Part shown: one piece after another, positions 1-64,000 of the stretch
Layout: each line of letters opens with the position of its first letter
Numbering within the stretch: the stretch's first letter is position 1
Source of the DNA: a virus
Lineage: Duplodnaviria > Heunggongvirae > Uroviricota > Caudoviricetes
Virus record (IMG/VR): IMGVR_UViG_2645727946_000002
Direction: 5' to 3' (one strand)
Length of the DNA stretch: 64,000 nucleotides
Position numbers and translations under genes: made by a program
Notes under the pieces: model-generated
Told to the model about the DNA's origin: nothing
The model's database searches: none
Seen by the model: only the letters and a program-made list of their open reading frames with translations

Positions 1-434
1 TTATGGTTGGCCACAGCGAGAAATCGACAAGCTGGGGAACTGGGATCGAACAACAGACGCTCGGCTTCTTGACATTCACCCTGCGGCCATGGTTGACGCG
101 GATTGAACAGGCAGCGCGACGATCGCTGCTGAAGCCGGGAGAGCGTGATCAGTTTTATGCGGAGTTCTCCGTTGAAGGGCTGTTGCGAGCCGATAGTGCA
201 GGCCGAGCGGCGTTCTATTCAACGATGACCCAAAACGGCCTGATGACGCGTGACGAATGTCGGGCGAAGGAAAATCTGCCGCCGATGGGTGGTAATGCAG
301 CAGTGTTGACGGTTCAGTCGGCATTGCTCCCAATCGACAAGCTCGGTGAGCACACGACGGCCACGGCTGCGCAGGACGCCTTGAAAGCGTGGCTCTACCA
401 GGAGGAAAAAACATATGCAACGCAAGAGCGGTAA
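1..434 (+). CDS. phage portal protein, C-terminal part (5' end lies upstream of window)
   Basis: ORF 3..434 runs in from the window edge. Its C-terminal sequence (ENLPPMGG...VQSALLPIDKLGE) is typical of HK97-family portals. It sits immediately upstream of the prohead protease and capsid, as in HK97 head modules. Confidence 0.75.
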   Translation, partial: MVGHSEKSTSWGTGIEQQTLGFLTFTLRPWLTRIEQAARRSLLKPGERDQFYAEFSVEGLLRADSAGRAAFYSTMTQNGLMTRDECRAKENLPPMGGNAAVLTVQSALLPIDKLGEHTTATAAQDALKAWLYQEEKTYATQER

Positions 435-1101
435 AGGCCGATACAAGGTCCGCGCCTTCGATCTCGACGTCAAGTCAGTCGACGACGCAGGTCAGTTTTC
501 AGGATATGGGTCGGTATTCGGAGTGGTCGACAGCTATAAGGAAGTTGTGGCGCCGGGGGCGTTTTCAAACAGTCTCGATGCGCTCAGGAAGAGCGGCCGG
601 GCGTTGCCGGTTCTGTGGCAGCACGACTCCTATACACCGATCGGATCATGGGCCGGCCTCAAGGAGGACGACAAGGGTCTCTACGGGGATGGCGATCTGT
701 GGATCGATGAAGCGCCGAATGCAAGGATCGCGTATCGCGGAATGAAGGCAAAGGCAATCACGGGACTGTCGATCGGCTATTACGTGCTCTCGTCGGATTA
801 CAACGAAAAAACGGGGATTCGCACGCTGAACGAAGTCGATCTGGTCGAGATCAGCATCGTTACGAATCCAGCAAACGCGAATGCGCGAATCGACGCTGTG
901 AAAGCGATCATCGCGCACGGCGGATTGCCATCGCTTCCGGAATTCGAGCGGTTCCTGCGCGAGGCGGGCTTCTCGAAGTCCATGGCCGCGGTTATCGCAA
1001 ATCGCGGACTAAAACATCTGCTCCAGAGTGAGTCTGGTGACGTGGTGAACGACGTGAATCGGCTGCTCGACGGCCTCAAATCTCTTACTTTCAAGGAATG
1101 A
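415..1101 (+). CDS. HK97-family prohead protease (peptidase S78/U35)
   Basis: 228 aa. Strong SD (AGGAGGAAAAAACAT) precedes ATG 415. Position between portal and capsid and sequence character fit HK97 prohead protease. Confidence 0.85.
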   Translation: MQRKSGKGRYKVRAFDLDVKSVDDAGQFSGYGSVFGVVDSYKEVVAPGAFSNSLDALRKSGRALPVLWQHDSYTPIGSWAGLKEDDKGLYGDGDLWIDEAPNARIAYRGMKAKAITGLSIGYYVLSSDYNEKTGIRTLNEVDLVEISIVTNPANANARIDAVKAIIAHGGLPSLPEFERFLREAGFSKSMAAVIANRGLKHLLQSESGDVVNDVNRLLDGLKSLTFKE

Positions 1102-2360
1102 ACATGAGTCACATGAACGAACCGCGACAGTTCGGCCGCAAGAGCGGTGGCGACTCGCACCCGGAGCAAGTGCTCGAAACCGTCACGAAGGAACTCAAGC
1201 GCATCGGCGACGAAGTGAAATCCGCCGGCGAGAAGGCGCTCGCTGAGGCGAAGAAGGCTGGGGACCTGGGCGCAGAAACGAAAGCCACGGTCGATGAGCT
1301 CTTGGTCAAGCAAGGTGAACTTCAAGCACGCCTGCTGGAGGCCGAGCAGAAGCTGGCTCGCAGCGGCGGTAGTGCCGAACCCGAAGTGCCGAAGACGCTC
1401 GGTCAACTCGTGACCGAATCCGAGGAGATGAAGGGGATGGACGGAAGCGCGCGCAAATCGGTGCGCGTTCGCGTCGATCGCAAGAGCATCATGAACGTGC
1501 CGGCAACGGTCGGTGCCGGCGTCAGCGGCAGCAATTCACTGGTCGCGGCAGACCGTCAAGCCGGAATCGTCGCTCCGCCGCAGCGGCAGATGACGATTCG
1601 CAATCTGCTCATGCCCGGCCAAACGTCGTCGAGCAGCATCGAGTACACCGTCGAAACCGGCTTCACGAACAACGCCGCGACGGTCGCCGAGAGTGCGCAG
1701 AAGCCGACTTCGGATCTGACGTTCAACCTGAAGAACCAGCCGGTTCGCACGATCGCGCATCTGTTCAAGGCGTCGCGCCAAATTCTCGACGATGCGCCGG
1801 CGCTGCAGTCGTACATCGACGGCCGCGCCCGGTATGGACTCCAACTCGCCGAGGAAAATCAACTGCTCAAGGGGGACGGCACGGGAGCGAACATCCTCGG
1901 CATCTTGCCGCAAGCGTCGGCATTCGCGCCGTCCATCACGCTCACGAATGCGACGCCGATCGACAAGATTCGTCTGGCGCTTCTGCAGGCCGTTCTCGCC
2001 GAATTTCCGGCGACCGGGATCGTCCTGAATCCCATCGACTGGGCATCGATCGAGCTGACGAAGGACGCCCAGGGCCGCTATATCGTCGGCAATCCGGTCA
2101 ACGGTACGACGCCGCGACTGTGGAATCTGCCGGTCGTCGAGACGCAAGCCATGACAGCGAACGAATTCCTCGTTGGTGCCTTCTCGATGGCGGCGCAGAT
2201 TTTCGATCGCATGGAGATCGAGGTTCTGCTGTCGACCGAGAACGTCGATGATTTCGAAAAGAACATGGTGTCGATCCGTGCCGAGGAGCGTCTGGCGCTC
2301 GCGGTCTACCGCCCGGAATCGTTCGTGACCGGTTCGTTGGCGGAGAAAGCCGGCAACTGA
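1098..2360 (+). CDS. major capsid protein, HK97 family, with N-terminal delta/scaffold-like coiled coil
   Basis: 420 aa. N-terminal about 100 aa are K/E/A-rich coiled coil (LKRIGDEVKSAGEKALAEAKKAGDLGAETKATVDELLVKQGELQARLLEAEQKLA), followed by a capsid fold region. ATG overlaps the protease stop (ATGA). Confidence 0.9.
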   Translation: MNMSHMNEPRQFGRKSGGDSHPEQVLETVTKELKRIGDEVKSAGEKALAEAKKAGDLGAETKATVDELLVKQGELQARLLEAEQKLARSGGSAEPEVPKTLGQLVTESEEMKGMDGSARKSVRVRVDRKSIMNVPATVGAGVSGSNSLVAADRQAGIVAPPQRQMTIRNLLMPGQTSSSSIEYTVETGFTNNAATVAESAQKPTSDLTFNLKNQPVRTIAHLFKASRQILDDAPALQSYIDGRARYGLQLAEENQLLKGDGTGANILGILPQASAFAPSITLTNATPIDKIRLALLQAVLAEFPATGIVLNPIDWASIELTKDAQGRYIVGNPVNGTTPRLWNLPVVETQAMTANEFLVGAFSMAAQIFDRMEIEVLLSTENVDDFEKNMVSIRAEERLALAVYRPESFVTGSLAEKAGN

Positions 2361-2381
2361 CCGGTGTTTCGCAACAGACAG

Positions 2382-2407
2382 TGGCCGCCTTCGGGTGGCC
2401 ATTTTTT
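2382..2407 (+). terminator. intrinsic terminator-like hairpin after capsid gene (stem tggccgcc / ggtggcca, UUCG loop, T6 tract)
   Basis: Read directly: tggccgcc-ttcg-ggtggcca then tttttt, 22 nt after the capsid stop. Confidence 0.5.
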
Positions 2408-2419
2408 ATCACGGTGCTG

Positions 2420-2647
2420 ATGATGAACAACCCGAATCAAGTGTGGGTGAAGCCCATACGCACATACGGCGGCGTGGACGGAGACAAGAACCCGGCGAGC
2501 GCGCCATACCCGGTATCGCGTCAACGTGCGGCCGAGCTGCGGGCAAATGGTCTTGTTCGCGACGCTGATCCGTCAGAATCGAAGGTCGTGGCCCCGGCGC
2601 CTGCGAACAAGAAGGCCGCTGCGCCGCAAAACAAGGGGCGGGCGTAA
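2420..2647 (+). CDS. hypothetical small protein
   Basis: Tandem ATG at 2420/2423 after the terminator hairpin; ORF ends 1 nt before the connector gene. No recognisable domain. Confidence 0.35.
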   Translation: MMNNPNQVWVKPIRTYGGVDGDKNPASAPYPVSRQRAAELRANGLVRDADPSESKVVAPAPANKKAAAPQNKGRA

Positions 2648-2650
2648 TTG

Positions 2651-3013
2651 ATGGAAGGCCAAACGCCCATTGTCTCGCTCGAGTTGGCGCTCGCGCACCT
2701 GCGGGAGGAAGAAGGTGTCGCAGACGACCTTATCGGGATCTACGTCAACGCGGCGACGCAGTCTGCATCGGACTACATCGACCGCAAGATCTACGCGAAC
2801 AATGAAGAAATGCAGGCGGCGATAGCAGAACAAACCGCAGGTGACGATCCGGTGGTTGCTAATGACGTAATTCGCGCAGCAATTCTGCTGACGATCGGCA
2901 AGCTATACGCCTATCGCGAGGATGTTGTTGCGGGCACGTCCGCGAGCGTCATGGAACTTCCGAGTGGGGCGAAGGCATTGCTGTTCCCATACCGTACGGG
3001 CCTCGGGGTTTGA
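2651..3013 (+). CDS. head-tail connector protein (gp6-like DNA-packaging/head-tail connector family)
   Basis: 121 aa ORF at the canonical position after the capsid gene. Size and sequence character match phage gp6-like connectors. Confidence 0.65.
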   Translation: MEGQTPIVSLELALAHLREEEGVADDLIGIYVNAATQSASDYIDRKIYANNEEMQAAIAEQTAGDDPVVANDVIRAAILLTIGKLYAYREDVVAGTSASVMELPSGAKALLFPYRTGLGV

Positions 3014-3015
3014 CC

Positions 3016-3345
3016 ATGCTGAGAGCCGGCGATCTGACAGAGAGGATTTCGCTTGAGAAGCGCGGAGGCGGTGAAAACGAGAACGGTGAGCCTTTGCCCA
3101 ATGACTGGGTGGTGCATGCAAGCGTTTGGGCGAATGTGCGATTTCTGAATGGGAAGGAGTACGTCGTCTCGGGGGCTGTCCGTAGCTCCGCCGTCGCGAG
3201 CATGAGGATTCGGTTCCGACTCGATGTCGATAGTGAAATGCGGGTTCGATACGGCGATCAAATTTACGACATCGTCGCAGTGCTGCCGAACCGTGCGAAA
3301 GGGTATCTCGACCTGTCGGTGCAGGTGGGAGAAAAATATGTCTAG
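3016..3345 (+). CDS. head-tail adaptor / head closure protein
   Basis: About 110 aa. Overlaps the previous stop. Position and size fit Phage_H_T_join-like proteins. Confidence 0.6.
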   Translation: MLRAGDLTERISLEKRGGGENENGEPLPNDWVVHASVWANVRFLNGKEYVVSGAVRSSAVASMRIRFRLDVDSEMRVRYGDQIYDIVAVLPNRAKGYLDLSVQVGEKYV

Positions 3346-3760
3346 CGTGCAGATCATCGGTTTAAACGACCTGCAGGCTGATTTCGCGAAACTGGCAAAG
3401 GCGCAATCTCGGTCGGTACTCCGGAAGGCGACTATGGCGGGCGCGCGCGTTATCACCCGCGCGGCGAGAAAGCGCGCGCCGAAGAAGTCGGGGAAGCTGC
3501 GCCGCAATATCGTCGCGGCGCCACTGAAACAGAAGGATGGGCAGGGCATCGCGGTGGCGGGGATGCGCGTGCGAACACAGGGCAAGGCTGATTCGCCGAA
3601 CAACGCGTTCCATTGGCGATTCGTTGAGCTGGGGACGCAGCACATGCAAGCGCAGCCGTTCGCTAGACCAGGTTTCGACGAATCGATTGATGAAGCGGAG
3701 GCTGCAGTGCGTACGGAAGTCGCGCGCGCTATCGATCAACTGCTTGGAGGCCGGCGTTGA
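3338..3760 (+). CDS. HK97 gp10-like tail component
   Basis: ATG 3338 with GGAG SD. Overlaps the upstream gene by 8 nt. 140 aa basic protein at the gp10 position. Confidence 0.6.
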   Translation: MSSVQIIGLNDLQADFAKLAKAQSRSVLRKATMAGARVITRAARKRAPKKSGKLRRNIVAAPLKQKDGQGIAVAGMRVRTQGKADSPNNAFHWRFVELGTQHMQAQPFARPGFDESIDEAEAAVRTEVARAIDQLLGGRR

Positions 3761-4104
3761 GCGCAATCGTAATCCGTGACGCCTTGCAGGGCATAGGTGG
3801 TGCGAAGGGGTATCTCGGCGTCGCACCGGAGAAGGCGCCGGCGCCGTATTTCGTCGTGACGCGCGTACATGGCGCGCTCGACATGGCGCTCGCCGGGCTG
3901 ACTGGTGGCCGTTCCGGTTCCTATCAGATCGACTGCTACGCGCCGACGTTCACCGACGCCGATCGGCTCGCCGACTTGGCAGTCGATCGTGCGATGTCGG
4001 TTCAGGATCGGTTCTCGGTCGGAGGTGTCGACGAGTTGCCGGACGACTATTCGGAGGACACGGGACTATTCCGTATCAGCTTGGAACTATCGGTCGAGTT
4101 TTGA
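3757..4104 (+). CDS. tail terminator / tail completion protein (DUF3168-like)
   Basis: TTG start overlapping the previous TGA, GGAGG SD 7 nt upstream. 115 aa at the position preceding the major tail protein. Confidence 0.5.
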   Translation: MSAIVIRDALQGIGGAKGYLGVAPEKAPAPYFVVTRVHGALDMALAGLTGGRSGSYQIDCYAPTFTDADRLADLAVDRAMSVQDRFSVGGVDELPDDYSEDTGLFRISLELSVEF

Positions 4105-4165
4105 CCGGCACCACGACAATTCATTTGGCCCGCCGCGTGCGGGCTTTTTCTTTTGTGAGGGGTAT

Positions 4166-4624
4166 ATGGCAGCAGAGAAGAGCAAGCGCACCAAGGCGCA
4201 GGGAACCAAGGTCGAGGTGTCGAAAGTTGCGTCGACCGATCTCGACGCGGCCGATCTGGTGTTCGTCGATCTTAGTACGACGGGCAAACAGATTCAGTGG
4301 CAGGGCGGGCAGTCGGAAGAAATCGACGCGACGACGTTCGCGAGCGACGAAAAGGAATCGGAGCTCGGCTTGCCCGATCCGGGCGAGTTCTCGGTCGACG
4401 GCAATTACCAATCGAACGACGAAGGGCAGAACATTCTGCGTGCCGCACGCGCGACGGGCGAAAAGCACGTGTTCCGTGTCACGTTCGCCGACAAATCGCA
4501 GTTTCTGTTTGCCGGCATGGTGCGTCAGTACACGTGGGCGGCGTCGGTCAATGGACTGATCTCGGCGACGTACAGCGTGCGCGTGAGCGGTGCACCGAAG
4601 CTTGTACCATCGCCGGTGGCGTAA
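4166..4624 (+). CDS. major tail protein
   Basis: ATG 4166 with GAGGGG SD. 152 aa. Lies directly upstream of the G/GT chaperone pair and the tape measure gene. Confidence 0.75.
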   Translation: MAAEKSKRTKAQGTKVEVSKVASTDLDAADLVFVDLSTTGKQIQWQGGQSEEIDATTFASDEKESELGLPDPGEFSVDGNYQSNDEGQNILRAARATGEKHVFRVTFADKSQFLFAGMVRQYTWAASVNGLISATYSVRVSGAPKLVPSPVA

Positions 4625-4644
4625 TTCCGGAGCGCTGATAGGAG

Positions 4645-5115
4645 ATGAGCATGGAAAGCGAAAACCAAGGCGTGATGAGCCTACGTGCAGCGGTGCTGAA
4701 CCCGCTGACCGGTTGGCGGTACGAATTGATGAACGTACCGGAATGGAATGGCGAAGAGATCGCAGTGCGCGAGCCGACGGTCAGCGACCGCATGTTCTGG
4801 ATCGCAGCGCTACGGGACATCGCCGGGGTAACGGAGGGCGACGACGAAACGGCGGTTCGCGAGAAGTTCGCGCGCGCGAGTGACGACGCGCACATGCAGG
4901 CGAATGCGCGGCTGTTCGTTCGTGTCGTGTTCGGTGAAACGCCGGATGGTTGGCGGCGGCTATTCTCGGACGACGATGCAACCGCGGTCGCGGCGGCGTT
5001 CGGCCCTGTGCACAACCGCATCGTCGTGAAGGCGCTCGAATTCGGCAAGCTCGACGTCGACCCGGTCGAAGACGCAAAAAAGCCTTCTGCCGAACCCCAG
5101 GCCTCCGCTTCCTGA
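4645..5115 (+). CDS. tail assembly chaperone (lambda gpG analogue)
   Basis: 156 aa acidic protein between major tail and tape measure. It ends just after an A_AAA_AAG slippery heptamer. Confidence 0.75.
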   Translation: MSMESENQGVMSLRAAVLNPLTGWRYELMNVPEWNGEEIAVREPTVSDRMFWIAALRDIAGVTEGDDETAVREKFARASDDAHMQANARLFVRVVFGETPDGWRRLFSDDDATAVAAAFGPVHNRIVVKALEFGKLDVDPVEDAKKPSAEPQASAS

Positions 5116-5399
5116 TGTCGCTCGCGCTGCGGCTCGGCAAGACGTTGGCCGAGCTGTGCGAGCAGATGTCGTCCGCCGAGCTGAGTCTCTGGATCGGGTA
5201 CGACGCGGAATCGCCGGTTGCAGACGATCGTGCGGATCTGCATGCGGCGATGATCGCGGCGGCGGCGTTTCAGTCGCAGGGCGCAAAGGTCAAGGTGTCG
5301 GACATGATGCCGAGATGGTCCGGCGAGCCCGCGACGGCGGAGGGAGAGGAAGGCGGCGGTGATCCGTTTCAAGCCGCCCTGATGCGCATGGCGAAGTAG
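4645..5399 (+). CDS. tail assembly chaperone G-T fusion produced by -1 programmed frameshift at A_AAA_AAG (5076..5082)
   Basis: Slippery heptamer read in G frame as GAC GCA AAA AAG. The -1 frame stays open to 5399 and encodes the T-like extension (…KK|AFCRTPGLRFLMSLALRLGKTLAELCEQMSSAELSLWIGYD…). Confidence 0.65.
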
Positions 5400-5412
5400 G
5401 CGAGAACACACT

Positions 5413-8400
5413 ATGGCAACAAGCCTTCGCGAGCTGATCGTCAGCGTTACGGCGAATACGACCGAATACGACCGCCGCATGCGCGGTCTCTCGTCGACGG
5501 CCGGCTCGTATTTCAATGCGGTGCGCGACGGCGGGCGCACTGCGGATGCGGCGTTTGCCTCGAACGCCGCGAGCGTGCAGGTCACGGTGCGCGCGCTCGA
5601 CGCGGCGCGCAGTTCGATCCGCGAATACGCACAAGCCGCCGCAGCGGCGTTCGGCGTGCATCAGTTGATCGAGTACGCCGACGAATGGACGAACCTGAGC
5701 AATCGCCTTCGGATCGTCACGCGTGACCAGATCGATTTCGCGATTGCGCAGAACGACGTGCTGCGCATCGCGCGCGACACACGTCAACCGCTCGACGCTA
5801 CGGCTGAGCTATATCAGCGGATCGCGAACAACACGTCGCATCTCGGGCTGACCATCAAGCAGGTCGGGCCGCTCGTCGAGACGATCAGTAAAGCGGTGGC
5901 GCTGTCCGGCGTGTCGGCTGACACGGCCCGGCTCGGCATCGTGCAGCTTGGGCAGGCGTTCGCGGCCGGCCAGTTGCGCGGGCAGGATCTGAAGAGCGTG
6001 CTCGAGGAACTGCCGGGCGTCGCCGATGCGATCGCGCGGGGCATGGGCACGAGCACAGCTCAGCTCAAGTCGCTGGCGGAAGACGGCAAGCTTACGGTCG
6101 AAAATTTGATCGACGCGCTGACGCGTGCCGGGGCGAGCACGAACGATCTGTTCGGCAAGGTCAATGTGACCGTCGGGCAGGCGATGACGCGCCTGCAAAC
6201 GGAGATCGTCGCGTACGTCGGGAAGGCGAACGACGCGACCGGCGCGAGCCAAAAGCTCGCGCAGGGAATCACGTACGTCGCAGAGCACCTCGACGGCATC
6301 GTGAAGCTCGGCGTGTCGCTCGCGGCTGGGCGGATCGCCGTGTACTTTGGGCAATCCGCAGTCGCGGCGACGCAGGCGGCGACAGCGTGGGTCGGCGCCC
6401 GGCGAGCGCTCGTCGAGGAGACGATCAAGCAACACGAGGCGGCGCAGGCAGCGCTCGCCAAAGCGCAGGGCGATCGCGCTGCCGCGGCGGCGAAGCTTCA
6501 GAACGCGCAAGCGGCGGAGGCTTCAGCGCAGGCCGAGCTCGCGGGCATGCGAGCGATGCGCGAAAGCCTTGCGATGCAGTCGGCGTTGACGGCTGGCTCG
6601 ATCAAGTACACGGAAGCGAAGCTTGCCGAAGCGCGGGCGGTCGAGGCGACGGCGCAAGCTCACGTCGCAACGGCGCGCGCCAGCGTCGCCGGCAGTCAGG
6701 AAATCGGCGCGCGCATCACGGGCACGCCGTACGCGGCGATCATCGCTCGCGAGACGGCAGCCGCACAGCAGGAGCTCGAGCGCGCCGAAGCGTCGCTCGC
6801 GCTCGCGCAGCAGCGGCGTACGGCGCTTGAGGCGGCAGCGAAGCAAGGCACGATCGACAAAGCGCGCTATACGGCGTCGCTGGCCGAGACGGACCGCGGC
6901 CTTGCGCAAGCCGAGCGTGATGTCGCGCTTGCCACGCAGGCTCGTGAGCGAGCGGAACGCGCGGCGACCGCGACCGCGGCGGGTCTGAAGACGGCGACCG
7001 AAAGCGCGGCGACGGCGCAGACGGCGCTCGCGCGTACGGGCACGATGATGCGCTCGGTTGGTTCCGGCTTGCTGGCGGCGGTCGGCGGCTTACCGGGGAT
7101 TCTGGCGACCGTGGGCACGGTGGCGCTTGGGGCTGCCGCGAACTGGCTGCTGTTTCGCGACAACGCGAGCAGCGCGACATCGAGTCTGATCGACATGCAG
7201 GCGCCGCTCGATCAGATCATCGACAAATATCGGCAACTGACGCCGCTGTTACAGGAATCTGAGCGGCTGCGCACGAAGCAAGAGGCGTCGCGGGCGGCCG
7301 ATGACGCGCAGTCGGCATATCGGAGTTTGGCGACGCGGGCGGCACAAAGTGTCATGGTGCCGACGTTTGGCGATGCGCCGTCGGTGGTCTCGGATGCCGA
7401 TCAGGCAGCGCTCGATCGATTCCTCGCCGGCCTGGATCGCCTCAAGACGTCGAACCTCGGCGTCGACGAGAAATCGCGCGAGATCGGGCGACTGATCGAC
7501 CGCTTCGTGTCGGCGACGAGCGGCGGCGAAGCGCTGCGCGAGGAACTGGTGCGCGCCGCGGGCGCGATCGACACGGCGGGCCTCGCTTCGCAGAAAGGCG
7601 CACAGGCACTCGCTGCAATGGATGCTGCGGCAAGGGGGGCCGCCGAGGGCGTTCGGCTGCTTTCTGACGCGAACAACTTCTTCGCCGGCGGAATGGCATC
7701 GGAGGCGTGGGAGAAATACGTCCACAAGCTCAGGGAAGAATCCGACGTCATCGGTATGACGGCCCGCCAGAAGGCCGAGTACGAAGCGCGGACGAAGGGC
7801 GCGAATGATGCGCAGGCCCGCATGGCCGGCCTCGTCGCCGGACGAGCGGACGCATACAAGTCGCTCGAAAAAGCGATTGCCGACAAGGATGCGAAAGCCG
7901 CAGCGGGGGCGCGAACCAACATCGACAATCTGACGCGCGAACTCGCGCTGATGAATCAGCAAATGGTGGTCGCTGCGGCGTTGGCTGATTTTCAGGCGGC
8001 TATCCGCACTAATAACTTTGGCAAGTTCGCAAAGTACGGTTTCGGCGAGAAATCGGGCGACGTGGAGCTCGCTGCAATGGTCGCGCGAGCGGAGGCGAAC
8101 GGCCGCGGACAGCAGGCGTTCGACGAGACAATCGCGTCCGCGGCGGCACAGACGGCGCGTGTATCCACCAACGCCGCGGCGGCCCGCGTAACGAAGGGCG
8201 GTGGCGTTCATTCGCTGGAAAGCGAGCGCATGCTCGACAACATCCGGCAGCGGATCGCGCAACTGCGCGTCGAGGCGGTCGCAACCGACAAGCTGACGCA
8301 GTCGCAAAAGGATCTCCTCGCGTTCGATCAAAAGGTGACGGATCTGCGCAGCAAGCGCAAGAAGCTGTCGGACGACGACAAGAGCCTGCTTCGCGATCAG

Positions 8401-9513
8401 CAGGCGATTCGCGGGATGTACGAGCAAGCGTCGCAACTGGAAAAGGAGGTGCGCTATCGCGACGCGATCAACAAGCTGAAGGAGCGCAGTGCGCAGATCG
8501 ACGCGGAGCTCGGTGACTACGCGGCCGAGCGTCAGCGTGACGTGCAGCGCGAACTCGGGGCGATGTCGATGGGTGACAACGCGCGCGAGCTGAATCAGGC
8601 CATCAATCGCGTGGGCGACGAGTTTCGCCGTCGACGGGACGAACTGACGAAGGGCGCGCGAAAGGACGGCACGCTTGGCTCGCCCGAGTACATCGCCGAG
8701 ATCGAGCGCATCAACACAGCAGAGGCGGAGCAGGTCGCGCGCGAGCGCGGCTATCTCGAGCAGCGGCTCGCATTGCAGGCCGACTGGCGCGTCGGCGTGA
8801 AGCGGGCGATGGCGGTCTATCAGGAATCCGCGCAGAACGCAGCGCAGATGGCCGAGGAGGCGCTGACGAGTTCGTTCCGCAATGCCGAGGATGCACTCGT
8901 GTCGTTCGCGGCGTCGGGCAAGCTCAATTTCCGCGGACTGATTGACAGCATGATCGCCGACCTCGCGCGGTTTTCGGCGCGTGCGGCGATGTCTCAGGTG
9001 TTCGGAGCGATCGGCTCCGCTTTGGGATTCGGCGGTGTCTCTGATGCCGTCGGCGCGCTCGGTGGTGCGGCAAGCGCGGCTGTCGGCTCGAACGCCTACG
9101 GCTTTCATCTCGCGACGGGCGGGGCGGTGTGGGGACCGGGCACGTCCACGAGCGACAGCATCCCGGCGCAGCTTTCGAACGGCGAGTTCGTGGTCCGCGC
9201 CGCAGTGGTGTCGCAGCCGGGCGTGCGCGCACACCTTGAGCGATTGAACGCAGGGGGGCGATCCGGCTTCGCGCGATTCGCCGCGGGTGGGCTCGTTGGC
9301 GGGAGCGCGGGAGGAGGGGATTCGCCGGCGCGCAACGGCGGGATCTCGGTCAGCGCGCCAGTTTCGATCGAGGGCGGATCGTCGAACCCCGCGAGCCTGA
9401 TCGCGGTTGGGGAGTTCCGAAAGATGCTGGAACAGATGATACGCGAGCTCATACAACGTGAACGCCGGCAGGGCGGAACCTTGTGGAGAGCGCAAAACGG
9501 GATTGCAGGATGA
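5413..9513 (+). CDS. tail tape measure protein
   Basis: 1366 aa, Ala/Gln/Arg-rich coiled coil with a Gly-rich C-terminal region. Canonical position after G/GT. Confidence 0.9.
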   Translation: MATSLRELIVSVTANTTEYDRRMRGLSSTAGSYFNAVRDGGRTADAAFASNAASVQVTVRALDAARSSIREYAQAAAAAFGVHQLIEYADEWTNLSNRLRIVTRDQIDFAIAQNDVLRIARDTRQPLDATAELYQRIANNTSHLGLTIKQVGPLVETISKAVALSGVSADTARLGIVQLGQAFAAGQLRGQDLKSVLEELPGVADAIARGMGTSTAQLKSLAEDGKLTVENLIDALTRAGASTNDLFGKVNVTVGQAMTRLQTEIVAYVGKANDATGASQKLAQGITYVAEHLDGIVKLGVSLAAGRIAVYFGQSAVAATQAATAWVGARRALVEETIKQHEAAQAALAKAQGDRAAAAAKLQNAQAAEASAQAELAGMRAMRESLAMQSALTAGSIKYTEAKLAEARAVEATAQAHVATARASVAGSQEIGARITGTPYAAIIARETAAAQQELERAEASLALAQQRRTALEAAAKQGTIDKARYTASLAETDRGLAQAERDVALATQARERAERAATATAAGLKTATESAATAQTALARTGTMMRSVGSGLLAAVGGLPGILATVGTVALGAAANWLLFRDNASSATSSLIDMQAPLDQIIDKYRQLTPLLQESERLRTKQEASRAADDAQSAYRSLATRAAQSVMVPTFGDAPSVVSDADQAALDRFLAGLDRLKTSNLGVDEKSREIGRLIDRFVSATSGGEALREELVRAAGAIDTAGLASQKGAQALAAMDAAARGAAEGVRLLSDANNFFAGGMASEAWEKYVHKLREESDVIGMTARQKAEYEARTKGANDAQARMAGLVAGRADAYKSLEKAIADKDAKAAAGARTNIDNLTRELALMNQQMVVAAALADFQAAIRTNNFGKFAKYGFGEKSGDVELAAMVARAEANGRGQQAFDETIASAAAQTARVSTNAAAARVTKGGGVHSLESERMLDNIRQRIAQLRVEAVATDKLTQSQKDLLAFDQKVTDLRSKRKKLSDDDKSLLRDQQAIRGMYEQASQLEKEVRYRDAINKLKERSAQIDAELGDYAAERQRDVQRELGAMSMGDNARELNQAINRVGDEFRRRRDELTKGARKDGTLGSPEYIAEIERINTAEAEQVARERGYLEQRLALQADWRVGVKRAMAVYQESAQNAAQMAEEALTSSFRNAEDALVSFAASGKLNFRGLIDSMIADLARFSARAAMSQVFGAIGSALGFGGVSDAVGALGGAASAAVGSNAYGFHLATGGAVWGPGTSTSDSIPAQLSNGEFVVRAAVVSQPGVRAHLERLNAGGRSGFARFAAGGLVGGSAGGGDSPARNGGISVSAPVSIEGGSSNPASLIAVGEFRKMLEQMIRELIQRERRQGGTLWRAQNGIAG

Positions 9514-9848
9514 AAGACACATTTGAATGGCCGTCGACGGTACAAGGGCACGGCGGCGATACGACGCTGCGTGTGCGCAAAGCCCAGTTCGGCGACGGCT
9601 ACACCCAGCGGGCCGCGGACGGCCTGAATAATCGCGAATCGACATTCAATCTGCGGTTTGTCGGTAACGCGGCGAAGGTTGCCGCGATCATCGATTTCCT
9701 CGATCGGCATGCGGGCGCGGAGTCGTTCTACTGGACGCCGCCGCTTCGCGCCCGCGGACTCTTCGTCTGCGAAAAGTACTCCGAGCCGATCAAGAACGGC
9801 GCCGTCTACACGATGACGGCGCAGTTCGAAGAGACGTTCTCTGTATAG
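9510..9848 (+). CDS. minor tail protein (lambda gpM-like)
   Basis: ATG 9510 overlaps the tape-measure stop (ATGA). 112 aa at the gpM position. Confidence 0.65.
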   Translation: MKDTFEWPSTVQGHGGDTTLRVRKAQFGDGYTQRAADGLNNRESTFNLRFVGNAAKVAAIIDFLDRHAGAESFYWTPPLRARGLFVCEKYSEPIKNGAVYTMTAQFEETFSV

Positions 9849-9856
9849 GAGTTCAG

Positions 9857-11245
9857 ATGTCGATACTTCAAAAAATCGTCTTGGGCGAGCCACCCAGCGG
9901 AAGTGGCGGCGACAACAACCGCGTCGCGCACATCAAGACGAACGAGAATTTCGGTGTAGTCGAACGTTCGACTCCGCTCGATCTCAGGTATCTCAACGAT
10001 AGTACGAACCTGACGCCGGACGATATCGGAAAGCGGTTCGGGATTTGGATGACCGAGCCGGGAAAGGAAGTCGGGTTTCCGCTCGCGTCGTCCGTGCCGC
10101 CAAATTCCTGTATTCACTTGTTCAACGTTCAGGGAAGGGTCGTGATCAAGTTTCAAGCCGGCGACCTGTCTCAACTGAACGTGCTGAATGCCGGCGACTG
10201 GGTGAAGTACGTGTCGGACGGTGTGAAGAACTGGCACGTCGCCGAGCGCGGTCGAATGATGTGGGACGAGGTTGTCGGCGGCAAGCTGACGGTGGGGGGC
10301 GATCTGTCTGCGGCGGTTCAAAGCGACGAAGGCCACCTTGTGCTTGGCAAGATGCCCGGCTATTTCTACGGAAATAGCGGGTCGGTGGGGTGGTGGTCTT
10401 TAGACGCCGGAGGATCGTACCAATACCTACTCAGCGACCATACGTTTCGTGTCAACGACGAGGTAGTCGCAGTGTGCGACAAGGGGAACGCTCTTCGATT
10501 CGACTGGGGGAAGAAGACGGCTGGCCAGCTCGGGGCGACGGTCGACGGAAAATACCTCGGCTATCTCTGGCACAGCGGCAACCTTGCACAACCGATGACG
10601 CTTGACACACCGCAGTACGTCGGGACGAAGAAGACGTTTACGCAGGCGCAGGAAATCGCCGTCGGTGCCACCGGGCTTCATACGCAAGCGTCGCTATACC
10701 TGAACGGGATGGGCGGCCTCAGCTATCTTGGATTCTCCGGGTTGAACAACACAGTTGGCGCGCAGTTTCGGATTTCCAGCAACACCTCGGTCGCCGAATT
10801 GCAGTGCGTCAACTACAACGCTACAACGTTCGGGGTGTTGACCGCTTCGAATTTCAATCAGGCGTCCGATCGTGCTTTCAAATCCGATATCCAGACGCTT
10901 GAGAACGTAATGGCGCGGCTGCGCGGTAAGCGGGGCGTGACGTTTCTGCAAAAAAGCAGTCCGGAAGCGGGGCGACAGGCTGGCGTCATCGCAAACGAGT
11001 GGTGGGATTTCCCGGAACTGCTCGGCGAGGGGCCCGAGATCGACGAGGACGGCGATTTCATCGTGCGTCAGTACGACGAGAGAGGCAAGGAAATTTTCGG
11101 CGAGAGCGGGCCGTCGAAGGGGCGGCCGTCGCTGACCTTCCGTTACACGAATGCCGTCGGCGTGCTGTTGGCCGGCTTGCTCGAGACGGATGCGGCGTTA
11201 CAGGACGCGCTCAGGCGGATTGCGGAATTGGAGGCGGCGAAGTGA
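9857..11245 (+). CDS. tail fibre / tail spike-like protein with C-terminal intramolecular chaperone (peptidase S74) domain
   Basis: C-terminal 130 aa carry S74 hallmarks: SDRAFKSDIQTLEN…GKRGVTF…GVIANEWWDFPELL…LLETDAALQDALRRIAELEAAK. Confidence 0.7.
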   Translation: MSILQKIVLGEPPSGSGGDNNRVAHIKTNENFGVVERSTPLDLRYLNDSTNLTPDDIGKRFGIWMTEPGKEVGFPLASSVPPNSCIHLFNVQGRVVIKFQAGDLSQLNVLNAGDWVKYVSDGVKNWHVAERGRMMWDEVVGGKLTVGGDLSAAVQSDEGHLVLGKMPGYFYGNSGSVGWWSLDAGGSYQYLLSDHTFRVNDEVVAVCDKGNALRFDWGKKTAGQLGATVDGKYLGYLWHSGNLAQPMTLDTPQYVGTKKTFTQAQEIAVGATGLHTQASLYLNGMGGLSYLGFSGLNNTVGAQFRISSNTSVAELQCVNYNATTFGVLTASNFNQASDRAFKSDIQTLENVMARLRGKRGVTFLQKSSPEAGRQAGVIANEWWDFPELLGEGPEIDEDGDFIVRQYDERGKEIFGESGPSKGRPSLTFRYTNAVGVLLAGLLETDAALQDALRRIAELEAAK

Positions 11246-11925
11246 GTGTAACGGCAGACGTCCAGCAGCTGGAGCCGGGCCGTCTGATTGAGTTTTTCGA
11301 AGTCGACTGTACGGAAATCGGCGCCGACGTGCTGCGCTTTCATCGGCATCTTCAGTCGACGTCGATCGTATGGCAGGGGCGCGAGTACAGGTCGTGGCCG
11401 ATTCAGGCCACCGGCTTCGAGCAGACATCCGACGCGCAGCAGCCATCGCCGACGCTGCGGGTGGGTGACATCAACGGAACGATTTCGGCGCTGTGCGTTG
11501 CGCTTGGTGATCTCGTCGGCGCGAAGGTGTTCCGGCGCCGGACACTCGCGCGCTACCTCGACGCCGTGAACTTTCCGGCCGGCAATCCGACGGCGGACCC
11601 GAACGAAGAATTGCCGCCGCAGCAGTGGCGGATCGAGCAGAAGAGCGACGAGCAGCCGGGATTGCACGTCGAATTCACGCTGTCGTCGCCGCTCGACTTT
11701 GGCGGCCAGCAACTGCCGAAGCGGCAGATCATTTCGATCTGCCAATTGGGGTATCGCGGTCCCGAGTGCGGCTATACCGGAGCGGCGTGTTTCGACAAGG
11801 ACGACAACCCGGTAAGCGATCCAGCGCTCGATCGATGCAGCAAGAAGATCAGCGGTTGCGAACGTCGATTCGGTGTGAACAACCCATTGCCGTTCGACGG
11901 CTTCCTGTGCGACACGATGGCCTGA
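11242..11925 (+). CDS. minor tail protein L (lambda gpL-like, Cys-cluster C-terminus)
   Basis: GTG 11242 overlaps the previous stop. C-terminal Cys cluster CQLGYRGPECGYTGAACFD…CSKKISGCERRFG matches the gpL iron-sulfur motif. Confidence 0.8.
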   Translation: MSVTADVQQLEPGRLIEFFEVDCTEIGADVLRFHRHLQSTSIVWQGREYRSWPIQATGFEQTSDAQQPSPTLRVGDINGTISALCVALGDLVGAKVFRRRTLARYLDAVNFPAGNPTADPNEELPPQQWRIEQKSDEQPGLHVEFTLSSPLDFGGQQLPKRQIISICQLGYRGPECGYTGAACFDKDDNPVSDPALDRCSKKISGCERRFGVNNPLPFDGFLCDTMA

Positions 11926-11951
11926 CGCACGAACCAATTTCGATATGAGGA

Positions 11952-11974
11952 CCCGCCACACGGCGGGTTTTTTT
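11952..11974 (+). terminator. terminator-like hairpin (acccgcc-acac-ggcgggt + T7) between gpL and gpK homologues
   Basis: Read directly. 7-bp GC-rich stem, 4-nt loop, seven T, immediately before ATG 11975. Confidence 0.4.
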
Positions 11975-12727
11975 ATGGACGAACAGATCAAGAACGCTAT
12001 CGCGGCGCACGCGCTGGCCGAGTACCCGCGCGAGTGCTGCGGGCTCGTTGTGAAGACCGAGAGCGGCGAGATATACGTGCGCTGCCGCAACCTCGCGGCC
12101 GCACCAACCGACCAGTTCGCGCTCGCAGCGGAGGACTACGCAGCGGCCGAAGACATGGGCGAGATTGTCGCTCTCGTTCATTCGCATCCCGGCGCATCGG
12201 CACAGCCGACCGACGAGGACCGCACGATGTGCGGGCGCAGCGGCATCGCGAAATGGGTGATCGTGTCGCTCGGCGTGCAGGCCGATGGCTCGATCGGCAT
12301 CGACGACTGGTGCGAATTCGAGCCGGGAGGCTACGTCGCGCGACTAGTCGGCCGCCAGTTCGTCCATGGCGTGCACGACTGCTACGCGATCGTGCGCGAC
12401 TGGTATCTCGCCGAGCGCGGCGTCGCGCTACCCGACTTCGAGCGCGAGGACGAGTGGTGGAACGATGGCCGATCGAATCTCTACCTCAACCACTATCAGG
12501 ACGCTGGCTTTCTCGACGTCGGCCGCGACGTGACGTTGCAGGTCGGCGACGTGCTGCTGATGCAGATCCGCAGCAAGAACGGCGTGCCGAATCACGCGGG
12601 CGTGTATCTGGGCGACGGACAGTTCCTGCATCACATGCACGGCCGTTTGTCGGCGCGCGCGGTGTGGGGCGGGATGTGGGCCGACTGTTGTACGACGGTG
12701 CTGCGCTACGTGGGAGACAGGAAGTGA
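11975..12727 (+). CDS. tail assembly protein K (MPN/JAMM + NlpC/P60 domains, lambda gpK-like)
   Basis: JAMM motif HSHPGASAQPTDEDR. C-terminal Cys/His region (HGVHDCYAIV…HHMHGR) typical of NlpC/P60. An alternative ATG lies at 11945. Confidence 0.8.
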   Translation: MDEQIKNAIAAHALAEYPRECCGLVVKTESGEIYVRCRNLAAAPTDQFALAAEDYAAAEDMGEIVALVHSHPGASAQPTDEDRTMCGRSGIAKWVIVSLGVQADGSIGIDDWCEFEPGGYVARLVGRQFVHGVHDCYAIVRDWYLAERGVALPDFEREDEWWNDGRSNLYLNHYQDAGFLDVGRDVTLQVGDVLLMQIRSKNGVPNHAGVYLGDGQFLHHMHGRLSARAVWGGMWADCCTTVLRYVGDRK

Positions 12728-13308
12728 GCGAGACGCTTCGCACGATAAGGCTGTACGGCACGCTCGGCGTGCGTTTCGGACGCATTCACCGCCTTGCCGT
12801 CTCGTCGACCGCGGAGGCGGTGCGGGCGTTGTCAGTGCTGATTCCCGGCTTCCGGGCGTTCCTGACTTCGTCGCGCGACGCCGGCCTGACGTTCGCCGTG
12901 TTCAACGGCACGCGCAATCTCGACGAGGACGAGCTTGAGCACCCGGTCGGGCGCGACGAGATCCGCATCGCGCCGGTGATCGTCGGCAGCAAGCGCGGCG
13001 GGCTCTTCAATACGATTCTCGGCGCCGCACTCGCCGCGGTTGGCGCGGTAGCGACGTTCGGTTTCGCGCAGCCGTGGGGCACGTCGCTGATGGGGCTCGG
13101 GGCGTCGATGGCGCTGGGCGGCATCGTGCAGATGCTCAGCCCGCAGCAGGCCGGCCTCGCGGGCGCGGCCAACAACGGCACGTCGTACTACTTCAACGGA
13201 CCCGTGAACAGCGCCGCACAGGGTGAGCCGGTGCCGCTCGTTATTGGGGAAATGATCGTCGGCTCGAAGGTGGTCAGTTCTGGGATTTATGCGGAGGATC
13301 AGGTTTGA
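12724..13308 (+). CDS. tail assembly protein I (lambda gpI-like)
   Basis: GTG 12724 overlaps the gpK stop. 194 aa with a Gly/Ala-rich hydrophobic C-terminal half. Canonical K-I-J order. Confidence 0.7.
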   Translation: MSETLRTIRLYGTLGVRFGRIHRLAVSSTAEAVRALSVLIPGFRAFLTSSRDAGLTFAVFNGTRNLDEDELEHPVGRDEIRIAPVIVGSKRGGLFNTILGAALAAVGAVATFGFAQPWGTSLMGLGASMALGGIVQMLSPQQAGLAGAANNGTSYYFNGPVNSAAQGEPVPLVIGEMIVGSKVVSSGIYAEDQV

Positions 13309-16300
13309 AAAGGCTTCATGCTGAAGGGGGGCTGAAGCGGATCTACGGCGCGAAGGGCGGCGGCGGCGGCGGCGGCAGCAGCGAATCGCCTGACAGCCTG
13401 CATTCGATTGCGCGCGCGAAGGTGCTCGACGTGATCTCGGCGGGGCCCATCGTGGGGCTGGTGAATGGCCTGCAGTCGGTCTATCTCGACGGCACGCCGA
13501 TCCAGAACGCGGACGGCTCGCTGAATTTCCAGAACTACACCGTCGACGCGCGAACCGGCACGCAGGATCAGGACTACATCTCGGGTTTTCCGGCCGTCGA
13601 GCGTGAGGCCGGCGTCGGCGTGCCGCTGACGTCCGACGCGCCGTGGGTGCGCCAAATCCAGAATACGCAACTGACTGCGGTGCGCGTGCGCTTCGGTGTG
13701 CCGGCGCTACAGCGTCAGGACACGTCGAACGGCAATATCACGGGCTATCGCGTCGACTATGCGATCGACTTGTCGGTCGACGGCGGGTCGTATGCGCAGG
13801 TGCTGGCCGGTGCGTTCGACGGCAAGACAACGTCGCTCTATGAGCGCTCGCATCGGATCGAGCTGCCGCGCGCAAAAAATGGTTGGTTGATCCGCGTGCG
13901 CCGCATCACGCCGAACGCGCACACGGCGACGATCGCCGACGCGATCAACATCGAGGCGATTACCGAGATCATCGATCGGAAGCTCCGCTATCCGATGACG
14001 GCGCTTGTCGGTATGACGTTCGACGCACGTTCGTTCTCGAGCGTGCCAGTGCGTTCGTATCACGTGCGAGGGATGATCTTCCGAGTCCCGACAAACTACG
14101 ACCCGGAGACGCGTACGTACTCGGGCACATGGGACGGTACGTTCAAGGCAGCATGGACGAACAATCCGGCGTGGGTCTACTACGGCCTACTTCTCGACAA
14201 GCTCAACGGATTGGGCGACCGTGTCGATGCTTCGATGGTCGATAAGTGGGCGCTGTACGCAATCGCGCGTTACTGCGACGAACTCGTGTCCGACGGGAAG
14301 GGCGGAAAGGAGCCGCGCTTCACCTGCAACTGCGTGCTTCAGACGCGCGCGGACGCATTTAAGGTGGTACAGGATCTCGCGAGCGTCTTTCGCGGCATTT
14401 CGTACTGGGGCGCCGGGTCGGTGGTCGCGTCGGCCGATATGCCATCCGATCCGGTCTACCTGTACACGGCCGCGAATGTCGTCGGTGGTTCATTTAAGTA
14501 CGTCGGCAGCGAACGCAAGACGCGTTACACAGTTGCGCTCGTCAGCTACAACGATCCGACGAACCAGTACAAGCAAGCTGTCGAGCCCGTGCAGGACGAC
14601 GACGGGATTGCGCGATATGGCGTCATCAAGACGGAGGTCACGGCGTTCGGCTGCACGTCGCAGGCGCAGGCACACCGGCTCGGGCGCTGGCTGCTGCTGA
14701 CGTCGCGGTACGAGACCGGGACGGTGTCGTTTCAGGTCGGGCTCGATGGGACGCTTTGTGCGCCGGGACAGGTGATCGCCGTTGCCGACCCAAAGAAGGC
14801 CGGCCGCCGGATCGGCGGGCGCATCCGCGCAGCGGCTGGCGAAAGGATCACGCTCGACAAGGCGCCGACAATCGCCGCCGGCGATCGCTTCACGGCGATT
14901 CTGCCGTCGGGTATTGCCCAGGCGCGCGCGGTCAAGTCGGTCGACGGCGACACGGTCACGCTCGCCGAGCGCTTCGACGCCGATCCGGTGGCGGGCGCTG
15001 TGTGGATGATCGAAAGCCGCGAGCTCGCGGCGCAGCAGTATCGCGTGGTGAGCGTGCAGGAAAGCGACGACGACGGCCAGATCGTCTACACGATCAACGC
15101 GACGCAGTACGAGCCGGGGAAGTACGCGGCGATCGACGACGGCGCACAGATTCAGCAACGGCCGATCACGATCGTTCCGCCATCGGTGCAGCCGCCGCCG
15201 TCGAACGTCCGCCTCTCGACATACTCGGTGGTCGATCAGGGCATTTCGAAAACAACGATGGTGATCGCGTGGGATGCAGCGAGCCACGCGACAAGCTACG
15301 TCGTCGAATGGCGGAAGGATAACGGCGAGTGGGTGAAGGTGCCGTCGACAGGCGGCCTGCAGGTCGAGGTGCCGGGAATCTATCAGGGCAAGTACCTCGC
15401 GCGGGTGCGCGCCGAGAACGCGCTCGGCGTGACGTCGATTCCGGCGTACGGCGTCGATACGCAACTGACCGGGAAAACCACTCCGCCGCCGTCGGTCGTG
15501 TCGCTGACTGCGGCGGGCATCGTGTACGGGATCGATCTGAAATGGGCGTTTCCGGGTGACGGATCCGCTGGCGACACGCAGCGAACGGAGATCTGGTACA
15601 GCCGCACGCCGAATCGCGACGACGCGACCAAGTTCTCCGACTTCGCGTATCCGCAGGCGTCGACGTCGTATCAGGGGCTCGCGGTCGGGCAGGTGTTTTA
15701 TTTTTGGGCGCGCCTGGTCGACACGTCCGGCAACGTCGGACCGTGGTTTCCGGCGAAGGGGCCGGGCGTGCAGGGGCAGCCGAGCACGGATCAAAGCGAC
15801 TACGAGAAGTATTTCGCCGGCCAGATCGGGAAGTCGGCGCTTGGCACGGAGCTGCGCGCGCCGATCGACCTGATCACCCCGCCGATGGCCGGCGACGCAA
15901 CGATCTACGCGGGCGACGAAAGGCTCAATGCTGGCGTGTGGTCGCTGCAGGCGGCGATCGCCGAGGGCGATATGGCGGTCGCGAAGAAAGTCGAAACAGT
16001 CGCGGCCCAGCTGCACTCGGGCTCGAATCTGCTGAACGCCGCGGTGCAGAAGGAGACGATTGCGCGTGTCGAAGCTGATCGTGCGATGGCGCAGGACATC
16101 ACGACTGTACAGGCGAAGGTGAACGACAACGCGGCCGCGGTACAAACCGTGGCGCAGTCCTACGCCGATTTGAACGGACGCGTCGCGGCGTCGTATCAGA
16201 TCAAGGTGCAGACGACCGTCGACGGGCGCAAGTACATGGCATCGATCGGCGTGGGCATGGACAACGACAACGGCATCGTCGAATCGCAGGTGCTTGTGTC

Positions 16301-16610
16301 TGCGAAGCGATTCGCCGTGATCGACGAGGACGGTGCGGGCGTGATCGGCGCGCCGTTCGTTGTGCAAGGCGGGCAAGTGTTTTTGCGGCAGGCGCTGATC
16401 GGTGCAGGCTGGATCACGAACGCGATGATCGGCAACTATATCCAGTCCGACAACTACATCGCGGGGCGGCAGGGATGGCGGTTGGATAAGACCGGTTGGT
16501 TCGAAATCAACGCAGCGGACGGCAGCGGAAATCGGCTTGTGATGGATGGTAGCAGTGTCCGTGTCTACGACGGTAACGGCGTGCTGCGGGTGCGCATGGG
16601 GATGTGGTGA
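13305..16610 (+). CDS. host specificity / central tail fibre protein J
   Basis: 1101 aa at the lambda gpJ position. Start TTG 13305 overlaps the gpI stop. Gly-rich N-terminus. Confidence 0.9.
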   Translation: MKRLHAEGGLKRIYGAKGGGGGGGSSESPDSLHSIARAKVLDVISAGPIVGLVNGLQSVYLDGTPIQNADGSLNFQNYTVDARTGTQDQDYISGFPAVEREAGVGVPLTSDAPWVRQIQNTQLTAVRVRFGVPALQRQDTSNGNITGYRVDYAIDLSVDGGSYAQVLAGAFDGKTTSLYERSHRIELPRAKNGWLIRVRRITPNAHTATIADAINIEAITEIIDRKLRYPMTALVGMTFDARSFSSVPVRSYHVRGMIFRVPTNYDPETRTYSGTWDGTFKAAWTNNPAWVYYGLLLDKLNGLGDRVDASMVDKWALYAIARYCDELVSDGKGGKEPRFTCNCVLQTRADAFKVVQDLASVFRGISYWGAGSVVASADMPSDPVYLYTAANVVGGSFKYVGSERKTRYTVALVSYNDPTNQYKQAVEPVQDDDGIARYGVIKTEVTAFGCTSQAQAHRLGRWLLLTSRYETGTVSFQVGLDGTLCAPGQVIAVADPKKAGRRIGGRIRAAAGERITLDKAPTIAAGDRFTAILPSGIAQARAVKSVDGDTVTLAERFDADPVAGAVWMIESRELAAQQYRVVSVQESDDDGQIVYTINATQYEPGKYAAIDDGAQIQQRPITIVPPSVQPPPSNVRLSTYSVVDQGISKTTMVIAWDAASHATSYVVEWRKDNGEWVKVPSTGGLQVEVPGIYQGKYLARVRAENALGVTSIPAYGVDTQLTGKTTPPPSVVSLTAAGIVYGIDLKWAFPGDGSAGDTQRTEIWYSRTPNRDDATKFSDFAYPQASTSYQGLAVGQVFYFWARLVDTSGNVGPWFPAKGPGVQGQPSTDQSDYEKYFAGQIGKSALGTELRAPIDLITPPMAGDATIYAGDERLNAGVWSLQAAIAEGDMAVAKKVETVAAQLHSGSNLLNAAVQKETIARVEADRAMAQDITTVQAKVNDNAAAVQTVAQSYADLNGRVAASYQIKVQTTVDGRKYMASIGVGMDNDNGIVESQVLVSAKRFAVIDEDGAGVIGAPFVVQGGQVFLRQALIGAGWITNAMIGNYIQSDNYIAGRQGWRLDKTGWFEINAADGSGNRLVMDGSSVRVYDGNGVLRVRMGMW

Positions 16611-16918
16611 TGACGAGCGGACTTCAGATTTTCGACGGTGCAGGTCGTCCGATCCTCGACGCCAAGTCGCGAGCGGGACGGGTGGTTGGGATTGCTTGGG
16701 CTGGCGGGAGCGATGGGAGTGTCGCGGCGGATATGTCCGGTGGGGAGCCGTTTTGGGCCTTCATGCCGCAACAGATTTTCTTTCGTGTATCGGGCGCCGA
16801 GCCGTCGCCGGTCGTCTCGATTAATGCAGGGGGAATCAGTTGGTCGTATAGCCCGAACTCGAGCGGATCGAACGCGTACACCCGAGTCCCCGGGTGGATC
16901 GTTTTTGGAGTGTATTGA
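16610..16918 (+). CDS. hypothetical protein (post-J tail-associated)
   Basis: ATG 16610 overlaps the J stop (TGATG). 102 aa. Confidence 0.45.
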   Translation: MTSGLQIFDGAGRPILDAKSRAGRVVGIAWAGGSDGSVAADMSGGEPFWAFMPQQIFFRVSGAEPSPVVSINAGGISWSYSPNSSGSNAYTRVPGWIVFGVY

Positions 16919-17634
16919 TGCCGGCAGGATTTCAGGCATTCACTGATACCGGTGTGTATCAGATCGACGGGCGAACGCCGAACTACCAGATGGTCCAATC
17001 GATGGCGGCGGATTCTGCGGTCGGTTCGTTGCCTTTGGCACGGAATGATGCTGGGCGGACGTTCATGATAGATCTTCCGAGTGTCACTTTCACTTTCTCG
17101 TCAGTGGCGGGTCCGATGTACGCGGTACTCGCATCTGGCGCAGTGGGAATCACGCTGTGGGGTGCGAAGCGAAATGGAAGTTCGTATTCCGTGACGTTTG
17201 TCACCGAGCGACCATGTAACGTCCGACTGTTCGTGTTCGACCAAGTACCCGTCGCCGCAGGAAGCTTCGGGTTGCAGGTTTTCGATGCTGGCGGACGATT
17301 GGTCGCGGATTCGTCGAAGCCGTTTCTCCGGGTCCTCGATGTGATCTTCGAGGATTACATGAACGGTGTTGGGTGGACAGTCGAGGGCGCACCTTCGCCG
17401 CCGTGGCATTCTCGGTCGTACGGCGTGCCAGTTCTGATTTCCGCCATCTACTCCGTTCATCGAGCGTGGAGCTATGACCCGGGGGTGGTTGAGCTCTCGT
17501 CGATTCGCGTTGACGGTGGGAATGTGTCTTGGGGAACGGCGCTGTACAACGGTGGGAGAACGCCGAATATCGCATGCTTTCGCGAGCAGTATCACTCGCG
17601 ATTCATGGTGCTTGACGGGACGGGAATCGTTTAG
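16918..17634 (+). CDS. hypothetical protein (post-J tail-associated)
   Basis: ATG 16918 overlaps the previous stop. 238 aa. No recognisable motif. Confidence 0.5.
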   Translation: MPAGFQAFTDTGVYQIDGRTPNYQMVQSMAADSAVGSLPLARNDAGRTFMIDLPSVTFTFSSVAGPMYAVLASGAVGITLWGAKRNGSSYSVTFVTERPCNVRLFVFDQVPVAAGSFGLQVFDAGGRLVADSSKPFLRVLDVIFEDYMNGVGWTVEGAPSPPWHSRSYGVPVLISAIYSVHRAWSYDPGVVELSSIRVDGGNVSWGTALYNGGRTPNIACFREQYHSRFMVLDGTGIV

Positions 17635-17647
17635 CGGGTCGCCAAAT

Positions 17648-17890
17648 ATGGCGGCCCTTTTTCATTGCGAGGGGCTGATGCGAGCGAGTCCGAGTGAGGT
17701 GGCGAGTTATGTTGGAAGTGTTACAGCTGTTGCGTCTTCACTGACGCTGACGGATATCGGCGTGATCGTCGGGATCATGACGGCAATCGCGACGTTTGGG
17801 CTCAACTTCTTTTTTATGTGGCGCAAGGATCGCCGGGAACAGCGCGAATCGGACATGCGCATTCTGGAGATGGAGAGGCACGATGGCTGA
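17648..17890 (+). CDS. holin (putative, dual start M1/M11)
   Basis: 80 aa. Hydrophobic segment LTDIGVIVGIMTAIATFGLNFFFMW followed by a charged tail. Second in-frame ATG at codon 11. Overlaps the endolysin start. Confidence 0.6.
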   Translation: MAALFHCEGLMRASPSEVASYVGSVTAVASSLTLTDIGVIVGIMTAIATFGLNFFFMWRKDRREQRESDMRILEMERHDG

Positions 17891-18425
17891 AATGCGGAGG
17901 ACGACTCTTGTGGGTGTTGTGGGGGCTGCTGCGGCAGCCCTTCTTTTTTCCGTCGTCCCGAAGTTCGAGGGCGTCAAACTGGTCGGGTATCTCGATCCGG
18001 TCGGCATCCCGACAAAGTGCATGGGCGACACGCGCGATGTCGTCGTCGGCCGGGCGTACAGCGAGGCCGAGTGTCGCTCGTCACTCGAAACGCAACTGAT
18101 CGCCCACGCCGAACCCGTGCTGCGTTGCACGCCGGGGCTGAAAGATCGTCCGTATCAGCTCGCGGCGGCTGTGAGCTTTGCATACAACGTCGGCGCGCAT
18201 GCCTACTGCAACAGCACGACGGCGAAGCGCTTCAACGCGGGCGACCTGCGCGGCGCGTGCCGCGCGATCAACGAATCCGATAGCGGTCGGCCGCAGTGGG
18301 TCTTTGCGAACTGCCGGACCGTTATCGACCCGAAAACGAAAAAGCCTCTGCCGGTATGCGACACGCTACCGGGTCTGGTGAAGCGGCGTGCGGAAGAGCG
18401 CGCGATCTGCGAGCGGGGGCTCTGA
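17883..18425 (+). CDS. SAR endolysin (T4/P21-type lysozyme, GH24)
   Basis: N-terminal Gly/Ala-rich SAR segment TTLVGVVGAAAAALLFSVV, then the E-x8-D-x5-T catalytic triad (FEGVKLVGYLDPVGIPT). Confidence 0.85.
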   Translation: MAEMRRTTLVGVVGAAAAALLFSVVPKFEGVKLVGYLDPVGIPTKCMGDTRDVVVGRAYSEAECRSSLETQLIAHAEPVLRCTPGLKDRPYQLAAAVSFAYNVGAHAYCNSTTAKRFNAGDLRGACRAINESDSGRPQWVFANCRTVIDPKTKKPLPVCDTLPGLVKRRAEERAICERGL

Positions 18426-18967
18426 TGCCGAAAGCAGCTCCGTATCTGTTGGCCGCCTTGCTTGGCATGGCGGCAGGCGCGGGCGCCGAGTACCTGATCG
18501 GCGCGCGTCGGCTCGCCGACGAGCAGGCCGCGCGTGCGCTCGATGCGCAACGGCACGCCGAAGCGTTGGGCGCGATCTCGCGTGCCGCGCTCGACGCCGA
18601 GCGACGCGCGATCGCCGCGAATGACGCAGCCGCGTCGGCGGTGGCCGCCGTCGACCAACGAACCACGAAGGAGAGGAACGAGCATGAAGCTGAGAATCAC
18701 AGCCTGCGGGCTGCTCTTGCCGCTGGCACTGAGCGGTTGCGCGTCGCCGTCCGACGCTGCACGGCAGCCGGTCGCGACGGCATGCCCGGCGCTTCCAGCG
18801 CCGCCGGCGTGGGCGATGGTGCCGCCGCCTATGCAGACGTCGACGCAGCGGTTGCGGAACGCGTTTTCGGCGTCGTCGGCGACGATCAGCGCGAGATCGA
18901 CAAACTGACGGCCCTCCAGGGTTACGTCTGCGCGATCCGGCCGCAGTCGCCTGGATGTCAGAAATGA
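18425..18967 (+). CDS. Rz: Rz-like inner-membrane spanin
   Basis: ATG overlaps the endolysin stop. N-terminal TM (LLAALLGMAAGAGAEYLIGA), Ala/Arg-rich coiled coil. Confidence 0.7.
   Translation: MPKAAPYLLAALLGMAAGAGAEYLIGARRLADEQAARALDAQRHAEALGAISRAALDAERRAIAANDAAASAVAAVDQRTTKERNEHEAENHSLRAALAAGTERLRVAVRRCTAAGRDGMPGASSAAGVGDGAAAYADVDAAVAERVFGVVGDDQREIDKLTALQGYVCAIRPQSPGCQK
18684..18908 (+). CDS. Rz1: Rz1-like outer-membrane lipoprotein spanin embedded in +1 frame of Rz
   Basis: MKLRITACGLLLPLALSGC lipoprotein signal with lipobox. Pro-rich 74 aa. Entirely inside Rz, with SD GGAGAGGAAC upstream. Confidence 0.7.
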   Translation: MKLRITACGLLLPLALSGCASPSDAARQPVATACPALPAPPAWAMVPPPMQTSTQRLRNAFSASSATISARSTN

Positions 18968-19010
18968 AAATCGAATGTAAACTCGGCGGCTCATGAAGTG
19001 AACAACATCT

Positions 19011-19928
19011 ATGGACCTGAGATCGAATATGAAAAGAACCTTCGCCTACATGGCGCTTCCGCTTTGCCTCTACGTTTCCGCATGTGGCGGTGGGGATGAT
19101 GGTGGTGGGGGATCGTCTGGCCCGGCGATTAAGCTCACCTATTCGGGCGCGCCGCTGGTGTCGGAGCAACGAGCGCGGGCGATGGCCGCGGGTGCCAACG
19201 TTTCGAGCAACCTATCGAGCCAGAGCAGCTCGGCGGATGGCGCGGCCACCATTGCCGCACTTCAAGATGCCTTCAAGGCCCGCGGCGCGGATGTCGGGGT
19301 GTATCCCGGCATTGTCAATGGAACGACGTTGCACCAACTCGTCATGTCCGAGAACAACGGAATCGGCCCGGCAATCGACGAAGTTTATAACTCGAAAACG
19401 AACATCAGCGAATGGGTGCTCGTCAATTTCCAGTTCGACGACATGACGGGCTATATCGATTCGAACGAGAAGTCGGAGATGGTGGATCGCTTCAAAAACG
19501 AACTGCTGATCTACGTGGAACGAGAGTATATGAAAGGGCGGGTGGTATTCGCCGCCCTCCCGATCATGTCGTGCGCTCCCGATAAGGTAGTCAGTTCGGT
19601 CGACGCAGCCGGACGCGCTGTTTTGACGACGTATCCGACCGCGTCTAAAGCGCTTTATCGAGCCATTGAAGTGGCTGCGAATAACAACGTCTTTCCGGTT
19701 GATACAGTTGGCGGTACGTCTCAGCCGGATGTCGCGCACATGGGCGCCGATTGCAGTACGCCGGATAAGGTCGCGCAAGACGCTCAGATCGCGAGCATCG
19801 TCGATCCGCTGGTTGAGCGCTACAAGGTAGCGCTCGATACGATCAACAAGTGCAAGTACAACCGCGAGGCCATCCCGGAAGAAGGGCGGTCCGCGCAATG
19901 CTGGGGTATCGAGCCTGTTAAGAAATAA
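19011..19928 (+). CDS. lipoprotein of unknown function (prophage cargo)
   Basis: Signal peptide with lipobox (…LPLCLYVSACGGGDDGGGGS). Real start may be ATG 19029. Weak terminator-like hairpin at 19937..19961. Confidence 0.55.
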   Translation: MDLRSNMKRTFAYMALPLCLYVSACGGGDDGGGGSSGPAIKLTYSGAPLVSEQRARAMAAGANVSSNLSSQSSSADGAATIAALQDAFKARGADVGVYPGIVNGTTLHQLVMSENNGIGPAIDEVYNSKTNISEWVLVNFQFDDMTGYIDSNEKSEMVDRFKNELLIYVEREYMKGRVVFAALPIMSCAPDKVVSSVDAAGRAVLTTYPTASKALYRAIEVAANNNVFPVDTVGGTSQPDVAHMGADCSTPDKVAQDAQIASIVDPLVERYKVALDTINKCKYNREAIPEEGRSAQCWGIEPVKK

Positions 19929-20027
19929 TGCTTGTTGCCCCGGTCGCCCGGCCGGGGCTTTGCCTCCAAAATCGGGTGCATTGCTTTTATCCAACTCCGG
20001 TGTTCGCGGAATTACGGATTTGGATTC

Positions 20028-20043
20028 CTGTCATGTCTGACAG
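20028..20043. promoter_or_regulatory. LexA-box-like palindrome CTGT-N8-ACAG (cCTGTCATGTCTGACAGg) upstream of PAAR gene
   Basis: Read directly. Perfect 7-bp inverted repeat CCTGTCA/TGACAGG containing the CTGT-N8-ACAG core, 64 nt upstream of ATG 20107. Confidence 0.4.
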
Positions 20044-20106
20044 GGTGGTTCCGGCAATTTCCCCCGTGCTACATTCCATCGAAAATTTCCTTGTGGAGAG
20101 TTCGAC

Positions 20107-20667
20107 ATGGGGTTTGCGTTTATTTGCGAGGGGGACACGACCACGCATGGGGGGCGTGTGGTCGGCTGTAACGTCGCTAACACGGTTCATGGAAGGGCAA
20201 TCGCATTGCTTGGCGACATGGTGACGTGTCCGCGGTGTGGTGGGATTTACCCGATCGTCAGCGTAAAGCGCGAGTTGAACATGACGTTTGGTGACAGGCC
20301 GATTGCTACAGACGGAGACAAGACCGCGTGTGGGGCAACGCTTATCGCGTCGCAAGGCTTCGCCACGGTTGCCCCTACATCAGGGGCCGCTGGCGGCAAT
20401 TCGATCGGCGGTGGGAAGAGCGTCGTCCCGCAGTCGATGTCACGAGGGCCGGACAATCTATACCGTGGGCGCTTCCAGGTATTTGACGAGACGACTGGAA
20501 AACCGATCGCGAACCATCCCTACGTTCTGCAAACAGCGGACGGCCGGACAATATCCGGCCAGACCGACGCCGACGGCTATACGCAGTGGCACGAGGCAAA
20601 CACGGCTGGATCGTTGCAATTTTCAGCCGAGTCGACTCAGGGGCCGGGCGAAGGCGGTGTTTTATGA
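20107..20667 (+). CDS. PAAR-domain protein with C-terminal transthyretin-like (TTR) extension (T6SS spike tip / effector adaptor)
   Basis: N-terminus GDTTTHGGRVVG…GDMVTCPRCGG…GDKTACGATLIAS has the PAAR-like repeated GD-x3-C pattern. C-terminus YRGRFQVFDETTGKPIANHPYVLQTADGRTISGQTDADGYTQW is TTR/carboxypeptidase-regulatory-like. Confidence 0.65.
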   Translation: MGFAFICEGDTTTHGGRVVGCNVANTVHGRAIALLGDMVTCPRCGGIYPIVSVKRELNMTFGDRPIATDGDKTACGATLIASQGFATVAPTSGAAGGNSIGGGKSVVPQSMSRGPDNLYRGRFQVFDETTGKPIANHPYVLQTADGRTISGQTDADGYTQWHEANTAGSLQFSAESTQGPGEGGVL

Positions 20668-21398
20668 GTGGTCGTGCCTACGGAGCCAACTCCGGTCAAG
20701 GTGGCATGTCGCCGAAGGGCGAAACGACGCCCGTGCGTCTTCGGCCCGCTACGCCCGACCCGGTCGATAAAAAGGTCATCTGCAAGGCCGTTTGTGTATG
20801 CAGTCGAGAGCCAGACACTGGTGCATCGGGCCAAAGCCTCAAGCAGCAGTGCGTTTCGCGCAACCTGCGCGACGTGGATCGGTCGATGGGGTGGAAGAGC
20901 CCGTACAAGTCGGAAGTCAACTACGACATGACGCAGATCCCTCCGTCGCCGATCATGCGCTCCGCGTCTCCCTTGGAGCCGCACCCTTACTTGCCAGGCT
21001 GGATTCAAAAATACTGGCCTGGCGGGAAAGATGCGTATCCCGCTGGCGCCGGTGCTGTTCGGCGCCCCGACGTGGTGATTGTCAAGGACGGATCTCTGTC
21101 GCCAACTCAGGACAACATCAAGAGCGTGGTGGAGATTAAATTCCCGCCTCAAGAAAGGGATCGCGAGCAAGAGGACGACTACGCACGCATTGCCGGTTCG
21201 CCCGAAAAGGTTGCGACTATGAGCCCCGGCGACTGTGACTGTTCCGACGATGACGCCAATGAAAGTCCGCTCCGAGCGGTTTCTGAGGCGCTCTCCGAAC
21301 TCGGGCGTTCCCTGCGTCAACTACTTAACCGCAGTCCTGCTTCCCCGCCTGGCATGGGTGGTTTGCCGTTGCCACCGCCTCCCATAGTCGTTCCATAA
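20664..21398 (+). CDS. putative cargo effector, possible PD-(D/E)xK nuclease fold, Pro-rich C-terminal tail
   Basis: ATG overlaps the PAAR stop (ATGA). Candidate PD-(D/E)xK motif RRPDVVIVKDGSLSPTQDNIKSVVEIKFP, by inference. C-terminus ends PLPPPPIVVP. Confidence 0.45.
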   Translation: MSGRAYGANSGQGGMSPKGETTPVRLRPATPDPVDKKVICKAVCVCSREPDTGASGQSLKQQCVSRNLRDVDRSMGWKSPYKSEVNYDMTQIPPSPIMRSASPLEPHPYLPGWIQKYWPGGKDAYPAGAGAVRRPDVVIVKDGSLSPTQDNIKSVVEIKFPPQERDREQEDDYARIAGSPEKVATMSPGDCDCSDDDANESPLRAVSEALSELGRSLRQLLNRSPASPPGMGGLPLPPPPIVVP

Positions 21399-21425
21399 TT
21401 GAGCCTTCCTAGCATCGACGCGAAT

Positions 21426-22517
21426 ATGGATCAGAATTTTCTCGAATGGGCAAAGGCCAATCAGGGCAAAGCGCTGGTGCCCAATGGTCTTTTGGAACCT
21501 CGCTACGCAACCGGTGGAATCGGAGCGGCCGTCGTCGTGCGCGCGTCGCTCTATTTTGAGCGTGCATTCGATCCCGCCGTCCGCGCGGCGGTTGCCGACT
21601 GTTTCGACGACTACTGTGCTGTACCCGAATGCAAATTGACGTTCCTATGGAGTAACGGGAAGGCGGCGCAGCCGTTCGCGCGAGCCAAGCCTCTGCGTGC
21701 AGCGGCCAGTAAGCTCGGTCCTGAGGACCGTTTCGACTTCTGCTACGTTGGCGGGGAGCAAGCCTCGGACGCAAGTTTTTGGAGATTCGAAGTCGTGGGT
21801 CAGCGTCAGTGGCAAGAGAAGATGGGCAATCGCGGTCTCAACTCCCTAGCGTTCTCATGGCCGGTTGTGGCTGTCCAAGAGAACCCCGATGCCTTCGCAA
21901 AACTGTTCTTTGATGCTGCGCGCCGCTTAGATGCCGTTCAAGGTCAGGCGGGCTTCGCCGTCAACCTTTCCCCGACCGCTCCTCACGAGAATGAGGCGAC
22001 GGAATACTGGATCGCGCAAATTATGCCGGGGCTCGATGTCGGCGACCCCGGATCGACTTCAGCCCGCGATCTGAAGGGCAAAATTAAATCCGTCAATTGG
22101 CTGACAGCCATCGGCAAGCCCATGTTGGACACCGTCGGCGGTGTTCGCGCGCTGACGTCGGAACTCCCTCCGAATTGGTTTGCCATTGGTGATTACGGTG
22201 CCGGCGTTATCGTCCGTGCGGGCGTATTGCCTGAGTCGGGTCTCTCCGAGCGCGAGGAGGAACCCCCGTTCTTGCCACCGACCTACGTCGTCCTCGATAA
22301 GGCACTGCGGCGCGTGCGAGCGGAAAGCATGGACATTCTTCAGCGCGGCACGGTCAACGCCGGCGCGCCGGTCTACAACACGCGCGAATCAACGGCAGCG
22401 TGGCTGCGCCGCTTCGAGGTGGGCGACGACGAATTGCTCAGTGCGAAGGCTGCGATTCTCAAAACGCCGCGTTTGCCCAAAGGCTCGATTCCGAGCAGTA
22501 GTGGCGATCCAGTCTGA
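21426..22517 (+). CDS. putative cognate immunity protein (unknown family)
   Basis: 364 aa cytoplasmic-looking protein immediately downstream of the putative effector. Alternative TTG start at 21399 directly after the effector stop. Confidence 0.4.
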   Translation: MDQNFLEWAKANQGKALVPNGLLEPRYATGGIGAAVVVRASLYFERAFDPAVRAAVADCFDDYCAVPECKLTFLWSNGKAAQPFARAKPLRAAASKLGPEDRFDFCYVGGEQASDASFWRFEVVGQRQWQEKMGNRGLNSLAFSWPVVAVQENPDAFAKLFFDAARRLDAVQGQAGFAVNLSPTAPHENEATEYWIAQIMPGLDVGDPGSTSARDLKGKIKSVNWLTAIGKPMLDTVGGVRALTSELPPNWFAIGDYGAGVIVRAGVLPESGLSEREEEPPFLPPTYVVLDKALRRVRAESMDILQRGTVNAGAPVYNTRESTAAWLRRFEVGDDELLSAKAAILKTPRLPKGSIPSSSGDPV

Positions 22518-22649
22518 TGCATCGGCAGTTCGCCGCGCCGCTCCCGTTTTGGGCGGGCAGTAGGTGGCCGGCGAGAGTGGCGTTCGCCACAGTCGAGCAG
22601 GTATTCGCATCTCATCGGGAAAGTTCTGGTCGTTCATCTTTTGTCCCTG

Positions 22650-23291
22650 CTACGTGATGCGATAGAACGCCTCTTCGCCGCGCTCGACTTCAAGGATGCG
22701 CTTTAACTGGTCGAGCGCGAATAGCTCCATCCCACGTTTCTCTGCCTCAGCTCGAGCTGCGTCGACGAGCTTTTGCGATTTTCCAACAATGTTGTTTCGC
22801 AAATATGCGATCTCGAGAGCCATGCGTTGCTCGAGCGTATGCCGGCCGACCTTCTTGCCTTCCTCGAGACGCCATTTTTCGCGCAGTTCAGCCCATGTTA
22901 CCCGCTGAAATTGCGGGACTGATTTCGGCGATGCGCCGGGCGGCGCGTCGTCTGGCGACTCCCAGCGCTTAGACTTGAGCTCTTCGCGGGCACGCCACTC
23001 GTCCGAAAAGGGCGCGACCGGTTCTCGCATACGGGCGAACGGCGCGGCACGATCGATTTCCTTCTCGACAATGTAGCCGAGCCTCCGTAGCGGCGCGCCA
23101 TACTCGAGCAACGACGGGTCAATTGCGCGCGCCCGCCGCGACGCATCTGCGATGCAACTGCGGAGCTCCCACAACGTGAGGCGTTGGTGTTGAACTTCGA
23201 GAATCAGCCGTTGGACGTCTGCATACGTGCAGCGCGTCCACCACTCGGTCATCTCGGGTAGTTTGGGAGGGTTGAACGGTGGCAGGATCAT
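22650..23291 (-). CDS. hypothetical protein, divergent from SRAP gene, LexA box in shared upstream region
   Basis: 213 aa. Start 23291 lies 19 nt from the CTGT-N8-ACAG box. Confidence 0.45.
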   Translation of the reverse strand: MILPPFNPPKLPEMTEWWTRCTYADVQRLILEVQHQRLTLWELRSCIADASRRARAIDPSLLEYGAPLRRLGYIVEKEIDRAAPFARMREPVAPFSDEWRAREELKSKRWESPDDAPPGASPKSVPQFQRVTWAELREKWRLEEGKKVGRHTLEQRMALEIAYLRNNIVGKSQKLVDAARAEAEKRGMELFALDQLKRILEVERGEEAFYRIT

Positions 23292-23309
23292 TTCGTAATA
23301 CGAGAAAAC

Positions 23310-23325
23310 CTGTAATTTTATACAG
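23310..23325. promoter_or_regulatory. LexA (SOS) box CTGTAATTTTATACAG
   Basis: Read directly. Matches the E. coli / beta-proteobacterial consensus CTGT-N8-ACAG with an AT-rich spacer (aCCTGTAATTTTATACAGTA). About 50 nt upstream of the SRAP start. Confidence 0.6.
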
Positions 23326-23376
23326 TATATCTTGGACTATGATGAAGTGATCCATCCCCTGAAAAGAGGTGCCGTC

Positions 23377-24045
23377 GTGTGCACCAACTATCGCGCCCCT
23401 GACGAAGATCCGGGTATCAGCGAGCTCCGGCTTGGTCTGATCGACCTATGGAAGAGAACGCCTTGGGAGTTGGAGATTTACCCGGACTATCTCGCGCCTA
23501 CGGTGGCGATGATCGACGGGCGCGTCGAGGCGTTCCTCGCGGGGTTCGGCTACTGGCCGCGCGCCTTGCAGAAAGCAAACATCGAGAGAGCGAAGGTCGA
23601 GGGCAAAGGGCCGCCGATCATGCGTAGCACGATGAACGTGCGCGACGACAATCTCGGGCGATCGCCGCTTTACGGGCCGGCATGGCGCGCGGGGCGCCGC
23701 TGTTTGATTCCGGCGCAGTGGATTTACGAGCCGTGCTATGAAACCGGCCGAAACGTCTGGCACCGAATCGGCCTGACCGGCTGGCGGCCGTATTGTGTTG
23801 CGGGGATTTGGCGGACTTTGAAAGGCCTGGACGGGAACGATCTGCACACAATGGCGATGATCACCGTCAACGCCGAGCGCGATCCCATCATGTCGCGCAT
23901 GCATAAGCCCGGCGACGAAAAGCGATCGGTCGTCATACTCCGACCTGACGATTGGGAAGAATGGCTCTCGACCGGAAATGTCGACGCCGCGCGCGCTATG
24001 TTGCAGCTTTACTCGGCCGACGAACTCGTTGCGGCCCCAAAATAG
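23377..24045 (+). CDS. SOS response-associated peptidase (SRAP / YedK family, abasic-site processing)
   Basis: GTG start gives the obligatory Met-Cys N-terminus (M-CTNYRAPDE…), with SD AAGAGG 8 nt upstream. C-terminal …VVILRPDDWEEWL typical of SRAP. Confidence 0.8.
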   Translation: MCTNYRAPDEDPGISELRLGLIDLWKRTPWELEIYPDYLAPTVAMIDGRVEAFLAGFGYWPRALQKANIERAKVEGKGPPIMRSTMNVRDDNLGRSPLYGPAWRAGRRCLIPAQWIYEPCYETGRNVWHRIGLTGWRPYCVAGIWRTLKGLDGNDLHTMAMITVNAERDPIMSRMHKPGDEKRSVVILRPDDWEEWLSTGNVDAARAMLQLYSADELVAAPK

Positions 24046-24802
24046 CTTTGTTAGTTACACGAAAGCTCGCTGACTGCGGGCTCTTTTGTACAGCCCGGAG
24101 CGGGAGGCTCGCTGGACGAGGCGATTCGTTGTCGTACACATCTGAATTGTTGGGGAGTCGCCGGGCCCCCAGATTCCCGGCGCTGTCTCATTGGGGCCAG
24201 GAAGCGACGTTCGCTGGATAGTGACTATGGCAGAACCTAGATGCGTTTCGGTCATTCGAAGCCATTTGACGTTGATTAAACGACCGAAGTCTTCGATGTC
24301 TGTTCGCCTTCGCACCCTTGCATTCATGGAGAGATTTTCAGCTTCATGCATTAGTGTTTTTGGTCGCTATGATGTCTCCGATTTGTTTTTCGAGGTCTGT
24401 GCCCAAATAGTCCACGCCATCCGCTCCGCATATCCCTCTAGAAGATCTCGATCAGCAAGCCACTCAAGAACATCGAAATTAATCGCCTCGGCCATCTTCG
24501 CGAGCAACTGCGCGAGCGTTGCATTTTTGTGCGCTTCAAGCAGCCACATAAACGTCTTGAACGGTGTCTCGATCGTTTGCTCTGCGGAGGGCTCAATACG
24601 TTCAAAGAACGTTGCAGGATGCCGTCTGTAGGCTTACAACTCTGCAGCCGAGAGAGGTGCGCTCACAATCACTTGCTGCCCGTCCTGCAACTGAAAAGCG
24701 CTCCGAAAATTCCCCGAAATCCGGAGCGCTCGACACAAAATATGCGTAAAATTTCAGCCAGCAACACCCGAAACTTGACTCATTGGATTTGATGCTAGAA
24801 GC

Positions 24803-25372
24803 CTAAATATCCAAATTAAGAGGTCCAATGTGAAATTTGTCGATCGCAATAGGCTTCACGTCGGCTTCAAATTCAATATGAGCGCCATTTTTGAAATTGA
24901 TAGATGCGCGGTACCAGATGTCAATCAAGGGTGATAGGTATTTATTATTTGTTGATAACTCGCCTTTTTTAAAGTGAAGAGCAAGGCCGCCTACGCCGTA
25001 ACCAAAGATGTTGGCGGATATATCGAGCACGTATTCGCCATCACTCGGATTTGTTACTTCGATGTGTACATTTATAGCCGGGGGCACGGTAAAATCTTTT
25101 TTTAATATGGATGTGGAGTCGTTAGATTCCACCAATGCGATCGTCCCGTTTGCTCCAGTCGCATTAGATACAACGCCCGATACCGTGGCAGCAACAGAAG
25201 GTTTCCACTCGGTTCCAAAATATTCGTGCAGGAGTGCATCCGCGATCACGTCCTTTGAATCGTCATTTCGCGAGAAATTAGGATCTATTTTGGAATATAC
25301 GTCTAAAATTTTTTTGGAAAAAAATAGTGCCAGTTCTTTTTGCTGTTCAGTCACTGCGATCCGATTCGACAT
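24803..25372 (-). CDS. hypothetical protein (AT-rich, horizontally acquired cargo)
   Basis: Low-GC ORF in a high-GC genome. GGAG 6 nt upstream of ATG 25372 (MSNRIAVTEQQ…). No recognisable domain. Confidence 0.5.
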   Translation of the reverse strand: MSNRIAVTEQQKELALFFSKKILDVYSKIDPNFSRNDDSKDVIADALLHEYFGTEWKPSVAATVSGVVSNATGANGTIALVESNDSTSILKKDFTVPPAINVHIEVTNPSDGEYVLDISANIFGYGVGGLALHFKKGELSTNNKYLSPLIDIWYRASINFKNGAHIEFEADVKPIAIDKFHIGPLNLDI

Positions 25373-25647
25373 CGCCATCTCCGTATCGATTGATGATGGT
25401 TTAAGTGAAAACCGCCGTGTGGCAATCGGATGGTGATGTGTTGATTGTTTGGTGTCAAGGGGTGAGTCAATATTTAACATTCATTCTGGTGCGAGTGATG
25501 GTTTCTGATAGAAGGAAGTGCCTTTGATTTTATTCTTGATTTGGTTTTTGAAATTTTATCGGTTATCGTTGATATGAAGAAGGCATTGTGAACTGGGCCC
25601 CGAACGGACGCTCCGGAGTTGCGTCAAGGACCGCTGCGGAGCGCAAT

Positions 25648-26241
25648 TCAATGAATCTGGAATACGTTTTGCCGATGTCGACTCCCATAGGGATGGGATT
25701 CAGAGCTGCCTTCGTTCAGAAATACCGCACGCGTATGATGCGCCCAGTGCGCAGCCGCGTTCAGACACCTCGTCTTGGTCTCACTATGATCGAACTGCCA
25801 CGGCTGAATCACTTGATCGGGCTTTCGGATGTGGCGGCTAATCACGCTTAGGCGAACTGTACCGCCGCGATCCGTCATCCAGAACTGACACTCAATCACA
25901 CCGTAGTACGAATTCACGCTCCAAATCAAAATCGTTGAAAATCGCGAAACAGTGTGCTCGGCGTGCCCTTCAAACCCGCGCAAATCGTGGAGTGCTTGCA
26001 GCATGAAGCCCGGTAGCGTGTCGTCCCTTTGGTCATCCGGAACCCCAACATCAAAAAACACGATTCGGGGATGAGCGGCCTGTTTCCGCAGGGCACCTTG
26101 GAGGCGTCTTCCGAGCCGAAACCTGGGTCTACCTGTTGCATCTGCGTCCGCCAATTTCCGCACTAATGATGGGTCGGCCCAGCCCTTGTTGAGCGACGCG
26201 TTGAGCCTCCTTGCCCATAGCTTTCGCGCTTGCCTCGGCAA
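25648..26241 (-). CDS. hypothetical protein (N-terminal extent uncertain)
   Basis: 197-aa ORF. Its first about 38 codons overlap the SEC-C ORF in another frame, so the true start may be internal. Confidence 0.3.
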   Translation of the reverse strand: MPRQARKLWARRLNASLNKGWADPSLVRKLADADATGRPRFRLGRRLQGALRKQAAHPRIVFFDVGVPDDQRDDTLPGFMLQALHDLRGFEGHAEHTVSRFSTILIWSVNSYYGVIECQFWMTDRGGTVRLSVISRHIRKPDQVIQPWQFDHSETKTRCLNAAAHWAHHTRAVFLNEGSSESHPYGSRHRQNVFQIH

Positions 26242-26416
26242 TAGCCTTTTCTAGCTCAGGAGGCAAAGCTTGGTGTGCTGGTTCGAGCGCAGTCCGTCCG
26301 TGGCAATACTTATATTTTCTCCCGCTCCTGCATTGACAACGTTCGTTGCGTCCGTTTTTCGTAGCGGTAAGCACGCCCCAAGCCGACTCACTCCGAATAT
26401 ATTCGCACATCTCCAC
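26129..26416 (-). CDS. SEC-C metal-binding motif protein (small)
   Basis: CQCRSGRKYKYCHG matches the SEC-C Cx-C-x-S/G-G-x-K-Y-K-x-C-C/H-G signature. Confidence 0.3.
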   Translation of the reverse strand: MEMCEYIRSESAWGVLTATKNGRNERCQCRSGRKYKYCHGRTALEPAHQALPPELEKAIAEASAKAMGKEAQRVAQQGLGRPIISAEIGGRRCNR

Positions 26417-26967
26417 CCCATTCGAGCAAGTCGGTCTTCACGGACGTACTGGGCGCCATCGATGATGAACTTGATCAGTCGACAACCTATTTTCCTACCG
26501 AGAGATCCCACTATCGGGCAGCGTACTAAGAGCATGCAGTGCTGCGTGCTAACGTGTCATATTGGTTAGTCAGCGGACCGGCGCCCGTGATGATTGAGTG
26601 ACTCGAACGGGGCGACGCCGGCCGTCCCTGAAAAGGCGCCCCAAGTCGGAGAGCGGCGTTTTTAGCAATGGCGTCGTAACGCCGGCAAGATTTGGGGAGA
26701 AATTTGGGGACGAATGAGGGTAGTGGAGGGGCATGTCCGGATCTCCATTTCCATAAAAAAACAGAGCTTTACGCCTCGCCAGCCCCTTGCAAAACCCTCG
26801 TTTTGGGTTCGAAACCCATCGAAGGTTCGTTCGTTGCTGCGGGCTACTGTTCTTTGAACTAGGGCGGAAGAGGGTATTCGAGCGGCGAAGACTGAGATCG
26901 GGATGACGAGCAATGACAGGAATTAGGATTGCACTGCCCGCGAACCCTTAATTTTCAGACGATCCTC

Positions 26968-26995
26968 GGGGGTTCGAATCCCCCTCTCTCCGCCA
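26968..26995 (+). other. tRNA-Ser 3' end fragment (T-arm + acceptor + CCA), putative attR of prophage / attL of next island
   Basis: …GGGGGTTCGAATCCCCCTCTCTCCGCCA is identical in form to the 3' end of tRNA-Ser. No matching 5' half (GGAGAGA…) is found upstream, so this is a fragment. Confidence 0.7.
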
Positions 26996-26996
26996 G
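26978..26996 (+). repeat. 19-bp direct repeat ATCCCCCTCTCTCCGCCAG (copy 1)
   Basis: Exact copy at 34661..34679. Confidence 0.85.
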
Positions 26997-27050
26997 GAAT
27001 TCCCAAGTCCTTGATTTTTCAAGGGCTTTTTTCTTTGGTTCACGCGACAG

Positions 27051-28751
27051 GTGTCCCAGACCGGTGTCCCACTTTTTGTGGATCACCACCTTGCACCTGC
27101 CTTCGCACCTCGCCAAATCGCGCCACGGCGTCTTCTACTTCCGCCTGACCTTCAGGGCGGCGGGCGCTACCAAGGAGAAGCGGAGATCTCCTTGCGCACC
27201 AAAACCCCCCAAGAAGCACGCTTCAAGGCCCTATGCCTTTCCGGGATAATGGCCGTTCACAAACAGAAGCAGCAGAGGGACATGGCCTTGGACTACCTCA
27301 ACACGGCAGAAGGCATTGCAGGCCAAGGCCCCGATAGCGACTTTCTTCTGAACCTGCTCCACCGTGTAGACCGTCAGCAGTTGGCTGAACTGGCCGGATT
27401 GTCGTTGGAAGCAATCAATGATCTGCTGACCTCCCCCGCAGCACCAGACACCCGCAGACTGGATATTGAATTGCCGGGCGGCTTTGCCCTTCGCAACGTC
27501 AACAGCGACGAGGACATGGGCCGTGCGGTTCAAATTCTCAAAACGCTGAACCTGTCGCCCGAAGCACTGGCAAAGCTGATTAGCAGCAACCTCAACCCTG
27601 CACAGGTGGTCCCTGTTCCGGCCTCACCGCCAGCAGCGCCGCGACACGACACCACGGAAGTAGGCGGCACCACCATTCAGGAGATGGTGCCGAGGTTTGC
27701 CACCCGCAAGAAGAACAAGCTTGCTGCCAAGACCCTTTACGAGTATGGCAACTATCACAGGAAGTTCGTGGAGTGGCTTGAGACTCGGACGAAGAAAAAA
27801 CACATTCCCGTCCACAGCATTACCCGTGCTGACTTGGCCGACTTCATTGACGATCTGCTGGACGAGGGGATCACCGCCAAGACCATTCAGCAAAAGTATC
27901 TCGCGGCGATCAGCGGCCTGTTTGAGCTCGCGCAGACGACCGGCGTCCTTCCTGAAGGTCAGCAATTGGTGAGCCGTGGGCACAAGATTTTCTCCAAGGC
28001 AGACGCCAAGAAGTCTGCTGTCGCCAACGGCTACAAAGCATTCACGGACGACGAACTGAAGAGGATTTTTCGGCCTGACCTCCTGAGCAAAGCTGAACGG
28101 CCTGCCGATTTTTGGCTCCCCATGCTGGGGCTCTTCACCGGTGGCCGGATCTCCGAGCTTGCGCAATTGGACATTGCCGACGTTCAACAGCACTACGGAG
28201 TTTGGGCCTTCTCAATCAACGACGAAGGGGACAAGTCCCTCAAGACGTTGGCGGCTATCCGCTTGATCCCGATTCACCCCGTGCTGATCCAATGCGGAAT
28301 CTTGGACTACGTGAACGACGCCAAGGCACACGGAACAAAGCTGTTTTCTTACCTAACGCCGAATAAGTTCGGCTCCTACGGTGATACACCCAGTGAGCGC
28401 TGGGGCAATCACCTTGACGTCCTGAATATCAAAGACCCGCAGAAGGTGTTCCACTCCTTCCGCCGCACGTCCAACAACCGCTTGAAGCAAAACGGTGTGT
28501 CTGAGGAAAGCCGCTGCCAGTTCGTCGGCCATGAGCATGACACGGTGAATTCCGCGATCTACTCAGATCCGCACAATCTGCAATTCCTGCTGGATAACGT
28601 GGCAAGCAAGCTGGACTATCCCGCGTTGGACTTCAAGGCGTTGAAATACCACCCAGGCCAGTTCAGCGACATGCTGGCGCACCTTTGCGCGAAGAAGGAG
28701 AGCATGGCGCGGCACAAAGCGGCCAAGGCAAAGTTGGGCGCCAATCGTTGA
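27051..28751 (+). CDS. tyrosine-type site-specific integrase (N-terminus probably split by frameshift near 27183)
   Basis: C-terminal catalytic region with HSFRRT…GHEHDTVNSAIYS (R/H/R/Y). Integrase N-terminal arm motif RHGVFYFRL is encoded in the adjacent frame at 27121..27147 and joins the main frame around 27183. Confidence 0.85.
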   Translation: MSQTGVPLFVDHHLAPAFAPRQIAPRRLLLPPDLQGGGRYQGEAEISLRTKTPQEARFKALCLSGIMAVHKQKQQRDMALDYLNTAEGIAGQGPDSDFLLNLLHRVDRQQLAELAGLSLEAINDLLTSPAAPDTRRLDIELPGGFALRNVNSDEDMGRAVQILKTLNLSPEALAKLISSNLNPAQVVPVPASPPAAPRHDTTEVGGTTIQEMVPRFATRKKNKLAAKTLYEYGNYHRKFVEWLETRTKKKHIPVHSITRADLADFIDDLLDEGITAKTIQQKYLAAISGLFELAQTTGVLPEGQQLVSRGHKIFSKADAKKSAVANGYKAFTDDELKRIFRPDLLSKAERPADFWLPMLGLFTGGRISELAQLDIADVQQHYGVWAFSINDEGDKSLKTLAAIRLIPIHPVLIQCGILDYVNDAKAHGTKLFSYLTPNKFGSYGDTPSERWGNHLDVLNIKDPQKVFHSFRRTSNNRLKQNGVSEESRCQFVGHEHDTVNSAIYSDPHNLQFLLDNVASKLDYPALDFKALKYHPGQFSDMLAHLCAKKESMARHKAAKAKLGANR

Positions 28752-28918
28752 AACGTTGCCCACCGCTCAGGCTGCGCCTGCCTATGGAAAGCCTTGCTCT
28801 TGTTTGCCAAAGGGCAACGGCAAGGTTTTCCACAGGTCCAGCCGTGGGCAACAAGCGCCGTTGGTGGACGGCGGCAAACAGAGACTCAGGGAAACCAATT
28901 CGGATCAAACACTCAACG

Positions 28919-30553
28919 CTATTCCTCTTTCTTCACCTTGGCGCTGTCGAGTCGCGTTGCAAGATAAGAAACAAGGCTCAGAATATTCAAGCAATCCAGC
29001 TCCGAAATTACTTCCGGCACAATTTTAGCCATGGGCGTGTGATTAATCGGATTTCTGAATCCGGTCATTAACCCTCGCGTTAGAAATTGCTGCCCCTCTT
29101 GCATATTGAATTTTGATTCTGTATCCAAATCATTTATCTGAATATTGGCATACTTCGTAACTTTATCCGCACCAGTTCTGACAGAAAACATATCTGCAAG
29201 CTTTACGCCATCAACATCCTGACCAGACAATTCTCTAATCTTTAGGCCGTAAAGCTTTGCCCCTTGATCTGCGGCGTGACCGTATTGCTTATTCTTGTAG
29301 TATTCGGCGACGCCATCTTTAAGGCTCTCATGCAGATGCCGCCAATGTAAGAGAGGGTATTCCGGGATAAGCGCATACAATTCTTTCACTACCGGCGCAA
29401 ACGTCTCGGCAACATCCTCATTGCCGCCCATTTTTTTGACAATTGACTCTACGGGGCCGCGAACATCATCCGGCAGCGTGTCAAACCATTTATCGACATC
29501 TATGCCAGTTTCTTTTTGAAGGTCTTTATCCTTCTTTTCGGCCCTCTTTTTTCTCCAATCTTGACCCACGCGGCCGATCAGCTCGGAAAGATGCTTTCGA
29601 AAAGCAGCCATCTCTGGATTGTCCCAGTTAATGGACTGCCGATTGGTTGAAATGACATCTTCATCAAGAAGGTCAATGAAGTCTGCCTTTATCCAGCCTG
29701 TGAGGTATTGATAGAAATGACTGGAAGCACTCTCTGAAAAATATTCGGGCAAATTTACCAATTTCCCGCGTGAAAAAATCGCTATCCCCCGGAGACCTGA
29801 ACTCGGAGGAATTGGGGTTTTCACCGTGATAAAGGTAAGCTCGATCTTGCCAACGTATTCGCTGCCTTTATCTATGAGATCGTCTTGCGTCCATTTGAAC
29901 TGCTCTTCAACATTGCTGTAACGACGATCATTGGAAACCGTAGCAACTTTCCCCTTGGAATCTTTCAGCGTTATCTGAAATCCCGCATCAACGATAAATA
30001 TGCGAGAAAGGCTGTCTGCGACGGCCTCGATGTCAAACAAGCTCTTTCTCTTCAGATTTGACAACTGGATGGTTGTGCCGGATTTCCTATCGGTCTTCTC
30101 ATCAATCAAATCGGTTTGTGGATTATAGACTCCTTCTGCGGTTAACAAAGAGTCCCAATTGAGCGTAAACCGATTTCGCAAACCGTCTTTGATCGTGTCC
30201 ACAACAACATCTTTTGCCAACCCGAAAAGTGCAAGCTTACCCAGTCCTTTTTTCCCGGTAGGAAGCCGATTAAATTTCAGCGACGGCTTATCTCCATCCG
30301 CCGCTCTACGATTTCTTCCGATCATCAGAAATCGATTCTGAATGTCATCGGACGACATTCCTGTCCCATCGTCGTAAACGGTTATGGCCGTGGGCGTCCC
30401 ATTTTGCTCCAGAAACTCGACCCGCACATTACTCGCATCGGCGTCATACGCATTCGAGATCAGTTCGGCCAAGGCGGGAGGCAGCGTCGAATACATTTTG
30501 ACGCCCAGATGCTCGATCGTCTTCGGATCAAACTTCAATTCATACTTAGCCAC
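28919..30553 (-). CDS. GHKL-superfamily ATPase (HATPase_c_3-like), candidate restriction/defence partner of the adjacent C5-MTase
   Basis: N-box ELISNAYDADASNV, G1 box YDDGTGM, G2 box GKKGLGKLALFG. 544 aa. Start overlaps the MTase stop by 8 nt. AT-rich codon usage. Confidence 0.7.
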   Translation of the reverse strand: MAKYELKFDPKTIEHLGVKMYSTLPPALAELISNAYDADASNVRVEFLEQNGTPTAITVYDDGTGMSSDDIQNRFLMIGRNRRAADGDKPSLKFNRLPTGKKGLGKLALFGLAKDVVVDTIKDGLRNRFTLNWDSLLTAEGVYNPQTDLIDEKTDRKSGTTIQLSNLKRKSLFDIEAVADSLSRIFIVDAGFQITLKDSKGKVATVSNDRRYSNVEEQFKWTQDDLIDKGSEYVGKIELTFITVKTPIPPSSGLRGIAIFSRGKLVNLPEYFSESASSHFYQYLTGWIKADFIDLLDEDVISTNRQSINWDNPEMAAFRKHLSELIGRVGQDWRKKRAEKKDKDLQKETGIDVDKWFDTLPDDVRGPVESIVKKMGGNEDVAETFAPVVKELYALIPEYPLLHWRHLHESLKDGVAEYYKNKQYGHAADQGAKLYGLKIRELSGQDVDGVKLADMFSVRTGADKVTKYANIQINDLDTESKFNMQEGQQFLTRGLMTGFRNPINHTPMAKIVPEVISELDCLNILSLVSYLATRLDSAKVKKEE

Positions 30554-31595
30554 GCTCCACCTCCTGCAAGTGTGCCCGATATTGAACGGCCTGCCTCCGA
30601 ATGAATTCGGGTGGCAACGCGTTTCCTATCATCAATGCAACCGCATCCTTTCCCCTGCCAGTGGAAAATCTGTAGCGTGGCGGAAAAGTTTGCAAGAGCG
30701 CGGCTTCGCGCAGTGTAATCGGCCTATCCTCTTCGGGATGTATAAATCGTCCCTTTGATGGATTGGTGCACCCACCCGTAATGGTAGGCGCGACATCCTT
30801 CCAGGCCATCCTGCCATAAACGTCGCGATAGCTATCCGGGCGCTTCAGATGACAATTCAGCCAATATTTTTTTGGAATATCAGATCGCGACCCGCCATCC
30901 CTTGGAACCATTGATATCAGATTTTTGACCTTCTCACTTCTGGATGTCGGAAAATCATGCAATGGATCGCCGCTCATTCCGGGAGGCAATAGATCTGCTA
31001 TTGCGTCCTTAACTGTTCTCCGTTCTTTGACTGGATGAGCATCTGGAATCTTACCAAACCGAGACGCCTTAACGAGCAATCTTTTCCTTCGCTGAGGCAC
31101 CCCGTAATCAGCCGCGTCTTTCACTTGAGCGAAAGCATCGTCTATTTGATAACCTAGAGCGTGCAGGCGAGACTTTAACTCGTGAACTCGCCAATCCTTC
31201 GCCAAAGCAGGAACATTCTCCAGCATTACGGTTTTTGGAAGCATCGCCTCAACGAAGCGAATAAACTCGAACACGAGATCATTCCGCTCATCTTCAATTG
31301 AAGTGGCTTTATTCCGCGTTCGGTGCGACGAAAAACCTTGGCAAGGAGGACAACCTGCCAACAGATCCAACTCCCCCCGCTTGAGCCCCAGTTCCTGCAT
31401 CACTGTCGTGGGGCACAGCATCCGGATATCGTCTTGATATATTTTTGCCGCTCGATTATTTAGTTTATAAGTCTCAGCGGCAATGGGGTTATTCTCTATT
31501 CCCGCGAGCACGCGGAAACCAGCCTTCTTAAGCCCCACCGTTAAACCGCCTGCACCACAAAAAAGGTCAATTGCAGTGTGGTTAATATTAGACAT
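30546..31595 (-). CDS. DNA (cytosine-5)-methyltransferase
   Basis: Motif I DLFCGAGG, motif IV PPCQGFS, ENV motif. Confidence 0.9.
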   Translation of the reverse strand: MSNINHTAIDLFCGAGGLTVGLKKAGFRVLAGIENNPIAAETYKLNNRAAKIYQDDIRMLCPTTVMQELGLKRGELDLLAGCPPCQGFSSHRTRNKATSIEDERNDLVFEFIRFVEAMLPKTVMLENVPALAKDWRVHELKSRLHALGYQIDDAFAQVKDAADYGVPQRRKRLLVKASRFGKIPDAHPVKERRTVKDAIADLLPPGMSGDPLHDFPTSRSEKVKNLISMVPRDGGSRSDIPKKYWLNCHLKRPDSYRDVYGRMAWKDVAPTITGGCTNPSKGRFIHPEEDRPITLREAALLQTFPPRYRFSTGRGKDAVALMIGNALPPEFIRRQAVQYRAHLQEVERG

Positions 31596-31772
31596 CGGCT
31601 TTTAATTTAGTACGTGGCTACGGTTGTTCATGGTCGATGATAACCAAGAACCATCATTTTTGCGAGCCACTCCGCCGAGGGGGCGGCAGATTTTTCAGGC
31701 CCGTGTCGCTTCCACGAGGACGAGAATTTCGCCTCGCAGGTATAGATACTCCCCGCCCGAAAATAATTTTGC

Positions 31773-32054
31773 TCAGAACGAAGCATCCGCGCCAAGTTTT
31801 TTCTCTGGCGGCTTGAGCAACGCCCAAGGTTGCACTTCAAGGGCCTTTGCTATGGCCTCGATGTTGGACAGCGACACATTCCACCGTGACCGCTCCACGG
31901 CAGACACATAAGTCCGATCCAGTCCGCATTCCAGGGCAAGGCGCTCTTGTGACCAGCCCCTTTGCACCCGCAGTAACCGCACATTGAAAGCCAGCACCCC
32001 ACGGAGATCGTCGGGACTGGGTAGTTCTGTGGGTGGCTTGGGCTTGGCAGACAT
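31773..32054 (-). CDS. XRE-family HTH protein, probable R-M controller (C) protein
   Basis: 93 aa HTH (…QERLALECGLDRTYVSAVERS…). Upstream of and co-directional with the MTase and ATPase genes. Confidence 0.55.
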   Translation of the reverse strand: MSAKPKPPTELPSPDDLRGVLAFNVRLLRVQRGWSQERLALECGLDRTYVSAVERSRWNVSLSNIEAIAKALEVQPWALLKPPEKKLGADASF

Positions 32055-32213
32055 CCCGGCAAGCTACCCATGTGATACATTTGCATCCACGGATTTTGCT
32101 TCACATATCGTGCGCATGTGAGGAGGTGCCGTGTATCAGTCCAACTGACCTGCCCCCTACAAACAGGGCCAGCCGGAGTCTAGTAAAGTTCGTTTTCGGA
32201 GAAGAAGACGAAC

Positions 32214-32477
32214 ATGAAGAAGCGCTTTACGGAACAGCAAATCATCGGGTTTCTGAAGGAAGCCGAGGCCGGTATGCCGGTCAAGGAACTGTGCAGGAAG
32301 CATGGGTTCAGTGACGCGTCGTTCTACACCTGGCGCGCGAAGTTCGGCGGCATGGAAGTCTCGGAAGCCCGCCGGCTCAAGGACCTCGAGGTGGAGAATG
32401 CCCGACTGAAGAAACTGCTGGCCGAAGCAATGCTCGATATGGAAGCGTTGAAGGTTGTCGTCAAGGGAAAGCCCTGA
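32214..32477 (+). CDS. IS3-family transposase OrfA
   Basis: MKKRFTEQQIIGFLKEAEAGMPVKELCRKHGFSDASFYTWRAKFGGMEV… HTH plus leucine zipper. Confidence 0.8.
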   Translation: MKKRFTEQQIIGFLKEAEAGMPVKELCRKHGFSDASFYTWRAKFGGMEVSEARRLKDLEVENARLKKLLAEAMLDMEALKVVVKGKP

Positions 32478-32500
32478 GCCCGCAAGCCAAACGCGAAGCA

Positions 32501-33331
32501 GTGTTGGCGATTCGGGAGAAGGTCAACATCTCCGAGCGCCGCGCCTGCCGGCTTGTCGGGCTTTCTCGCAGCGTGCTGCATTACGACGCGAAGCCGGACC
32601 ACGAGAATGAGGTGCTCGCGGCGCGTCTGGTGAAGTTGGCGCACGAACGTCGTCGATTCGGCTACCGCCGACTGCACGCCCTGGTGGAACGCGAAGGCAC
32701 GCACGCCAATCACAAGCGCATCTATCGCCTGTACCGTGAGGCAGGGCTGGCTGTGCGGCGCCGTCGCAAGCGCCACGGCGTCATGATTGAGCGCGAGCAA
32801 CTGGCATTGCCGGGCGCACCCAACGAGGTGTGGTCAATCGATTTCGTGATGGATGCGCTTTCCAACGGCCGGCGCGTGAAGTGCCTGACCGTCGTCGACG
32901 ATTTCACGAAAGAGGCTGTCGACATCGTCGTCGACCATGGCATCTCAGGTTTGTATGTCGCTCGGGCATTGGACCGTGCAGCTCGCTTCCGTGGCTATCC
33001 CAAGGCGGTGCGAACAGACCAGGGCCCCGAATTTACGAGCCGCGCGCTTGACCAGTGGGCGTATGCGAACGGCGTCACGCTGAAGTTGATTCAGGCGGGC
33101 AAGCCAACGCAGAATGCGTACATCGAATCGTTCAACGGCAAGTTCCGCGACGAATGCCTTAACGAGCACTGGTTCACGACGCTCGCGCACGCTCGGGCAG
33201 TCATCGCGGCATGGCGTCAGGACTACAAGCGCACTGAACTACCTTGCGCCGTCAGAGTTTGCGGCGAAACATCGGGCAACCGCGGACGCTCCTGCCGCTT
33301 TCCAGGAGTGGGTTTAAAGGGACTTTGCTAG
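32501..33331 (+). CDS. IS3-family transposase OrfB (DDE integrase core), expressed as OrfAB by -1 frameshift
   Basis: rve-domain sequence …WSIDFVMDAL…VVDDFTKE…RTDQGPEFTS…NAYIESFNGKFRDECLN. Confidence 0.8.
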   Translation: MLAIREKVNISERRACRLVGLSRSVLHYDAKPDHENEVLAARLVKLAHERRRFGYRRLHALVEREGTHANHKRIYRLYREAGLAVRRRRKRHGVMIEREQLALPGAPNEVWSIDFVMDALSNGRRVKCLTVVDDFTKEAVDIVVDHGISGLYVARALDRAARFRGYPKAVRTDQGPEFTSRALDQWAYANGVTLKLIQAGKPTQNAYIESFNGKFRDECLNEHWFTTLAHARAVIAAWRQDYKRTELPCAVRVCGETSGNRGRSCRFPGVGLKGLC

Positions 33332-33438
33332 AAGCCCATTGGCCCTATCGAAGGGGGCAGGTCAGCCGACTCATGCATCTTCCTGTCGTTGCTTGAGGTT
33401 CAGTGCTGGAAAAGTGAATTGTTCAAGGCCGACTCATT

Positions 33439-33846
33439 ATGGTGGACAAGATTTCCGCAGAAGCGCGATCCAAGCTCATGGCGCGTATCCATGGTAAGGA
33501 CACGAAACCTGAGTTGGCCGTGCGATCGATTCTTCACCGACTGGGCTTCAGATTCAGGCTTCATCGCAAAGACCTACCTGGCCGGCCCGATATTGTTCTG
33601 CCGAAACATCGTAAGATCATTTTGGTTCATGGCTGCTTCTGGCACGGCCACACGTGCCGACGGGGAGCGAAACCTAAGTCGAATCAAGACTTCTGGGTGC
33701 GGAAAATACTATCGAATCAGGAGCGCGATAGGCGGACCCTGGCCGCTCTAGCAGAGGCCGGCTGGTCTGTTCTCGAATTATGGGAGTGCGAGATACGTGC
33801 TGGAACCGGCTTAACTGAGCGCCTCATAGAATTCATGCGGGCGTAG
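33439..33846 (+). CDS. vsr: very short patch repair endonuclease Vsr
   Basis: KDTKPELAVRS…LPGRPDIVLPKHRKIILVHGCFWHGHTC…FWVRKILSNQERDRR…GWSVLELWEC. Confidence 0.85.
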   Translation: MVDKISAEARSKLMARIHGKDTKPELAVRSILHRLGFRFRLHRKDLPGRPDIVLPKHRKIILVHGCFWHGHTCRRGAKPKSNQDFWVRKILSNQERDRRTLAALAEAGWSVLELWECEIRAGTGLTERLIEFMRA

Positions 33847-33875
33847 CTGTCACACCGTCGAAAAGTTGGAGCGCT

Positions 33876-34097
33876 ATGGACATCGTTACGGGTATCGTCA
33901 TCGTTACTCTCGTTCCTCTGCTGCTGTTGTCGTTTTTGTTCCGAAACAAGCCGGGATCAACGTTCGGCCCAACTGTTTGTTCGAGGTGCGGTGTTGAACT
34001 GCGTGGCTGGCGAAGTTCTGGTCGGAAGCAAGTTTGGTATCGGGACGATGGCAAGGGGAACCGTGCTTACTTCTGCGCCCGATGTAAGAACAAATGA
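33876..34097 (+). CDS. small membrane/zinc-ribbon protein (hypothetical)
   Basis: N-terminal TM helix plus CSRCG…CARC pairs. Confidence 0.3.
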   Translation: MDIVTGIVIVTLVPLLLLSFLFRNKPGSTFGPTVCSRCGVELRGWRSSGRKQVWYRDDGKGNRAYFCARCKNK

Positions 34098-34236
34098 ATA
34101 CGCGGCCCGCCTCTCTAGTTGTGAAGCCCTGGGGGCTGGCGAAAGCCGAAGGAATTTCGAGGGGGGCACCTTGAAACGCATAGATTTGCCTCTACGTGCT
34201 TCATGGTCAATTTTGGCCGCACTTAATAGAGTAATC

Positions 34237-34458
34237 ATGGCAAACGTCTATGTTGAACCTTGTCCCAAGGGACGCCCAGAAGGTAGCTCGATCACCCACT
34301 ATGTTCTTGAATATGCGCATGGTGTAAGCGTTGACAGCGTTAATCACTATACGCAGGCTTCAGCTATTCAGGCAGCAAAACGGTTGGGACATAACCCGTT
34401 GGTCGCACGAGTGAGAAATACGAACAAGGGGAACCCAGATCATTGGCGAGCTGCTTGA
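34237..34458 (+). CDS. hypothetical small protein
   Basis: ATG 34237 (MANVYVEPCPKGRPEGSS…) inside the longer 33991 ORF. Confidence 0.25.
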   Translation: MANVYVEPCPKGRPEGSSITHYVLEYAHGVSVDSVNHYTQASAIQAAKRLGHNPLVARVRNTNKGNPDHWRAA

Positions 34459-34660
34459 GCCAGAGGGGCGGATTTCCGCCCCTCTTTGCTAGATAGGTGA
34501 CGGTTGGACGCGCAAGGCTGGAAAAGAAATACGCAGGCAGGGCGAATACCGGTAGAGTGACGAGTGTCACGTCACGGGGTCCCGGATTTCATGGGACACC
34601 TGAAACGCAAGCCAAGAAAATTCCATTGCGAATCAATGGCTTGGATCACTGGCCGGGAGT

Positions 34661-34679
34661 ATCCCCCTCTCTCCGCCAG
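34661..34679 (+). repeat. 19-bp direct repeat ATCCCCCTCTCTCCGCCAG (copy 2, right end of 7.7-kb integrase island)
   Basis: Exact copy of 26978..26996. Confidence 0.85.
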
Positions 34680-34882
34680 AACACCTTCCGAGCGGTTCCG
34701 CTCGATTCTCGTAGATCCCCCGAGGCGCCTTATCTGGCGGCGTTTTGGGGGTGTCAATCCTCTTGTCCGTTCCGCCCCGTCCCGACACAATCTACCCATC
34801 GAATGGGGGTAAGTGAAGTGGTCAAGCAACGTTGGACACTGCTCCGGGATAGGCTGCGAGCGCTTCGAAACGCGCTGGCGGC

Positions 34883-35229
34883 AGTCCCTTCGCAGCCGAG
34901 TGAAGGCGACGATGGTTGTAAAAATCGACTAGATAATCAGTGATGTCTTGCTCTGCATGGCGGTGATCGACGTACAACTGGTCGCCGATCCATTCATTTT
35001 TGAGGCTTCGGAAGAAGCGCTCGACCACCGCGTTGTCCCAACAGTTGCCGCGCCGACTCATGCTCTGGATCGTGCCACGGGCGCGCAGCTCGGCGAGAAA
35101 GCGCGTGCTCGTGTATTGGCAGCCCTGATCCGAATGGAACATCAGGCCTGGTGGCGGACGACGATGATCGTAAGCCCGTCTTAATGCCTTTAGTGCCAAG
35201 TCGGTGTCCGCGTGCTGACTAAACGCCCA
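34883..35229 (-). mobile_element. IS3-family orfB 3' fragment (347 bp), copy 1 of an inverted pair
   Basis: Encodes …WAFSQHADTDLALKALRRAYDHRRPPPGLMFHSDQGCQYTS…ERFFRSLKNEW…YNHRRLHSAAKGL. Identical to 40010..40356 on the opposite strand. Confidence 0.65.
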
Positions 35230-36021
35230 GCCCACCACGCGGCGCGCGTACTGGGGGAGCTTGCCGTCCCATTTCTCGATCGCCATCTGTTGCAGGATTT
35301 GGCTGTTCTCGCGTAGTGCTTTCGCTTTCACCTCGAGCGCTTCGGCCTCGCCCTTGGCGATCGCGACTTGCTTTGCCGCGTCCGCCTCGGCTGCACGCAG
35401 TTCGTTCTCCTTCTGCTGCGCGATCTGCGTCGCTGCGATCTTCCCGTTGATCGAGTTCATGACCTGCTCGGGGAGGCGCATCTGATTCACGAAATAGACC
35501 TTCTCGACACTGATTCCGACCTTCGCGGCGTTCGCCTTTACCTCGTCCTCGACGCGCTGCTGTAGCGCCGCCTTGCCCCTGCCGTAGACGTCCTCGACCG
35601 CCATCGACGCGCCGGCGAGATTCAGGGCGTCGCGCACGATCGCGCGCAGGTAGACGCCCGTGATCTCATCGACTCCGCGCCGATACTTCTGGAACACCTT
35701 GGGCGCGTTCTCACGCGGGATCGCGTAGCTCACGCCGATGTCGGTGTTGACCGACAGCCCCTCCACCGTCTGGAACGTGAACGACTCGTCGGACTTGCCA
35801 GCTTTGTCCCACACGTAGGACTGCGTGAACGTCGGGAAGATGAACATGTCGACGTTGGGCCCGTTGAAGTAGCGCCCGGGCCCCTTCACTTCGACGTTGA
35901 CACCACGGTCGTCGCCGTAGCGTTGTACCTTCACACCGACATAGCCGGCTGGGACGTTGTCGCAGCCGGCCGCGAGGAACATCGTCGGCGCGAGGATCAG
36001 AATCAGAAACAGGCGTTTCAC
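35230..36021 (-). pseudogene. SPFH/band-7 family lipoprotein, 3' end replaced by IS3 fragment
   Basis: GTG start with SD AAGGAGA. Lipoprotein signal MKRLFLILILAPTMFLAAGC, SPFH core and coiled coil, abrupt junction …KWDGKLPQYA | RRVVGWAFSQHADT (transposase). Confidence 0.7.
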
Positions 36022-36125
36022 TTGGTCTCCTTGAAATGAGGGGGGATGAATTTCACAAAGGCGGCGGCATATGCCAGCCACACGAACGGCACGGCGAGCA
36101 GGGTGATGCTGCTGTCCTGATTCAT
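36018..36125 (-). CDS. small membrane peptide overlapping SPFH start (possible NfeD-like partner)
   Basis: MNQDSSITLLAVPFVWLAYAAAFVKFIPPHFKETK. Its stop overlaps the SPFH GTG (GTGA). The frame is open further upstream, which would give a longer 2-TM product. Confidence 0.25.
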   Translation of the reverse strand: MNQDSSITLLAVPFVWLAYAAAFVKFIPPHFKETK

Positions 36126-36407
36126 CAGCCACGGGGTGACGATCGACAGCAGCACGAGAAACAGCACGGCCGCGACGATGAGCTTCGAAGCGGTTTTGAT
36201 TGGTATCTCCGGTAAAAAATGGCGGGGCGCGCATATGGGCCGCCCCGCCGAAAGGCCGCGCTTATCCGAGAGGAAATCCCGCGCGCGGCGGGCGGGGAAC
36301 TGCGGTGTGGCTTGCGTTGGTCACAAAAAGCCACGCGTCCGAAGCGCCGGAATGTGCGTGGCTATGGGGAGGGGCGTCGTGCTAGGATTTCCAGCAAACA
36401 GAATCAG

Positions 36408-37004
36408 ATGACGGGGTGCGACATGGACTGGCTGACATTTGTATCCAAGGTGATCGAGGCCACAGCGTGGCCGCTGGCCGTCCTTATCCTCGTGTTCAAG
36501 TTCAGCGACCGATTCCGCGAGTTGCTCGGCAATTTGACGGAGTTCAATCTCCCCGGGGGAATATCGGGAAAATTCGAAGCGCCGTTGCAAAACGCAGAAC
36601 ATCTAGCAAGGCAATTGGAGCTTACTTTTATCGGCGAAGGGGGCGTCGAATTCACGCCTGACCCGATTGCGCTCAATGCGAACCCGACTGGCGTGATCAT
36701 GGAGGCATGGAAGGAACTCACGTCGGTGGGGGGTGACCTTTTTAAGATGGCTCAAATTCTCGGGAGAGACGCACGGATCGTCAGTGGGAGCATTAGCAAA
36801 GACGTACTACGAGAGCTCGAATCTCGGTGCCTCGTGCCGGACGACGAGATAAAGCTCTTGAGAGAACTTCGCGAGATTCGCAATCGCGCTGCACATTCTG
36901 TTAAGGGCCGACCAACGCCAGATGAGGCCGAGCGATTTGTTTCGATTGTTCGCGCACTTGAGGCTGCTTGGATTGCTCGATTGGCGAGCGCGGAGCCGAG
37001 GTAA
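36408..37004 (+). CDS. membrane-anchored HEPN-like protein (Rx4H motif; DUF4145/Abi-like)
   Basis: N-terminal TM (ATAWPLAVLILVFKF). C-terminal LRELREIRNRAAHSVKG carries the HEPN R-x4-H signature. Lower GC than surroundings. Confidence 0.45.
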   Translation: MTGCDMDWLTFVSKVIEATAWPLAVLILVFKFSDRFRELLGNLTEFNLPGGISGKFEAPLQNAEHLARQLELTFIGEGGVEFTPDPIALNANPTGVIMEAWKELTSVGGDLFKMAQILGRDARIVSGSISKDVLRELESRCLVPDDEIKLLRELREIRNRAAHSVKGRPTPDEAERFVSIVRALEAAWIARLASAEPR

Positions 37005-37500
37005 CTTGTCAAATCGAAAGAGATGGAGAGGATCTGCGAGTCCAGCCTCTGCGAGCGCAATTACAGGGCGCCAGCCCGGTACGACGCACAGAGAAACCAT
37101 ACGCCTCCGATTGTGGTGCCATAGGCGAGGATTATCCCGAAAGCTCGAGCGAGACGCCCGTTCGGCCGAGCGCACGCGGCGAGTAGGTCATTGTCGAAAG
37201 CGACTCTGTTCATGATGGTCTCGTGTCGTCGCAATTACCGACGGTATGCATGGGTCGACGCGGCGAAAGGTTCGATGGACGTATCGGCTGCCGGCTCAAT
37301 GCGCTGCATGGCGCCGGACGGCATGAGCTCGATTGCGTCGAGGCAATGTCCGGCGAAGTAGTTGCGATCATGGCGTTCGATGGCGTCTTGGAGCTTGGCC
37401 CATGTCAGGGTTTCACGGACGTTGTATTCGTGATTTGCATGGATGTGAATCTTCGCGGTCCCCGGTGGGTTTTGATTGCCCGCAGGGCGGGCGCGGTTGG

Positions 37501-37722
37501 TCAGGTGGCGTCCTGATCGATTCGCTTGATGCATGACTTAGCGTCACGGATCGCCTTTTCATGGCGTGCGACGGCTTCCGGATAGTGCTTCATCGTGGGA
37601 TCAGAAGCCGTCAGCGCTACCATTGCGCCGCGAAGCGCATCGACGAGCTCGGTGTAGAAGGGAAGATCCGCAACGTCGGCGACGCGGTTGCAGGCTTCGA
37701 GTACGGTTTGTTTGCCCATCAT
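37501..37722 (-). CDS. hypothetical small protein (73 aa)
   Basis: Tandem ATG with AGGAGA SD 4 nt upstream. Confidence 0.45.
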   Translation of the reverse strand: MMGKQTVLEACNRVADVADLPFYTELVDALRGAMVALTASDPTMKHYPEAVARHEKAIRDAKSCIKRIDQDAT

Positions 37723-37748
37723 CGTTCTCCTGTAGCGGGCGCGGTCGG

Positions 37749-37856
37749 TCAGTGCATGTGGTGCTCGTCGCGGCCGATGTGCTTCATCGCACGCGTAACC
37801 TCGACGACGAGCCAGAGAATCAGCAGGGCCAAAGCCCCAGTCACGAAGTGCTTCAC
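37749..37856 (-). CDS. hydrophobic 35-aa peptide (single TM; possible type-I-toxin-like or small membrane regulator)
   Basis: VKHFVTGALALLILWLVVEVTRAMKHIGRDEHHMH. GTG start 1 nt after the stop of the upstream small ORF. Confidence 0.3.
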   Translation of the reverse strand: MKHFVTGALALLILWLVVEVTRAMKHIGRDEHHMH

Positions 37857-37857
37857 C

Positions 37858-37989
37858 TCAGCAGCCTCCGCGAAGATCTTCGATGCGCTGAGCGATCAGA
37901 TCGCTTGCAACTTCGCGCAACAGGTGCTCGACAAGCGCGCCGCGAGGCAGACGGCGCAGTTCGAGGAGGTTCTTTGCGGCTTGGCTCAC
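37858..37989 (-). CDS. small ORF (43 aa)
   Basis: GTG with AGGAGA SD 5 nt upstream. MSQAAKNLLELRRLPRGALVEHLLREVASDLIAQRIEDLRGGC. Confidence 0.35.
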   Translation of the reverse strand: MSQAAKNLLELRRLPRGALVEHLLREVASDLIAQRIEDLRGGC

Positions 37990-37998
37990 GATCGTCTC

Positions 37999-38274
37999 CT
38001 AGACCTTGAGCCCGATCGACCGTAGAAAGAGGCGTCGGTCGTATTCGAGCTTCAACCGGGCCGTGTGCCGCATTGCATGGGCGCGGCCGATGTTCTCGCT
38101 GTACCGATGAGATAGGCCGAGTACCGCCCACGTCTCACGGCTCGCGTTTGCGCTGACTTCGAGGTCAGCTGCTGCGTTTTCAAGCCACTCGACCGATACG
38201 GTCGGCAGCTTCCGTTTCGATTCCACTGGATCTCCTTTCGAAGAGTCACGATCACGATCCTCGTTTCCCCTCAT
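37999..38274 (-). CDS. hypothetical protein (91 aa), first gene of minus-strand small-ORF cluster
   Basis: ORF ends 10 nt before the SD of the next small ORF. No SD of its own. Confidence 0.3.
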   Translation of the reverse strand: MRGNEDRDRDSSKGDPVESKRKLPTVSVEWLENAAADLEVSANASRETWAVLGLSHRYSENIGRAHAMRHTARLKLEYDRRLFLRSIGLKV

Positions 38275-38825
38275 GATTTAGTAATGCGAATTCAAAACAA
38301 CGATCAAGGCGTAACACCAATCGATCTGCTTCCTTGTCAGTTTTCATGGGATGGGGCCACTGCCGCGACTTCCGGCTTCGCTTTCCCCTCCGAACGACAA
38401 TCCGGCTATCTCGTGAACCGCCATGTGCGTCGCGACCAACTCCGGCGTCCTCTGGCTCCCTCGCCGCGGCCAGACCACGTCCGCATCGGCAGGACCCCAT
38501 CTCATGAAAGCTGAGTGGTGTCGGGCGCTACCCCGTTTCTCGGCTACACCGTTGAGCCGAACGGTTGCTCCCGCTGGGCGGGTCCCGGTGCGCTCCTCAA
38601 TCGAGGGGCGCGCCGAAGCGCGTTAGCGAGATGAATCGGGCATGCGGTGCTCGCGTCTGGTCCAATCCTCGCGGGTTTGCCTTTCCGGGCGCACACGCGA
38701 CGTATCAGCAGGCGAAGCGGTCGATTCTTGGGCCGCTGAAACGTCGCGGCCTGCTGAAGTGTCCCGAAATACTGTAGCTACAAAAATACTTGCAATTGTT
38801 ATTAACCGTAACTACAATAATTTGC

Positions 38826-39095
38826 ATGGACATCACCTTTGACCCGACCAAGAACGAAACGAACATTGCCAAGCATGGAGTGTCGTTGGCGCTTGCAGCG
38901 CAACTCGACTGGTCGGACGTGTTGTCCTACGTGGACGACCGACGCGACTACAGTGAAGTGCGCGAAGTCGGGTTCGGTGTGGTCGGCGATCGCCTCTATT
39001 GCGTGGTGTTCACGCAGCGCGGCGACTCGATGCACATCATCAGCATGCGTAAGGCGAACAAGCGGGAGGTCAAGAGCTATGTCGAGCAAGCGTAA
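38826..39095 (+). CDS. brnT: BrnT toxin (RelE-like ribonuclease, DUF497)
   Basis: MDITFDPTKNETNIAKHGVSLALAAQLDWSD…DRLYCVVFTQRGDSMHIISMRKANKREVKSYVEQA. Confidence 0.8.
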   Translation: MDITFDPTKNETNIAKHGVSLALAAQLDWSDVLSYVDDRRDYSEVREVGFGVVGDRLYCVVFTQRGDSMHIISMRKANKREVKSYVEQA

Positions 39096-39363
39096 GATCG
39101 TCATGCCGACGGACGAGGAAGACGCGGCAATCAACCGCGGCATCGCGGCCGATCCCGACACGTTCGAAGTGCCGGCGGAAGACTTCGCGAAGATGACGCG
39201 GCGAGGCAAGCGTGGCCGTCCGCCGCTCGAAGCGCCCAAGGTGCAATTGACCGTGCGTTATGACGTCGACATTGTCGACGCCTTCAAGGCAACGGGCGAA
39301 GGTTGGCAGACGCGCATGAATGATGCGTTACGCGAGTGGCTGAGGGAACATCAGCCTGCGTAG
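39079..39363 (+). CDS. brnA: BrnA antitoxin (DUF4415)
   Basis: Overlaps brnT by 17 nt. …RGRPPLEAPKVQLTVRYDVDIVDAFKATGEGWQTRMNDALREWL. Confidence 0.75.
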   Translation: MSSKRKIVMPTDEEDAAINRGIAADPDTFEVPAEDFAKMTRRGKRGRPPLEAPKVQLTVRYDVDIVDAFKATGEGWQTRMNDALREWLREHQPA

Positions 39364-39452
39364 CGCTCGTTCGACGACGCGATAAAAAGAGGTTGTAAAC
39401 CGCGCCGCGTTTCGCTATATTGACGACGTCGGGCGCGAGGTGCGCCCAAAGT

Positions 39453-39488
39453 AAGCCCGCTCAGTTTGCTGTGCGGGCTTTTTCTTTG
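39453..39488 (+). terminator. intrinsic terminator after brnTA (aagcccgc…gcgggctt + T-rich tract)
   Basis: Read directly. 8-bp stem, 12-nt loop, tttttcttt tail. Confidence 0.55.
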
Positions 39489-39562
39489 TCGCGTGACTGA
39501 GAGGTTCAAGGTTGACACCGATAGAGCAGCCAGGTGGTTCTGCAAACCAACACCGGGTTGCC

Positions 39563-39598
39563 CGTGAGTTCGAGTCTCACCGTGACGCCACGCTGTAC
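39563..39598 (+). other. tRNA-like 3' fragment (T-arm GTGAGTTCGAGTCTCAC + acceptor + CCA) without 5' half; orphan att remnant
   Basis: …CCCGTGAGTTCGAGTCTCACCGTGACGCCA. No complementary 5' acceptor strand upstream. Confidence 0.4.
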
Positions 39599-39780
39599 AA
39601 TGTTTCGTCGAGCGAATGCGCAGGCTGATGCGCGAAGCTCGGTCGTGCTGGTGCCATCGCAGACCTAGATCGTTAAGACGCCATGCCGTAGATCAGCGCC
39701 GGCCGCTCGACCAAAGCCCGCAAGGTGAAAGCCTCGCGGGCTTTTTCGTTTACGCGCCCAATCCGCAATGAGGTTTCCCT

Positions 39781-40009
39781 ATGCCGATACGTACGATGAA
39801 GCCCTGTAAGCATCGAGGATGCGGTGCACTCGTTGCGGCTGGCAAGTCGTACTGCGCGCAGCACACCCATGAGGCGGTGAAGTGGAAGTCCGACGCGGTG
39901 CGCGGCAATCGTCATGCGCGGGGATACGGAACCGCGTGGGACAAGATCAGGCAGCGCATCTTGCGTCGCGACAGCGGCCTCTGTCAGCCCTGTTTGCAAG
40001 CAGGGCGCG
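39781..40009 (+). pseudogene. phage-type HNH endonuclease, 3'-truncated by IS3 fragment
   Basis: CKHRGCGALVAAGKSYCAQHTH…RGYGTAWDKIRQRILRRDSGLCQPCLQAGRV, then the junction into the transposase fragment at 40010. Confidence 0.6.
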
Positions 40010-40356
40010 TGGGCGTTTAGTCAGCACGCGGACACCGACTTGGCACTAAAGGCATTAAGACGGGCTTACGATCATCGTCGTCCGCCACCAGGCCTGATGT
40101 TCCATTCGGATCAGGGCTGCCAATACACGAGCACGCGCTTTCTCGCCGAGCTGCGCGCCCGTGGCACGATCCAGAGCATGAGTCGGCGCGGCAACTGTTG
40201 GGACAACGCGGTGGTCGAGCGCTTCTTCCGAAGCCTCAAAAATGAATGGATCGGCGACCAGTTGTACGTCGATCACCGCCATGCAGAGCAAGACATCACT
40301 GATTATCTAGTCGATTTTTACAACCATCGTCGCCTTCACTCGGCTGCGAAGGGACT
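40010..40356 (+). mobile_element. IS3-family orfB 3' fragment (347 bp), copy 2 (inverted relative to 34883..35229)
   Basis: Same 347 bp with identical end points in opposite orientation. Identical ORFs 34948..35184(+) and 40055..40291(-) confirm the repeat. Confidence 0.65.
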
Positions 40357-40784
40357 TCGACAGACGTATCGATTTGGTGTTCAAGGCCAGTGAAACCTGT
40401 CAGCGCATCGCGCAGATTGAAGGGGTTGGCCCCAAGACGGCTACCGCCATCGTTGCTGCAGTTTCTGACCCAAAAGACTTCCGGAACGGCCGACACTTTG
40501 CTGCCTGGCTCGGTCTTGTTCCCCGTCAGAGTTCCAGCGGAGACCGAACGCACCTACTCGGCATCAGCAAGCGAGGCGACCGGCATCTACGCACCTTGCT
40601 CATACACGGTGCTCGCGCGGTACTCCGAACCGCACCAACAAAACATGACAAGAAACACGCCTGGGCGCTTGCGTTGAAAGCCAGACGAGGTGCTAATCGA
40701 GCCATTGTTGCGATCGCGAACAAGATGGCTCGCGTAATCTGGTCGATGCTCGCAACCGGCCAGTCGTATCAGAAAGCAGGGTAG
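40357..40784 (+). pseudogene. IS110-family transposase C-terminal fragment (Transposase_20 domain)
   Basis: …IEGVGPKTATAIVAAVSDPKDFRNGRHFAAWLGLVPRQSSSGDRTHLLGISKRGDRHLRTLLIHGA… with no N-terminal DEDD domain. Begins exactly at the end of the IS3 fragment. Confidence 0.6.
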
Positions 40785-40974
40785 CAACTTCACCAACGAT
40801 GCGTTGACGAATTGACGAGTGGCACACCGGTCGATCCGGGCGAGCAGGGAACCTGATTTTTATAACGGCCCTTGAGGTCTTCCAGTTGTTGAGGCCTGCA
40901 CGTGCGGAATTCCAGTTGGGCGCTGGGCGATGCCCTGACGCCGGATATATGTACGCAATCGACTTCCGTGTCCG

Positions 40975-41124
40975 TCAACCTCCGTTTGCTATTGGGAGCA
41001 GTCCATATATGTAAAACGTCGCGTCGCTGATTCCCATCTTGCGGCAGACCTCCGCGACCGGCGTGCCCAGCTCGGCCTGCTTCAACGCATCGGCGATCTG
41101 TTCTTCGGTGAACTTGCTCTTCTT
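40975..41124 (-). pseudogene. IS3-family OrfA N-terminal fragment
   Basis: GTG with AGGAGG SD. MKKSKFTEEQIADALKQAELGTPVAEVCRKMGISDATFY then diverges. Confidence 0.5.
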
Positions 41125-41364
41125 CACGGCATGACCTCCTGGTCTCGATGACAACGTCATGCCGAAATTTTCCACTTCCAAGTGGGACAGTTTTGTGGGC
41201 TAGGGTCAAATGCAATCGAAACGCAACAGAAATCTTTCGGTGATATGTGCGCGATATCTTGGTGAAGGTATGCCGGCGTGACGAGGCGCGCGGTTCGAGC
41301 GACGCCCGTGACAATGCGAGCACGGCCGACTGGTCGTCGCTAGTGTATTGATGGCTTTTCGACA

Positions 41365-42834
41365 GTGACATCCATGCGACGACTCTCCCTGCGCGCCGTG
41401 TCCGCGTGCTTCGCTTCGCTTGCGGCGATCGCAGCGCTCGCAACCGTGAAACACATCGATATGCCCGCCGACCCGGCGAGCGCCACGATCAACGTGCAGG
41501 CCGCGTGGGTCGAGATCGGCGACGCGAACCAGGCGATCGCCCGCGTGATCACGAATTTCATCCCGGCGTCGGCCGGCGATCCGCTGTGCCCACAGCTCGT
41601 CATCGACGGCAAGCTATCGCGGATGACGCTGCGCGTCGCCGCCGGCACCGCCGCGCAACGCCCGACCGCGAGCGACCCCGCCGATTCGAAGCCGTCGAGC
41701 TTCCCCGTGTCCGTCTGCGAAACCACGCTGCCCGCGAACGCCAAGGACGTGAGTGTCGCCTCGCGCGCGTTGCCGCTGCCGAAGGCCGAGCCGCAGCGCG
41801 TCGCGATCGTCGCCGACACCGGCTGCCGGATGAAGAAGGCGGACAACGCGTTCCAGGCGTGCAGCGACGCGACCGTCTGGCCGTTCGCGACGATCGCCGC
41901 GAGCATCGCGAAGCTGAATCCGGATCTCGTGCTGCACGTCGGCGACTATCACTACCGCGAGAACGCGTGCCCGCCCGACATCGCCGGCTGCAGGAACAGC
42001 CCGTGGGGCTACGGCTGGGACGCGTGGCGCGCGGATCTGTTCGAGCCCGCCGCGCCGCTGCTCGCGAAAGCGCCGTGGGTCGTCGTGCGCGGCAACCATG
42101 AGGAATGCGCGCGCGCGGGCCAGGGCTGGTTCCGCTTTCTCGATCCGCACCCGTACAGCGACGCTCGCTCGTGCAACGATCCAGCCAACGACGGCAGCGC
42201 GAACTATTCGGAACCGTATGCGGTATCGCTCGGCAGCGGCTCGCAAGTGATCGTGTTCGATACCGCGAAGGTCGGCCGCGCGGCGCTCAAGACGACCGAC
42301 ACGCAGTTCCAGATCTACCAGAAGCAGTTCGAGACGGTGGCCGCGCTCGCGAGCAAGCCGGGTATGTCGACGACGATCTTCACGAACCATCACCCGATCC
42401 TCGCGTTCACGCCGATCGCGGGCAGCACGCCCGCGCCGGGCAACCTCGCGCTGCAATCGGTGATGTCGAGCCTCAACGCGCAGGCGTACTACCCGCCCGG
42501 CGTGCACGTCGCGCTGCACGGCCACGTGCACGACTTCCAGGCGATCAATTTCGCGTCCGGCCATCCGGCGACGATCGTGTCGGGCAACGGCGGCGACAAC
42601 GTCGACGTCGCGTTGCCCGACCCGTTCCCGGCCGCGCTGACGCCCGCATCCGGCGCGGTCATCGACAAGCTGTCGCACAACAACAGCTTCGGTTTCCTGA
42701 TGATGGAACGCCGCCCCGCGCCGGCGACGGGCTGGGTTTTTCGCGCGTACTCGGCCGCCGGCAAGCTGCTTGCATCGTGCATGCAGGCCGGCACGACGCT
42801 CGCGTGCGACAAGACGGGGTTCATCGCGCCGTGA
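41365..42834 (+). CDS. secreted metallophosphoesterase (calcineurin-like)
   Basis: Signal peptide. Motifs VADTGC…GDYHY…GNHE…GHVHD. Confidence 0.8.
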   Translation: MTSMRRLSLRAVSACFASLAAIAALATVKHIDMPADPASATINVQAAWVEIGDANQAIARVITNFIPASAGDPLCPQLVIDGKLSRMTLRVAAGTAAQRPTASDPADSKPSSFPVSVCETTLPANAKDVSVASRALPLPKAEPQRVAIVADTGCRMKKADNAFQACSDATVWPFATIAASIAKLNPDLVLHVGDYHYRENACPPDIAGCRNSPWGYGWDAWRADLFEPAAPLLAKAPWVVVRGNHEECARAGQGWFRFLDPHPYSDARSCNDPANDGSANYSEPYAVSLGSGSQVIVFDTAKVGRAALKTTDTQFQIYQKQFETVAALASKPGMSTTIFTNHHPILAFTPIAGSTPAPGNLALQSVMSSLNAQAYYPPGVHVALHGHVHDFQAINFASGHPATIVSGNGGDNVDVALPDPFPAALTPASGAVIDKLSHNNSFGFLMMERRPAPATGWVFRAYSAAGKLLASCMQAGTTLACDKTGFIAP

Positions 42835-42884
42835 GCACGGGTTCAATTGACCGCCGTGCGCTGCGCGCGCATCGCGTACGCGGG

Positions 42885-44255
42885 GTGTCGCGCGCCGGCC
42901 GCGCGCGCCGTGTCACCGCCCTTGCTCTCGCACTCGCGGCGCTTGCCGGTGCCGCCTCGCTCGCGGTATGTGCCGCGCCCGCCAGCACCACCATGCTGCT
43001 GCCCGGCGCGCCGCCCGCGCGCGTGGTCGATACGATCGGCAACGGCACGCCGCAGGTCTCGTCCAAGATCGATGCGTCCGCCGCGCGCTTCGTGCCGGAC
43101 CCCACGCTCGTCGCGCTCGGACGCCGCATCTTCTTCGACACGCGCCTGTCCGAGCCGCGGGGGATGTCGTGCGCCGGCTGCCACGATCCCGGCCGCGCGT
43201 TTGCGCCGACGCTGTCCGCGGCCGCGCTCGCGGGCCCCGGCGTGCCGGAAGGCAGCCGGCCGGGACGCTTCAGCCGGCGCAACGCGCCGTCGCTGCTCTA
43301 CGTGCGCTACGTGCCGCGCCGCCACTTCTACCAGGACGACGACGCGCCCGCACCGTCGCCGTTCGGCGGCCTGTTCAGCGATGGCCGCGCGGACACACTC
43401 GCCGAGCAGATCCGCGGGCCGCTGTTCGACCCGAACGAGATGAACAACCGGTCGCCCGCCGCGCTGCTGCGCAAGGTCGACGCGACCGAACTCGCACCGG
43501 CGCTCGCCGCGCGCTTCGGCGACGGCGTGCGGCTCGACCCCGCACAGCTCGTGCGCGCGCTCGGCGCTTCGGTCGAGGCGTACCTGCAGAGCGACGAGAT
43601 GGCGCCGTTCACATCGCGCTTCGACGCGTACCTGCGCCAGCGCACGCCGCTTGACGCACAGCAGATGCGCGGCCTCGCGCTGTTCAAGAATCCCGACAAA
43701 GGCAACTGCATGAGCTGCCACACGTTGTCGGATACGTCGAGCCGCCCGGAACGGTCGCTGTTCACCGATTTCGGTTACGACGCGATCGCCGTGCCGCGCA
43801 ACCGCGCGCTGCCGGCCAATCGCGACCCGCGCCATTTCGACAACGGGCTGTGCGACACCGCGCGCCGGCTGCGCTGGCCCGAACCCGGCCAGTGGTGCGG
43901 CTACCTGCGCACGCCGAGCCTGCGCAACGTCGCGCTCAAGCAGACCTTCATGCACAACGGCGTGTTCACGTCGCTGCGCGACGCGGTGGCGTTCTACAAC
44001 ACGCGCTCGACCGATCCACGCCACTGGTATCACGGCGCCGCGACGTTCGACGACGTGCCGCCCGCGTACCGCGGCAACATCAACGTCAACTCGACGCCGA
44101 TGAATCGCCGCCCCGGCACGCCGCCCGCGCTGACCGAAGCGGAAATCGACGACCTCGTCGCGTTCCTCGGCACGCTGACCGACGCACGCTATGCCGCCGG
44201 CGTCCCCCCTCATTTAAAGATTCATGATTCGCAAGCCTTTACGATTGCCCCATAA
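42885..44255 (+). CDS. di-haem cytochrome c peroxidase family protein
   Basis: Two CxxCH haem motifs (CAGCH, CMSCH). Signal peptide after GTG 42885. The frame is also open from GTG 42831, which overlaps the upstream stop. Confidence 0.85.
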   Translation: MSRAGRARRVTALALALAALAGAASLAVCAAPASTTMLLPGAPPARVVDTIGNGTPQVSSKIDASAARFVPDPTLVALGRRIFFDTRLSEPRGMSCAGCHDPGRAFAPTLSAAALAGPGVPEGSRPGRFSRRNAPSLLYVRYVPRRHFYQDDDAPAPSPFGGLFSDGRADTLAEQIRGPLFDPNEMNNRSPAALLRKVDATELAPALAARFGDGVRLDPAQLVRALGASVEAYLQSDEMAPFTSRFDAYLRQRTPLDAQQMRGLALFKNPDKGNCMSCHTLSDTSSRPERSLFTDFGYDAIAVPRNRALPANRDPRHFDNGLCDTARRLRWPEPGQWCGYLRTPSLRNVALKQTFMHNGVFTSLRDAVAFYNTRSTDPRHWYHGAATFDDVPPAYRGNINVNSTPMNRRPGTPPALTEAEIDDLVAFLGTLTDARYAAGVPPHLKIHDSQAFTIAP

Positions 44256-44411
44256 CACTCAAGTACGATCTCAAGAAGCCGTAATCAGCACAATCTTCGA
44301 TCCCTACATCCATGGAAATCATCAAACAATTTTGATTTAAAATTTAAATCCTATGGTGTTTTATGAATTTCTCAATAAACATCATTTGCAACAATTTTTA
44401 TAGGTTACGAC

Positions 44412-45344
44412 ATGGGCCAAGAATTGAAAACTCGTAATATTTTCTGGCGAATTGTATTGCTGGGAATCGTATCGCTGTCGATGGTAACCATGACGTCAAA
44501 TGTTTGTGTGGCCGCACCTGGATTTCCCGCCATTGTAGCTCACCGCGGCGGGACGGGGGACGCGCCGGAAAATACGGTATACGCGATCAGTAAGGCACTG
44601 CAAAATAGTGCGGATGCCGTATGGATTACGTTGCAACTCTCGTCGGATGGTGTCCCGGTGTTGTATCGACCGACCGATCTGAAAGTGCTAACTAGTGGAT
44701 CCGGGCCGATTTCCGCCTTAAGTGCTGCCCAATTGGCACGGCTTGATGCAGCATACTATTATAATCCTAAGGACGGGTATCCGCTCCGAGGGAAGGGATA
44801 TGGAATTCCTTCTTTGGAAGAGGTTCTCAAAACCTTTAAAGATACCTTCTTCTACCTGGATATTAAATCACCGGATGCTGATCCGAATCGGATGGCCACT
44901 GCGTTAAGCCAGGTTCTCGAACGAACTGGGGCTCTTTCACGCGTACGTATTTATTCCACAGAAGCAAAATATACGGCCGCAGTGCAGGCGATGCCGCACT
45001 TCGAGACACGGGACGAAACGCGTACGGCTTTGGCGAACGTTACGATGAATCATACTTGTCAACTCAGTCCTAAATCTGGGAGTTGGTATGGATATGAGCT
45101 GCGACGCGACGTAACGCTGATCGAGGAGACCACTCTCGGAGTGAGCCCGCCGTCCCCATCTCGACTGGTTTGGAATCTTGAGGCTAAGACCTGCTTCATC
45201 GACACGGGAAAGGGGAGCGTCCTCCTGATTGGAGTTAATTCCGCTGACGATTACGCAACAGCAGCTTCATTGGGAGCCGCCGCCGTCCTTGTTGATTCCC
45301 CAGCGCAAGCGCGACATTGGCCAACACAGGTTAGTCTGCCCTGA
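44412..45344 (+). CDS. glycerophosphodiester phosphodiesterase family protein (secreted)
   Basis: IVAHRGGTGDAPENT…SSDGVPVLYRPTD GDPD signature. Signal peptide. AT-rich gene and promoter region. Confidence 0.8.
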   Translation: MGQELKTRNIFWRIVLLGIVSLSMVTMTSNVCVAAPGFPAIVAHRGGTGDAPENTVYAISKALQNSADAVWITLQLSSDGVPVLYRPTDLKVLTSGSGPISALSAAQLARLDAAYYYNPKDGYPLRGKGYGIPSLEEVLKTFKDTFFYLDIKSPDADPNRMATALSQVLERTGALSRVRIYSTEAKYTAAVQAMPHFETRDETRTALANVTMNHTCQLSPKSGSWYGYELRRDVTLIEETTLGVSPPSPSRLVWNLEAKTCFIDTGKGSVLLIGVNSADDYATAASLGAAAVLVDSPAQARHWPTQVSLP

Positions 45345-45478
45345 ACAATGAGGCCGGCCGGAAAAATGGAAGCCAACGTTTCGTAAAATCGAGAAACGGA
45401 GGCATGCATGAATCGAATTCCAAGAGCGGTCTATACGAAGGAGCTACGCTGTCGGGCGCAAAGTAATAATGAGCCACT

Positions 45479-45799
45479 TTGTGCGAAGTAAATCTGAGCC
45501 ACCTTTCAGTGCAGTCAACCTTTTGCGCGCAAAGGCCGGCGATGCTCCAGAAGGAACAGTGGATGCAAATCCATGTGCTCAAAGCCCAAGGCGTATCGGA
45601 GGGAGCGCGAGATCACGCGGCGCCTGGGCATTTCTCGCAACACGGGGGGCGCGGTACCTGTCGGCCGAGGAAGTGCCGCGCTACAAACCGCGTGAACCGC
45701 GACCAACCAGGCTCGGAGCGTTCGAGGCGTACATCCGGCGTCTGATCCGCGAGACTCGAATGGAGCCGTTTGCGGTTATACAGATCGATGTATTCGCCG
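45479..45799 (+). pseudogene. IS21-family IstA N-terminal fragment, frameshifted
   Basis: MLQKEQWMQIHVLKAQGVS… then continues in another frame as …REITRRLGISRNTGG…RYLSAEEVPRYKPREPRPTRLGAFEAYIRRLIRE. Confidence 0.5.
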
Positions 45800-46475
45800 A
45801 TGGAACGCCGGGCGCTGATTGAGGAGTCGCCGTCGTTCGGGTATCGGACGCTCGCGCATTTGCTTGGGTTCAACAAGAACACGGTGCAGCGAATCTTCCG
45901 ATTGATGGGCTGGCAGGTTCGGATGCGGCCGATTGGCTTTCGGCCTCGCGTACAAGCCATGCCGTCGGTGGCCACAGCGCCGAACGAACGCGGGTCGACC
46001 GATATGTGCCGCGTTTGGGCTGGGCGTGATGGGTGGGTGACGCTGGCGCGGGTGATCGATTGCCATACGCGGGAGTTGCTAGGCTGGCATTTGTCACGTA
46101 GCGGTAGGGCCAGCACAGCCTCGAGCGCGTTGGAGCATGCGCTGATCGCCCGGTTCGGCACACTCGGGCGTGTGCCTAAGCCGTTCCTGCTGAGAAGCGA
46201 CAACGGGCTAGTTTTCACCAGCCGCGACACACGGCTCTGGTACGCAGTTACGGTCTGCGGCAGGCGTTCATCACGCCGCACTGTCCGCAACAGAACGGAA
46301 TGGTCGAGCGCGTGATCCGCACGCTCAAAGAGCAATGCGTACACCGACACCGCTTCGAGACGCTGCAGCATGCCAGCCGCGCCATTGCCGACTGGGTCCA
46401 GTTTTACAACCATCGACGGCCTCATCAGGCGCTGAAGATGAAAACGCCGGCTGAGGCATTCGCGTTAGCCGCTTA
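45770..46475 (+). pseudogene. IS3-family transposase OrfB, frameshifted near 46250
   Basis: …GYRTLAHLLGFNKNTVQRIFRLMGW… and …RSDNGLVFTSR in one frame. C-terminal …AFITPHCPQQNGMVERVIRTLKEQ…YNHRRPHQALKMKTPAEAF in another. Confidence 0.6.
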
Positions 46476-46507
46476 ACCTGAGCAGGTTCCGTTGGGTCAT
46501 TACACCT

Positions 46508-47242
46508 CTACCTAGCCGGCGCGACGAAATTGAGCAGTACCGCAGCGGTCGTAAGCGGTTCGCCCATGAAGTAGATCGCCGTATAGATCTCGCCCGGCGA
46601 CAGCGTTACGCCCTCCATCACCACGCTGTCGTCAGTGACGTCTGCCGCGATCTTCACGCGTGCTACCGAGGCGGCCGCATTGTAAGGACTCGCGCGTCCT
46701 CGCCACAGTCCGACCCAGTTGCCTGCGGTCGCGGGCAGATAGCCCGACAACGTGTGGTACCGAAACGTAAGCGATGTCGCGCCGACCGACGCGAGCTGAA
46801 GCGTAACGGTGTCCACAACGCCCGTCGAGCCGTCGGCGGCGAGCAACGCCGATGCGCAAACGTCGTCGACTTCCGGCCCGACCGCATAGCCTACCGTGTA
46901 CGGCGTGGCGCTGATCGACACTCCGGTCATCACCACCGTTCCGAGTTCGGCGTCGGTCGGAATGCCGAGCCGTGCCGCGGGCGCGATCGACCACGGTACG
47001 ACGCTGCTTTGCCACAGCGCGACGAAGTCTCCATAGAGCTTCGGCTGATTCCCAGGCAGCCCCGCATAACTGACGTCGACGGTCGTGCCGGACGAGCCGG
47101 TAATGATCGCGGCGCACACGGACACCGTGGACGCTGCCGGCTGCGCGAGCGCCTGCGCCGCGGCGACGCCGGCGAGCAGGCCCCACAGGAGCGGCGCCGC
47201 GACGAACGCGCACAACGCGCGGTCGCGGCGCGCTAGCGGCAT
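46508..47242 (-). CDS. secreted tandem-repeat beta-domain protein (paralogue of 63308..64000), last gene of giant-protein operon
   Basis: ATG 47242 overlaps the giant-gene stop. Signal peptide MPLARRDRALCAFVAAPLLWGLLAGVAAAQA. Two about 100-aa repeats with …PGNQPKLYGDFVALWQ… and …AGNWVGLWRGRASPYN…. Confidence 0.6.
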   Translation of the reverse strand: MPLARRDRALCAFVAAPLLWGLLAGVAAAQALAQPAASTVSVCAAIITGSSGTTVDVSYAGLPGNQPKLYGDFVALWQSSVVPWSIAPAARLGIPTDAELGTVVMTGVSISATPYTVGYAVGPEVDDVCASALLAADGSTGVVDTVTLQLASVGATSLTFRYHTLSGYLPATAGNWVGLWRGRASPYNAAASVARVKIAADVTDDSVVMEGVTLSPGEIYTAIYFMGEPLTTAAVLLNFVAPAR

Positions 47243-50200
47243 GGCAGCGGCGGGACCACCTGCGCGATGGACAGCATCAATCGCCGCATCCGCAGCAACG
47301 GCATCGGCTGGCCGGTAAGATTCGACATCAGCGTCAGATCCATCCAGAGTGTTCCGCCGCCCGTCGGTTCGTATGTGGAGAACCACGTTTCGATCGCGGC
47401 AGTCCAGTCAGCGGTCATTTTCGCGATGGTGCCCGCGCCGGTTCCGGCGACGTCGACCGTCAGCGGCGCCTGCATCAACACCGGCAACACGATCTTATCG
47501 AGCGCGGCGTTCAGCGCATATCCGTATGTCACCTCCACCTGTGCGACGATCTGCGGCAGCGTGTCGCCGGCGAGCAGATAGGCAAAGAGCGCGTCGAAAT
47601 GCTCCTGAAGCGAACGCGTCACCGGCGTACCGGACGGGATCGCCGCCACATCGATGATCGCATTGGCGTCGTTGGTCGGATACAGCGGGCTGGCGAAGCG
47701 CACTTCGGGCGTCGTGTAGACAAACGCGTCAGCCGACGGTTTGCCCGGAACGAGTTCGCGGTTGCGCTCCACCCAGACGGTAGACCACGCGTCCTGGCGC
47801 TGCAGGATGTCGAGCGCGGGCAGCCGCACCGTACGGCCCGGAATGTTCTGCCCGTTCGCGGCGCTCAGGTATGAACCCTCCGGCCCGGGGCCGGCCTTGC
47901 GCTTGTACACGTAGTGGAAGACATCGCCGGCCTTCTGCGTGTCGCCAGGCGGCTGCCAAGGCTGCGCGTCGTACAGCGCCGGATCGATTTCGACGACCGG
48001 CTGACCCATTCCTGCCGGGACGGCGCCGACCAGCGTCACCACTAGCGCGCCTTCGGTATCGCCAACCTCGGCCGAGCCTTCTTCCTCATAGAACGCGAAG
48101 GTAAGCGACGGGTCGCCGGTGAGCAGTCGCGCCGGGGCCTGGAACGTGAGACCCGTGCCGCCGCGGCGCTCGCCATTGCCTTGCGTATTTCCGCCTGCCG
48201 CGTCGACCAGTTCGTCGACCAGTTGGATGAACGATTGCAGAGCGATCGATGCGTCGTCGATCTTTTGCTGGTCCGTCATCGGGTCGACCGTCGCATCGAT
48301 GCCGGCGAGGATGGTTTGCAGATCCGCGTTCACCTTCGGTAACACGGTAATGAACTCCGCGAGCTGCGCGAACGCATCCGGGAAGCTCGCGAACAAAGTC
48401 GGCGCGGTGCGTAGATTGAATTCGACCTCGCCGTAGATGCGGTCTTGCGGATAGTGGAACGGCAGCGAATAGGTGAACGCATAGTCCCACTGCTTGAGCA
48501 GGGGCAGGCTCGCGGTGTCGAGGTCATGGGTTGGGGTGCCGCTCTGCTCCGTCATCGCGGGGCTTGCCGGGAATGCGCGCAGCACCAGTGGCACCGCGAA
48601 GTTCCCGAGGTCCGCCGCGAGCGGCCCGTCAGTGTCCGGCACGACGAAGCTGAGCCAGGTCGATGCCTGGTAATCCTCGATACCCGGCAGCGCGCCGATC
48701 TGATGCTCGATCTGGCTGCCTTGGTACGTCATGTCCAGCTCGACATACGACACTATCTCGCCGCCCGCGCCGCGTACCGAATCCGGAGCGTTGACGAGAT
48801 ACGTGAGCGCGCGCGTATCGCCGGCCTGCAACGTAAGCTTCGGCGAACTGAACGCGAGCGTGCTGGCCGGCAGGCTCGCCGAGCCAGTCGTGACAGTGCG
48901 CGTGAGCGGCGGACGCACCGCGCGTCCCGTCGCGTCCTTCAGATTGCTGACGGTGACCGTCGTCTGTCCCGGCTGCACGTCCGTCGCGAGCGTGAGCGTC
49001 ACCGTGCCGCGGTCGACCGTCGCCGTCAGCACGCCGGCACCGCTGCTCAATGCGTAGTTTTCGATGTTGCCGGCGGTGACCGGGTCCATCGGGTCGCTGA
49101 ACAGCAGGAACACGGTGGTCAGTGCCTGTCCGTCGACATTGGCGGCCTCGAACACCGGTCCGTTCCGCGTGACCGGCCCAAACAGCCGCGGCGGCTGATC
49201 CGCGGCGGGCTCGATCACGTCGGCGGCCACGTTCGCATGGAACTCCACCGCGGCGCGCGTCGTATATGCGGCTGACAATCGCACCAGCAGTTGCTGGTAA
49301 AACGCTTCGCGCGCGGCGGACGGGTCGGAGGTTTCCCCCGCGAAGACCGGAATCATCCACAGCTTCGCGACCGTCGCGAGTCCCTTCTTGCCGTCGAGGA
49401 TCGACTGCAGATAATCAGCGGACTTCAACTCGCCGACGATCTGCATCGGCGCGGTGAATTGCGGTGTCAGCACGTCGTCGACGGCGGCGAACACCTGCGC
49501 GCACCACGTGTCGAGATCGACATCCGTGAAATCGGTGGTGCGTGACGGCGTCGACGAGATGCCCTTGCCGGTCGTGTAGTCGTAGATCGGTACTTGCGTG
49601 CGGCTGATTAACCGGTTGCTCGCCGGCTGCGGCGCGAACACGGCCGGGTTGCCCGCGTCGGCGATCGCATACGAGATCGCCTTGCCGGCAGCGAGCCCGA
49701 CGCGTACCGCCCAGACCGTGCTGGCCGCTCCAGTGGCGGGCGGCGCGGTGCGATCGACGCCGGTCGCCACCTTCAGCCGGACACTGCCCGGCGTCGACAG
49801 CGCCTGTTCGAAACCGGTCGCGAACGTAACGAGCCCGAGCGTGCCGCCGGTGGCGCCGAGCGCATCCTGCAGCGGCGCGACGCGCGTGCTCGCGCTGCGA
49901 ATGCCGGCGACCGTCTCCAGCCCCGGCAGCACCGGGCCGTGCGCGCGCGTCATCGTAAATGATGTCCACAGCGGGAAGATCTGCGCGGTGTTCACCTGCT
50001 GCGGTGGCACGTCCACGTCGAGCGGCAACCCGGCGGCGGGCGGCACGGCAACGCTCTGGAACTTCGAGCGGTCCAGCACGAACGCATAGACACTGGAGGC
50101 CGCGCCGGCTGTGCCGAACAGCCAGTCCATCAGCTTGTCGACGGCGGCCGGCGCATACGCGACGCTGCCCGGCGCTCCGTGCGCGCCCGCGAGCAACGAA

Positions 50201-53200
50201 GACTGCGCCGACAGATCGACTCCGGCGGGATCGGTGAGCTGGTAGTACAGCTGTGTATAGACGTGCAGGTCCTGCGACGCGTTCTGTTGCACGGTGCTGC
50301 TGCGCGTGACCGGATTGTCTGGCCAGTCGAACGACGCCTGCCCGCTGTAGCGCATGTCGCTCGCTTGCGCTTTGATATCAGTGGCGATCACTGTGTAGCG
50401 CAGGTCGTCGTCGAGCGCCGGCACCGTCAGCGTGACGGTTTTTCCATCCGCGGCCAGCGACGCCGAATCGACGGTTCCCGGCACCAGTTGCCAGCGCGAC
50501 AGTTCGCCGACCGATGCGGCGTCGAGCGCGTCCGTGAATACCACGGTGATCGTCGTCTGCGTCGCCGCCGATGCCTGCAGCAAGCCTTGGTAACGGCTCG
50601 GATCGAAGCTCAACTCGATATTCAGCCGCGGGTTCGCTCCGCCGCTGCCGGGCAGCACCTGCCAGTTCGAAGCAATCGACGGCCATTGCGACAGCGACAC
50701 CAGCGGATCCGTGTAGCCGGTGAGCAGCGGCGCGTCGTTGTACGGTGCCGCATCGCCGGCCAGTGGGTCCGACAGCGGCGTCGACAGCACGTTGCCGTAG
50801 TAGTCCTGCCACGCAAACGAGATCTGCAGTATGCCGCCGACACCAAAATACGGACTGGCGCTTGCGGGCGGCAGCGCGACCGCCGCGCGCGGCGCTTGCG
50901 GCACGTGCTTCGCAAAGCGTGCGTAAGGCAGCGCCTGACTGAAGTTCCACGCTTCGACCTGATCTGCCGGAACGACGGTGCGAACCTTGTCGTTGCCGTT
51001 TTCTTCCGGAGCCTTGGTTGTCGGTCCGGCGGGCAGCCCCGGCGGATCGCTCGGCCGGAAGTCGACGTTGCCGTATACCTGCTGGTTCAACAGGCTGAAG
51101 TTGTTCAGCAGCAGTTCCGTTCCGTAGTCCGGCGATGTACCGTCCACGTGCGGCGGCGCCGGACGCAGCGCGGCGAGCGCCTGCACGCCCGGCTGCACCG
51201 CAGCCGAGCGCACGCGCGGGCCGCCGGGAATCACGAGCGGCACGCCGGCCGCGAACAGCTGGGCCACCCGCGCGTTATGGGAAGCAAGCGCGTCGACCGG
51301 CTCGCCGTACCAGCCCGCGATATCCGCGAGCGACGCCGTGTGCGCGCTCGTGCCGGCAGTGAGCGTGAGGTCCGGTACGCGGATCGCGGCCGGGAACGGC
51401 AGTGGGTCGGGCAAGCCGCCCCACAGCGGATTGGCGTCGTTCAGCGCCTGCACCGTGGTGCCGAAGCGGCTCGCGACCTGCGCGAGCGCGATGCCGCCCG
51501 GCGGCGCCTGGTAGACCCCTTCGCTCACGCGCACGAGCGCGCCTGCGCGAAGCGCGACGTTCGCGTTGGCTTCCGCGATATCCGCCTCGTCCGAATACCA
51601 TTGCGCGGCGAGCGACGCGAGCGTCTCGCCAGTGCCGCTCGTGACGGTGGCGGGAACCGGCGCCGCTTCCGCGAACAGCACCGCGTTGCCGGTATCCAGC
51701 GCGTCGGTCGTCACCACCGCATTCATGTAATTCGTGACGCGGTCCTGATCGTCTACGGCCGCGGGCTTCGCGTACAGCACGATCAACGTCAGCGATGCCT
51801 CGTTGCGGTCGTTGAATATGCGATCGGGCAGCCCGCCTCCAGCGGCGCGATCGTAGTAGTACAGGAAGAAGCCGCCCGAGCGTGTGATGCTCGCTTCCCA
51901 CAGCAGCCGCACGAACTCCGACGGCGAATTGAGCAGCGTGAGCTGCGGCGTTTCGCCGGCCGTTTCACGCAGTGCCGCGAATGCGGCGCCGGCAGGCGGA
52001 CGGGTTTCCGTCGACAGGTTCACCTGCGCGATGCCGAACACGACGCTCGCCGCGCCGCCGGTCTGCACGCCTTCGCCGCCGCCCGTTGCGCTATCGGGTG
52101 CAAAACCGACGCTCAGGCCGAAGTAGGCCGAATCGTCCGCCTGCACCTGGCTCAACAGTTGTTCGAGCACCACGATTGCAGCGCCGCTCGCGCCGACCAC
52201 CTCGTACGTGTCGACGGACGCGGGACTGCCCGCTACCGGCGGAATGCGCCGCACCGTGAAGCCGATGGTCGACGCCCATCCGTACGAGTCCACCCCGGTG
52301 GTTTCGGTGGCGCCCGTCGCATCGTCGTAGCGGGCCACCCGCAGTGCAAAGCGCGGATTCACCGCATGGGTGGCCGGATCGGGAAGCGCCGCAAGCGCGC
52401 CCGGCAGTTGCCACACGCGCAGCGACTGCACGCCGGCCGGCGGCTGACCATAAGGCAGCGCGACGGTGTTCGTGCTCAGCCACTGCAACGCGGACGTGAA
52501 CGGATAGGTCGCGAGGGCGGTATCGTACATCTTGCCCGCGCCGAGCATATCCATCGGCACGACGAGCCGTGTCTTCGCGGCGGCGGTCACCTGCGCGATA
52601 CGCGTCGCGTCGGGCGTGCCGGGCGTGACCGATAGTGTCAGACGGTCGGTCGGGCCGCCGTTGCCGTCGACGAAGCGCAGCCACGACGAACCGGCGCCGG
52701 CCACGCTGTCGAAGGTCGCCGCGAACGGATCGGCGCCGAGTGCGGGCAGCGGGAATTGCTGACCGGTCAGCGCATAGAGCCCGGCTTGCGGCGGCAGCTT
52801 CAGCGTGCCGTTCACGTCATGCACCCACATGCCCATCTCGTTGGGCACGATCGACCATTGCCCGCCCGTGCCGGTCGGGCCGGACGTCGGGAAGCGCAGC
52901 CCGTGCATCGTATAGCTGCTCGCGATGCCGGACAGGTGCTGCAGCATGCCCGAGCGTTGCGCTTCGGCGAGCAGTTCGGCCAACGGAAATTGCGGCAGGT
53001 GCGGCAAGTCGAGCGTGTCGCCGGTGTCGAACAACCCGGCTACCGTGCCGTTGGCGGGCTGGTCTGCCAGCACCGAGACGGTCACGCCGAAGCGCGCCGC
53101 GACCTGCGCGAGATCGTCGCCTTGCTGCGTCGTGTAGCGGAACGCCGGAACCGTAAGCGACGCGACCGGCGCGAGCAGGCCGGGTTGCGTCAGCACCGCG

Positions 53201-56200
53201 CTGGTCGCGAGCAGGTCGGACACGGTTACGCCGAACGCGTTCGCAACGTCGCCAAGTGTGTCGCGCGGCTGCACGGTGTACGCGTCCTTGTCCGGATACT
53301 CGATCTTCACGCCTTCGAGCAGCACGCTGCGGCCCGCATTCGCGGTGGCCAGTGCGGCCGCGCCGAAACCGCCGGCGTATACGGGCAGCGCGGCGATCGA
53401 CGCGAAGGTGTCGGTCGCGAGCGCCGTGTACGCCGTGTACGGCATGAGCGCGCTCGCGCCGATACGCAGCATGCCGGCCGCGTCGAGCACATCTGAGTCG
53501 GCCAGCAGATCGTTGAGCTTCGCCTGGTAATGCGCAGCGATGCTGACGAGCGTGTCGCCAGCAACGCTCGTGTACGGATCGAAGCCCGGGTAAGTGATCG
53601 TCGCGCCCGGCTGCAGCAGCGCAGCGTCGGCCGCATTGGCCGACGCGATCGCACTTGCGGGCAGCGCGTCGTCGAAGGCCTTGGCCAGCGATGTGAAGGT
53701 CTGGCCGGTCTTGGCCAGGCTGATCGAGCTCGTGACGCCGATCGTCAGTGTCTTTTCGGCGACGAGCGCGTGCAGCGCATTGGCACCGAACACGTCGTTC
53801 AGCGTGTACAGCTCGTTCAACTGACCGGTCGTGTTCACCCAGCTCACGACGTCGTCCGGTGTCTCGTTCGCGTCGAGCGCGTACTTGAAGTCGCGCAGTG
53901 CGTCTTGCGCGGCCTTGACCATCTGCCGGGCGAGCAGCAGGAAGTAGTCGGAGAACATCCATCCGGCCATCGACAGCGGCGCTTCTTCCACAAATGCCCG
54001 CGCCGCCGCGCCGTTCGCCGCTTGCTCGCGCTCCACCTGCACCGCGAGCTGGTCGAACCATGCGCGCAGTTCGGCCAGCGTGTTTTCGCCGAGCGCGTTA
54101 TAGCTGCCGAGGGTGTACTGCACGCCCGGGTAGTCGTTGCCGTACGGCGGAATCATCACGCGCAGTTGCGGCGGCGCCGGGAAATACGCGGTATCGGCCG
54201 ACGCATCCTGATCGGTCGGCGGCACGCGCAGATTGAATCGGAAATGCGTGTCGAGGAACGCCTGCACCGCGTCGAGCGGGATCGGCGTCGGATCGTCGCC
54301 GGTGCTGACGAGCACTTCGTCCGCGAGCCAGTCCAGTAGCGTCGCGGGAACCGGGCATCGATCGACCTCGTCCGGCGTCATCGGCCCCTGAACGGCCGCG
54401 ATGGCCCAGCGCAGCACCATTTTCGCGAGCGCCTCGAACGAGCTGTCGGGCGCGCTTCCCGCCGCCTTGAGCTTGCTCGCGCCGGCATCCTGCCCAGCCG
54501 GCGGCACGGATTCGATCAGCAGCAGCGCGACCCAGCACGACAACTGGTTCGCCGGTTCGCCCTGCGGTGTCCATTCGTCGCGCGCCGCGGTGAGCCCCGG
54601 CACGAGGTAGCCCGACAGGTCCGTCACGCCGTCCGGCCGCAGGTTGCCCCAGTTCGGCGCGCTCACCAGCAGGCTGTCGCGCGCTTGCGCGCGCGCGAAG
54701 CCGGAGAGCCGACGCTCGACCGGCAGACGCAGCACGCCGCGCACGTTGCGGCCATCGCCGAGCCATGGCGCGGCGCCCCGGTTATCGATCGTGAAGGTCT
54801 CCTTCAGTCGCATCGAGAACGAGAACGAGATGCTGATCTTGAACAACCCGAGGTTGATCTTCACGCTAACCGACACGTCGACCGAGGCGATCACTGTGAT
54901 CGTGATCGACACATACGATTCGTACGTGAGTTGCAGCAGGAGCTTGACCGTGATGTCGACGTTCGCCTTCACGATCGCGAAGTCGACGCTGCCGTACACG
55001 CGGCCGACGATGCCGACCGTGCCGCGCAGCCAGAAGTAGTAGTCGCCCTGCAACTGGGTGGACGGCTCGCGTCCCGAGTGGGTGAGCTGATACGGGTTCC
55101 ACTTCGCGAGGATGCCTTCGAGAATCCCGACCACGGTCACGCTGAAGCCGGCCGACAGGATGCCGTATTCGATCGACTTGCCGAAGCCCACCTGCATGCC
55201 GAAGCCGAATACGAGCACCGGATTGAACGTGCCGTACGACGACGCGGGCACGCGATTGGTGCTCGCGCTGGAGAGCTTGCCGAAATAGAAACCGGCCGAG
55301 CCCAGCACCGGAATGCCGGGCGGGATGATCGCCTCGATCGTGAACGAACGCGAAAAATTCTCGTTCCACGGGAAGCCGATGTCCACCTGGAAGTCGCCGT
55401 TCGTATAGACGGCGATGCCGAACACGGGCAGCGTGAGTGAATACGCGCCGACCGTCAGATGACGCATCAGGTCGGGCAGCGTGATCTCCGCCTGGTACAC
55501 GCCGACGGTGTCGCTCACCTGACGGTACATGATCTGGAAGTCGAGGCCCTTGAATACCTTGGCCGCCGCGCCGTCGAGCGCAATTCGCAGCCCGTACAGA
55601 TGCGGGTCGTTGAACACCGCCTGCAGCGTCAATACATAGCCGGACGATTCCGCAAGCGAGTTGCCGTCGTTTGTCACGCGCAGCGCGTTCGCGTTATTGC
55701 CGGTTTGCCCGCTGTCGATCTTCAGCACGCCGAAGTCGGTGCCGATCAGCCACGCGCTTTGCGCATCGAAGCGCACTGCCGGAATCTGGCCGGGCTTCGG
55801 ATCGGGCAGCGTGGCCATGCAGGCGATGGCCTTTTGCACCGTATCGGCGGTCGCGAAGCAGGGCAGCGTGATGTGCTGGCCCATCGCCAGCAGCCGCAGG
55901 TCGAGATACTTGTTGCCGTTGCCGGGAGGCGCGGGCGCGGTGCCCGGCTTGCTCGCATCCCACTCGAGCGGCGTGCTCGGATCCGACTGCCAGAAGAAAG
56001 ACCCATTGAGCGTCACCATCACGCCGCGATCTTCGCCGGTGGATTGATAGCCGACGTCGATGCTGTCGATGCGCGCGAAGCCCAGATTGATCGGGCCGAT
56101 CGTCACGGCGAAGCTGACCTTGTTGCGACTCGGCGTGGTCTGGTTGAACGTGTATTTGAGCGCGAGGTTCGACAGCGGGATCGCGTTCAGGAAACTCCAT

Positions 56201-59200
56201 GGCGACTCGAGCCCGAACTTCGAGTCGGTCGCCCACGACACCATCGTTTCGATCATCGAGCCGAGCGTCGTGTTCTGCTTGAAGCCGAGCGTCGCGGTCC
56301 AGTCCTGGGTCGTCGGGTCCGGTCCGTCGACCACACCTTCGAGCAGGCCCCACGTGATCCCGTATTGCTTGACCTTCGGGTTGTAGTCGAACCAGACGGT
56401 GAGGTCGATGTTCTGCCAGATCACTTCGAGGTCGAGCCTGCCGAATTTCCCCGGCACCTCTGCCTTCGCTCCCGCGTCGCCCATGCGCAGCTTCGCTGCG
56501 AGACTCACGTCCAGGAACGGCACAACCCAGTTGTCGGCGGTCTTGCCCGTGAACGCCCACGTCGAATCGGTGGGCGAGCTCGTGATCGTCAGCCCAAGCC
56601 CGTCGATCGCGTACTCCTGCCCTTGCGGGGCCTGCCACGTATTGCCGAGGTAATAAACGAGCAACGCGCCGAGGCTCACCACTCCGGACGTTTGCTGCGC
56701 GTCGAAGGTCCACGCCTTCGCGGCTGTCTTGTACGTAGCCGTGGTGGAGAGCCCGATCGGGCTCTCCGAGTTCGGCAGGACGATCAGCGAGCCGCCGAAG
56801 CTTCCTTCAATTTCAGTCTGCGTGCCGCCGGCGCCGTTGTTGCCGCCGGCATCCGCTTTCGGCGGATTGATATCGCGTGAAACGGCGTCGATCGCGAAGT
56901 TCAGGCCGGTGATCGTAAACAGCGCATTGGCGGCAGACGGCACCGGCCACTGCGCGGAGACGTCCATCGAGAAGCTGTACGCGCCCTGCGCCTGATCCAC
57001 GATGAAGCTCAATTGCTCGATCGCGGTGCTCGATACGCTCGCCGGAATGGCCGCGGCGAAATCGGCGCCCAGATACTCGGTGACGATAGCGGCGAGCGTG
57101 ATCGGCGGGCTGCCGTCGATCAAGCCGCCGGTCACGCGCAGCGCGGGCACGCGCGCCTCCAGTTGCGCGTGGCCGCCGGCGATGTCGAACCGGCCGCCGA
57201 TCACGTAGCGCGTGCTGCGCCGCTGCAGATCGCCGGGATAATCGGTCAGCGCGCTGAAGCTGAGCCCGGTAACCGTCACGCCGGGCACCAGTTGCCAGCT
57301 TCGATTCTCGGGTGTGCCGAGCGTGACGCCGATGTACTCCATCACGCCGTTCGCGTAGCTGTAGCGCAGCGCAAGGTTCTGCACCTCGATGTCGCTGAAG
57401 AACTGGATTTGCGATGGCAGCAGCGCCTGGATGTTGATGCCCCCGAGCATCTGAAAGATATTCGTGATGCTCGGTCGCGGCGCGAGAAATTCCGCTTGCA
57501 GCAGCAGGCGCCCCGGTTCGGACGGCAGCGTCAGCGACGCCTTCGCGGCGATCCCGGCCGTAAACGTCGCACCGACCGTGCCCGTCACGGGAACGGCCGC
57601 GTTGCTGTCGATGGCAAGCGCAAGCGACGGGTTGGCGACGCTGAGCCACTGCGCGCCCGGGAACGCCCAGACCGTGTCCGTAAACGCGCCGGACATCTTG
57701 CCCGCGATCGTCCCGCCGCTGTCGGTAAACGAGAACGCGAGCGTCAGGTTGCCTGCGCCGAACGCCTTCGACTTGCCTGTCAACGTGACTTCGGTTTTAT
57801 CGGCGTTGATTTCCGTCACCGTGTCGGTGATCGTGAACACGACGTCGATCACGACTTGCCTGAAGAACTCGTTCAGGATGCCGTCGGTAACCGCCAGCAG
57901 AAAATCGAGCACACCGTCGACCGTGTGACTCGTCAGATCCTCGTAGAACGCTTCGAGCAGCGCACTTGCGCCGTTCGTGTCGCCGCCTGCGACACGTGTC
58001 GGCGGCTTGCGGTGCGCGATGCGCGCGGGCGCCCGTGCGGTGGCGCCGGCCTCGTGAACAGGCGCGTTCGCGTCGTCCAGCTCGGCATGCGCGAGCGCGA
58101 GTCGGTGCTCCTCGAGCGCCGCCGGCCCGATCAGATTGACGAACAGATCGAGGCCGCGCAGCAGCTTGTCGTTCAGCTCGTCGTGAAAAAACGTACGCTG
58201 CGCCGCGAAGTAAGTCGCACGGGCGTTTCCGGCCGGCTGCACATACGCGTTGATCATCGCCGGCAGTTGCGTCGGCGGATAGGTCGGGCGATCTCTGTAC
58301 CAGTTGTCGGGACGCGTGAAGTAAATGCCGTTGAACGACTCGTCGAGCGAATTGGTCGCGTCGGTGCCCGCGCCGGTGGAACTGAGCGGCAGCGTCGCGT
58401 AGCTGAATCGCGCATCCGCTTCGCGACTGTTATTGCTCGTGATCTTGAAGTACGGCTTGCCGAGATTGAGCATCAGTTCGGCGGTATTCTGCCCTTCCAG
58501 CACCGGTGGCAAAGTCGCGCTCGCATAAAGCGCATCGAACAGCGGCGCCGGAATTTTGCCGATGTAGACCACCAGCAGTTGATCGTCCTTGAGATACGAC
58601 AGCTCTTCGTCGAGCTGCTCAACTGTGGGTACGCTATTCGGGCTGCCGAGATCCTGGACCCGGTCTTTGACCTTATTCTCCTCGTTCCAGCCCCGGAAAT
58701 CAGGCGTCGTCCTGATCTTGTTTACCATCTGGCCGGCCGGGTCCCGCATCAAAAACAGGAACGCTTCCCACTCGGAGGCCGTGAGGGTCGTGATCTGAAC
58801 CATCACCGTCTTTTTGACGGCGGGATGTGTGTTCTGCGCGATCAACGCGCCGGTGACCGCGTTGTACAGCGACGTATAGGCGCTCCCTTTCGTCGTGACG
58901 CCGTAGACGGGAAAAAGCGTGATCTCGCCTGCTCGCCGTCGTTCGAGCAGACGCTCGATCACGAGCGCCTTGTTCGCGTACGGCGTTTGTGCAATCGCCT
59001 CTCGGTCCGACTGCGTCAGCTCGGGATCGGCGAGATAGAACGCGCGCCGCGCAAGCAGCGTGGTCGGATTCAGCTCATCGAGGTTGTATTCGCTCGCCGT
59101 GCCACCGGGCGGCTTGATCCGGACCATATTGGTCCCGCGATTCCACGCATACGGCTGAAGCTGAACGTAGTTGGTCACATTCAGCAGGTGATACGGCGGC

Positions 59201-59628
59201 GTCTTGTTCTCGAGATCGTCAAAACCGCCGCTGATCGCGAATTGCGCGGGCGCCAGCGCTTTATCGAGCCGCACGACGGTGACATCGGCGCTCTGCCCGC
59301 CGGCACCCAGTTCAAACGTGACGCCGACCTGCCGGAACTGCGGAATCAGCAAGCGGATCTTTTCTTCCAGGTCCGCGTAGTCGGCGGAGTTGGATGCGGA
59401 CAGCGCGAATGTATACGGCCCCGGCGCACCCATGCGAATCAGGTTGCGCAGGATATTGACCGACGACGATTGATGTCCGAAGTTCTGACTGTTCGCGGTG
59501 AAAACGCGTATCTCGTCAAGCGCATTCAGATAGTCCCGGACTTTCGTGATGCGTGCACCGAGATGAACCGTGAGGACGTTCTGCGTTCCCTGCGACAACC
59601 GTTCGATGACGTCATTCAGTCCAGCCAC
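47233..59628 (-). CDS. giant (4131 aa) protein with central block of LysM-like repeats; function unknown
   Basis: Uninterrupted 12.4-kb ORF, GTG start overlapping the upstream gene by 17 nt. At least 7 LysM-like motifs (e.g. YTVQPRDTLGDVANAFGVTVSDLL, YTTQQGDDLAQVAARFGVTVSVLA). No N-terminal Sec signal. No RHS/YD, haemagglutinin or RTX repeats. Confidence 0.85.
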   Translation of the reverse strand: MAGLNDVIERLSQGTQNVLTVHLGARITKVRDYLNALDEIRVFTANSQNFGHQSSSVNILRNLIRMGAPGPYTFALSASNSADYADLEEKIRLLIPQFRQVGVTFELGAGGQSADVTVVRLDKALAPAQFAISGGFDDLENKTPPYHLLNVTNYVQLQPYAWNRGTNMVRIKPPGGTASEYNLDELNPTTLLARRAFYLADPELTQSDREAIAQTPYANKALVIERLLERRRAGEITLFPVYGVTTKGSAYTSLYNAVTGALIAQNTHPAVKKTVMVQITTLTASEWEAFLFLMRDPAGQMVNKIRTTPDFRGWNEENKVKDRVQDLGSPNSVPTVEQLDEELSYLKDDQLLVVYIGKIPAPLFDALYASATLPPVLEGQNTAELMLNLGKPYFKITSNNSREADARFSYATLPLSSTGAGTDATNSLDESFNGIYFTRPDNWYRDRPTYPPTQLPAMINAYVQPAGNARATYFAAQRTFFHDELNDKLLRGLDLFVNLIGPAALEEHRLALAHAELDDANAPVHEAGATARAPARIAHRKPPTRVAGGDTNGASALLEAFYEDLTSHTVDGVLDFLLAVTDGILNEFFRQVVIDVVFTITDTVTEINADKTEVTLTGKSKAFGAGNLTLAFSFTDSGGTIAGKMSGAFTDTVWAFPGAQWLSVANPSLALAIDSNAAVPVTGTVGATFTAGIAAKASLTLPSEPGRLLLQAEFLAPRPSITNIFQMLGGINIQALLPSQIQFFSDIEVQNLALRYSYANGVMEYIGVTLGTPENRSWQLVPGVTVTGLSFSALTDYPGDLQRRSTRYVIGGRFDIAGGHAQLEARVPALRVTGGLIDGSPPITLAAIVTEYLGADFAAAIPASVSSTAIEQLSFIVDQAQGAYSFSMDVSAQWPVPSAANALFTITGLNFAIDAVSRDINPPKADAGGNNGAGGTQTEIEGSFGGSLIVLPNSESPIGLSTTATYKTAAKAWTFDAQQTSGVVSLGALLVYYLGNTWQAPQGQEYAIDGLGLTITSSPTDSTWAFTGKTADNWVVPFLDVSLAAKLRMGDAGAKAEVPGKFGRLDLEVIWQNIDLTVWFDYNPKVKQYGITWGLLEGVVDGPDPTTQDWTATLGFKQNTTLGSMIETMVSWATDSKFGLESPWSFLNAIPLSNLALKYTFNQTTPSRNKVSFAVTIGPINLGFARIDSIDVGYQSTGEDRGVMVTLNGSFFWQSDPSTPLEWDASKPGTAPAPPGNGNKYLDLRLLAMGQHITLPCFATADTVQKAIACMATLPDPKPGQIPAVRFDAQSAWLIGTDFGVLKIDSGQTGNNANALRVTNDGNSLAESSGYVLTLQAVFNDPHLYGLRIALDGAAAKVFKGLDFQIMYRQVSDTVGVYQAEITLPDLMRHLTVGAYSLTLPVFGIAVYTNGDFQVDIGFPWNENFSRSFTIEAIIPPGIPVLGSAGFYFGKLSSASTNRVPASSYGTFNPVLVFGFGMQVGFGKSIEYGILSAGFSVTVVGILEGILAKWNPYQLTHSGREPSTQLQGDYYFWLRGTVGIVGRVYGSVDFAIVKANVDITVKLLLQLTYESYVSITITVIASVDVSVSVKINLGLFKISISFSFSMRLKETFTIDNRGAAPWLGDGRNVRGVLRLPVERRLSGFARAQARDSLLVSAPNWGNLRPDGVTDLSGYLVPGLTAARDEWTPQGEPANQLSCWVALLLIESVPPAGQDAGASKLKAAGSAPDSSFEALAKMVLRWAIAAVQGPMTPDEVDRCPVPATLLDWLADEVLVSTGDDPTPIPLDAVQAFLDTHFRFNLRVPPTDQDASADTAYFPAPPQLRVMIPPYGNDYPGVQYTLGSYNALGENTLAELRAWFDQLAVQVEREQAANGAAARAFVEEAPLSMAGWMFSDYFLLLARQMVKAAQDALRDFKYALDANETPDDVVSWVNTTGQLNELYTLNDVFGANALHALVAEKTLTIGVTSSISLAKTGQTFTSLAKAFDDALPASAIASANAADAALLQPGATITYPGFDPYTSVAGDTLVSIAAHYQAKLNDLLADSDVLDAAGMLRIGASALMPYTAYTALATDTFASIAALPVYAGGFGAAALATANAGRSVLLEGVKIEYPDKDAYTVQPRDTLGDVANAFGVTVSDLLATSAVLTQPGLLAPVASLTVPAFRYTTQQGDDLAQVAARFGVTVSVLADQPANGTVAGLFDTGDTLDLPHLPQFPLAELLAEAQRSGMLQHLSGIASSYTMHGLRFPTSGPTGTGGQWSIVPNEMGMWVHDVNGTLKLPPQAGLYALTGQQFPLPALGADPFAATFDSVAGAGSSWLRFVDGNGGPTDRLTLSVTPGTPDATRIAQVTAAAKTRLVVPMDMLGAGKMYDTALATYPFTSALQWLSTNTVALPYGQPPAGVQSLRVWQLPGALAALPDPATHAVNPRFALRVARYDDATGATETTGVDSYGWASTIGFTVRRIPPVAGSPASVDTYEVVGASGAAIVVLEQLLSQVQADDSAYFGLSVGFAPDSATGGGEGVQTGGAASVVFGIAQVNLSTETRPPAGAAFAALRETAGETPQLTLLNSPSEFVRLLWEASITRSGGFFLYYYDRAAGGGLPDRIFNDRNEASLTLIVLYAKPAAVDDQDRVTNYMNAVVTTDALDTGNAVLFAEAAPVPATVTSGTGETLASLAAQWYSDEADIAEANANVALRAGALVRVSEGVYQAPPGGIALAQVASRFGTTVQALNDANPLWGGLPDPLPFPAAIRVPDLTLTAGTSAHTASLADIAGWYGEPVDALASHNARVAQLFAAGVPLVIPGGPRVRSAAVQPGVQALAALRPAPPHVDGTSPDYGTELLLNNFSLLNQQVYGNVDFRPSDPPGLPAGPTTKAPEENGNDKVRTVVPADQVEAWNFSQALPYARFAKHVPQAPRAAVALPPASASPYFGVGGILQISFAWQDYYGNVLSTPLSDPLAGDAAPYNDAPLLTGYTDPLVSLSQWPSIASNWQVLPGSGGANPRLNIELSFDPSRYQGLLQASAATQTTITVVFTDALDAASVGELSRWQLVPGTVDSASLAADGKTVTLTVPALDDDLRYTVIATDIKAQASDMRYSGQASFDWPDNPVTRSSTVQQNASQDLHVYTQLYYQLTDPAGVDLSAQSSLLAGAHGAPGSVAYAPAAVDKLMDWLFGTAGAASSVYAFVLDRSKFQSVAVPPAAGLPLDVDVPPQQVNTAQIFPLWTSFTMTRAHGPVLPGLETVAGIRSASTRVAPLQDALGATGGTLGLVTFATGFEQALSTPGSVRLKVATGVDRTAPPATGAASTVWAVRVGLAAGKAISYAIADAGNPAVFAPQPASNRLISRTQVPIYDYTTGKGISSTPSRTTDFTDVDLDTWCAQVFAAVDDVLTPQFTAPMQIVGELKSADYLQSILDGKKGLATVAKLWMIPVFAGETSDPSAAREAFYQQLLVRLSAAYTTRAAVEFHANVAADVIEPAADQPPRLFGPVTRNGPVFEAANVDGQALTTVFLLFSDPMDPVTAGNIENYALSSGAGVLTATVDRGTVTLTLATDVQPGQTTVTVSNLKDATGRAVRPPLTRTVTTGSASLPASTLAFSSPKLTLQAGDTRALTYLVNAPDSVRGAGGEIVSYVELDMTYQGSQIEHQIGALPGIEDYQASTWLSFVVPDTDGPLAADLGNFAVPLVLRAFPASPAMTEQSGTPTHDLDTASLPLLKQWDYAFTYSLPFHYPQDRIYGEVEFNLRTAPTLFASFPDAFAQLAEFITVLPKVNADLQTILAGIDATVDPMTDQQKIDDASIALQSFIQLVDELVDAAGGNTQGNGERRGGTGLTFQAPARLLTGDPSLTFAFYEEEGSAEVGDTEGALVVTLVGAVPAGMGQPVVEIDPALYDAQPWQPPGDTQKAGDVFHYVYKRKAGPGPEGSYLSAANGQNIPGRTVRLPALDILQRQDAWSTVWVERNRELVPGKPSADAFVYTTPEVRFASPLYPTNDANAIIDVAAIPSGTPVTRSLQEHFDALFAYLLAGDTLPQIVAQVEVTYGYALNAALDKIVLPVLMQAPLTVDVAGTGAGTIAKMTADWTAAIETWFSTYEPTGGGTLWMDLTLMSNLTGQPMPLLRMRRLMLSIAQVVPPLPCR

Positions 59629-62600
59629 GAGCTTTCCCCAGAAGTCGGGCCGACTTTGAGCGGGAAGCCGGCGTGTTGTTGTACATCGCGTACCACCCGA
59701 GCCCCGATGCCTTGCCTTCGCTTTGCGGATTGCCGAACAGATAGAAGAGCGTCGAGCCGCTCGGCGGAATCTTGAGCAGCCCCATGAACTTGAGCGCGAT
59801 CTCGGTGAGCATCAGCAGAAACGAGCGCTTGTCGCGGTCATAGGTGAGCCACATCTGTCCGATCGAAAGCCGCAGCACGTTCTGCAGGCTGATCAGATTC
59901 GCGCCCCCGCCGGTACCCGGCAGTTGGATGCCCAGCGATGCGCGGTAGCGTCCCGCGTCAGCGCTCACGGGGGCCCATGCGGTGAGCAGGCCGGAGGTCA
60001 GCCCGATCGTTCCGGCTAGATTTCCGGGCGTGCCCATGTTCAACTGATAGGCAAGTCCGTACCAGCGGTCGCCGTTGACGCCGGTCAACGTCGCGTCGGT
60101 GACGACGTTCAGGAATCCGTCGGCCTCCGGCGACGTTTGTGCGCTCCCTTGAACGAGTCCTTGCAGGCCGAGCGCGAAATTCACGAACAGGCTGTCCGGG
60201 CGCGGCGTGCTGGTCTGCATATCGAAGCGTATCTCCGACGCGGAGAAGGCGAACGCGATCGTCGCCGGGTCGGCCACAGGGAAGGTCATCCGCACGCCGA
60301 GGTTCGAGTACGCGAGTCCGCGCCGCAACTGGTCCTCGCCGGCATGACTGCCGAAGGAGAGAATGTCGAACGCGCCGCTGCTGTCGTTTGCCTGCACGAC
60401 GGCGAAGTCGAGAAAGCCGGACAGCGCGAACCACGACACGATCTGACCGTTCGCGCCGCTGTCGCGCGTAGACATCTGCGCGCTGTCCACTTCGATTTTC
60501 GTGAACAGGTTGTTGTCGAAGTAGAACGTGCTAGTCGCGGTGGTGCCGAGGCTGTAGACCGCGCGACCGCCGTTGTCCTGGTAGCTGCCTCGCAGCACCA
60601 GCGTCGCGTACGGGTTGCCGCCTTCCCCCATGCTCACCACGGGCATATCGAACAGACTGTTGAGCGTGAGCTGCGCATAGCTCTGGAAGCGTTGCACGGC
60701 TGTGTTCTCGAACAGCGCCTTCAGCGTGAGCACGCGAAACTGGTAGTCGGTGCCCGCCGTCGGCGGCACCGGCCGCGGATCGATGCCGGGCGGCGGCGCT
60801 ATATAAGCCGGGTCCACGTAGTAGATCAGCCCGAACATCGAACTGCTCGTCGTGAGCGCGATATCGGGCGCAGCGGGATCGTTTGCGATTTGGCTGATCT
60901 CGATGCCGAAGTGGTGCGCATTGAACAGCTCGGGTGCCTGCACGCCTGCGACGATGCCGACCAGATCGTCGGGAATCGAGCTGATCTTCATCCGCAGGAA
61001 GAGAATGCCGGTCCACGCGGGATCTTTTGCGATCGTGTTGAACTTCGCGAAATATTCGGGCTCCGCCTGATCCAGCGCATCCTGGAAGTAGCGCTGCAGC
61101 CAGTACGAAAGCGCGGTCAGCTCGTCCGGGTTCGGCGCGGCGACAGTTTCGTCGGGCGGCGGCGCAGGGTTCGGTACGAGGTCGCTCGGCGCGGCGAACA
61201 CGTCTTTTTGCGTCCACATGTCGGGACTCGCGACGAGGCTGGCGGCCGGGTTCTGCGGGTCCCACAGCGGGCCGCGGCGTCCCTTCACGATCATCACATC
61301 GGCGTAGTCGTCGTAGCGGTTGTTCTGTCCGACCGCCGCTTCGAACGACCAGTCGCCGACGTTGATCCGGTTCGCGAATGTCGCGGACGGACCGCATGCG
61401 CCGCTGCCGTCCGCCGAGAACGCGCCGAGGTGCGCCGCATTGGCCGCGACAAGAAACAGATCGCTGGTCGCGAACGCCTGTTGCAGTTCGGCACCGGGGT
61501 TGCAAAAGCTCATTTGCCGAAGCGTCGGCGACAGGTTTTGCCCCAGCAGGATCTTGCTCCATTGGCCGGCGGCATCGACGGTGACGAGCAGGCCCGACGG
61601 AGTCGTCGTGTTGTACGGCGTGGCCGTGGCCATATCGGCAAGCTTCAGCGCATGCGCCTTCGATGAAGCCACGCCGGCGCCGCCGTCGGCAATGCGTCGG
61701 CGGCGCGTCGGCGAAACCACTTGGCGCTCGAAGTCCGCCATCCGCTCGGCGGTGAGCGCCGTCACGCCGTCTCCAGCCGATGCGCCCGCGTACGGGACCA
61801 TCGGAAACGCGGACGACGGAAGCGTCACTGACGGGGTCATCGGCCCGAACAGTGTTTTCTCGCCGAGCGAATGGATTAACGCATCGCGACCGTATAGCGC
61901 GGCTCCCTTCGGCTGCGCGACGTAAGCGGCCGCACCCGGCGCGCCGGGTGCGCGCGCGACGGTTCCCCATGAGGACGTATAAGTCGCGTCGAGCAGCGGC
62001 GCGTTCACGTCCACCGGCGCGCCTACCGGCGACACCTCGGTGAACGGATAACGCGGCGCGTAGGCGGGCGAGCGCGCGGTAAACCGCAGCCGGTCGCCGG
62101 CATAGCCGCCATCGACAAAAGGCTGGAATGCGACGAACTCCGTGCCCTGCAGGCCGCAGATCAGATCATACGTTCCACCGTCGCTCGGCCCGTGCGCATG
62201 GATCACGAAGTCGCCTTCGGGCGCGATCTGGAAATCGTGATTGCCTTTGTCGTCGGGGGCGCCCGCATTGAAGAGAAAGCGCGCGGCATCGGGCTGCGTG
62301 TCCAGCGGGCCCGCAACCGGCGCGAGCGTCAGCAGTTCGCCGTAGGTGGTCGCGTAACATGACGAGAGCACCGTCGCGGAGCCGTCCTGATTCTGTCCGG
62401 TGAAGACGAGGACGCTGCGATCCGCCGCGATGGCGTGCGCATTCCACGGATCGCTCGGGTCGTAACTCGCATCGAAGCCGAGCATGTCGCCCGGATTCGG
62501 CAGATGACCGAATGCGAGCGGCAGCCACTCGCCGATCGCACTGCGTACCGGGTCGTCGTGCGGGATCTGGAACTGGAAGCCCCAGTTCCAGCCGTCATGA

Positions 62601-63175
62601 AGAAACTGGCGCTGTAAAAAGACCGGGAAGCGGATGCAACCGCGCGCCGCGCCGGACAATGGAAGCGTGCCGGCCGGGATCTGGCTTGCCTGGGGGGCGC
62701 CGGGTGCCGACGCACCGCTGAAGAAAATGCCGTTAGCGGTTCCCAACCGAAGGGTGTCGCCGTCGAGCTGCAGCGTCACGCCGGCGCGCACATTGAGCGA
62801 GAGTGTCTCGAAGATCGGCGCTTGCAGCGCATTCGACACGTAGCTGCCGTCCGCGGCGATACCCATCAACGGCACGCTGGAAATCGTCGGCGCGGTGGGG
62901 TCCATCAGCCACAGAAAACCGCGGTCGGCCGGCGAGCGGGCAATGACCTGATCCACGGCGCCGATGAACGCGTCGAGCAACGGCGTTGTCGAGAGCAAGG
63001 GCGCGGTGAAAGAAAACAGGAACGAGCCAGGCAACTGCTTCAACGCGAGATCGAGGTCGATTTCTTCGGTAGACGGCGACGGGCGCGGGAGCAGGTAGGC
63101 AAGCCATCCCGCATCGCCGGATGCGACCGGGCCGATATAGAGCCGCGATCCCTCAAACTGCGTGAAGAAGCTCAT
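59612..63175 (-). CDS. large (about 1190 aa) protein of unknown function, co-operonic with giant LysM protein
   Basis: ORF 59612..63190. ATG at 63175 is the likely start (GTG at 63190 also possible). Stop overlaps the giant-gene start. Confidence 0.8.
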   Translation of the reverse strand: MSFFTQFEGSRLYIGPVASGDAGWLAYLLPRPSPSTEEIDLDLALKQLPGSFLFSFTAPLLSTTPLLDAFIGAVDQVIARSPADRGFLWLMDPTAPTISSVPLMGIAADGSYVSNALQAPIFETLSLNVRAGVTLQLDGDTLRLGTANGIFFSGASAPGAPQASQIPAGTLPLSGAARGCIRFPVFLQRQFLHDGWNWGFQFQIPHDDPVRSAIGEWLPLAFGHLPNPGDMLGFDASYDPSDPWNAHAIAADRSVLVFTGQNQDGSATVLSSCYATTYGELLTLAPVAGPLDTQPDAARFLFNAGAPDDKGNHDFQIAPEGDFVIHAHGPSDGGTYDLICGLQGTEFVAFQPFVDGGYAGDRLRFTARSPAYAPRYPFTEVSPVGAPVDVNAPLLDATYTSSWGTVARAPGAPGAAAYVAQPKGAALYGRDALIHSLGEKTLFGPMTPSVTLPSSAFPMVPYAGASAGDGVTALTAERMADFERQVVSPTRRRRIADGGAGVASSKAHALKLADMATATPYNTTTPSGLLVTVDAAGQWSKILLGQNLSPTLRQMSFCNPGAELQQAFATSDLFLVAANAAHLGAFSADGSGACGPSATFANRINVGDWSFEAAVGQNNRYDDYADVMIVKGRRGPLWDPQNPAASLVASPDMWTQKDVFAAPSDLVPNPAPPPDETVAAPNPDELTALSYWLQRYFQDALDQAEPEYFAKFNTIAKDPAWTGILFLRMKISSIPDDLVGIVAGVQAPELFNAHHFGIEISQIANDPAAPDIALTTSSSMFGLIYYVDPAYIAPPPGIDPRPVPPTAGTDYQFRVLTLKALFENTAVQRFQSYAQLTLNSLFDMPVVSMGEGGNPYATLVLRGSYQDNGGRAVYSLGTTATSTFYFDNNLFTKIEVDSAQMSTRDSGANGQIVSWFALSGFLDFAVVQANDSSGAFDILSFGSHAGEDQLRRGLAYSNLGVRMTFPVADPATIAFAFSASEIRFDMQTSTPRPDSLFVNFALGLQGLVQGSAQTSPEADGFLNVVTDATLTGVNGDRWYGLAYQLNMGTPGNLAGTIGLTSGLLTAWAPVSADAGRYRASLGIQLPGTGGGANLISLQNVLRLSIGQMWLTYDRDKRSFLLMLTEIALKFMGLLKIPPSGSTLFYLFGNPQSEGKASGLGWYAMYNNTPASRSKSARLLGKARGWTE

Positions 63176-63307
63176 GAGATCGCCCCGCACTGGATGATCT
63201 ATTTCTATTCTGCGTCCGGGCGAGCAGGGAACGCTTCCCGGACGCAGTTGATCCGGCGCAGGTATTGTCCGGCGCGTTAAGACTCACCCCGGCGCGCCGT
63301 CGCACGT

Positions 63308-64000
63308 TTAGCCCACGAAGGTCGTGCTGGCTGCGAGCGTGGTCTGCTTCGGGTTGCTCTGCGCGTAACCGCCCTTGAAGTAACCCAGCGTGTACGTGAC
63401 GCCGCGCTGAATATTTCCGCTGGACAGATTGATCCCGAAGTTGCCCGCGTTGTTATTGCTCCCGAGTTGTACGAACCAGGTGGCCGGCATGTTGTAAAGC
63501 ACTGCCTCGGTTTGGCCTTGCCACAACCCCACCCAGTCGCCGTCGGCTTGCGGTGTCATTCCCGCCGGCATCGCGTAGGAGAACGACACCGACGTCGAGC
63601 CTTTGTTGGTGACGAGGATCGACGGAGCCTGCACCGGGTCGTACGGAGGCTGGTTACTGTCCGTAGAGGGGACGAACACTGCGGCGACGATATTCTTGAC
63701 CGAATTCCCCACCGCGAATGCGACCAGGTACGACTCGCTGCTCACCGAGAGCCCCTGGAATATGCTGGAGCCATTCGGCTGGTTGTTCTGGACGATCTGC
63801 GAGTGGGCCGGCTGGGTGCTGACCGGAATAAATACCTGCGACGTCTGCCAGATGAAAACCGTGTTGCCGTACGCGTTGGGCTGATTGCCCGGCATCGTGT
63901 CGTAGCGGTACGTGATCTGCGTTCCGGTGACATCTTCCGGTTTGATCGTGAAGCTGGTGACGAGTGCCTGTTGAGACGGCGCATTGAGCTCTTTCGCCAT
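63308..64000 (-). CDS. tandem-repeat beta-domain protein (paralogue of 46508..47242); may extend beyond window
   Basis: …YDTMPGNQPNAYGNTVFIWQTSQ… and …DGDWVGLWQGQTEAVLYN… mirror the motifs of the 46508..47242 product. ATG at the window edge. Confidence 0.55.
   Translation of the reverse strand: MAKELNAPSQQALVTSFTIKPEDVTGTQITYRYDTMPGNQPNAYGNTVFIWQTSQVFIPVSTQPAHSQIVQNNQPNGSSIFQGLSVSSESYLVAFAVGNSVKNIVAAVFVPSTDSNQPPYDPVQAPSILVTNKGSTSVSFSYAMPAGMTPQADGDWVGLWQGQTEAVLYNMPATWFVQLGSNNNAGNFGINLSSGNIQRGVTYTLGYFKGGYAQSNPKQTTLAASTTFVG

Follow-up and report, generated by a model that had tools for sequence, protein, structure and literature searches.

A predicted PAAR2-type T6SS cargo-effector cassette on a phi644-2-like prophage of the Burkholderia pseudomallei group

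Results

Gene content and phage context

We analyzed a 64,000-nucleotide stretch of viral DNA (Caudoviricetes; IMG/VR record IMGVR_UViG_2645727946_000002), referred to here as the window. Three genes at 20107–20667, 20664–21398, and 21426–22517, with the coordinates given in the initial annotation, encode a PAAR-TTR protein, a nuclease, and an immunity protein. The features of the locus are as follows:

17796–18425: lysozyme gene of the lysis cassette, upstream of the trio
18296–18967: Rz gene of the lysis cassette, upstream of the trio
19937–19958, plus strand: GC-rich hairpin, right after the stop of the upstream gene 19011–19928
20027–20044, no strand assigned: imperfect dyad (arms CCTGTCA and TGACAGG, centre TGTC), putative upstream operator of the cassette promoter
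20066–20076, plus strand: extended −10-like block GTGCTACATTC (TGnTAnATT), with a putative transcription start near 20082
20095–20100, plus strand: ribosome-binding site GGAGAG, read from the sequence, 6 nt 5′ of the PAAR ATG
20107–20667, plus strand: PAAR-TTR protein, 186 aa, equal to phi644-2 gp28
20664–21398, plus strand: predicted TseV-like VRR-NUC / PD-(D/E)xK nuclease effector, 244 aa, equal to phi644-2 gp29
21426–22517, plus strand: predicted TsiV (DUF3396) immunity protein, 363 aa, equal to phi644-2 gp30
23308–23327: textbook LexA box before the SRAP gene, in the same cargo region (25.6 bits on the LexA matrix)

The window matches the virion-derived phage phi644-2 (NC_009235.2) with 97.6% identity over positions 8104–23975, which contain the trio, and with 99.9% identity just downstream, over 24158–26996, bearing out the proposal that the three genes are prophage cargo. 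The prophage is of the siphovirus type, with a lambda-like tail encoded by M/L/K/I/J tail genes and no contractile spike. It is rearranged relative to phi644-2, in that a 7.66-kb element interrupts attP and the region for early functions and replication is absent, and this copy looks defective. The attP core consists of the 30-bp 3′ end of tRNA-Ser(GGA) (26966–26995) and lies 6.9 kb from the start of the region, so the distance of about 7 kb given for the att site is correct. The trio had also been placed just downstream of the lysis cassette; it does follow these genes, but one unrelated gene (19011–19928) lies between. The segment immediately after that gene (19929–19970) folds at −20.8 kcal/mol (z = −2.1) into a 9-bp stem followed by CUUUG. 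This hairpin is kept in the siphovirus relatives, has a sub-threshold Rfam match to the terminator end of isrL, and is probably a weak terminator that parts the upstream gene from the cassette. No T6SS apparatus gene or vgrG was found within the window.

The PAAR-TTR protein

The 186-aa protein consists of a PAAR cone (res. 8–81), a Gly-rich linker, and a TTR-like β-sandwich (res. ~117–172), the two-domain arrangement recognized in the initial annotation. Its N-terminal domain scores 75.6 bits against PAAR family PF05488 (cut-off 27; E = 3.6e-21), covering the whole 70-position model, and matches the conical β-fold of solved PAAR proteins, the best structural matches including the phage PAAR tips of T4, P1, and phiKZ. 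The His and Cys residues at the tip (H14, C41, C44, and C75) show no variation among 30 homologues and are predicted to bind metal. One P2-like phage record (PK23) annotates the PAAR gene as a 'baseplate protein'.

The C-terminal extension matches the transthyretin/prealbumin-like β-sandwich fold, and its family profile aligns with a C-terminal construct of VgrG2b (6h56, residues 8–57; E = 6.5e-6) and with EAEC VgrG1 (6sjl, residues 781–826; E = 9.7e-4). By profile and by fold, the extension is homologous to the C-terminal TTR domains of EAEC VgrG1-Tle1 (PDB 6SJL) and P. aeruginosa VgrG2b (PDB 6H56). VgrG TTR domains recruit cargo effectors (PMC7376260). In VgrG1-Tle1 and VgrG2b the domain is attached to VgrG and the cargo of such systems is a lipase, whereas here the domain is attached to PAAR and the presumed cargo is a nuclease.

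The nuclease and its immunity protein

The second gene overlaps the PAAR stop codon via ATGA, and its 244-aa product carries the PDVVIVKD…VVEIK motif and the proline-rich tail that had been described. The protein itself scores 19.8 bits against VRR_NUC (PF08774), below the Pfam cut-off of 23.8. The family is matched at E ≤ 0.01 by 30 of the 31 aligned nuclease homologues (best E = 2.7e-9), and most of the nuclease homologues listed carry a precomputed PF08774 assignment. Residues E84, P135-D136, E157, and K159 are invariant across 31 nuclease sequences at 43–79% identity, and the core of the structural model (res. 130–190) has a pLDDT of 87–94. Foldseek placed FAN1 VRR-NUC domains and other PD-(D/E)xK nucleases at the top of its matches to this model, with non-significant E-values of 0.4–3 over ~55 columns. 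Comparison with PDB sequences, using either the single sequence or a profile, gave no match for the nuclease, and an NCBIfam search returned nothing useful. The phi1026b orthologue is named a VRR-NUC protein in RefSeq, and the gene adjoins a DUF3396 immunity gene. The PD-(D/E)xK signature initially proposed thus holds at the family level as VRR-NUC with an invariant D…ExK, and we assign the 244-aa product from its sequence as a VRR-NUC/PD-(D/E)xK protein with intact predicted catalytic residues.

The third open reading frame lies where it had been placed, but its length of 364 aa counted the stop codon; the product has 363 residues. The phi644-2 annotation begins this gene further upstream, at an alternative TTG (21399). 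The protein scores 214 bits against the TsiV family (PF11876/DUF3396; cut-off 25, Pfam E = 3e-63) and aligns over ~310 residues with PA0821 (PDB 7DRG; E = 1.9e-57), in agreement with its earlier designation as an immunity gene. Both this protein and the PAAR protein are 100% identical to their phi644-2 counterparts. TsiV homologues occur in 43 phage records, and PHROGs labels all three proteins of the trio 'unknown function'.

A fixed three-gene unit in phages and chromosomes

We examined 60 loci, comprising the window, four phages, and 55 loci from genome assemblies (Burkholderia, Paraburkholderia, Trinickia, and Massilia) whose flanks were unscreened for phage genes. The order PAAR-TTR, VRR-NUC, TsiV homologue is found in 59 of them, and phages and chromosomes alike carry the three genes as one fixed unit. 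Essentially the same DNA forms gp28–gp30 of phi644-2, and orthologous trios are gp28–30 of phi1026b and gp29–31 of phiE125; in all three phages the trio follows the lysis cassette and precedes the SRAP gene and attP, as in the window. It is also present in phiBtTUL1a and phiBt-TXDOH, and in the P2-like myovirus phiE12-2 it occupies a non-structural region, with replication genes on one side and a TA module on the other. In RefSeq, the phi1026b products are already labelled PAAR, VRR-NUC, and DUF3396. Together with the ATGA overlap in the window, the synteny supports a putative recruitment of the downstream effector by the TTR extension.

The closest known system is the P. aeruginosa PAAR2 cluster, in which separate PAAR (PA0824, PAAR2), VRR-NUC (PA0822, TseV), and DUF3396 (PA0821, TsiV) genes are ordered as here. 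The likeness to PA0821 is that of the alignment above; PAAR2 and TseV are likened without direct sequence comparison, and the GenBank notes of phi1026b record similarity to PA0821–PA0823. The Pseudomonas cluster, as cited in PMC13366799, is chromosomal and H2-T6SS-linked (Wang et al. 2021 FEBS J; PDB 7DRG), whereas the present cassette is phage-borne. In Salmonella bongori, TseV1–4 and TsiV1–4 likewise pair a VRR-Nuc PD-(D/E)xK toxin with an adjacent DUF3396 gene, and there a T6SS delivers the toxin. TseV effectors are structure-specific nucleases that cause double-strand breaks and are neutralized by DUF3396 proteins, although two of the four from S. bongori show no toxicity (Hespanhol et al. 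2022, PMC9635880). In TseV1–3 the nuclease has a PAAR-like domain fused at its N-terminus, which TseV4 lacks. In the present cassette, by contrast, PAAR is encoded by a gene of its own and bears a TTR-like adaptor, with the nuclease as a predicted cargo effector. A PAAR2/TseV/TsiV cluster has also been reported on the Burkholderia gladioli phages AB4 and Mana and read as a T6SS-effector moron (PMC13366799, 2026). These are P2-like myoviruses with a divergent effector–immunity pair (the Mana TsiV homologue has 36% identity), and function is predicted there too. Taken as a whole, the region is very likely a self-contained T6SS cargo-effector cassette of the PAAR2-cluster kind, a moron on a lambdoid siphovirus prophage that resembles phi644-2 and comes from the Burkholderia pseudomallei group.

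Alternatively, the nuclease and the DUF3396 protein could act inside the cell as a toxin–antitoxin, addiction, or anti-phage defence module to which PAAR is incidental. The module was termed a 'restriction modification moron' by Ronning et al., and the pair does sit among other phage morons near R-M genes. TsiV has a PADLOC match, to the candidate defence family PDC-M20B (E = 3.8e-15), but no PADLOC model matches the nuclease. Effector–immunity pairs resemble type II TA systems, as discussed in PMC9635880, yet that study demonstrated TseV/TsiV homologues as T6SS substrates. Against an incidental PAAR stand its linkage to the pair in all but one of the loci, the translational overlap in the window, and the homology of its TTR domain to the effector-loading domains of VgrG. 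We consider a purely intracellular function improbable, while noting that T6SS and intracellular roles can coexist. That PAAR is instead a structural tail-tip protein, as are T4 gp5.4 and P1 UpfC, is hardly credible: despite the phage tips among its structural matches and the label in PK23, the phage that carries it has a lambda-like siphovirus tail and therefore leaves PAAR without a virion role, the PAAR gene follows the lysis genes here and is placed among non-structural genes in phiE12-2, and it always travels with the nuclease and immunity genes, including in the 55 loci from bacterial assemblies.

The upstream dyad and the cassette promoter

The dyad upstream of the PAAR gene had been described as a perfect palindrome. 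Its CTGT-N8-ACAG core is present at 20028–20043, but the 7-bp arms enclose a non-symmetric centre, and the dyad begins at 20027, one base to the left of the start first given. A dyad is found at the matching position in phage and chromosomal homologues; the pattern CTG-N10-CAG occurs at −73 to −83 in 29 of the 60 loci, window included, and the stricter CTGT-N8-ACAG is kept in only 13. The −10-like block is present with up to three mismatches in 55 of the 60, located 37–45 nt 5′ of the ATG and always 29 nt downstream of the point where the right arm of the dyad starts. The combined signature occurs 23 times in IMG/VR, each time 31 nt ahead of a PAAR gene, and no wider regulon is apparent, as these and all matches in the fetched loci precede PAAR genes. 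The cassette therefore has a conserved upstream signature of its own, and the dyad and the extended −10-like block are parts of a conserved putative promoter that belongs to the cassette itself. A consensus promoter scan found nothing. A sigma-70 −35/−10 pair using the TTGACA-like arm of the dyad was rejected, with a 27-nt spacer to TACATT and no hexamer at the 17-nt position, as was a sigma-54 −24/−12 promoter, with no GG-N10-GC in register.

The dyad is most likely a site for an activator or other regulator, the strongest candidate being a quorum-sensing protein of the LuxR type. It resembles the CepR cep box and LuxR lux box (Chambers et al. 2006, PMC1766932), which share the CTG-N10-CAG pattern found here ~75 nt before the ORF. 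On a cep-box matrix built from 10 CepR sites (training range 14.0–24.8 bits), 12 orthologous loci score 14.4–18.3 bits with dyads such as CTGTCAACGTTGACAGTT, inside the training range, and the dyad is the top match of its locus in 22 of 60. The window dyad itself reaches 9.7 bits, which is the 99.99th percentile of background but below the training minimum. Its centre would lie at about −46.5, some 4 bp upstream of the classic −42.5. The cassette is not listed in an eLife 2016 quorum-sensing paper, an EMBO Rep 2026 paper on T6SS regulation gives no motif, and a 'PAAR' match in a CepIR preprint was actually PaaR. We tentatively suggest, as a possibility well short of a favoured conclusion, that the dyad and extended −10 form a cassette-specific promoter under LuxR-type (BpsR/BtaR/CepR) control, the signature moving together with PAAR2-type cassettes among chromosomes and two or more unrelated phage lineages.

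Could the dyad function as RNA, forming a 5′ leader hairpin (an attenuator or stability element) rather than a protein-binding site in DNA? It folds at −11.6 kcal/mol (z = −2.05), and compensatory arm changes are seen in phiE12-2 and in one further locus (L007). However, all 7 pairs are intact in only 4 of the 54 distinct sequences, most of which retain 4–5, and the right arm is more strongly conserved than the left. The dyad is also probably not transcribed, because it lies upstream of the conserved −10-like block, and no known RNA family in Rfam matches the leader. A hairpin role is thus very unlikely.

The initial annotation took the dyad for a LexA box that would make the cassette SOS-inducible by DNA damage, alongside prophage induction, and proposed a motif scan. 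The CTGT-N8-ACAG pattern is enriched in the window (4 observed against 0.42 expected), and the dyad is conserved among the siphovirus relatives. In the scan, however, on a matrix of 20 E. coli sites, the dyad scores 3.2 bits and ranks 26th in the window, against 14.1–31.7 bits for the training sites and 25.6 bits for the textbook box at 23308. Its spacer is not AT-rich, whereas canonical LexA boxes elsewhere in the same phages have AT-rich spacers. Beyond the poor retention of the core noted above, phiE12-2 carries CTGA…TCAG in its place, and the dyad's centre, ~46 bp upstream of the putative start, is off the −10/−35 region usual for a repressor. Moreover, in an uninduced lysogen few prophage genes are expressed as highly as the phi1026b orthologues, which have RNA-seq values of 186,000 (PAAR), 132,500 (VRR-NUC), and 77,624 (DUF3396) RPKM against 1,000–5,000 for structural genes (PMC2920897). 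On matrix score, poor conservation, and published expression we reject a LexA operator, which we hold to be slightly less probable still than the RNA hairpin. Of the DNA-damage-inducible T6SS effector module first envisaged on this prophage, the nuclease, the immunity gene, and the prophage cargo stand, and the induction by DNA damage falls.

Discussion

The preferred reading, a T6SS cargo-effector cassette, suggests the following mechanism. In the lysogen, transcription of the cassette would be driven by a dedicated extended −10 promoter. A VgrG trimer of a host antibacterial T6SS would be capped by the PAAR cone, while the TTR-like domain would hold the translationally coupled nuclease. Firing of the T6SS would then deliver the nuclease into neighbouring cells, where DNA would be cut, and TsiV would shield the lysogen and its kin. 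With nuclease delivery on one side and TsiV protection on the other, a lysogen would thus be able to kill non-lysogens and would incur a cost on losing the prophage.

The cassette is already known, being present and annotated in published phage genomes. Since the idea of phage-carried T6SS ammunition has also been published, the finding is confirmatory. Its promoter signature is rigidly conserved, and the regulator could be identified by experiment.

The cassette puts what appears to be ready-to-use T6SS ammunition, together with its antidote, on temperate phages of a Tier-1 pathogen group. Such cargo can shift the winners of contact-dependent fights between strains and can make a prophage hard to lose. 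If the tentative LuxR-type control is correct, lysogens of temperate Burkholderia phages would be armed with a T6SS nuclease and its immunity protein under a density switch and would kill both non-lysogens and quorum-sensing cheats. Phages would in this way extend the 'policing' described for the T6SS-1 effectors of B. thailandensis.

Cassette location and source phages

The window carries a lambda-like siphovirus prophage (prohead protease, HK97-type capsid, tape measure, tail L/K/I/J, lysozyme and Rz). It is 97.6% identical to phage phi644-2 over 8104–23975, a block that wholly includes the cassette and the inverted repeat upstream of it, and 99.9% identical over 24158–26996, directly downstream. 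The phi644-2 genome derives from particles that B. pseudomallei 644 released (PMC2920897). The cassette corresponds to gp28, gp29 and gp30 of this phage and consists of three genes on the same strand:

20107–20667, PAAR-TTR protein, 186 aa
20664–21398, predicted VRR-NUC nuclease, 244 aa, overlapping the PAAR ORF (ATGA)
21426–22517, TsiV immunity protein, 363 aa, started at an in-frame TTG (21399) in the phi644-2 record

The trio occupies the equivalent place in newer isolates as well as in phi1026b, phiE125, phiBtTUL1a and phiBt-TXDOH. In RefSeq, the phi1026b proteins bear the names 'PAAR domain-containing', 'VRR-NUC domain-containing' and 'DUF3396 domain-containing', and the original phi1026b GenBank notes already named P. 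aeruginosa PA0821–PA0823. The PHROGs of the three proteins (phrog_5348, 7616 and 6456) are all labeled 'unknown function'.

Domain identities of the cassette proteins

The 186-aa protein matches the Pfam PAAR_motif at residues 8–81 (75.6 bits; cut-off 27), and H14, C41, C44 and C75 are invariant in the family alignment. A Gly-rich linker is followed by a small β-sandwich (res. ~117–172), whose fold is assigned with moderate confidence. The family profile reaches TTR-containing parts of two VgrG proteins, VgrG2b of P. aeruginosa (6h56, E 6.5e-6) and VgrG1 of enteroaggregative E. coli (6sjl, res. 781–826, E 9.7e-4). Since such TTR domains load cargo effectors in VgrG proteins (PMC7376260), these matches and the PAAR match support the PAAR-TTR reading of the initial annotation.

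The 244-aa protein alone scores 19.8 bits against VRR_NUC, under the 23.8 cut-off. Its more than 200 homologues, each ~240 aa, come from Burkholderia, Pseudomonas and their relatives. PF08774 is precomputed for most of them, and 30 of 31 aligned homologues match VRR_NUC (best E 2.7e-9). The predicted VRR-NUC membership rests on the whole family, not on this single sequence. The PD-(D/E)xK signature picked out earlier holds up, with E84, P135-D136, E157 and K159 invariant across the aligned homologues (43–79% pairwise identity). The core of the structure model is confident. Foldseek ranks FAN1 VRR-NUC domains and further PD-(D/E)xK nucleases as the model's closest matches, none of them significant.

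The TsiV protein matches PA0821 of P. aeruginosa, whose structure is solved (7DRG, E 1.9e-57). It also matches the PADLOC candidate defense family PDC-M20B (E 3.8e-15); DUF3396 proteins have therefore already been flagged in defense-island surveys. TseV-family effectors are structure-specific nucleases that give double-strand breaks and are neutralized by DUF3396 proteins (PMC9635880), and the cassette architecture matches the P. aeruginosa 'PAAR2 cluster' (Wang et al. 2021). For both reasons, the initial functional interpretation, a spike protein with a nuclease effector and its immunity gene, is probably right, and it was already known. A PAAR2-type cluster in B. gladioli phages AB4 and Mana was described as a putative T6SS moron in 2026 (PMC13366799).

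A fixed three-gene unit in unrelated phages

Scanning the PAAR-TTR alignment against one genome per species returned 78 loci. The set examined comprised 60 full-length PAAR-TTR loci. Genome assemblies of Burkholderia, Paraburkholderia, Trinickia and Massilia supplied 55, taken irrespective of a prophage or chromosomal setting, and the other five are those of the window and of four phages. In 59 of the 60, the PAAR-TTR gene is followed directly by homologues of VRR-NUC and TsiV. In phiE12-2, a P2-like myovirus, the trio has replication/partition genes on one side and a toxin-antitoxin pair on the other, away from the tail genes. Of the 43 phage records with a TsiV homologue, 41 are from Burkholderia; identity between siphovirus and P2-like lineages is only 35–44%, pointing to distinct effector-immunity specificities.

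A conserved, probable promoter signature upstream of the PAAR gene

A block with the consensus GTGCTAnATTC (window 20066–20076) is found in 55 of the 60 loci at ≤3 mismatches, 37–45 nt upstream of the ATG. Only one of its bases varies freely, position three of a TAnATT hexamer that follows a TG; this is the pattern of a putative extended −10 element. Exactly 29 nt upstream of this block begins TGACAGG(G/A)T(G/A)G, the right arm of an inverted repeat:

20027–20044, CCTGTCA-TGTC-TGACAGG, two 7-bp arms around a center that is not self-complementary

Within ~650 kb of fetched sequence, both blocks are confined to the PAAR-upstream region, the exceptions being a single stray match of each (in loci L003 and L061). 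The combined signature has 23 matches in 2.9 million viral contigs, all 31 nt before a PAAR-TTR gene. Because the signature is restricted to PAAR genes, sequence farther upstream is unrelated between loci and, in siphoviruses, a GC-rich hairpin follows the gene preceding the cassette, we infer that the cassette has its own promoter with a predicted start.

The dyad probably acts as a protein site, a better fit than an RNA hairpin because pairing is imperfect at most loci (of 54 distinct sequences, just 4 keep all 7/7 pairs) and conservation is stronger in the right arm than in the left. The leading candidate for its regulator is a LuxR-type quorum-sensing protein, as judged by a matrix of 10 CepR-regulated cep-box sites (Chambers et al. 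2006, PMC1766932; training range 14.0–24.8 bits). Within its entire 8.5-kb locus, the dyad ranks first in 22 of the 60 cases and among the top five in 38, with scores of up to 18.3 bits (e.g., CTGTCAACGTTGACAGTT). The window dyad scores 9.7 bits, the 99.99th percentile of background yet under the training range, and the inferred dyad center lies at about −46.5 from the predicted start, ~4 bp off the classic position. A LuxR-type regulator would agree with findings in B. thailandensis, where quorum sensing activates toxin and immunity genes of T6SS-1 (PMC4868534); we found no paper tying the cassette to a quorum-sensing regulon.

The initial annotation had instead taken the dyad for a perfect palindrome and a LexA box. 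CTGT-N8-ACAG is indeed present (20028–20043), but the TGTC center makes the repeat imperfect, and it starts one base farther left, at 20027. On a symmetrized LexA matrix of 20 E. coli sites (training sites 14.1–31.7 bits), the dyad scores 3.2 bits and ranks 26 in the window. Its position is fixed across orthologous promoters; CTGT-N8-ACAG is retained in only 13 of 60 and CTG-N10-CAG in 29, and the phiE12-2 dyad (CCTGACAAAACTGTCAGG) keeps its symmetry with a broken LexA core. Nor does the dyad overlap the likely promoter, being placed upstream of it. RNA-seq of an uninduced phi1026b lysogen gives 186,000 (PAAR), 132,500 (VRR-NUC) and 77,624 (DUF3396) RPKM, against 1,000–5,000 for structural genes (PMC2920897), which is not the expression of a LexA-repressed operon. 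We reject the LexA reading on matrix score, core conservation, uninduced expression and position.

A separate moron lies at 19011–19928, distinct from the cassette. Its product, 305 aa long, has a lipoprotein-type signal (…LCLYVSAC-GG) and is homologous to gp27 of phi644-2 and of phi1026b; a Pfam search gave no match, and it is assigned to PHROG 8011, of unknown function. The phi1026b homologue reaches 199,000 RPKM in the lysogen, among the highest of the prophage genes (PMC2920897).

LexA-type boxes and the right end of the prophage

The top LexA-matrix hit of the window, ahead by 16 bits, is a canonical box directly upstream of an SRAP (SOS-response-associated peptidase) gene:

22650–23291, minus strand, gp31 homologue, divergent from the SRAP gene
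23308–23327, LexA-type box ACCTGTAATTTTATACAGTA, 25.6 bits
23332–24045, SRAP gene

This box is conserved in phi1026b, phiBtTUL1a and phiBt-TXDOH, which hold further canonical AT-rich boxes that show the form a LexA box takes in this host. The SRAP gene, not the PAAR operon, is likely the SOS-regulated gene of the cargo region. Other canonical boxes are present in two relatives: phi644-2 carries TGCTGTATAGATGTACAGTA at 37339–37358, within an early regulatory region that the window lacks, and phiBt-TXDOH carries TGCTGTATAAAAATACAGCA at 9969–9988, directly upstream of BtTXDOH_53, the gene after the SRAP homologue.

The att site was correctly placed ~7 kb from the cassette. A 7.66-kb insert, absent from phi644-2 and bounded by an 18-bp partial att repeat, occupies the attP core and looks like an integrative restriction-modification island aimed at the tRNA-like attP of the prophage:

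26966–26995, phage attP core, 30 bp, tRNA-Ser(GGA) 3′ end
27051–28751, integrase-like gene, inside the insert
28919–30553, GHKL-ATPase/REase_II protein with a Ymh/HEPN-like tail, inside the insert
30546–31595, C5 cytosine methylase, inside the insert
32501–33331, IS transposase, inside the insert
34661–34678, partial att repeat

Beyond it, the prophage (34661–40356) appears to be defective or rearranged. Homology to phi644-2 runs out near 38308; phi644-2 34540–48229, its early and replication region, is absent from the window. The phage integrase/transposase gene36 is present as an inverted 347-bp fragment (40010–40356) adjoining a fragment of the terminal HNH gene (39794–40011). Near the right end of this remnant, the ORF at 38839–39363 contains a BrnA antitoxin domain (E 3.6e-22). 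On the minus strand of 47233–63190, very long ORFs of 4131 and 1192 aa in 63–70% GC DNA are presumably host NRPS/PKS-type genes outside the prophage.

Proposed role of the cassette

The cassette has defined domain identities, is a fixed three-gene unit carried by phages isolated as particles, and bears its own conserved promoter signature; its orthologues are strongly expressed in a lysogen (PMC2920897). The window itself contains no T6SS or VgrG genes. The PAAR cone would sit on the VgrG trimer of a host antibacterial T6SS, with the nuclease, translated by coupling, held by the TTR-like domain. T6SS firing would then carry the nuclease into neighboring cells, while TsiV would shield lysogens. 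The phage may benefit because lysogens could kill non-lysogens and loss of the prophage would mean loss of immunity. The cassette was previously known and has been annotated in public records, and its initial reading is correct save for one regulatory inference.

What the first reader, a model, noticed from the sequence alone, without database searches (positions are those of the whole stretch)
28919..32054. C-protein / C5-methyltransferase / GHKL-ATPase operon: candidate ATP-dependent restriction or defence system on an integrase island
Three co-directional minus-strand genes. An XRE-type 93-aa HTH protein of controller (C) protein size is followed by a 177-nt gap. Then comes a canonical C5-MTase (DLFCGAGG, PPCQGFS, ENV). 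Its last 8 nt overlap the start of a 544-aa protein whose N-terminal 230 aa carry complete GHKL ATPase motifs (N-box E-x3-NAYDA, G1 box DDGTGM, G2 box GKKGLGKL). Its 300-aa C-terminal region has no recognisable domain. All three genes are AT-rich relative to the genome. A vsr gene sits nearby, and the whole unit is carried on a tyrosine-integrase island. I see no classical restriction endonuclease motif in the ATPase. If the ATPase is the restriction or effector component, this is an unusual MORC/MutL-like ATP-dependent partner for a Dcm-type MTase.
Basis: partly seen in the sequence, partly recalled or inferred. Interest (0 to 1): 0.65.

Follow-up and report, generated by a model that had tools for sequence, protein, structure and literature searches.

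The report
Methyltransferase paired with MORC-like ATPase–HEPN nuclease
This is a Burkholderia copy of a widespread, already catalogued but never tested restriction-modification-like module, in which a cytosine methyltransferase is paired with a MutL/MORC-type ATPase fused to a HEPN (normally RNA-cutting) domain instead of a normal DNA-cutting enzyme.

Summary
The three minus-strand genes exist as described: a 93-aa HTH, a 177-nt gap, a C5-MTase, and an 8-nt overlap into a 544-aa GHKL protein. One claim is wrong. The C-terminal region is recognisable. Residues ~166–312 are the S5/transducer half of a MORC/Hsp90-like ATPase module. Residues ~401–544 are a Ymh-family HEPN domain with an intact Rx4H motif.

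The pairing is not unusual. In 74 of 80 genomes from many phyla, a C5-MTase abuts the GHKL-HEPN gene on the same strand. Vsr is a frequent third gene. No other nuclease recurs. All ATPase, HEPN and MTase catalytic residues are invariant in 72 pairs.

The N-terminal 375 residues are shared with BbrUII/HgiDII-type restriction enzymes, which carry a PD-(D/E)xK-like domain where this protein has HEPN. The architecture is already in the literature (REBASE R.NmeAIP; Orlowski & Bujnicki 2008; Iyer 2008; Anantharaman 2013). I found no experimental test.

The HTH controller is a Burkholderia-lineage add-on. It is lost in two strains whose M and R remain intact.

Most likely function: a methylation-gated, ATP-dependent defence or addiction module. 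Whether it cuts RNA or DNA is unresolved. It is a new member of a known kind, of moderate interest.

The parts
28919..30553 (-). 'R' gene: a 544-aa fusion of a GHKL ATPase, an S5 transducer, a helical linker and a Ymh-family HEPN domain (NCBI name: 'TIGR02391 family protein')
   Evidence: ORF. HATPase_c_3 plus Hypoth_Ymh. TIGR02391, and a partial match to BbrUII/HgiDII. AF2 model with pLDDT 86.4. 100% identical to a B. pseudomallei protein.
30059..30553 (-). GHKL (Bergerat-fold) ATPase domain, aa 1-165. It includes the N-terminal strap, the N-box E30/N34/D37, the G1 box D61-G65 and the G2 lid G100-K106.
   Evidence: Motif positions. These residues are invariant in 72 genomes. Foldseek matches MORC2/3, Hsp90/TRAP1 and SMCHD1 at E~1e-13.
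29618..30058 (-). S5-fold transducer / middle domain, aa 166-312. Its second half (aa 256-312, including invariant R305 and W310) is the most conserved part of the protein.
   Evidence: The Foldseek alignments span ~400 residues of MORC/Hsp90 ATPase modules. Per-segment identities. Invariance.
29354..29617 (-). Helical linker, aa 313-400: a long helix at 313-349 plus further helices. Homology to BbrUII/HgiDII-type enzymes ends inside it, at about aa 375.
   Evidence: AF2 secondary structure. The NF050001 match covers aa 4-375 against profile positions 1-398 of 659.
28922..29353 (-). HEPN domain of the Ymh family (PF09509/TIGR02391), aa 401-544
29039..29056 (-). HEPN catalytic motif R500-N-P-I-N-H505 (Rx4H)
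   Evidence: Motif position. R500 and H505 are present in 72/72 genome-derived homologues.
30560..30565 (-). Shine-Dalgarno AGGAGG, 6 nt upstream of the GTG start of R and inside the 3' end of the MTase gene (translational coupling)
   Evidence: Sequence.
30546..31595 (-). C5-cytosine DNA methyltransferase, 349 aa, catalytic Cys85; recognition sequence not determined
   Evidence: PF00145 at 184 bits and TIGR00675. PADLOC MTase_II and DruM. Motifs and catalytic Cys conserved 72/72.
31596..31772 (-). 177-nt C-M intergenic gap. It contains a CCGCC-N5-GGCGG hairpin (31672-31686) with no T-run on the sense strand, and no consensus sigma-70 promoter was detected.
   Evidence: The gap is 100% conserved among four Burkholderia loci apart from 3 positions.
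31773..32054 (-). 93-aa XRE-type HTH, controller (C)-protein-like; a lineage-specific accessory gene
   Evidence: HTH_3. PADLOC Control_protein 4e-20. PDB matches: 3vk0 NHTF 7e-31, C.AhdI 6e-11, C.Esp1396I 4e-10, C.BclI 3e-9. Absent from 75 other loci. Disrupted in L083 and deleted in L084.
32070..32121 (-). Candidate operator: a perfect dyad TCACAT-N9-ATGTGA (32121-32101) plus a third TCACAT (32075-32070), 16-67 nt upstream of the HTH start codon
   Evidence: Dyad search. The pentamers are the same as in the NHTF operator TGTNA/TNACA, but in a different arrangement. Not validated.
32146..33364 (+). IS3-family insertion sequence (orfA 32214-32477, orfB 32501-33331). It separates the operon from vsr and replaces everything more than ~91 nt upstream of the HTH gene.
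   Evidence: Pfam HTH_Tnp_1 and rve. 14-bp terminal inverted repeats at 32145-32158 and 33352-33365. Comparison with the IS-free loci L085 and L086.
33439..33846 (+). vsr: very-short-patch repair endonuclease, divergent from the operon
   Evidence: PF03852 1e-30 and TIGR00632 1e-45. Vsr lies within 4 kb of the M/R pair in 36/80 loci and is adjacent in 26/80.
27051..28751 (+). Tyrosine-recombinase-like integrase, convergent with R. The island end is at 26966.
   Evidence: PHROG integrase 4e-29. Weak Pfam and NCBIfam Xer-type hits. All related loci lose homology with the window at 26966.

Best explanation
The locus is an NmeAI-type, restriction-modification-like module.

Conserved core: two translationally coupled genes.
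- A C5-cytosine methyltransferase (M).
- An 'R' protein built like MutL, with an N-terminal GHKL ATPase plus S5 transducer (MORC/paraMORC-like), a helical linker, and a C-terminal nuclease domain. Here that domain is a Ymh-family HEPN domain.

Accessory genes: vsr repairs the T:G mismatches that 5-methylcytosine deamination creates. In Burkholderia only, a controller-like HTH has been added upstream of M.

Proposed mechanism, shown steps:
- The domain architecture.
- Intact and invariant catalytic residues in both R domains and in M.
- Obligatory M-R linkage.
- An N-terminal module shared with BbrUII/HgiDII-type restriction enzymes.

Proposed mechanism, inferred steps:
- M marks host DNA.
- R dimerises through its HEPN domains. 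Like other GHKL clamps, it closes its N-terminal gate on DNA in an ATP-dependent cycle.
- Engaging unmethylated DNA, from a phage, a plasmid, or the host after M is lost, licenses the composite HEPN active site.
- Every characterised HEPN family I am aware of cuts RNA (own knowledge). So the most likely output is cleavage of tRNA, rRNA or mRNA, leading to growth arrest or abortive infection, rather than classical double-strand DNA cleavage.

Sub-confidences:
- Membership of the GHKL-Ymh / C5-MTase family: ~0.9.
- A defence or addiction role gated by the MTase: ~0.7.
- RNA rather than DNA as the substrate: ~0.45.
For: - Architecture: for GHKL plus S5; for HEPN.
- Catalytic residues: E30, N34, D37, D61, G63, G65, G100-K106, R305, R500 and H505 are 72/72 conserved, as is the MTase catalytic Cys.
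- Linkage: a same-strand adjacent C5-MTase in 74/80 loci from many phyla and some archaea, 39 of them overlapping or abutting. No other nuclease family recurs.
- Vsr is adjacent or nearby in 26-36 of 80 loci. This suggests the MTase really methylates host DNA (inference).
- The gene order M then R, with R's ribosome-binding site inside M, is the arrangement expected if M must be made with or before a dangerous R.
- Sister proteins share aa 4-375 and carry PD-(D/E)xK-like C-termini (SduA_C, NucS_C, HSDR_N_2 hits). The named prototypes are listed as restriction enzymes: R.HgiDII in PMC2441816, and the BbrUII system in PMC5829577, where bypassing the endogenous R/M systems of B. breve UCC2003 with pre-methylated plasmid raised transformation more than 1000-fold.
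- Another GHKL-nuclease fusion, VcSduA, needs both its ATPase and its nuclease residues for phage defence.
- The one characterised pAgo-associated HEPN is an RNase (PMC11162769), and PADLOC relates the window's HEPN to that group.
- Anantharaman et al. predicted RNase chemistry for Ymh and noted the paraMORC-Ymh fusions in R-M neighbourhoods.
Against: - No member of the GHKL-Ymh family has been tested. I found no paper reporting activity.
- Nothing here shows that R senses methylation. No R segment co-varies specifically with the MTase target-recognition domain, and M/R partners have been shuffled (L010, L022, L044, L059, L077).
- REBASE and PADLOC treat these proteins as Type II DNA endonucleases.
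- An RNase effector gated by DNA methylation has no experimentally proven precedent that I know of.
- In this particular window the region upstream of the HTH gene has been replaced by an IS end, so expression may be altered.
Confidence: 0.5

Rival explanations
1. It is a genuine Type II-like DNA restriction endonuclease. R recognises the unmethylated MTase site and cleaves DNA, either with the HEPN domain acting as a DNase or through an unrecognised site in the conserved transducer region. This is what the REBASE name R.NmeAIP and the PADLOC 'REase_II' label imply.
For: - PADLOC REase_II models hit at 3e-33 and 4e-24.
- The match to the BbrUII/HgiDII restriction-enzyme model scores 223 bits over aa 4-375.
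- R occupies the R slot next to M with no other nuclease present.
- The most conserved segment, aa 256-312, has no assigned catalytic role beyond the transducer.
Against: - The part shared with real restriction enzymes excludes their PD-(D/E)xK-like domain.
- To my knowledge the characterised HEPN families are metal-independent RNases (own knowledge), and Ymh was predicted to be an RNase.
- Restriction by R.NmeAI has never been demonstrated. It carries REBASE's 'P' (putative) suffix, and only methylation of CCGG was observed.
Confidence: 0.25
2. It is a PrrC/RloC-style latent anticodon nuclease, as Anantharaman et al. proposed. R is held inactive by contact with its partner protein. It is unleashed when a phage anti-restriction factor or DNA damage disturbs that partner, rather than by sensing unmethylated DNA itself.
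For: - An explicit literature proposal for paraMORC-Ymh fusions.
- The ATPase-plus-HEPN layout parallels PrrC/RloC.
- The lack of TRD-specific covariation is compatible with a protein-protein trigger.
Against: - PrrC sits inside a complete type I R-M system with its own nuclease (own knowledge). Here the only conserved partner is the MTase, and no separate restriction enzyme recurs.
- The ATPase is a GHKL, not an ABC ATPase.
Confidence: 0.12
3. It has a non-defence role. R is a portable MutL-like helper for Vsr-dependent very-short-patch repair of the damage caused by the linked C5-MTase.
For: - E. coli MutL functionally interacts with Vsr, as cited in PMC2292703.
- Vsr is the only other strongly recurrent neighbour.
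Against: - Vsr is absent from more than half of the loci, whereas M is almost always present.
- A repair helper would not need an invariant HEPN nuclease site.
- The sister family consists of restriction enzymes.
Confidence: 0.05
4. In this strain the module is a silenced or decaying remnant. The genes are intact, but the IS insertion that replaced the upstream region leaves them unexpressed.
For: - The IS end lies 91 nt upstream of the HTH start.
- IS activity repeatedly hits this spot in other strains.
- No consensus promoter was found in the C-M gap.
Against: - All three ORFs are intact.
- The C-M-R block is 99.8% identical to that of an IS-free strain.
- The candidate operator dyads are retained.
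- Burkholderia promoters often deviate from the E. coli consensus (own knowledge).
Confidence: 0.08

Closest known systems
NmeAI system of Neisseria meningitidis (M.NmeAI C5mCGG, R.NmeAIP, Vsr); REBASE 'R.NmeAIP' subfamily
   Same: The R protein has the same architecture, an N-terminal GHKL and a C-terminal Hypoth_Ymh. The gene set is the same: a modification gene, a 'restriction' gene and a short-patch-repair gene. The MTase is a C5 enzyme.
   Different: I could not retrieve the NmeAI sequence, so direct homology was not measured. NmeAI has no reported controller gene. The window's MTase specificity is unknown. Restriction by NmeAI is itself unproven.
BbrUII/HgiDII family Type II restriction enzymes (NCBIfam NF050001; paraMORC3-like GHKL plus RE-fold nuclease)
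   Same: About 40% identity over the first ~375 residues, covering GHKL, transducer and first linker helix. They are also partnered with DNA MTases.
   Different: Their C-terminal ~250 residues give PD-(D/E)xK-type hits (SduA_C, NucS_C, HSDR_N_2), whereas the window protein has HEPN. The window protein scores 223 bits against the 550-bit cut-off, so it is not a member.
Prokaryotic MORC/paraMORC GHKL ATPases of R-M operons (Iyer, Abhiman & Aravind 2008)
   Same: A GHKL plus S5 module, association with Dcm-type MTases and Vsr, and carriage on mobile islands.
   Different: The 2008 paper did not describe the HEPN fusion. That came in 2013. I did not determine which paraMORC subfamily (1-5) this belongs to.
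PrrC / RloC anticodon nucleases
   Same: A nucleotide-hydrolysing N-terminal domain fused to a C-terminal HEPN-type RNase, encoded with R-M genes. This was proposed as the functional analogue.
   Different: They have an ABC ATPase rather than a GHKL. PrrC is embedded in a complete type I system (own knowledge), whereas here only an MTase is conserved.
VcSduA (GHKL-Shedu, Vibrio cholerae)
   Same: A single-polypeptide GHKL ATPase plus C-terminal nuclease. It has experimentally shown anti-phage activity that needs both active sites.
   Different: Its nuclease is DUF4263/PD-(D/E)xK, and it is a stand-alone gene without an MTase.
R-M controller (C) proteins and Neisseria NHTF (PDB 3vk0)
   Same: The HTH matches NHTF closely over 83 residues (phmmer E 7e-31) and clearly resembles C.AhdI, C.Esp1396I and C.BclI. 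It has dyad repeats upstream built from the NHTF half-site pentamers.
   Different: It lies upstream of M rather than R (own knowledge of typical C/R arrangement). The exact NHTF box TGTNA-N11-TNACA is absent. The gene is not conserved with the system.

Membership tests
GHKL (Bergerat-fold) ATPase superfamily | Motifs I-IV: the N-box E-x3-N-x2-D, the G1 box DxGxG, the G2 lid GxxGxG, and a conserved Thr in motif IV | tested here: met
   E30/N34/D37, D61/G63/G65 and G100-K106 are all 72/72; T160 is 71/72. HATPase_c_3 scores 74.9 bits against a cut-off of 25.
MORC / paraMORC-type module | A GHKL domain followed by an S5-fold transducer domain, together forming one ATPase module | tested here: met
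   Foldseek aligns ~370-430 columns to MORC3, MORC2, TRAP1/Hsp90 and SMCHD1 ATPase modules at E 6e-14 to 1e-11. R305 in the transducer is invariant.
MORC / paraMORC-type module | Assignment to one of the paraMORC1-5 subfamilies by their signature motifs | not tested
   No subfamily models are available here. The affinity to BbrUII/HgiDII-like proteins with RE-fold C-termini suggests the paraMORC3 lineage, but that is inference only.
BbrUII/HgiDII family restriction enzyme (NF050001, equivalog) | A full-length match above the curated cut-off (550 bits), including the C-terminal nuclease domain | tested here: not met
   222.9 bits, covering only profile positions 1-398 of 659.
HEPN superfamily, Ymh family (PF09509 / TIGR02391) | A family HMM match above the curated threshold | tested here: met
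   PF09509 scores 68.1 bits (cut-off 25) and TIGR02391 scores 91.6 bits (cut-off 39.45).
HEPN superfamily, Ymh family (PF09509 / TIGR02391) | The conserved Rx4-6H catalytic motif | tested here: met
   R500-NPIN-H505. R and H are 72/72 in genome-derived homologues. In the 37 more diverse representatives, H is invariant and R is present in 33 (K in 3).
HEPN superfamily, Ymh family (PF09509 / TIGR02391) | The all-alpha HEPN fold | tested here: met
   [not shown]
HEPN superfamily, Ymh family (PF09509 / TIGR02391) | Ribonuclease activity | not testable with these tools
   This needs biochemistry.
C5-cytosine DNA methyltransferase | Motifs I (FxGxG), IV (PCQ with the catalytic Cys), VI (ENV) and VIII (QxRxR), plus a family HMM match | tested here: met
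   FCGAGG at aa 12, PPCQGFS at 83, ENV at 126, QRRKR at 168, and Cys85 72/72. PF00145 scores 184 bits and TIGR00675 scores 139 bits.
Type II restriction-modification system | A cognate MTase and endonuclease encoded together | tested here: met
   M and R overlap by 8 nt here. They are adjacent on the same strand in 74/80 loci.
Type II restriction-modification system | The endonuclease cleaves unmodified DNA at or near the MTase recognition site | not testable with these tools
   No recognised DNase domain is present. No published activity was found for this family.
R-M controller (C) protein | A small HTH protein of the C-protein sequence family | tested here: met
   PADLOC Control_protein 3.9e-20. 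C.AhdI, C.Esp1396I and C.BclI match at 6e-11 to 3e-9.
R-M controller (C) protein | A C-box operator (paired dyads) upstream of its own gene | tested here: inconclusive
   TCACAT-N9-ATGTGA plus a third TCACAT were found. About 0.7 such dyads are expected by chance in 91 nt (my estimate). No comparators outside Burkholderia were available, and the exact NHTF box is absent.
R-M controller (C) protein | Conserved association with, and position immediately upstream of, the restriction gene | tested here: not met
   The gene lies upstream of M, not R. No C-like HTH lies within 500 nt of the pair in 75 other loci. It is lost in L083 and L084, which keep M and R intact.
PrrC/RloC anticodon nucleases | An N-terminal ABC-type ATPase, and embedding in a complete R-M system that has its own nuclease | tested here: not met
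   The ATPase is a GHKL. No second nuclease recurs.
Integrase-borne genomic island | A tyrosine recombinase at one end, a composition shift, and a strain-variable boundary | tested here: met
   PHROG integrase 4e-29. GC is 45-51% against 60-67% for the background. A common homology break lies at 26966. No tRNA or flanking direct repeats were found.

The most novel reading that the evidence does not exclude
The proteins that REBASE and PADLOC file as 'Type II restriction enzymes' of the NmeAI/GHKL-Ymh type may not be DNA endonucleases at all. On this reading they are ATP-driven, MORC-like DNA clamps that read the methylation state set by the partner C5-MTase. They respond to unmodified DNA by switching on a HEPN RNase, so 'restriction' is executed as RNA cleavage and abortive infection. 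That would be a distinct class of methylation-gated immunity, present in thousands of genomes including archaea and CPR bacteria.
Probability: 0.35. Interest if true: 0.7.

Novelty: new member of a known kind. Interest (0 to 1): 0.4.

Why it matters
The family is large. The representative search returned 335 clusters below 1e-30, and the 80 loci examined span many phyla plus archaea. Annotation pipelines label it as an ordinary Type II restriction enzyme or as a 'TIGR02391 family protein', and I found no experimental test of any member.

If the HEPN domain is the effector, these modules would couple a DNA-methylation self-mark to an RNA-targeting response. That would blur the line between restriction-modification and abortive infection. 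It would also give a bacterial model for how MORC-type ATPases read epigenetic marks.

For B. pseudomallei, the module is a strain-variable, IS-battered island gene set. It could affect gene flow and genetic tractability.

The locus itself adds no new architecture. Its value is as a clean, compact and testable example of M plus R, with natural controller-less variants.

Tried and rejected
- I searched the window for the exact NHTF operator TGTNA-N11-TNACA with one mismatch allowed. There were 4 hits against 7.8 expected, and none near the HTH gene.
- The sigma-70 promoter and terminator scan of 28700-32300 found nothing above shuffled expectation and no promoter in the C-M gap.
- The tRNA scan found none in the window, so no tRNA attachment site can be named.
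- Self-BLAST of 20-40 kb for flanking direct repeats found none.
- A PDB sequence search with the full protein gave only marginal MORC/MutL hits at E 0.02-0.2. A profile of the C-terminal domain gave nothing.
- I tested co-variation of R segments with the MTase target-recognition domain. Spearman correlations were 0.32-0.50 for every combination of R segment and MTase region, and no R segment was specific for the TRD. This is inconclusive on whether R reads DNA sequence.
- I looked for C-like HTH genes beside the pair in other genomes with phmmer and then jackhmmer. There were none within 500 nt in 75 loci.
- I looked for experimental papers on GHKL-HEPN, paraMORC or NmeAI restriction activity and found none. 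I had misremembered SPARHA as HEPN-associated. It is HNH-associated, so I dropped it as evidence.
- I did not try to infer the MTase recognition sequence.

Full report
**1. Observation**

- ATPase ORF 28919-30553(-), 544 aa, GTG start.
- C5-MTase 30546-31595(-), 349 aa, overlapping the ATPase start by 8 nt.
- A 177-nt gap, 31596-31772.
- A 93-aa HTH gene, 31773-32054(-).

The quoted motifs are all present, and the family models agree. DNA_methylase scores 184 bits, HATPase_c_3 scores 8e-21 and HTH_3 scores 7e-12.

The GTG start is better supported than NCBI's shorter 525-aa model. An AGGAGG Shine-Dalgarno lies 6 nt upstream, inside the end of the MTase gene. Residues 8-21 are conserved across the family.

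R is 46% GC and M is 50%, against a background of roughly 61-65%. The HTH gene is 58%. vsr (33439-33846, +) and a tyrosine-recombinase-like gene (27051-28751, +) flank the unit.

**2.

The C-terminal 300 residues are not featureless.
- Pfam Hypoth_Ymh (PF09509) scores 68 bits against a cut-off of 25. NCBIfam TIGR02391 scores 92 bits against 39. Both cover aa ~405-535. PADLOC relates the same stretch to Argonaute-associated HEPN and to PD-Lambda-3_B.
- Ymh is one of the HEPN families defined by Anantharaman et al. 2013.
- I modelled the full protein (pLDDT 86.4) and the C-terminal 173 residues alone (pLDDT 84.6).
- Foldseek places the first ~400 residues on the MORC2/MORC3, Hsp90/TRAP1 and SMCHD1 ATPase modules at E~1e-13. 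So aa 166-312 are the S5 transducer.
- The HEPN Rx4H motif is R500-NPIN-H505.

The overall layout is MutL-like: a GHKL domain plus transducer, a helical linker, and a C-terminal nuclease-type domain.

**3. Relatives and the domain swap**

NCBIfam's 'BbrUII/HgiDII family restriction enzyme' model matches aa 4-375 at 223 bits. That is below its 550-bit cut-off, and it covers only profile positions 1-398 of 659.

An exhaustive search of 1.84 billion representatives gave 335 hits below 1e-30, falling into two architectures:
- Proteins of about 545-570 aa that align end to end (GHKL-Ymh).
- Proteins of about 600-660 aa that align only to aa ~5-375.

Members of the second group match the BbrUII/HgiDII model full-length. 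Their C-termini give weak PD-(D/E)xK-type hits: SduA_C, NucS_C and HSDR_N_2.

So the window protein shares its ATPase module with enzymes listed as Type II restriction enzymes. R.HgiDII is described as GHKL plus an unassigned C-terminal domain, and the BbrUII system is one of the R/M barriers to transformation in B. breve. Where those enzymes have a DNase-type domain, the window protein carries a HEPN domain.

**4. Conserved neighbourhood**

I retrieved 80 loci from species-representative genomes. They span Proteobacteria, Planctomycetota, Bacteroidota, Patescibacteria (CPR), Nitrospirota, Firmicutes and several archaea.
- In 74 of 80, a C5-MTase lies directly beside the GHKL-Ymh gene on the same strand: 68 upstream and 6 downstream. 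In 39 the two genes overlap or abut.
- Of the 6 exceptions, 2 are contig-end truncations and 1 (L018) has a more divergent MTase 54 nt away.
- Vsr is adjacent in 26 loci and within 4 kb in 36.
- Clustering all neighbours found no other recurrent nuclease.
- Across 72 complete pairs, every GHKL catalytic residue, the transducer R305, HEPN R500 and H505, and the MTase catalytic Cys are 100% conserved.

The conserved core is therefore M plus GHKL-HEPN, with vsr as a frequent accessory. Both halves of R are under purifying selection.

**5. The controller-like HTH**

The 93-aa protein matches PADLOC control-protein models at 4e-20. It also matches the solved controllers C.AhdI, C.Esp1396I and C.BclI. 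Its best solved relative is Neisseria NHTF (3vk0, 7e-31). NHTF is a C-protein-like autorepressor that binds TGTNA-N11-TNACA.

Upstream of the HTH gene there is a perfect dyad TCACAT-N9-ATGTGA (32121-32101) and a third TCACAT (32075-32070). They are built from the same pentamers but arranged differently. The exact NHTF box is absent.

The gene is not part of the conserved system:
- No C-like HTH lies within 500 nt of the pair in 75 other loci.
- It precedes M rather than R.
- Its GC content differs from that of M and R.
- In other B. pseudomallei strains it is interrupted by an insertion (L083) or largely deleted (L084), while M and R stay intact.

I read it as a probable regulator that was added in the Burkholderia lineage and is dispensable for tolerating M plus R.

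**6. Context**

The C-M-R-integrase block (32145-27081) is 99.8% identical to that of another B. pseudomallei assembly, L086.

An IS3-family element (~32146-33364, with 14-bp terminal inverted repeats) lies between the HTH gene and vsr. In other strains the same interval holds 654 bp (L085) or 5.7 kb of MobC-type genes (L086).

All related loci lose homology with the window at exactly 26966. Beyond that point they carry actP/acs and the window does not. This supports a mobile island. No tRNA or flanking direct repeats were found.

**7. Mechanism**

Shown:
- The architecture.
- The invariant catalytic residues.
- The obligatory M-R linkage, with R's ribosome-binding site inside M.
- The ATPase module shared with restriction enzymes.
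- The absence of any other nuclease.

Inferred:
- M marks the host DNA.
- R dimerises through HEPN. HEPN active sites are typically composite, and GHKL proteins have constitutive C-terminal dimers (own knowledge).
- ATP-driven closure of the GHKL gate on unmodified DNA licenses the HEPN site.

Every characterised HEPN family I am aware of cuts RNA (own knowledge). That includes the pAgo-associated HEPN. So I favour RNA cleavage and growth arrest or abortive infection as the output (~0.45). Direct DNA cleavage, the REBASE reading, is the main rival (~0.25).

Anantharaman et al. proposed a PrrC/RloC-like role. That fits the RNase part. It fits the trigger less well, because no separate restriction enzyme is present to be guarded.

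A MutL-like helper role for Vsr repair is unlikely. Vsr is missing from most loci, and the HEPN site is invariant.

I tested whether any R segment tracks the MTase target-recognition domain. None does so specifically, and partners have been shuffled. How R would sense DNA remains open.

**8. Comparison with what is known, and novelty**

- Iyer et al. 2008 described GHKL proteins beside Dcm-type MTases and Vsr.
- Orlowski & Bujnicki 2008 listed the GHKL plus Hypoth_Ymh architecture as the REBASE R.NmeAIP subfamily.
- Anantharaman et al. 2013 described paraMORC-Ymh fusions in R-M neighbourhoods.
- NmeAI is described as M (C5mCGG) plus R plus a patch-repair gene.

I found no experimental characterisation of any member. 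A different GHKL-nuclease fusion, VcSduA, has been shown to defend against phage.

The window therefore holds a new member of a known, computationally described and functionally untested kind. Its claims that the pairing is unusual and that the C-terminus is unrecognisable are not.

Interest is moderate (0.4). The open question, whether these 'restriction enzymes' act on RNA, is real and directly testable with this compact locus.

Noticed in passing
window 32146-33364: An IS3-family element (orfA 32214-32477, orfB 32501-33331, 14-bp terminal inverted repeats) lies between the HTH gene and vsr. Other strains have 654 bp or 5.7 kb of unrelated sequence at exactly the same two junctions, so this interval is a recombination or insertion hot spot.
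   Followed up: partly
L083 ~5312-6640 and L084 ~6733 (window equivalents 31908-31913 and 31822-32141): In two other B. pseudomallei genomes the controller-like HTH gene is interrupted by an extra insertion (L083) or largely deleted (L084), while the MTase and GHKL-HEPN ORFs remain full length. These are natural controller-less variants.
   Followed up: partly
window 30497-30553: NCBI annotates the GHKL-HEPN protein as 525 aa starting at Met20. The GTG at 30553, with an AGGAGG ribosome-binding site and family-conserved residues 8-21, indicates that the true product is 544 aa and includes the N-terminal strap.
   Followed up: yes
window 34822-36234 (-): A chimeric ORF has an SPFH/Band_7 domain (aa 94-281) fused in frame to the C-terminal part of an rve transposase core. 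It is probably a host gene truncated by an IS fragment.
   Followed up: partly
window 36219-37004 (+): A 261-aa ORF gives a weak, sub-threshold hit to DUF4145 (20.5 bits against a cut-off of 23.1), a family the HEPN survey lists as HEPN. It may be a second HEPN-type gene on the same island.
   Followed up: no
window 23332-24045 (+) and 26129-26416 (-): An SOS-response-associated peptidase (SRAP) gene and a small SEC-C-motif ORF lie in the low-GC stretch (47-50% GC, 24-26 kb) to the left of the island end at 26966. ORFs 24803-25480 and 25648-26241 have no Pfam match.
   Followed up: no
L018, L026, L035-L037 versus the window protein: Within the GHKL-Ymh family the HEPN domain is itself exchanged. 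These proteins keep 53-69% identity to the window in the GHKL domain but only ~31% in the HEPN domain.
   Followed up: no
L010, L022 (also L044, L059, L077): M/R partner shuffling. L010 and L022 have an R protein 55-57% identical to the window's beside a very different C5-MTase (TRD 21-26% identical). L044, L059 and L077 have a similar MTase beside a more distant R.
   Followed up: partly
[not shown]
   Followed up: no
window 42000-44000: GC rises to 69-72% here, the highest in the window, immediately before a drop to 51% at 44-45 kb. I did not examine this.
   Followed up: no

What the first reader, a model, noticed from the sequence alone, without database searches (positions are those of the whole stretch)
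46508..64000. Uncharacterised four-gene operon around a 4131-aa LysM-repeat giant protein
Four co-directional minus-strand genes fill the last 17.5 kb. A 230-aa protein sits at 64000..63308, followed by a 117-nt gap. A roughly 1190-aa protein sits at 63175..59612. The 4131-aa giant gene at 59628..47233 has its GTG start inside the upstream gene, overlapping it by 17 nt. A 244-aa protein at 47242..46508 has its ATG overlapping the giant gene's stop. The giant protein has no N-terminal signal peptide and no RHS/YD, RTX, haemagglutinin or Ig-like repeat signatures. Its central part carries at least seven LysM-like peptidoglycan/chitin-binding motifs of the form Y-T-x-x-x-GD-T/D-L-x-x-V/I-A-x-x-F/Y-G-V-T-V. 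The two small proteins at opposite ends of the operon are paralogues. Each has two about 100-aa repeats carrying PGNQP-x-YG-x-V-x-W-Q and G-(D/N)-W-V-G-L-W-x-G motifs, and only the distal one has a Sec signal. This architecture is not Tc, MARTX, two-partner-secretion, eCIS or T6SS-like.
Basis: partly seen in the sequence, partly recalled or inferred. Interest (0 to 1): 0.8.

Follow-up and report, generated by a model that had tools for sequence, protein, structure and literature searches.

The report
Widespread uncharacterised giant LysM-protein gene module
The four genes are real and form the Burkholderia pseudomallei copy of a horizontally spread, never-described gene module (small beta-proteins, a 1,190-residue protein of unknown fold, and a 4,000-residue LysM giant with a porin-like core) found from Bacteroidota to methanogenic archaea, whose function is unknown but looks most like a glycan-binding, membrane-active weapon.

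Summary
Four co-directional minus-strand genes (A1 230 aa, B 1187 aa, giant 4131 aa, A2 244 aa) sit at the stated coordinates with the stated overlaps. The organism is B. pseudomallei.

The module B+giant recurs in 81 of 83 fetched loci and at least 147 species: Proteobacteria, Bacteroidota, Acidobacteria, Firmicutes, Actinobacteria, Cyanobacteria, Chloroflexi and Methanosarcina. About 1,200 cluster representatives match in metagenomes. No secretion or ATPase gene is conserved beside it.

Pfam, NCBIfam, PADLOC, PHROGs and PDB sequence searches recognise only LysM, in two arrays of about 7 and 3 units, plus a weak Big_5 domain. A confident AlphaFold model of B (pLDDT 88.8) has no relative in PDB or BFVD.

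The giant's N-terminal 560-aa head is exchangeable. In one clade it is replaced by separate EEP-family enzyme genes. Diderm hosts often carry one exported and one non-exported small paralogue.

Best guess (about 0.3): a glycan-binding, membrane-active toxin or delivery complex. I found no literature on it.

The parts
63308..64000 (-). A1: 230-aa small protein with two ~100-aa beta-type repeats (motifs PGNQP-x-YGN-x-V-x-W-Q and GDWVGLWQG) and no signal peptide. It is the first gene of the operon.
   Evidence: family of 39 clusters; no Pfam or PDB hit
63210..63247 (-). Inverted repeat CTGCGTCCGGG-N16-CCCGGACGCAG in the A1-B intergenic spacer. It may be an mRNA stem-loop that sets the A1:B expression ratio (inference only).
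   Evidence: read directly from the sequence
59612..63175 (-). B: 1187-aa, mostly beta protein that always partners the giant. 40-63% identical across phyla. Fold without a known relative.
47233..59628 (-). Giant: 4131-aa protein (GTG start, 17-nt overlap with B) with no signal peptide.
57949..59628 (-). Giant aa 1-560: exchangeable N-terminal 'head'. It has enzyme-like invariant polar residues (GHQ 51-53, GGxD 134-137, FEGQ 377-380, K488). In some genomes it is a separate ORF; in one clade EEP-family genes take its place.
   Evidence: no Pfam or PDB hit
56089..57948 (-). Giant aa ~560-1180: beta-repeat region (internal duplication 654-899 / 778-1039).
53779..56088 (-). Giant aa ~1180-1950: hyper-conserved core (56-74% identity across phyla at aa 1351-1600), ending in a helical subdomain. 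It is retained even in the 2102-aa Lysinibacillus mini-variant.
54787..55233 (-). Giant aa 1466-1614: six 18-23-residue strands forming three long amphipathic beta-hairpins. Most have one strongly hydrophobic face (75-100% in four of the six strands) and one polar face. This stretch contains the giant's strongest TM-like segment (aa 1489-1508).
52891..53886 (-). Giant aa 1915-2246: first LysM array (~7 units).
51193..51651 (-). Giant aa 2660-2812: second, more degenerate LysM array (~3 units).
50365..50568 (-). Giant aa 3021-3088: Big_5 Ig-like domain, an accessory insert that is not conserved in most homologues.
47236..51192 (-). Giant aa 2813-4131: conserved C-terminal body (30-50% identity) with no recognisable domain apart from the Big_5 inserts.
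46508..47242 (-). A2: 244-aa paralogue of A1 with an N-terminal Sec/Tat-type signal (aa ~1-36; nt 47135-47242). Its ATG overlaps the giant's stop by 10 nt.

Best explanation
The four genes are one operon. It is the B. pseudomallei copy of a self-contained, horizontally mobile module made of three parts:
(i) One or two small all-beta 'A' proteins. In diderm hosts one of them is typically exported.
(ii) B, a 1,190-aa beta-rich protein.
(iii) A ~4,000-aa giant.

I think the products assemble into a very large extracellular complex used against other organisms. The two LysM arrays would dock it on GlcNAc polymers (peptidoglycan or chitin) of a target. The hyper-conserved amphipathic, porin-like beta core, possibly together with B, would insert into or span a membrane. 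The exchangeable enzyme-like head would be the active or delivered part; this head is the giant's first 560 aa here and separate EEP-family enzymes in another clade. The A proteins would act as chaperone, assembly or immunity factors on both sides of the producer's inner membrane.

Shown: the gene set, its conservation and spread, the LysM arrays, the modular head, the barrel-like amphipathic core, and the lack of any known fold for B.

Inferred: that the proteins form a complex, that the complex is extracellular, membrane insertion, toxicity, the role of A, and the export route. The export route is unknown. It could be lysis-type release as for Tc toxins, or a route provided by B itself.
For: Operon structure: overlapping or coupled genes.

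Co-occurrence: B plus giant in 81 of 83 loci. The only other recurrent families are the small proteins and the head/EEP module.

Spread: at least 147 species, including Methanosarcina, and 1,199 cluster representatives. Copies lie on plasmids, including the conjugative pBRH02. The nearest non-Burkholderia relatives of the B. pseudomallei core are Acidobacteria, Clostridium and Nonomuraea, not other Proteobacteria. Together these indicate horizontal transfer, which is typical of weapons.

LysM: the LysM arrays match glycan-binding LysM proteins. They are kept in a methanogen, which (from general knowledge, not tested here) has no peptidoglycan (Pfam 40.1 bits). This points to a foreign glycan as the ligand; the same logic is used in PMC12352652.

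Head: it is sometimes a separate gene, it is absent from some giants, and a clade has 1-3 tandem EEP genes instead (PF03372, 30.1 bits against a cut-off of 24.5). It has invariant H/E/D/K residues, whereas the rest of the giant has no invariant His or Cys.

Small proteins: an exported plus a non-exported copy occur in 13 of 36 A-type loci and 26 of 28 EEP-type loci, all in diderm hosts. No exported copy (hydrophobicity heuristic) was seen in the monoderm or archaeal loci.
Against: There is no experimental datum of any kind. There is no signal peptide on B or the giant, and no conserved secretion, lysis or ATPase gene nearby.

Core identity of 56-74% across phyla is unusually high for a toxin. 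The C-terminus is conserved rather than polymorphic.

The hydrophobic faces of the long strands span 18-23 residues, longer than a bilayer needs, and are highly conserved. They could instead be a buried protein core or a lipid-binding groove. I could not inspect the coordinates to see which face points inward.

The enzymatic nature of the head is unproven: no Pfam or PDB hit even at E<=10. The resemblance of its motifs to GT-B/EarP glycosyltransferases is only my recollection.
Confidence: 0.3

Rival explanations
1. The complex is a structural or adhesive part of the producer's own envelope. The giant would be anchored to the cell's own peptidoglycan by its LysM arrays. The barrel-like core would sit in a membrane. 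The exported A paralogue would be a periplasmic or lipoprotein partner, comparable to OmpM/SlpA-type PG-tethered barrels or to inverse autotransporters.
Against: The giant and B have no signal peptide. The module also occurs in monoderms (Clostridium, Nonomuraea, Lysinibacillus) and in Methanosarcina, which lack an outer membrane or peptidoglycan. Its distribution is sporadic and horizontally transferred rather than lineage-wide. There is no link to BAM, TAM or secretion genes.
Confidence: 0.2
2. It is an intracellular conflict system, either anti-phage defence or another abortive-infection-type system. The giant and B would be a sensor or scaffold, and the head or EEP enzyme would be the effector.
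For: The distribution across Bacteria and Archaea is sporadic and horizontally transferred. Neighbours are often mobile or defence-like: JetA/Zeta/SHOCT in Clostridium, AAA_21+RloB in Chitinophaga, and in this window a C5-methylase, HATPase_c_3+Hypoth_Ymh, integrases, IS remnants and a prophage. EEP-family (nuclease-type) genes occur in one clade.
Against: PADLOC gave no hit. No NTPase, nuclease or sensor domain was found in the B. pseudomallei type. About 10 LysM units and an exported paralogue make no sense inside the cell. No neighbouring defence gene is conserved across loci.
Confidence: 0.1
3. It is a bridge-like lipid or hydrophobic-cargo transfer device. The long amphipathic sheets would form a hydrophobic groove, as in AsmA/TamB/VPS13-type or MTP-type proteins, and LysM would fix it to the wall.
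Confidence: 0.08

Closest known systems
Tc (ABC) toxin complexes of Photorhabdus/Yersinia
   Same: Multi-subunit, megadalton-scale, horizontally spread gene cassette. No signal peptides and no dedicated classical secretion system. A large translocation and receptor-binding subunit plus partners. In Yen-Tc, chitin-directed accessory modules.
   Different: No TcA (VRP1/TcdA_TcdB_pore), TcB/TcC RHS-cocoon or SpvB signatures. The putative membrane element is beta rather than an alpha-helical channel. The enzyme module is N-terminal or separately encoded, not a C-terminal HVR. The module is also found in archaea.
Large clostridial glucosylating toxins (TcdA/TcdB)
   Same: The order of parts is analogous: an N-terminal enzyme-like head, then a conserved hydrophobic delivery region, then glycan-binding repeats.
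   Different: No sequence or Pfam relation. About twice the size. Needs the partner proteins B and A. LysM instead of CROPs. No recognisable autoprotease: no invariant Cys or His.
Inverse autotransporters (intimin/invasin) and PG-tethered barrels (OmpM, Deinococcus SlpA)
   Different: No signal peptide, no IAT_beta domain, and a different domain order. The module occurs in organisms without an outer membrane.
Beta-barrel pore-forming toxins (aerolysin/haemolysin/anthrax PA type)
   Same: Long Ser/Thr-rich amphipathic beta-hairpins that could line an oligomeric barrel.
   Different: No sequence or fold match to any beta-PFT family. The hairpins are longer and far more conserved. The protein is 10-40 times larger.
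LysM-domain proteins (PF01476)
   Same: True membership for the repeat arrays: Pfam 71.8 bits. The best PDB matches are Thermus P60_2LysM, Ecp6, LytE and YaaH.
   Different: LysM makes up under 12% of the giant. The remaining ~3,650 residues, B and both A proteins match nothing apart from a weak 68-residue Big_5 hit.

Membership tests
LysM domain family (PF01476) | Sequence match to the LysM profile above the curated cut-off | tested here: met
   71.8 bits against a cut-off of 20.9; PDB LysM proteins at E down to 3.8e-10 with the family profile; 11 of 13 diverse homologues match
LysM domain family (PF01476) | Binding of GlcNAc-containing glycans (peptidoglycan/chitin) | not testable with these tools
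   Needs pull-down or ITC with the purified arrays
Tc toxin complex (TcA/TcB/TcC) | TcA pore/VRP1 domains; TcB-TcC RHS/YD cocoon with SpvB and a C-terminal HVR | tested here: not met
   No such Pfam or NCBIfam hit in any of the four proteins or in 13 diverse giants
Large clostridial toxins / MARTX | TcdA_TcdB glucosyltransferase, cysteine protease domain, TcdA_TcdB_pore; or RTX/MARTX repeats | tested here: not met
   No Pfam hit; no invariant Cys or His in the conserved body
Two-partner secretion / autotransporters / inverse autotransporters | N-terminal signal peptide; TPS (Haemagg_act) domain with a POTRA/ShlB partner; or an autotransporter or IAT_beta barrel domain | tested here: not met
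   No hydrophobic N-terminus on the giant or B; no such Pfam domains. The barrel-like fold similarity is generic.
Polymorphic toxin systems (Rhs/CDI type) | Conserved N-terminal trafficking part with a hypervariable C-terminal toxin and a cognate downstream immunity gene | tested here: not met
   The C-terminal 1,300 aa are conserved to the last residues. The variable module is N-terminal.
eCIS / T6SS / phage-tail-like | Sheath, tube, baseplate and ATPase genes in the cluster | tested here: not met
   Only three or four gene families recur around the module. PHROGs matches only the LysM part. The nearby prophage (window 1-17 kb) is separate.
Known anti-phage defence systems | Match to a PADLOC-DB model | tested here: not met
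   0 families for all four proteins
GT-B glycosyltransferases (e.g. EarP-like), for the head (giant aa 1-560) | Two Rossmann-like halves; nucleotide-sugar binding motif; profile or fold match | tested here: inconclusive
   The motifs GHQ and FEGQGT...G.PY recall GT-B enzymes, but this is my recollection only. There is no Pfam hit at E<=10 in 22 members and no PDB profile hit.
Endonuclease/exonuclease/phosphatase family (PF03372), variant clade only | Profile match above the cut-off | tested here: met
   L044 protein scores 30.1 bits against a cut-off of 24.5; L045 scores 18.8 bits. The B. pseudomallei head is not homologous to it (hhalign probability 1%).

The most novel reading that the evidence does not exclude
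The module encodes a new class of self-sufficient protein nanomachine shared by Bacteria and Archaea. B and the giant's hyper-conserved beta core would build a large beta-barrel-type conduit that exports itself without any known secretion system. The machine would dock on peptidoglycan or chitin through LysM and deliver interchangeable enzyme heads (GT-like or EEP) into target cells. The paired exported and non-exported small proteins would be compartment-specific immunity or assembly factors. That would make it a previously unrecognised secretion and toxin-delivery system.
Probability: 0.2. Interest if true: 0.92.

Novelty: categorically new. Interest (0 to 1): 0.8.

Why it matters
About 17.5 kb of chromosome 2 of the pathogen B. 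pseudomallei, present in hundreds of isolates, encodes roughly 5,800 residues of strongly conserved protein. Apart from the LysM repeats and a weak Big_5 hit, none of it matches a described family, fold or system.

The same module occurs in well over a hundred species from at least eight bacterial phyla and in methanogenic archaea, and about 1,200 sequence clusters match in metagenomes. It is therefore a large blind spot rather than an orphan.

A 1,190-residue protein modelled with high confidence yet with no relative in PDB or among viral models, together with a core that is 56-74% identical across domains of life, implies a tightly constrained machine.

If it is a weapon or delivery device, it would add a new mechanism of inter-organism antagonism, a possible virulence or environmental-fitness factor of B. 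pseudomallei, and a modular scaffold with exchangeable enzyme heads. If it is an envelope structure or a lipid bridge, it would be equally new. Either way it can now be tested directly in tractable hosts such as Chitinophaga, Chryseobacterium, Pedobacter and Azospirillum.

Tried and rejected
Searches that led nowhere:
- Pfam, NCBIfam, PADLOC and PHROGs on all four proteins gave only LysM and Big_5.
- PDB sequence and profile searches for the giant, B, the head, the A family and the EEP protein gave only LysM proteins.
- Pfam at E<=10 on 22 head sequences gave nothing consistent, so the GT-B/EarP idea is unsupported.
- Six literature searches found no description. The only trace is BPSS0409, a 'hypothetical protein' rich in homoplastic SNPs (PMC8865643), which I only presume to be the giant.

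Homology ideas rejected:
- The head is not homologous to the EEP proteins (hhalign probability 1%).
- B is not homologous to any part of the giant (probability 0.1%).

Context ideas rejected:
- Part of the prophage: rejected. The lambda-like structural genes lie at window 0.4-17 kb and are separated from the cluster by host and IS genes. The only 'viral' hits are B. pseudomallei prophage-boundary contigs.
- A fifth operon gene upstream of A1: rejected. The 141-aa ORF in B. pseudomallei and the 121-aa ORF in strain FERM BP-3421 are unrelated.
- Adjacent secretion genes beyond position 64000: none found.

Technical failures:
- The whole-giant word-index search timed out. A 1200-aa piece found only fragments, because that database seems to lack giant-length entries.
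- The afdb50 library was unavailable.


Full report
**1. Observation.**
The minus strand of window 46508-64000 carries four consecutive ORFs exactly as described (translations).
- A1 is 63308-64000, 230 aa. It is complete, because 230-aa homologues cover 100% of it.
- B is 59612-63175 from the ATG, 1187 aa. A GTG at 63190 would give 1192 aa, but homologue N-termini support the ATG.
- The giant is 47233-59628, 4131 aa, starting at a GTG 17 nt inside B. Homologues start at the equivalent residue.
- A2 is 46508-47242, 244 aa. Its ATG overlaps the giant's stop by 10 nt.

A1 and A2 are paralogues (32% identity, E=2e-25) with weak internal duplication. Only A2 has an N-terminal hydrophobic signal, at aa 8-33.

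Profile self-comparison resolves two LysM arrays, aa 1915-2246 (about 7 units) and aa 2660-2812 (about 3 units), plus an internal duplication at aa 654-1039.

**2. Identity and context.**
B is 99% identical to a B. pseudomallei protein cluster with 887 member sequences. These include K96243 CAH37865.1 / UniProt Q63N86 on chromosome 2.

The rest of the window is unrelated to the cluster:
- a lambda-like prophage at 0.4-17 kb;
- a low-GC island with integrases, a C5-methylase and an HATPase_c_3/Hypoth_Ymh gene at 24-37 kb;
- host genes, and a transposase remnant directly downstream of A2.

Beyond position 64000, a B. pseudomallei contig shows a non-conserved 141-aa ORF, then divergent genes, a TPP enzyme, YjbF/YjbH and a polysaccharide exporter. 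There is no secretion system.

**3. The module elsewhere.**
The same four genes lie on plasmid p1 of Burkholderia sp. FERM BP-3421, with different flanks.

A scan of one genome per species with the giant's aa 700-1900 found relatives in 147 species. These include Acidobacteria, Clostridium, Nonomuraea, Spirochaetes, Cyanobacteria, Chloroflexia and many Bacteroidota. They also include Rhodopseudomonas palustris BisB18 and three Methanosarcina. An exhaustive HMMER search found 1,199 cluster representatives, 869 of them at E<=1e-30.

In 83 loci, B precedes the giant in 81. All-against-all clustering of flank ORFs found only four recurrent real families: the giant, B, the small proteins, and a 440-490-aa protein between B and the giant in one clade.

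Both small genes normally lie upstream of B. The A2-downstream position is peculiar to Burkholderia.

Copies also occur on plasmids of Azospirillum, Mycetohabitans rhizoxinica (conjugative pBRH02, giant split into 1114 + 2614 aa), Paenibacillus, Nostoc, Tistrella and Embleya. Lysinibacillus carries a mini-variant whose 2102-aa giant starts at B. pseudomallei residue ~1237 and lacks LysM.

The B. pseudomallei core is closer to the Acidobacteria, Clostridium and Nonomuraea copies (48-52%) than to other Proteobacteria (34-41%). That indicates horizontal transfer.

Occasional splits of B or the giant exist, but intact ORFs dominate.

**4. Anatomy of the giant.**
Conservation against 33 full-length homologues and natural split points define these parts:
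- a head, aa 1-560;
- a beta-repeat region, aa 560-1180;
- a core, aa 1180-1950, with 56-74% identity at aa 1351-1600;
- LysM array 1;
- a middle body;
- LysM array 2;
- a conserved C-terminal body running to the last residue.

Only LysM and Big_5 are recognised in 13 diverse giants or by a whole-family profile against PDB.

The conserved body has no invariant His or Cys, so it looks structural. The head has invariant GHQ, GGxD, FEGQ and K, which is an enzyme-like pattern. However, it has no Pfam or PDB match.

The head is a separate ORF in some genomes (L008, L010, L079, L083) and is absent from about 10 of the best-matching giants. In the Chryseobacterium/Tenacibaculum/Pedobacter clade, 1-3 tandem EEP-family genes take its place (PF03372, 30.1 bits). 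These are not homologous to the head.

**5. Structures.**

The giant's aa 778-1960 gave pLDDT 78.4 and pTM 0.46. The model contains many up-and-down strands, including six strands of 18-23 residues at aa 1466-1614. Most of these have one strongly hydrophobic face and one polar face. This stretch is followed by a helical subdomain.

**6. Small proteins.**
The A family consists of a ~100-aa unit carrying a YGN-x-V-x-W motif. In the B. pseudomallei type the unit is tandemly duplicated. Other clades have single-domain versions.

Using a hydrophobicity heuristic, 13 of 36 A-type loci and 26 of 28 EEP-type loci carry one exported copy (often with a lipobox) and one non-exported copy. All of these loci are in diderm hosts. 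The Clostridium, Nonomuraea, Actinomycetota and Methanosarcina loci have only non-exported copies.

**7. Interpretation.**
LysM arrays retained in an archaeon that, to my knowledge, has no peptidoglycan argue that the ligand is a foreign glycan. PMC12352652 applies the same reasoning to archaeal PG-binding proteins.

Four features point the same way:
- a barrel-like amphipathic core;
- an exchangeable enzyme module;
- a sporadic, horizontally transferred distribution;
- compartment-specific small partners.

On this basis the most economical model is a glycan-binding, membrane-active toxin or delivery complex (confidence about 0.3).

The main obstacles are these:
- There is no export route.
- The conservation is extreme for a toxin.
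- The hydrophobic faces might be buried or might bind lipid.

The rival models are an own-envelope structural or adhesive complex (0.2), an intracellular defence system (0.1) and a lipid bridge (0.08). The remaining probability is 'something else'.

**8. Novelty.**
No curated family, defence model, phage family, solved structure or paper covers B, A, the head or the non-LysM parts of the giant (a weak Big_5 domain aside). The only literature trace is BPSS0409, a 'hypothetical protein' with many homoplastic SNPs, listed alongside PKS genes (PMC8865643). I presume, but did not verify, that this is the giant. I therefore rate the module as lying outside every described kind of system, with its function still open.

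Noticed in passing
window 415-16610 (+): Structural genes of a lambda-like siphovirus prophage: prohead protease S78, major capsid, 1366-aa tape measure, tail assembly protein I, and tip attachment protein J. IMG/VR contigs from B. pseudomallei end inside the giant gene, so their prophage boundary calls overrun into the cluster.
   Followed up: partly
window 21399-22517 (+): A 372-aa protein with a strong TsiV domain (type VI immunity against VRR-NUC effectors, E=3.5e-63) sits just after the prophage tail genes. It could be a phage-borne orphan immunity gene.
   Followed up: no
window ~24000-37000: A low-GC island (0.49-0.58 against ~0.6-0.68 in most of the window). It holds a tyrosine-integrase-like gene, a C5 DNA methylase next to an HATPase_c_3 + Hypoth_Ymh gene (a restriction- or defence-like pair), IS transposases, and an SPFH-rve fusion ORF.
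   Followed up: partly
window 45613-46425 (-): A transposase (rve_3) remnant lies immediately downstream of A2. It may relate to the Burkholderia-specific relocation of the A2 gene to the 3' end of the operon.
   Followed up: no
window 63210-63247 (-): An 11-bp-stem inverted repeat (CTGCGTCCGGG-N16-CCCGGACGCAG) lies in the A1-B spacer with no T-tract. It could be an mRNA stabiliser or attenuator that raises A1 relative to B.
   Followed up: no
L081 3511-7794 and L082 ~3600-7794: In two Bacteroidota/Kapaibacterium MAGs the EEP-family gene between B and the giant is present in at least two clear tandem copies (possibly three). This suggests diversification of the enzyme module.
   Followed up: partly
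L089 16583-27089 (Lysinibacillus fusiformis plasmid): A minimal variant of the module: a 284-aa protein, a 1100-aa B-like protein and a 2102-aa giant. The giant lacks the head, the beta-repeat region and LysM. This variant defines the smallest conserved core, and it sits next to an integrase.
   Followed up: partly
giant aa 4100-4131 (window 47236-47331): The extreme C-terminus (…PMPLLRMRRLMLSIAQVVPPLPCR) is conserved as a P-M-P-L-L…L-x-L motif in diverse homologues. It could be a C-terminal recognition or secretion signal or an assembly element.
   Followed up: no
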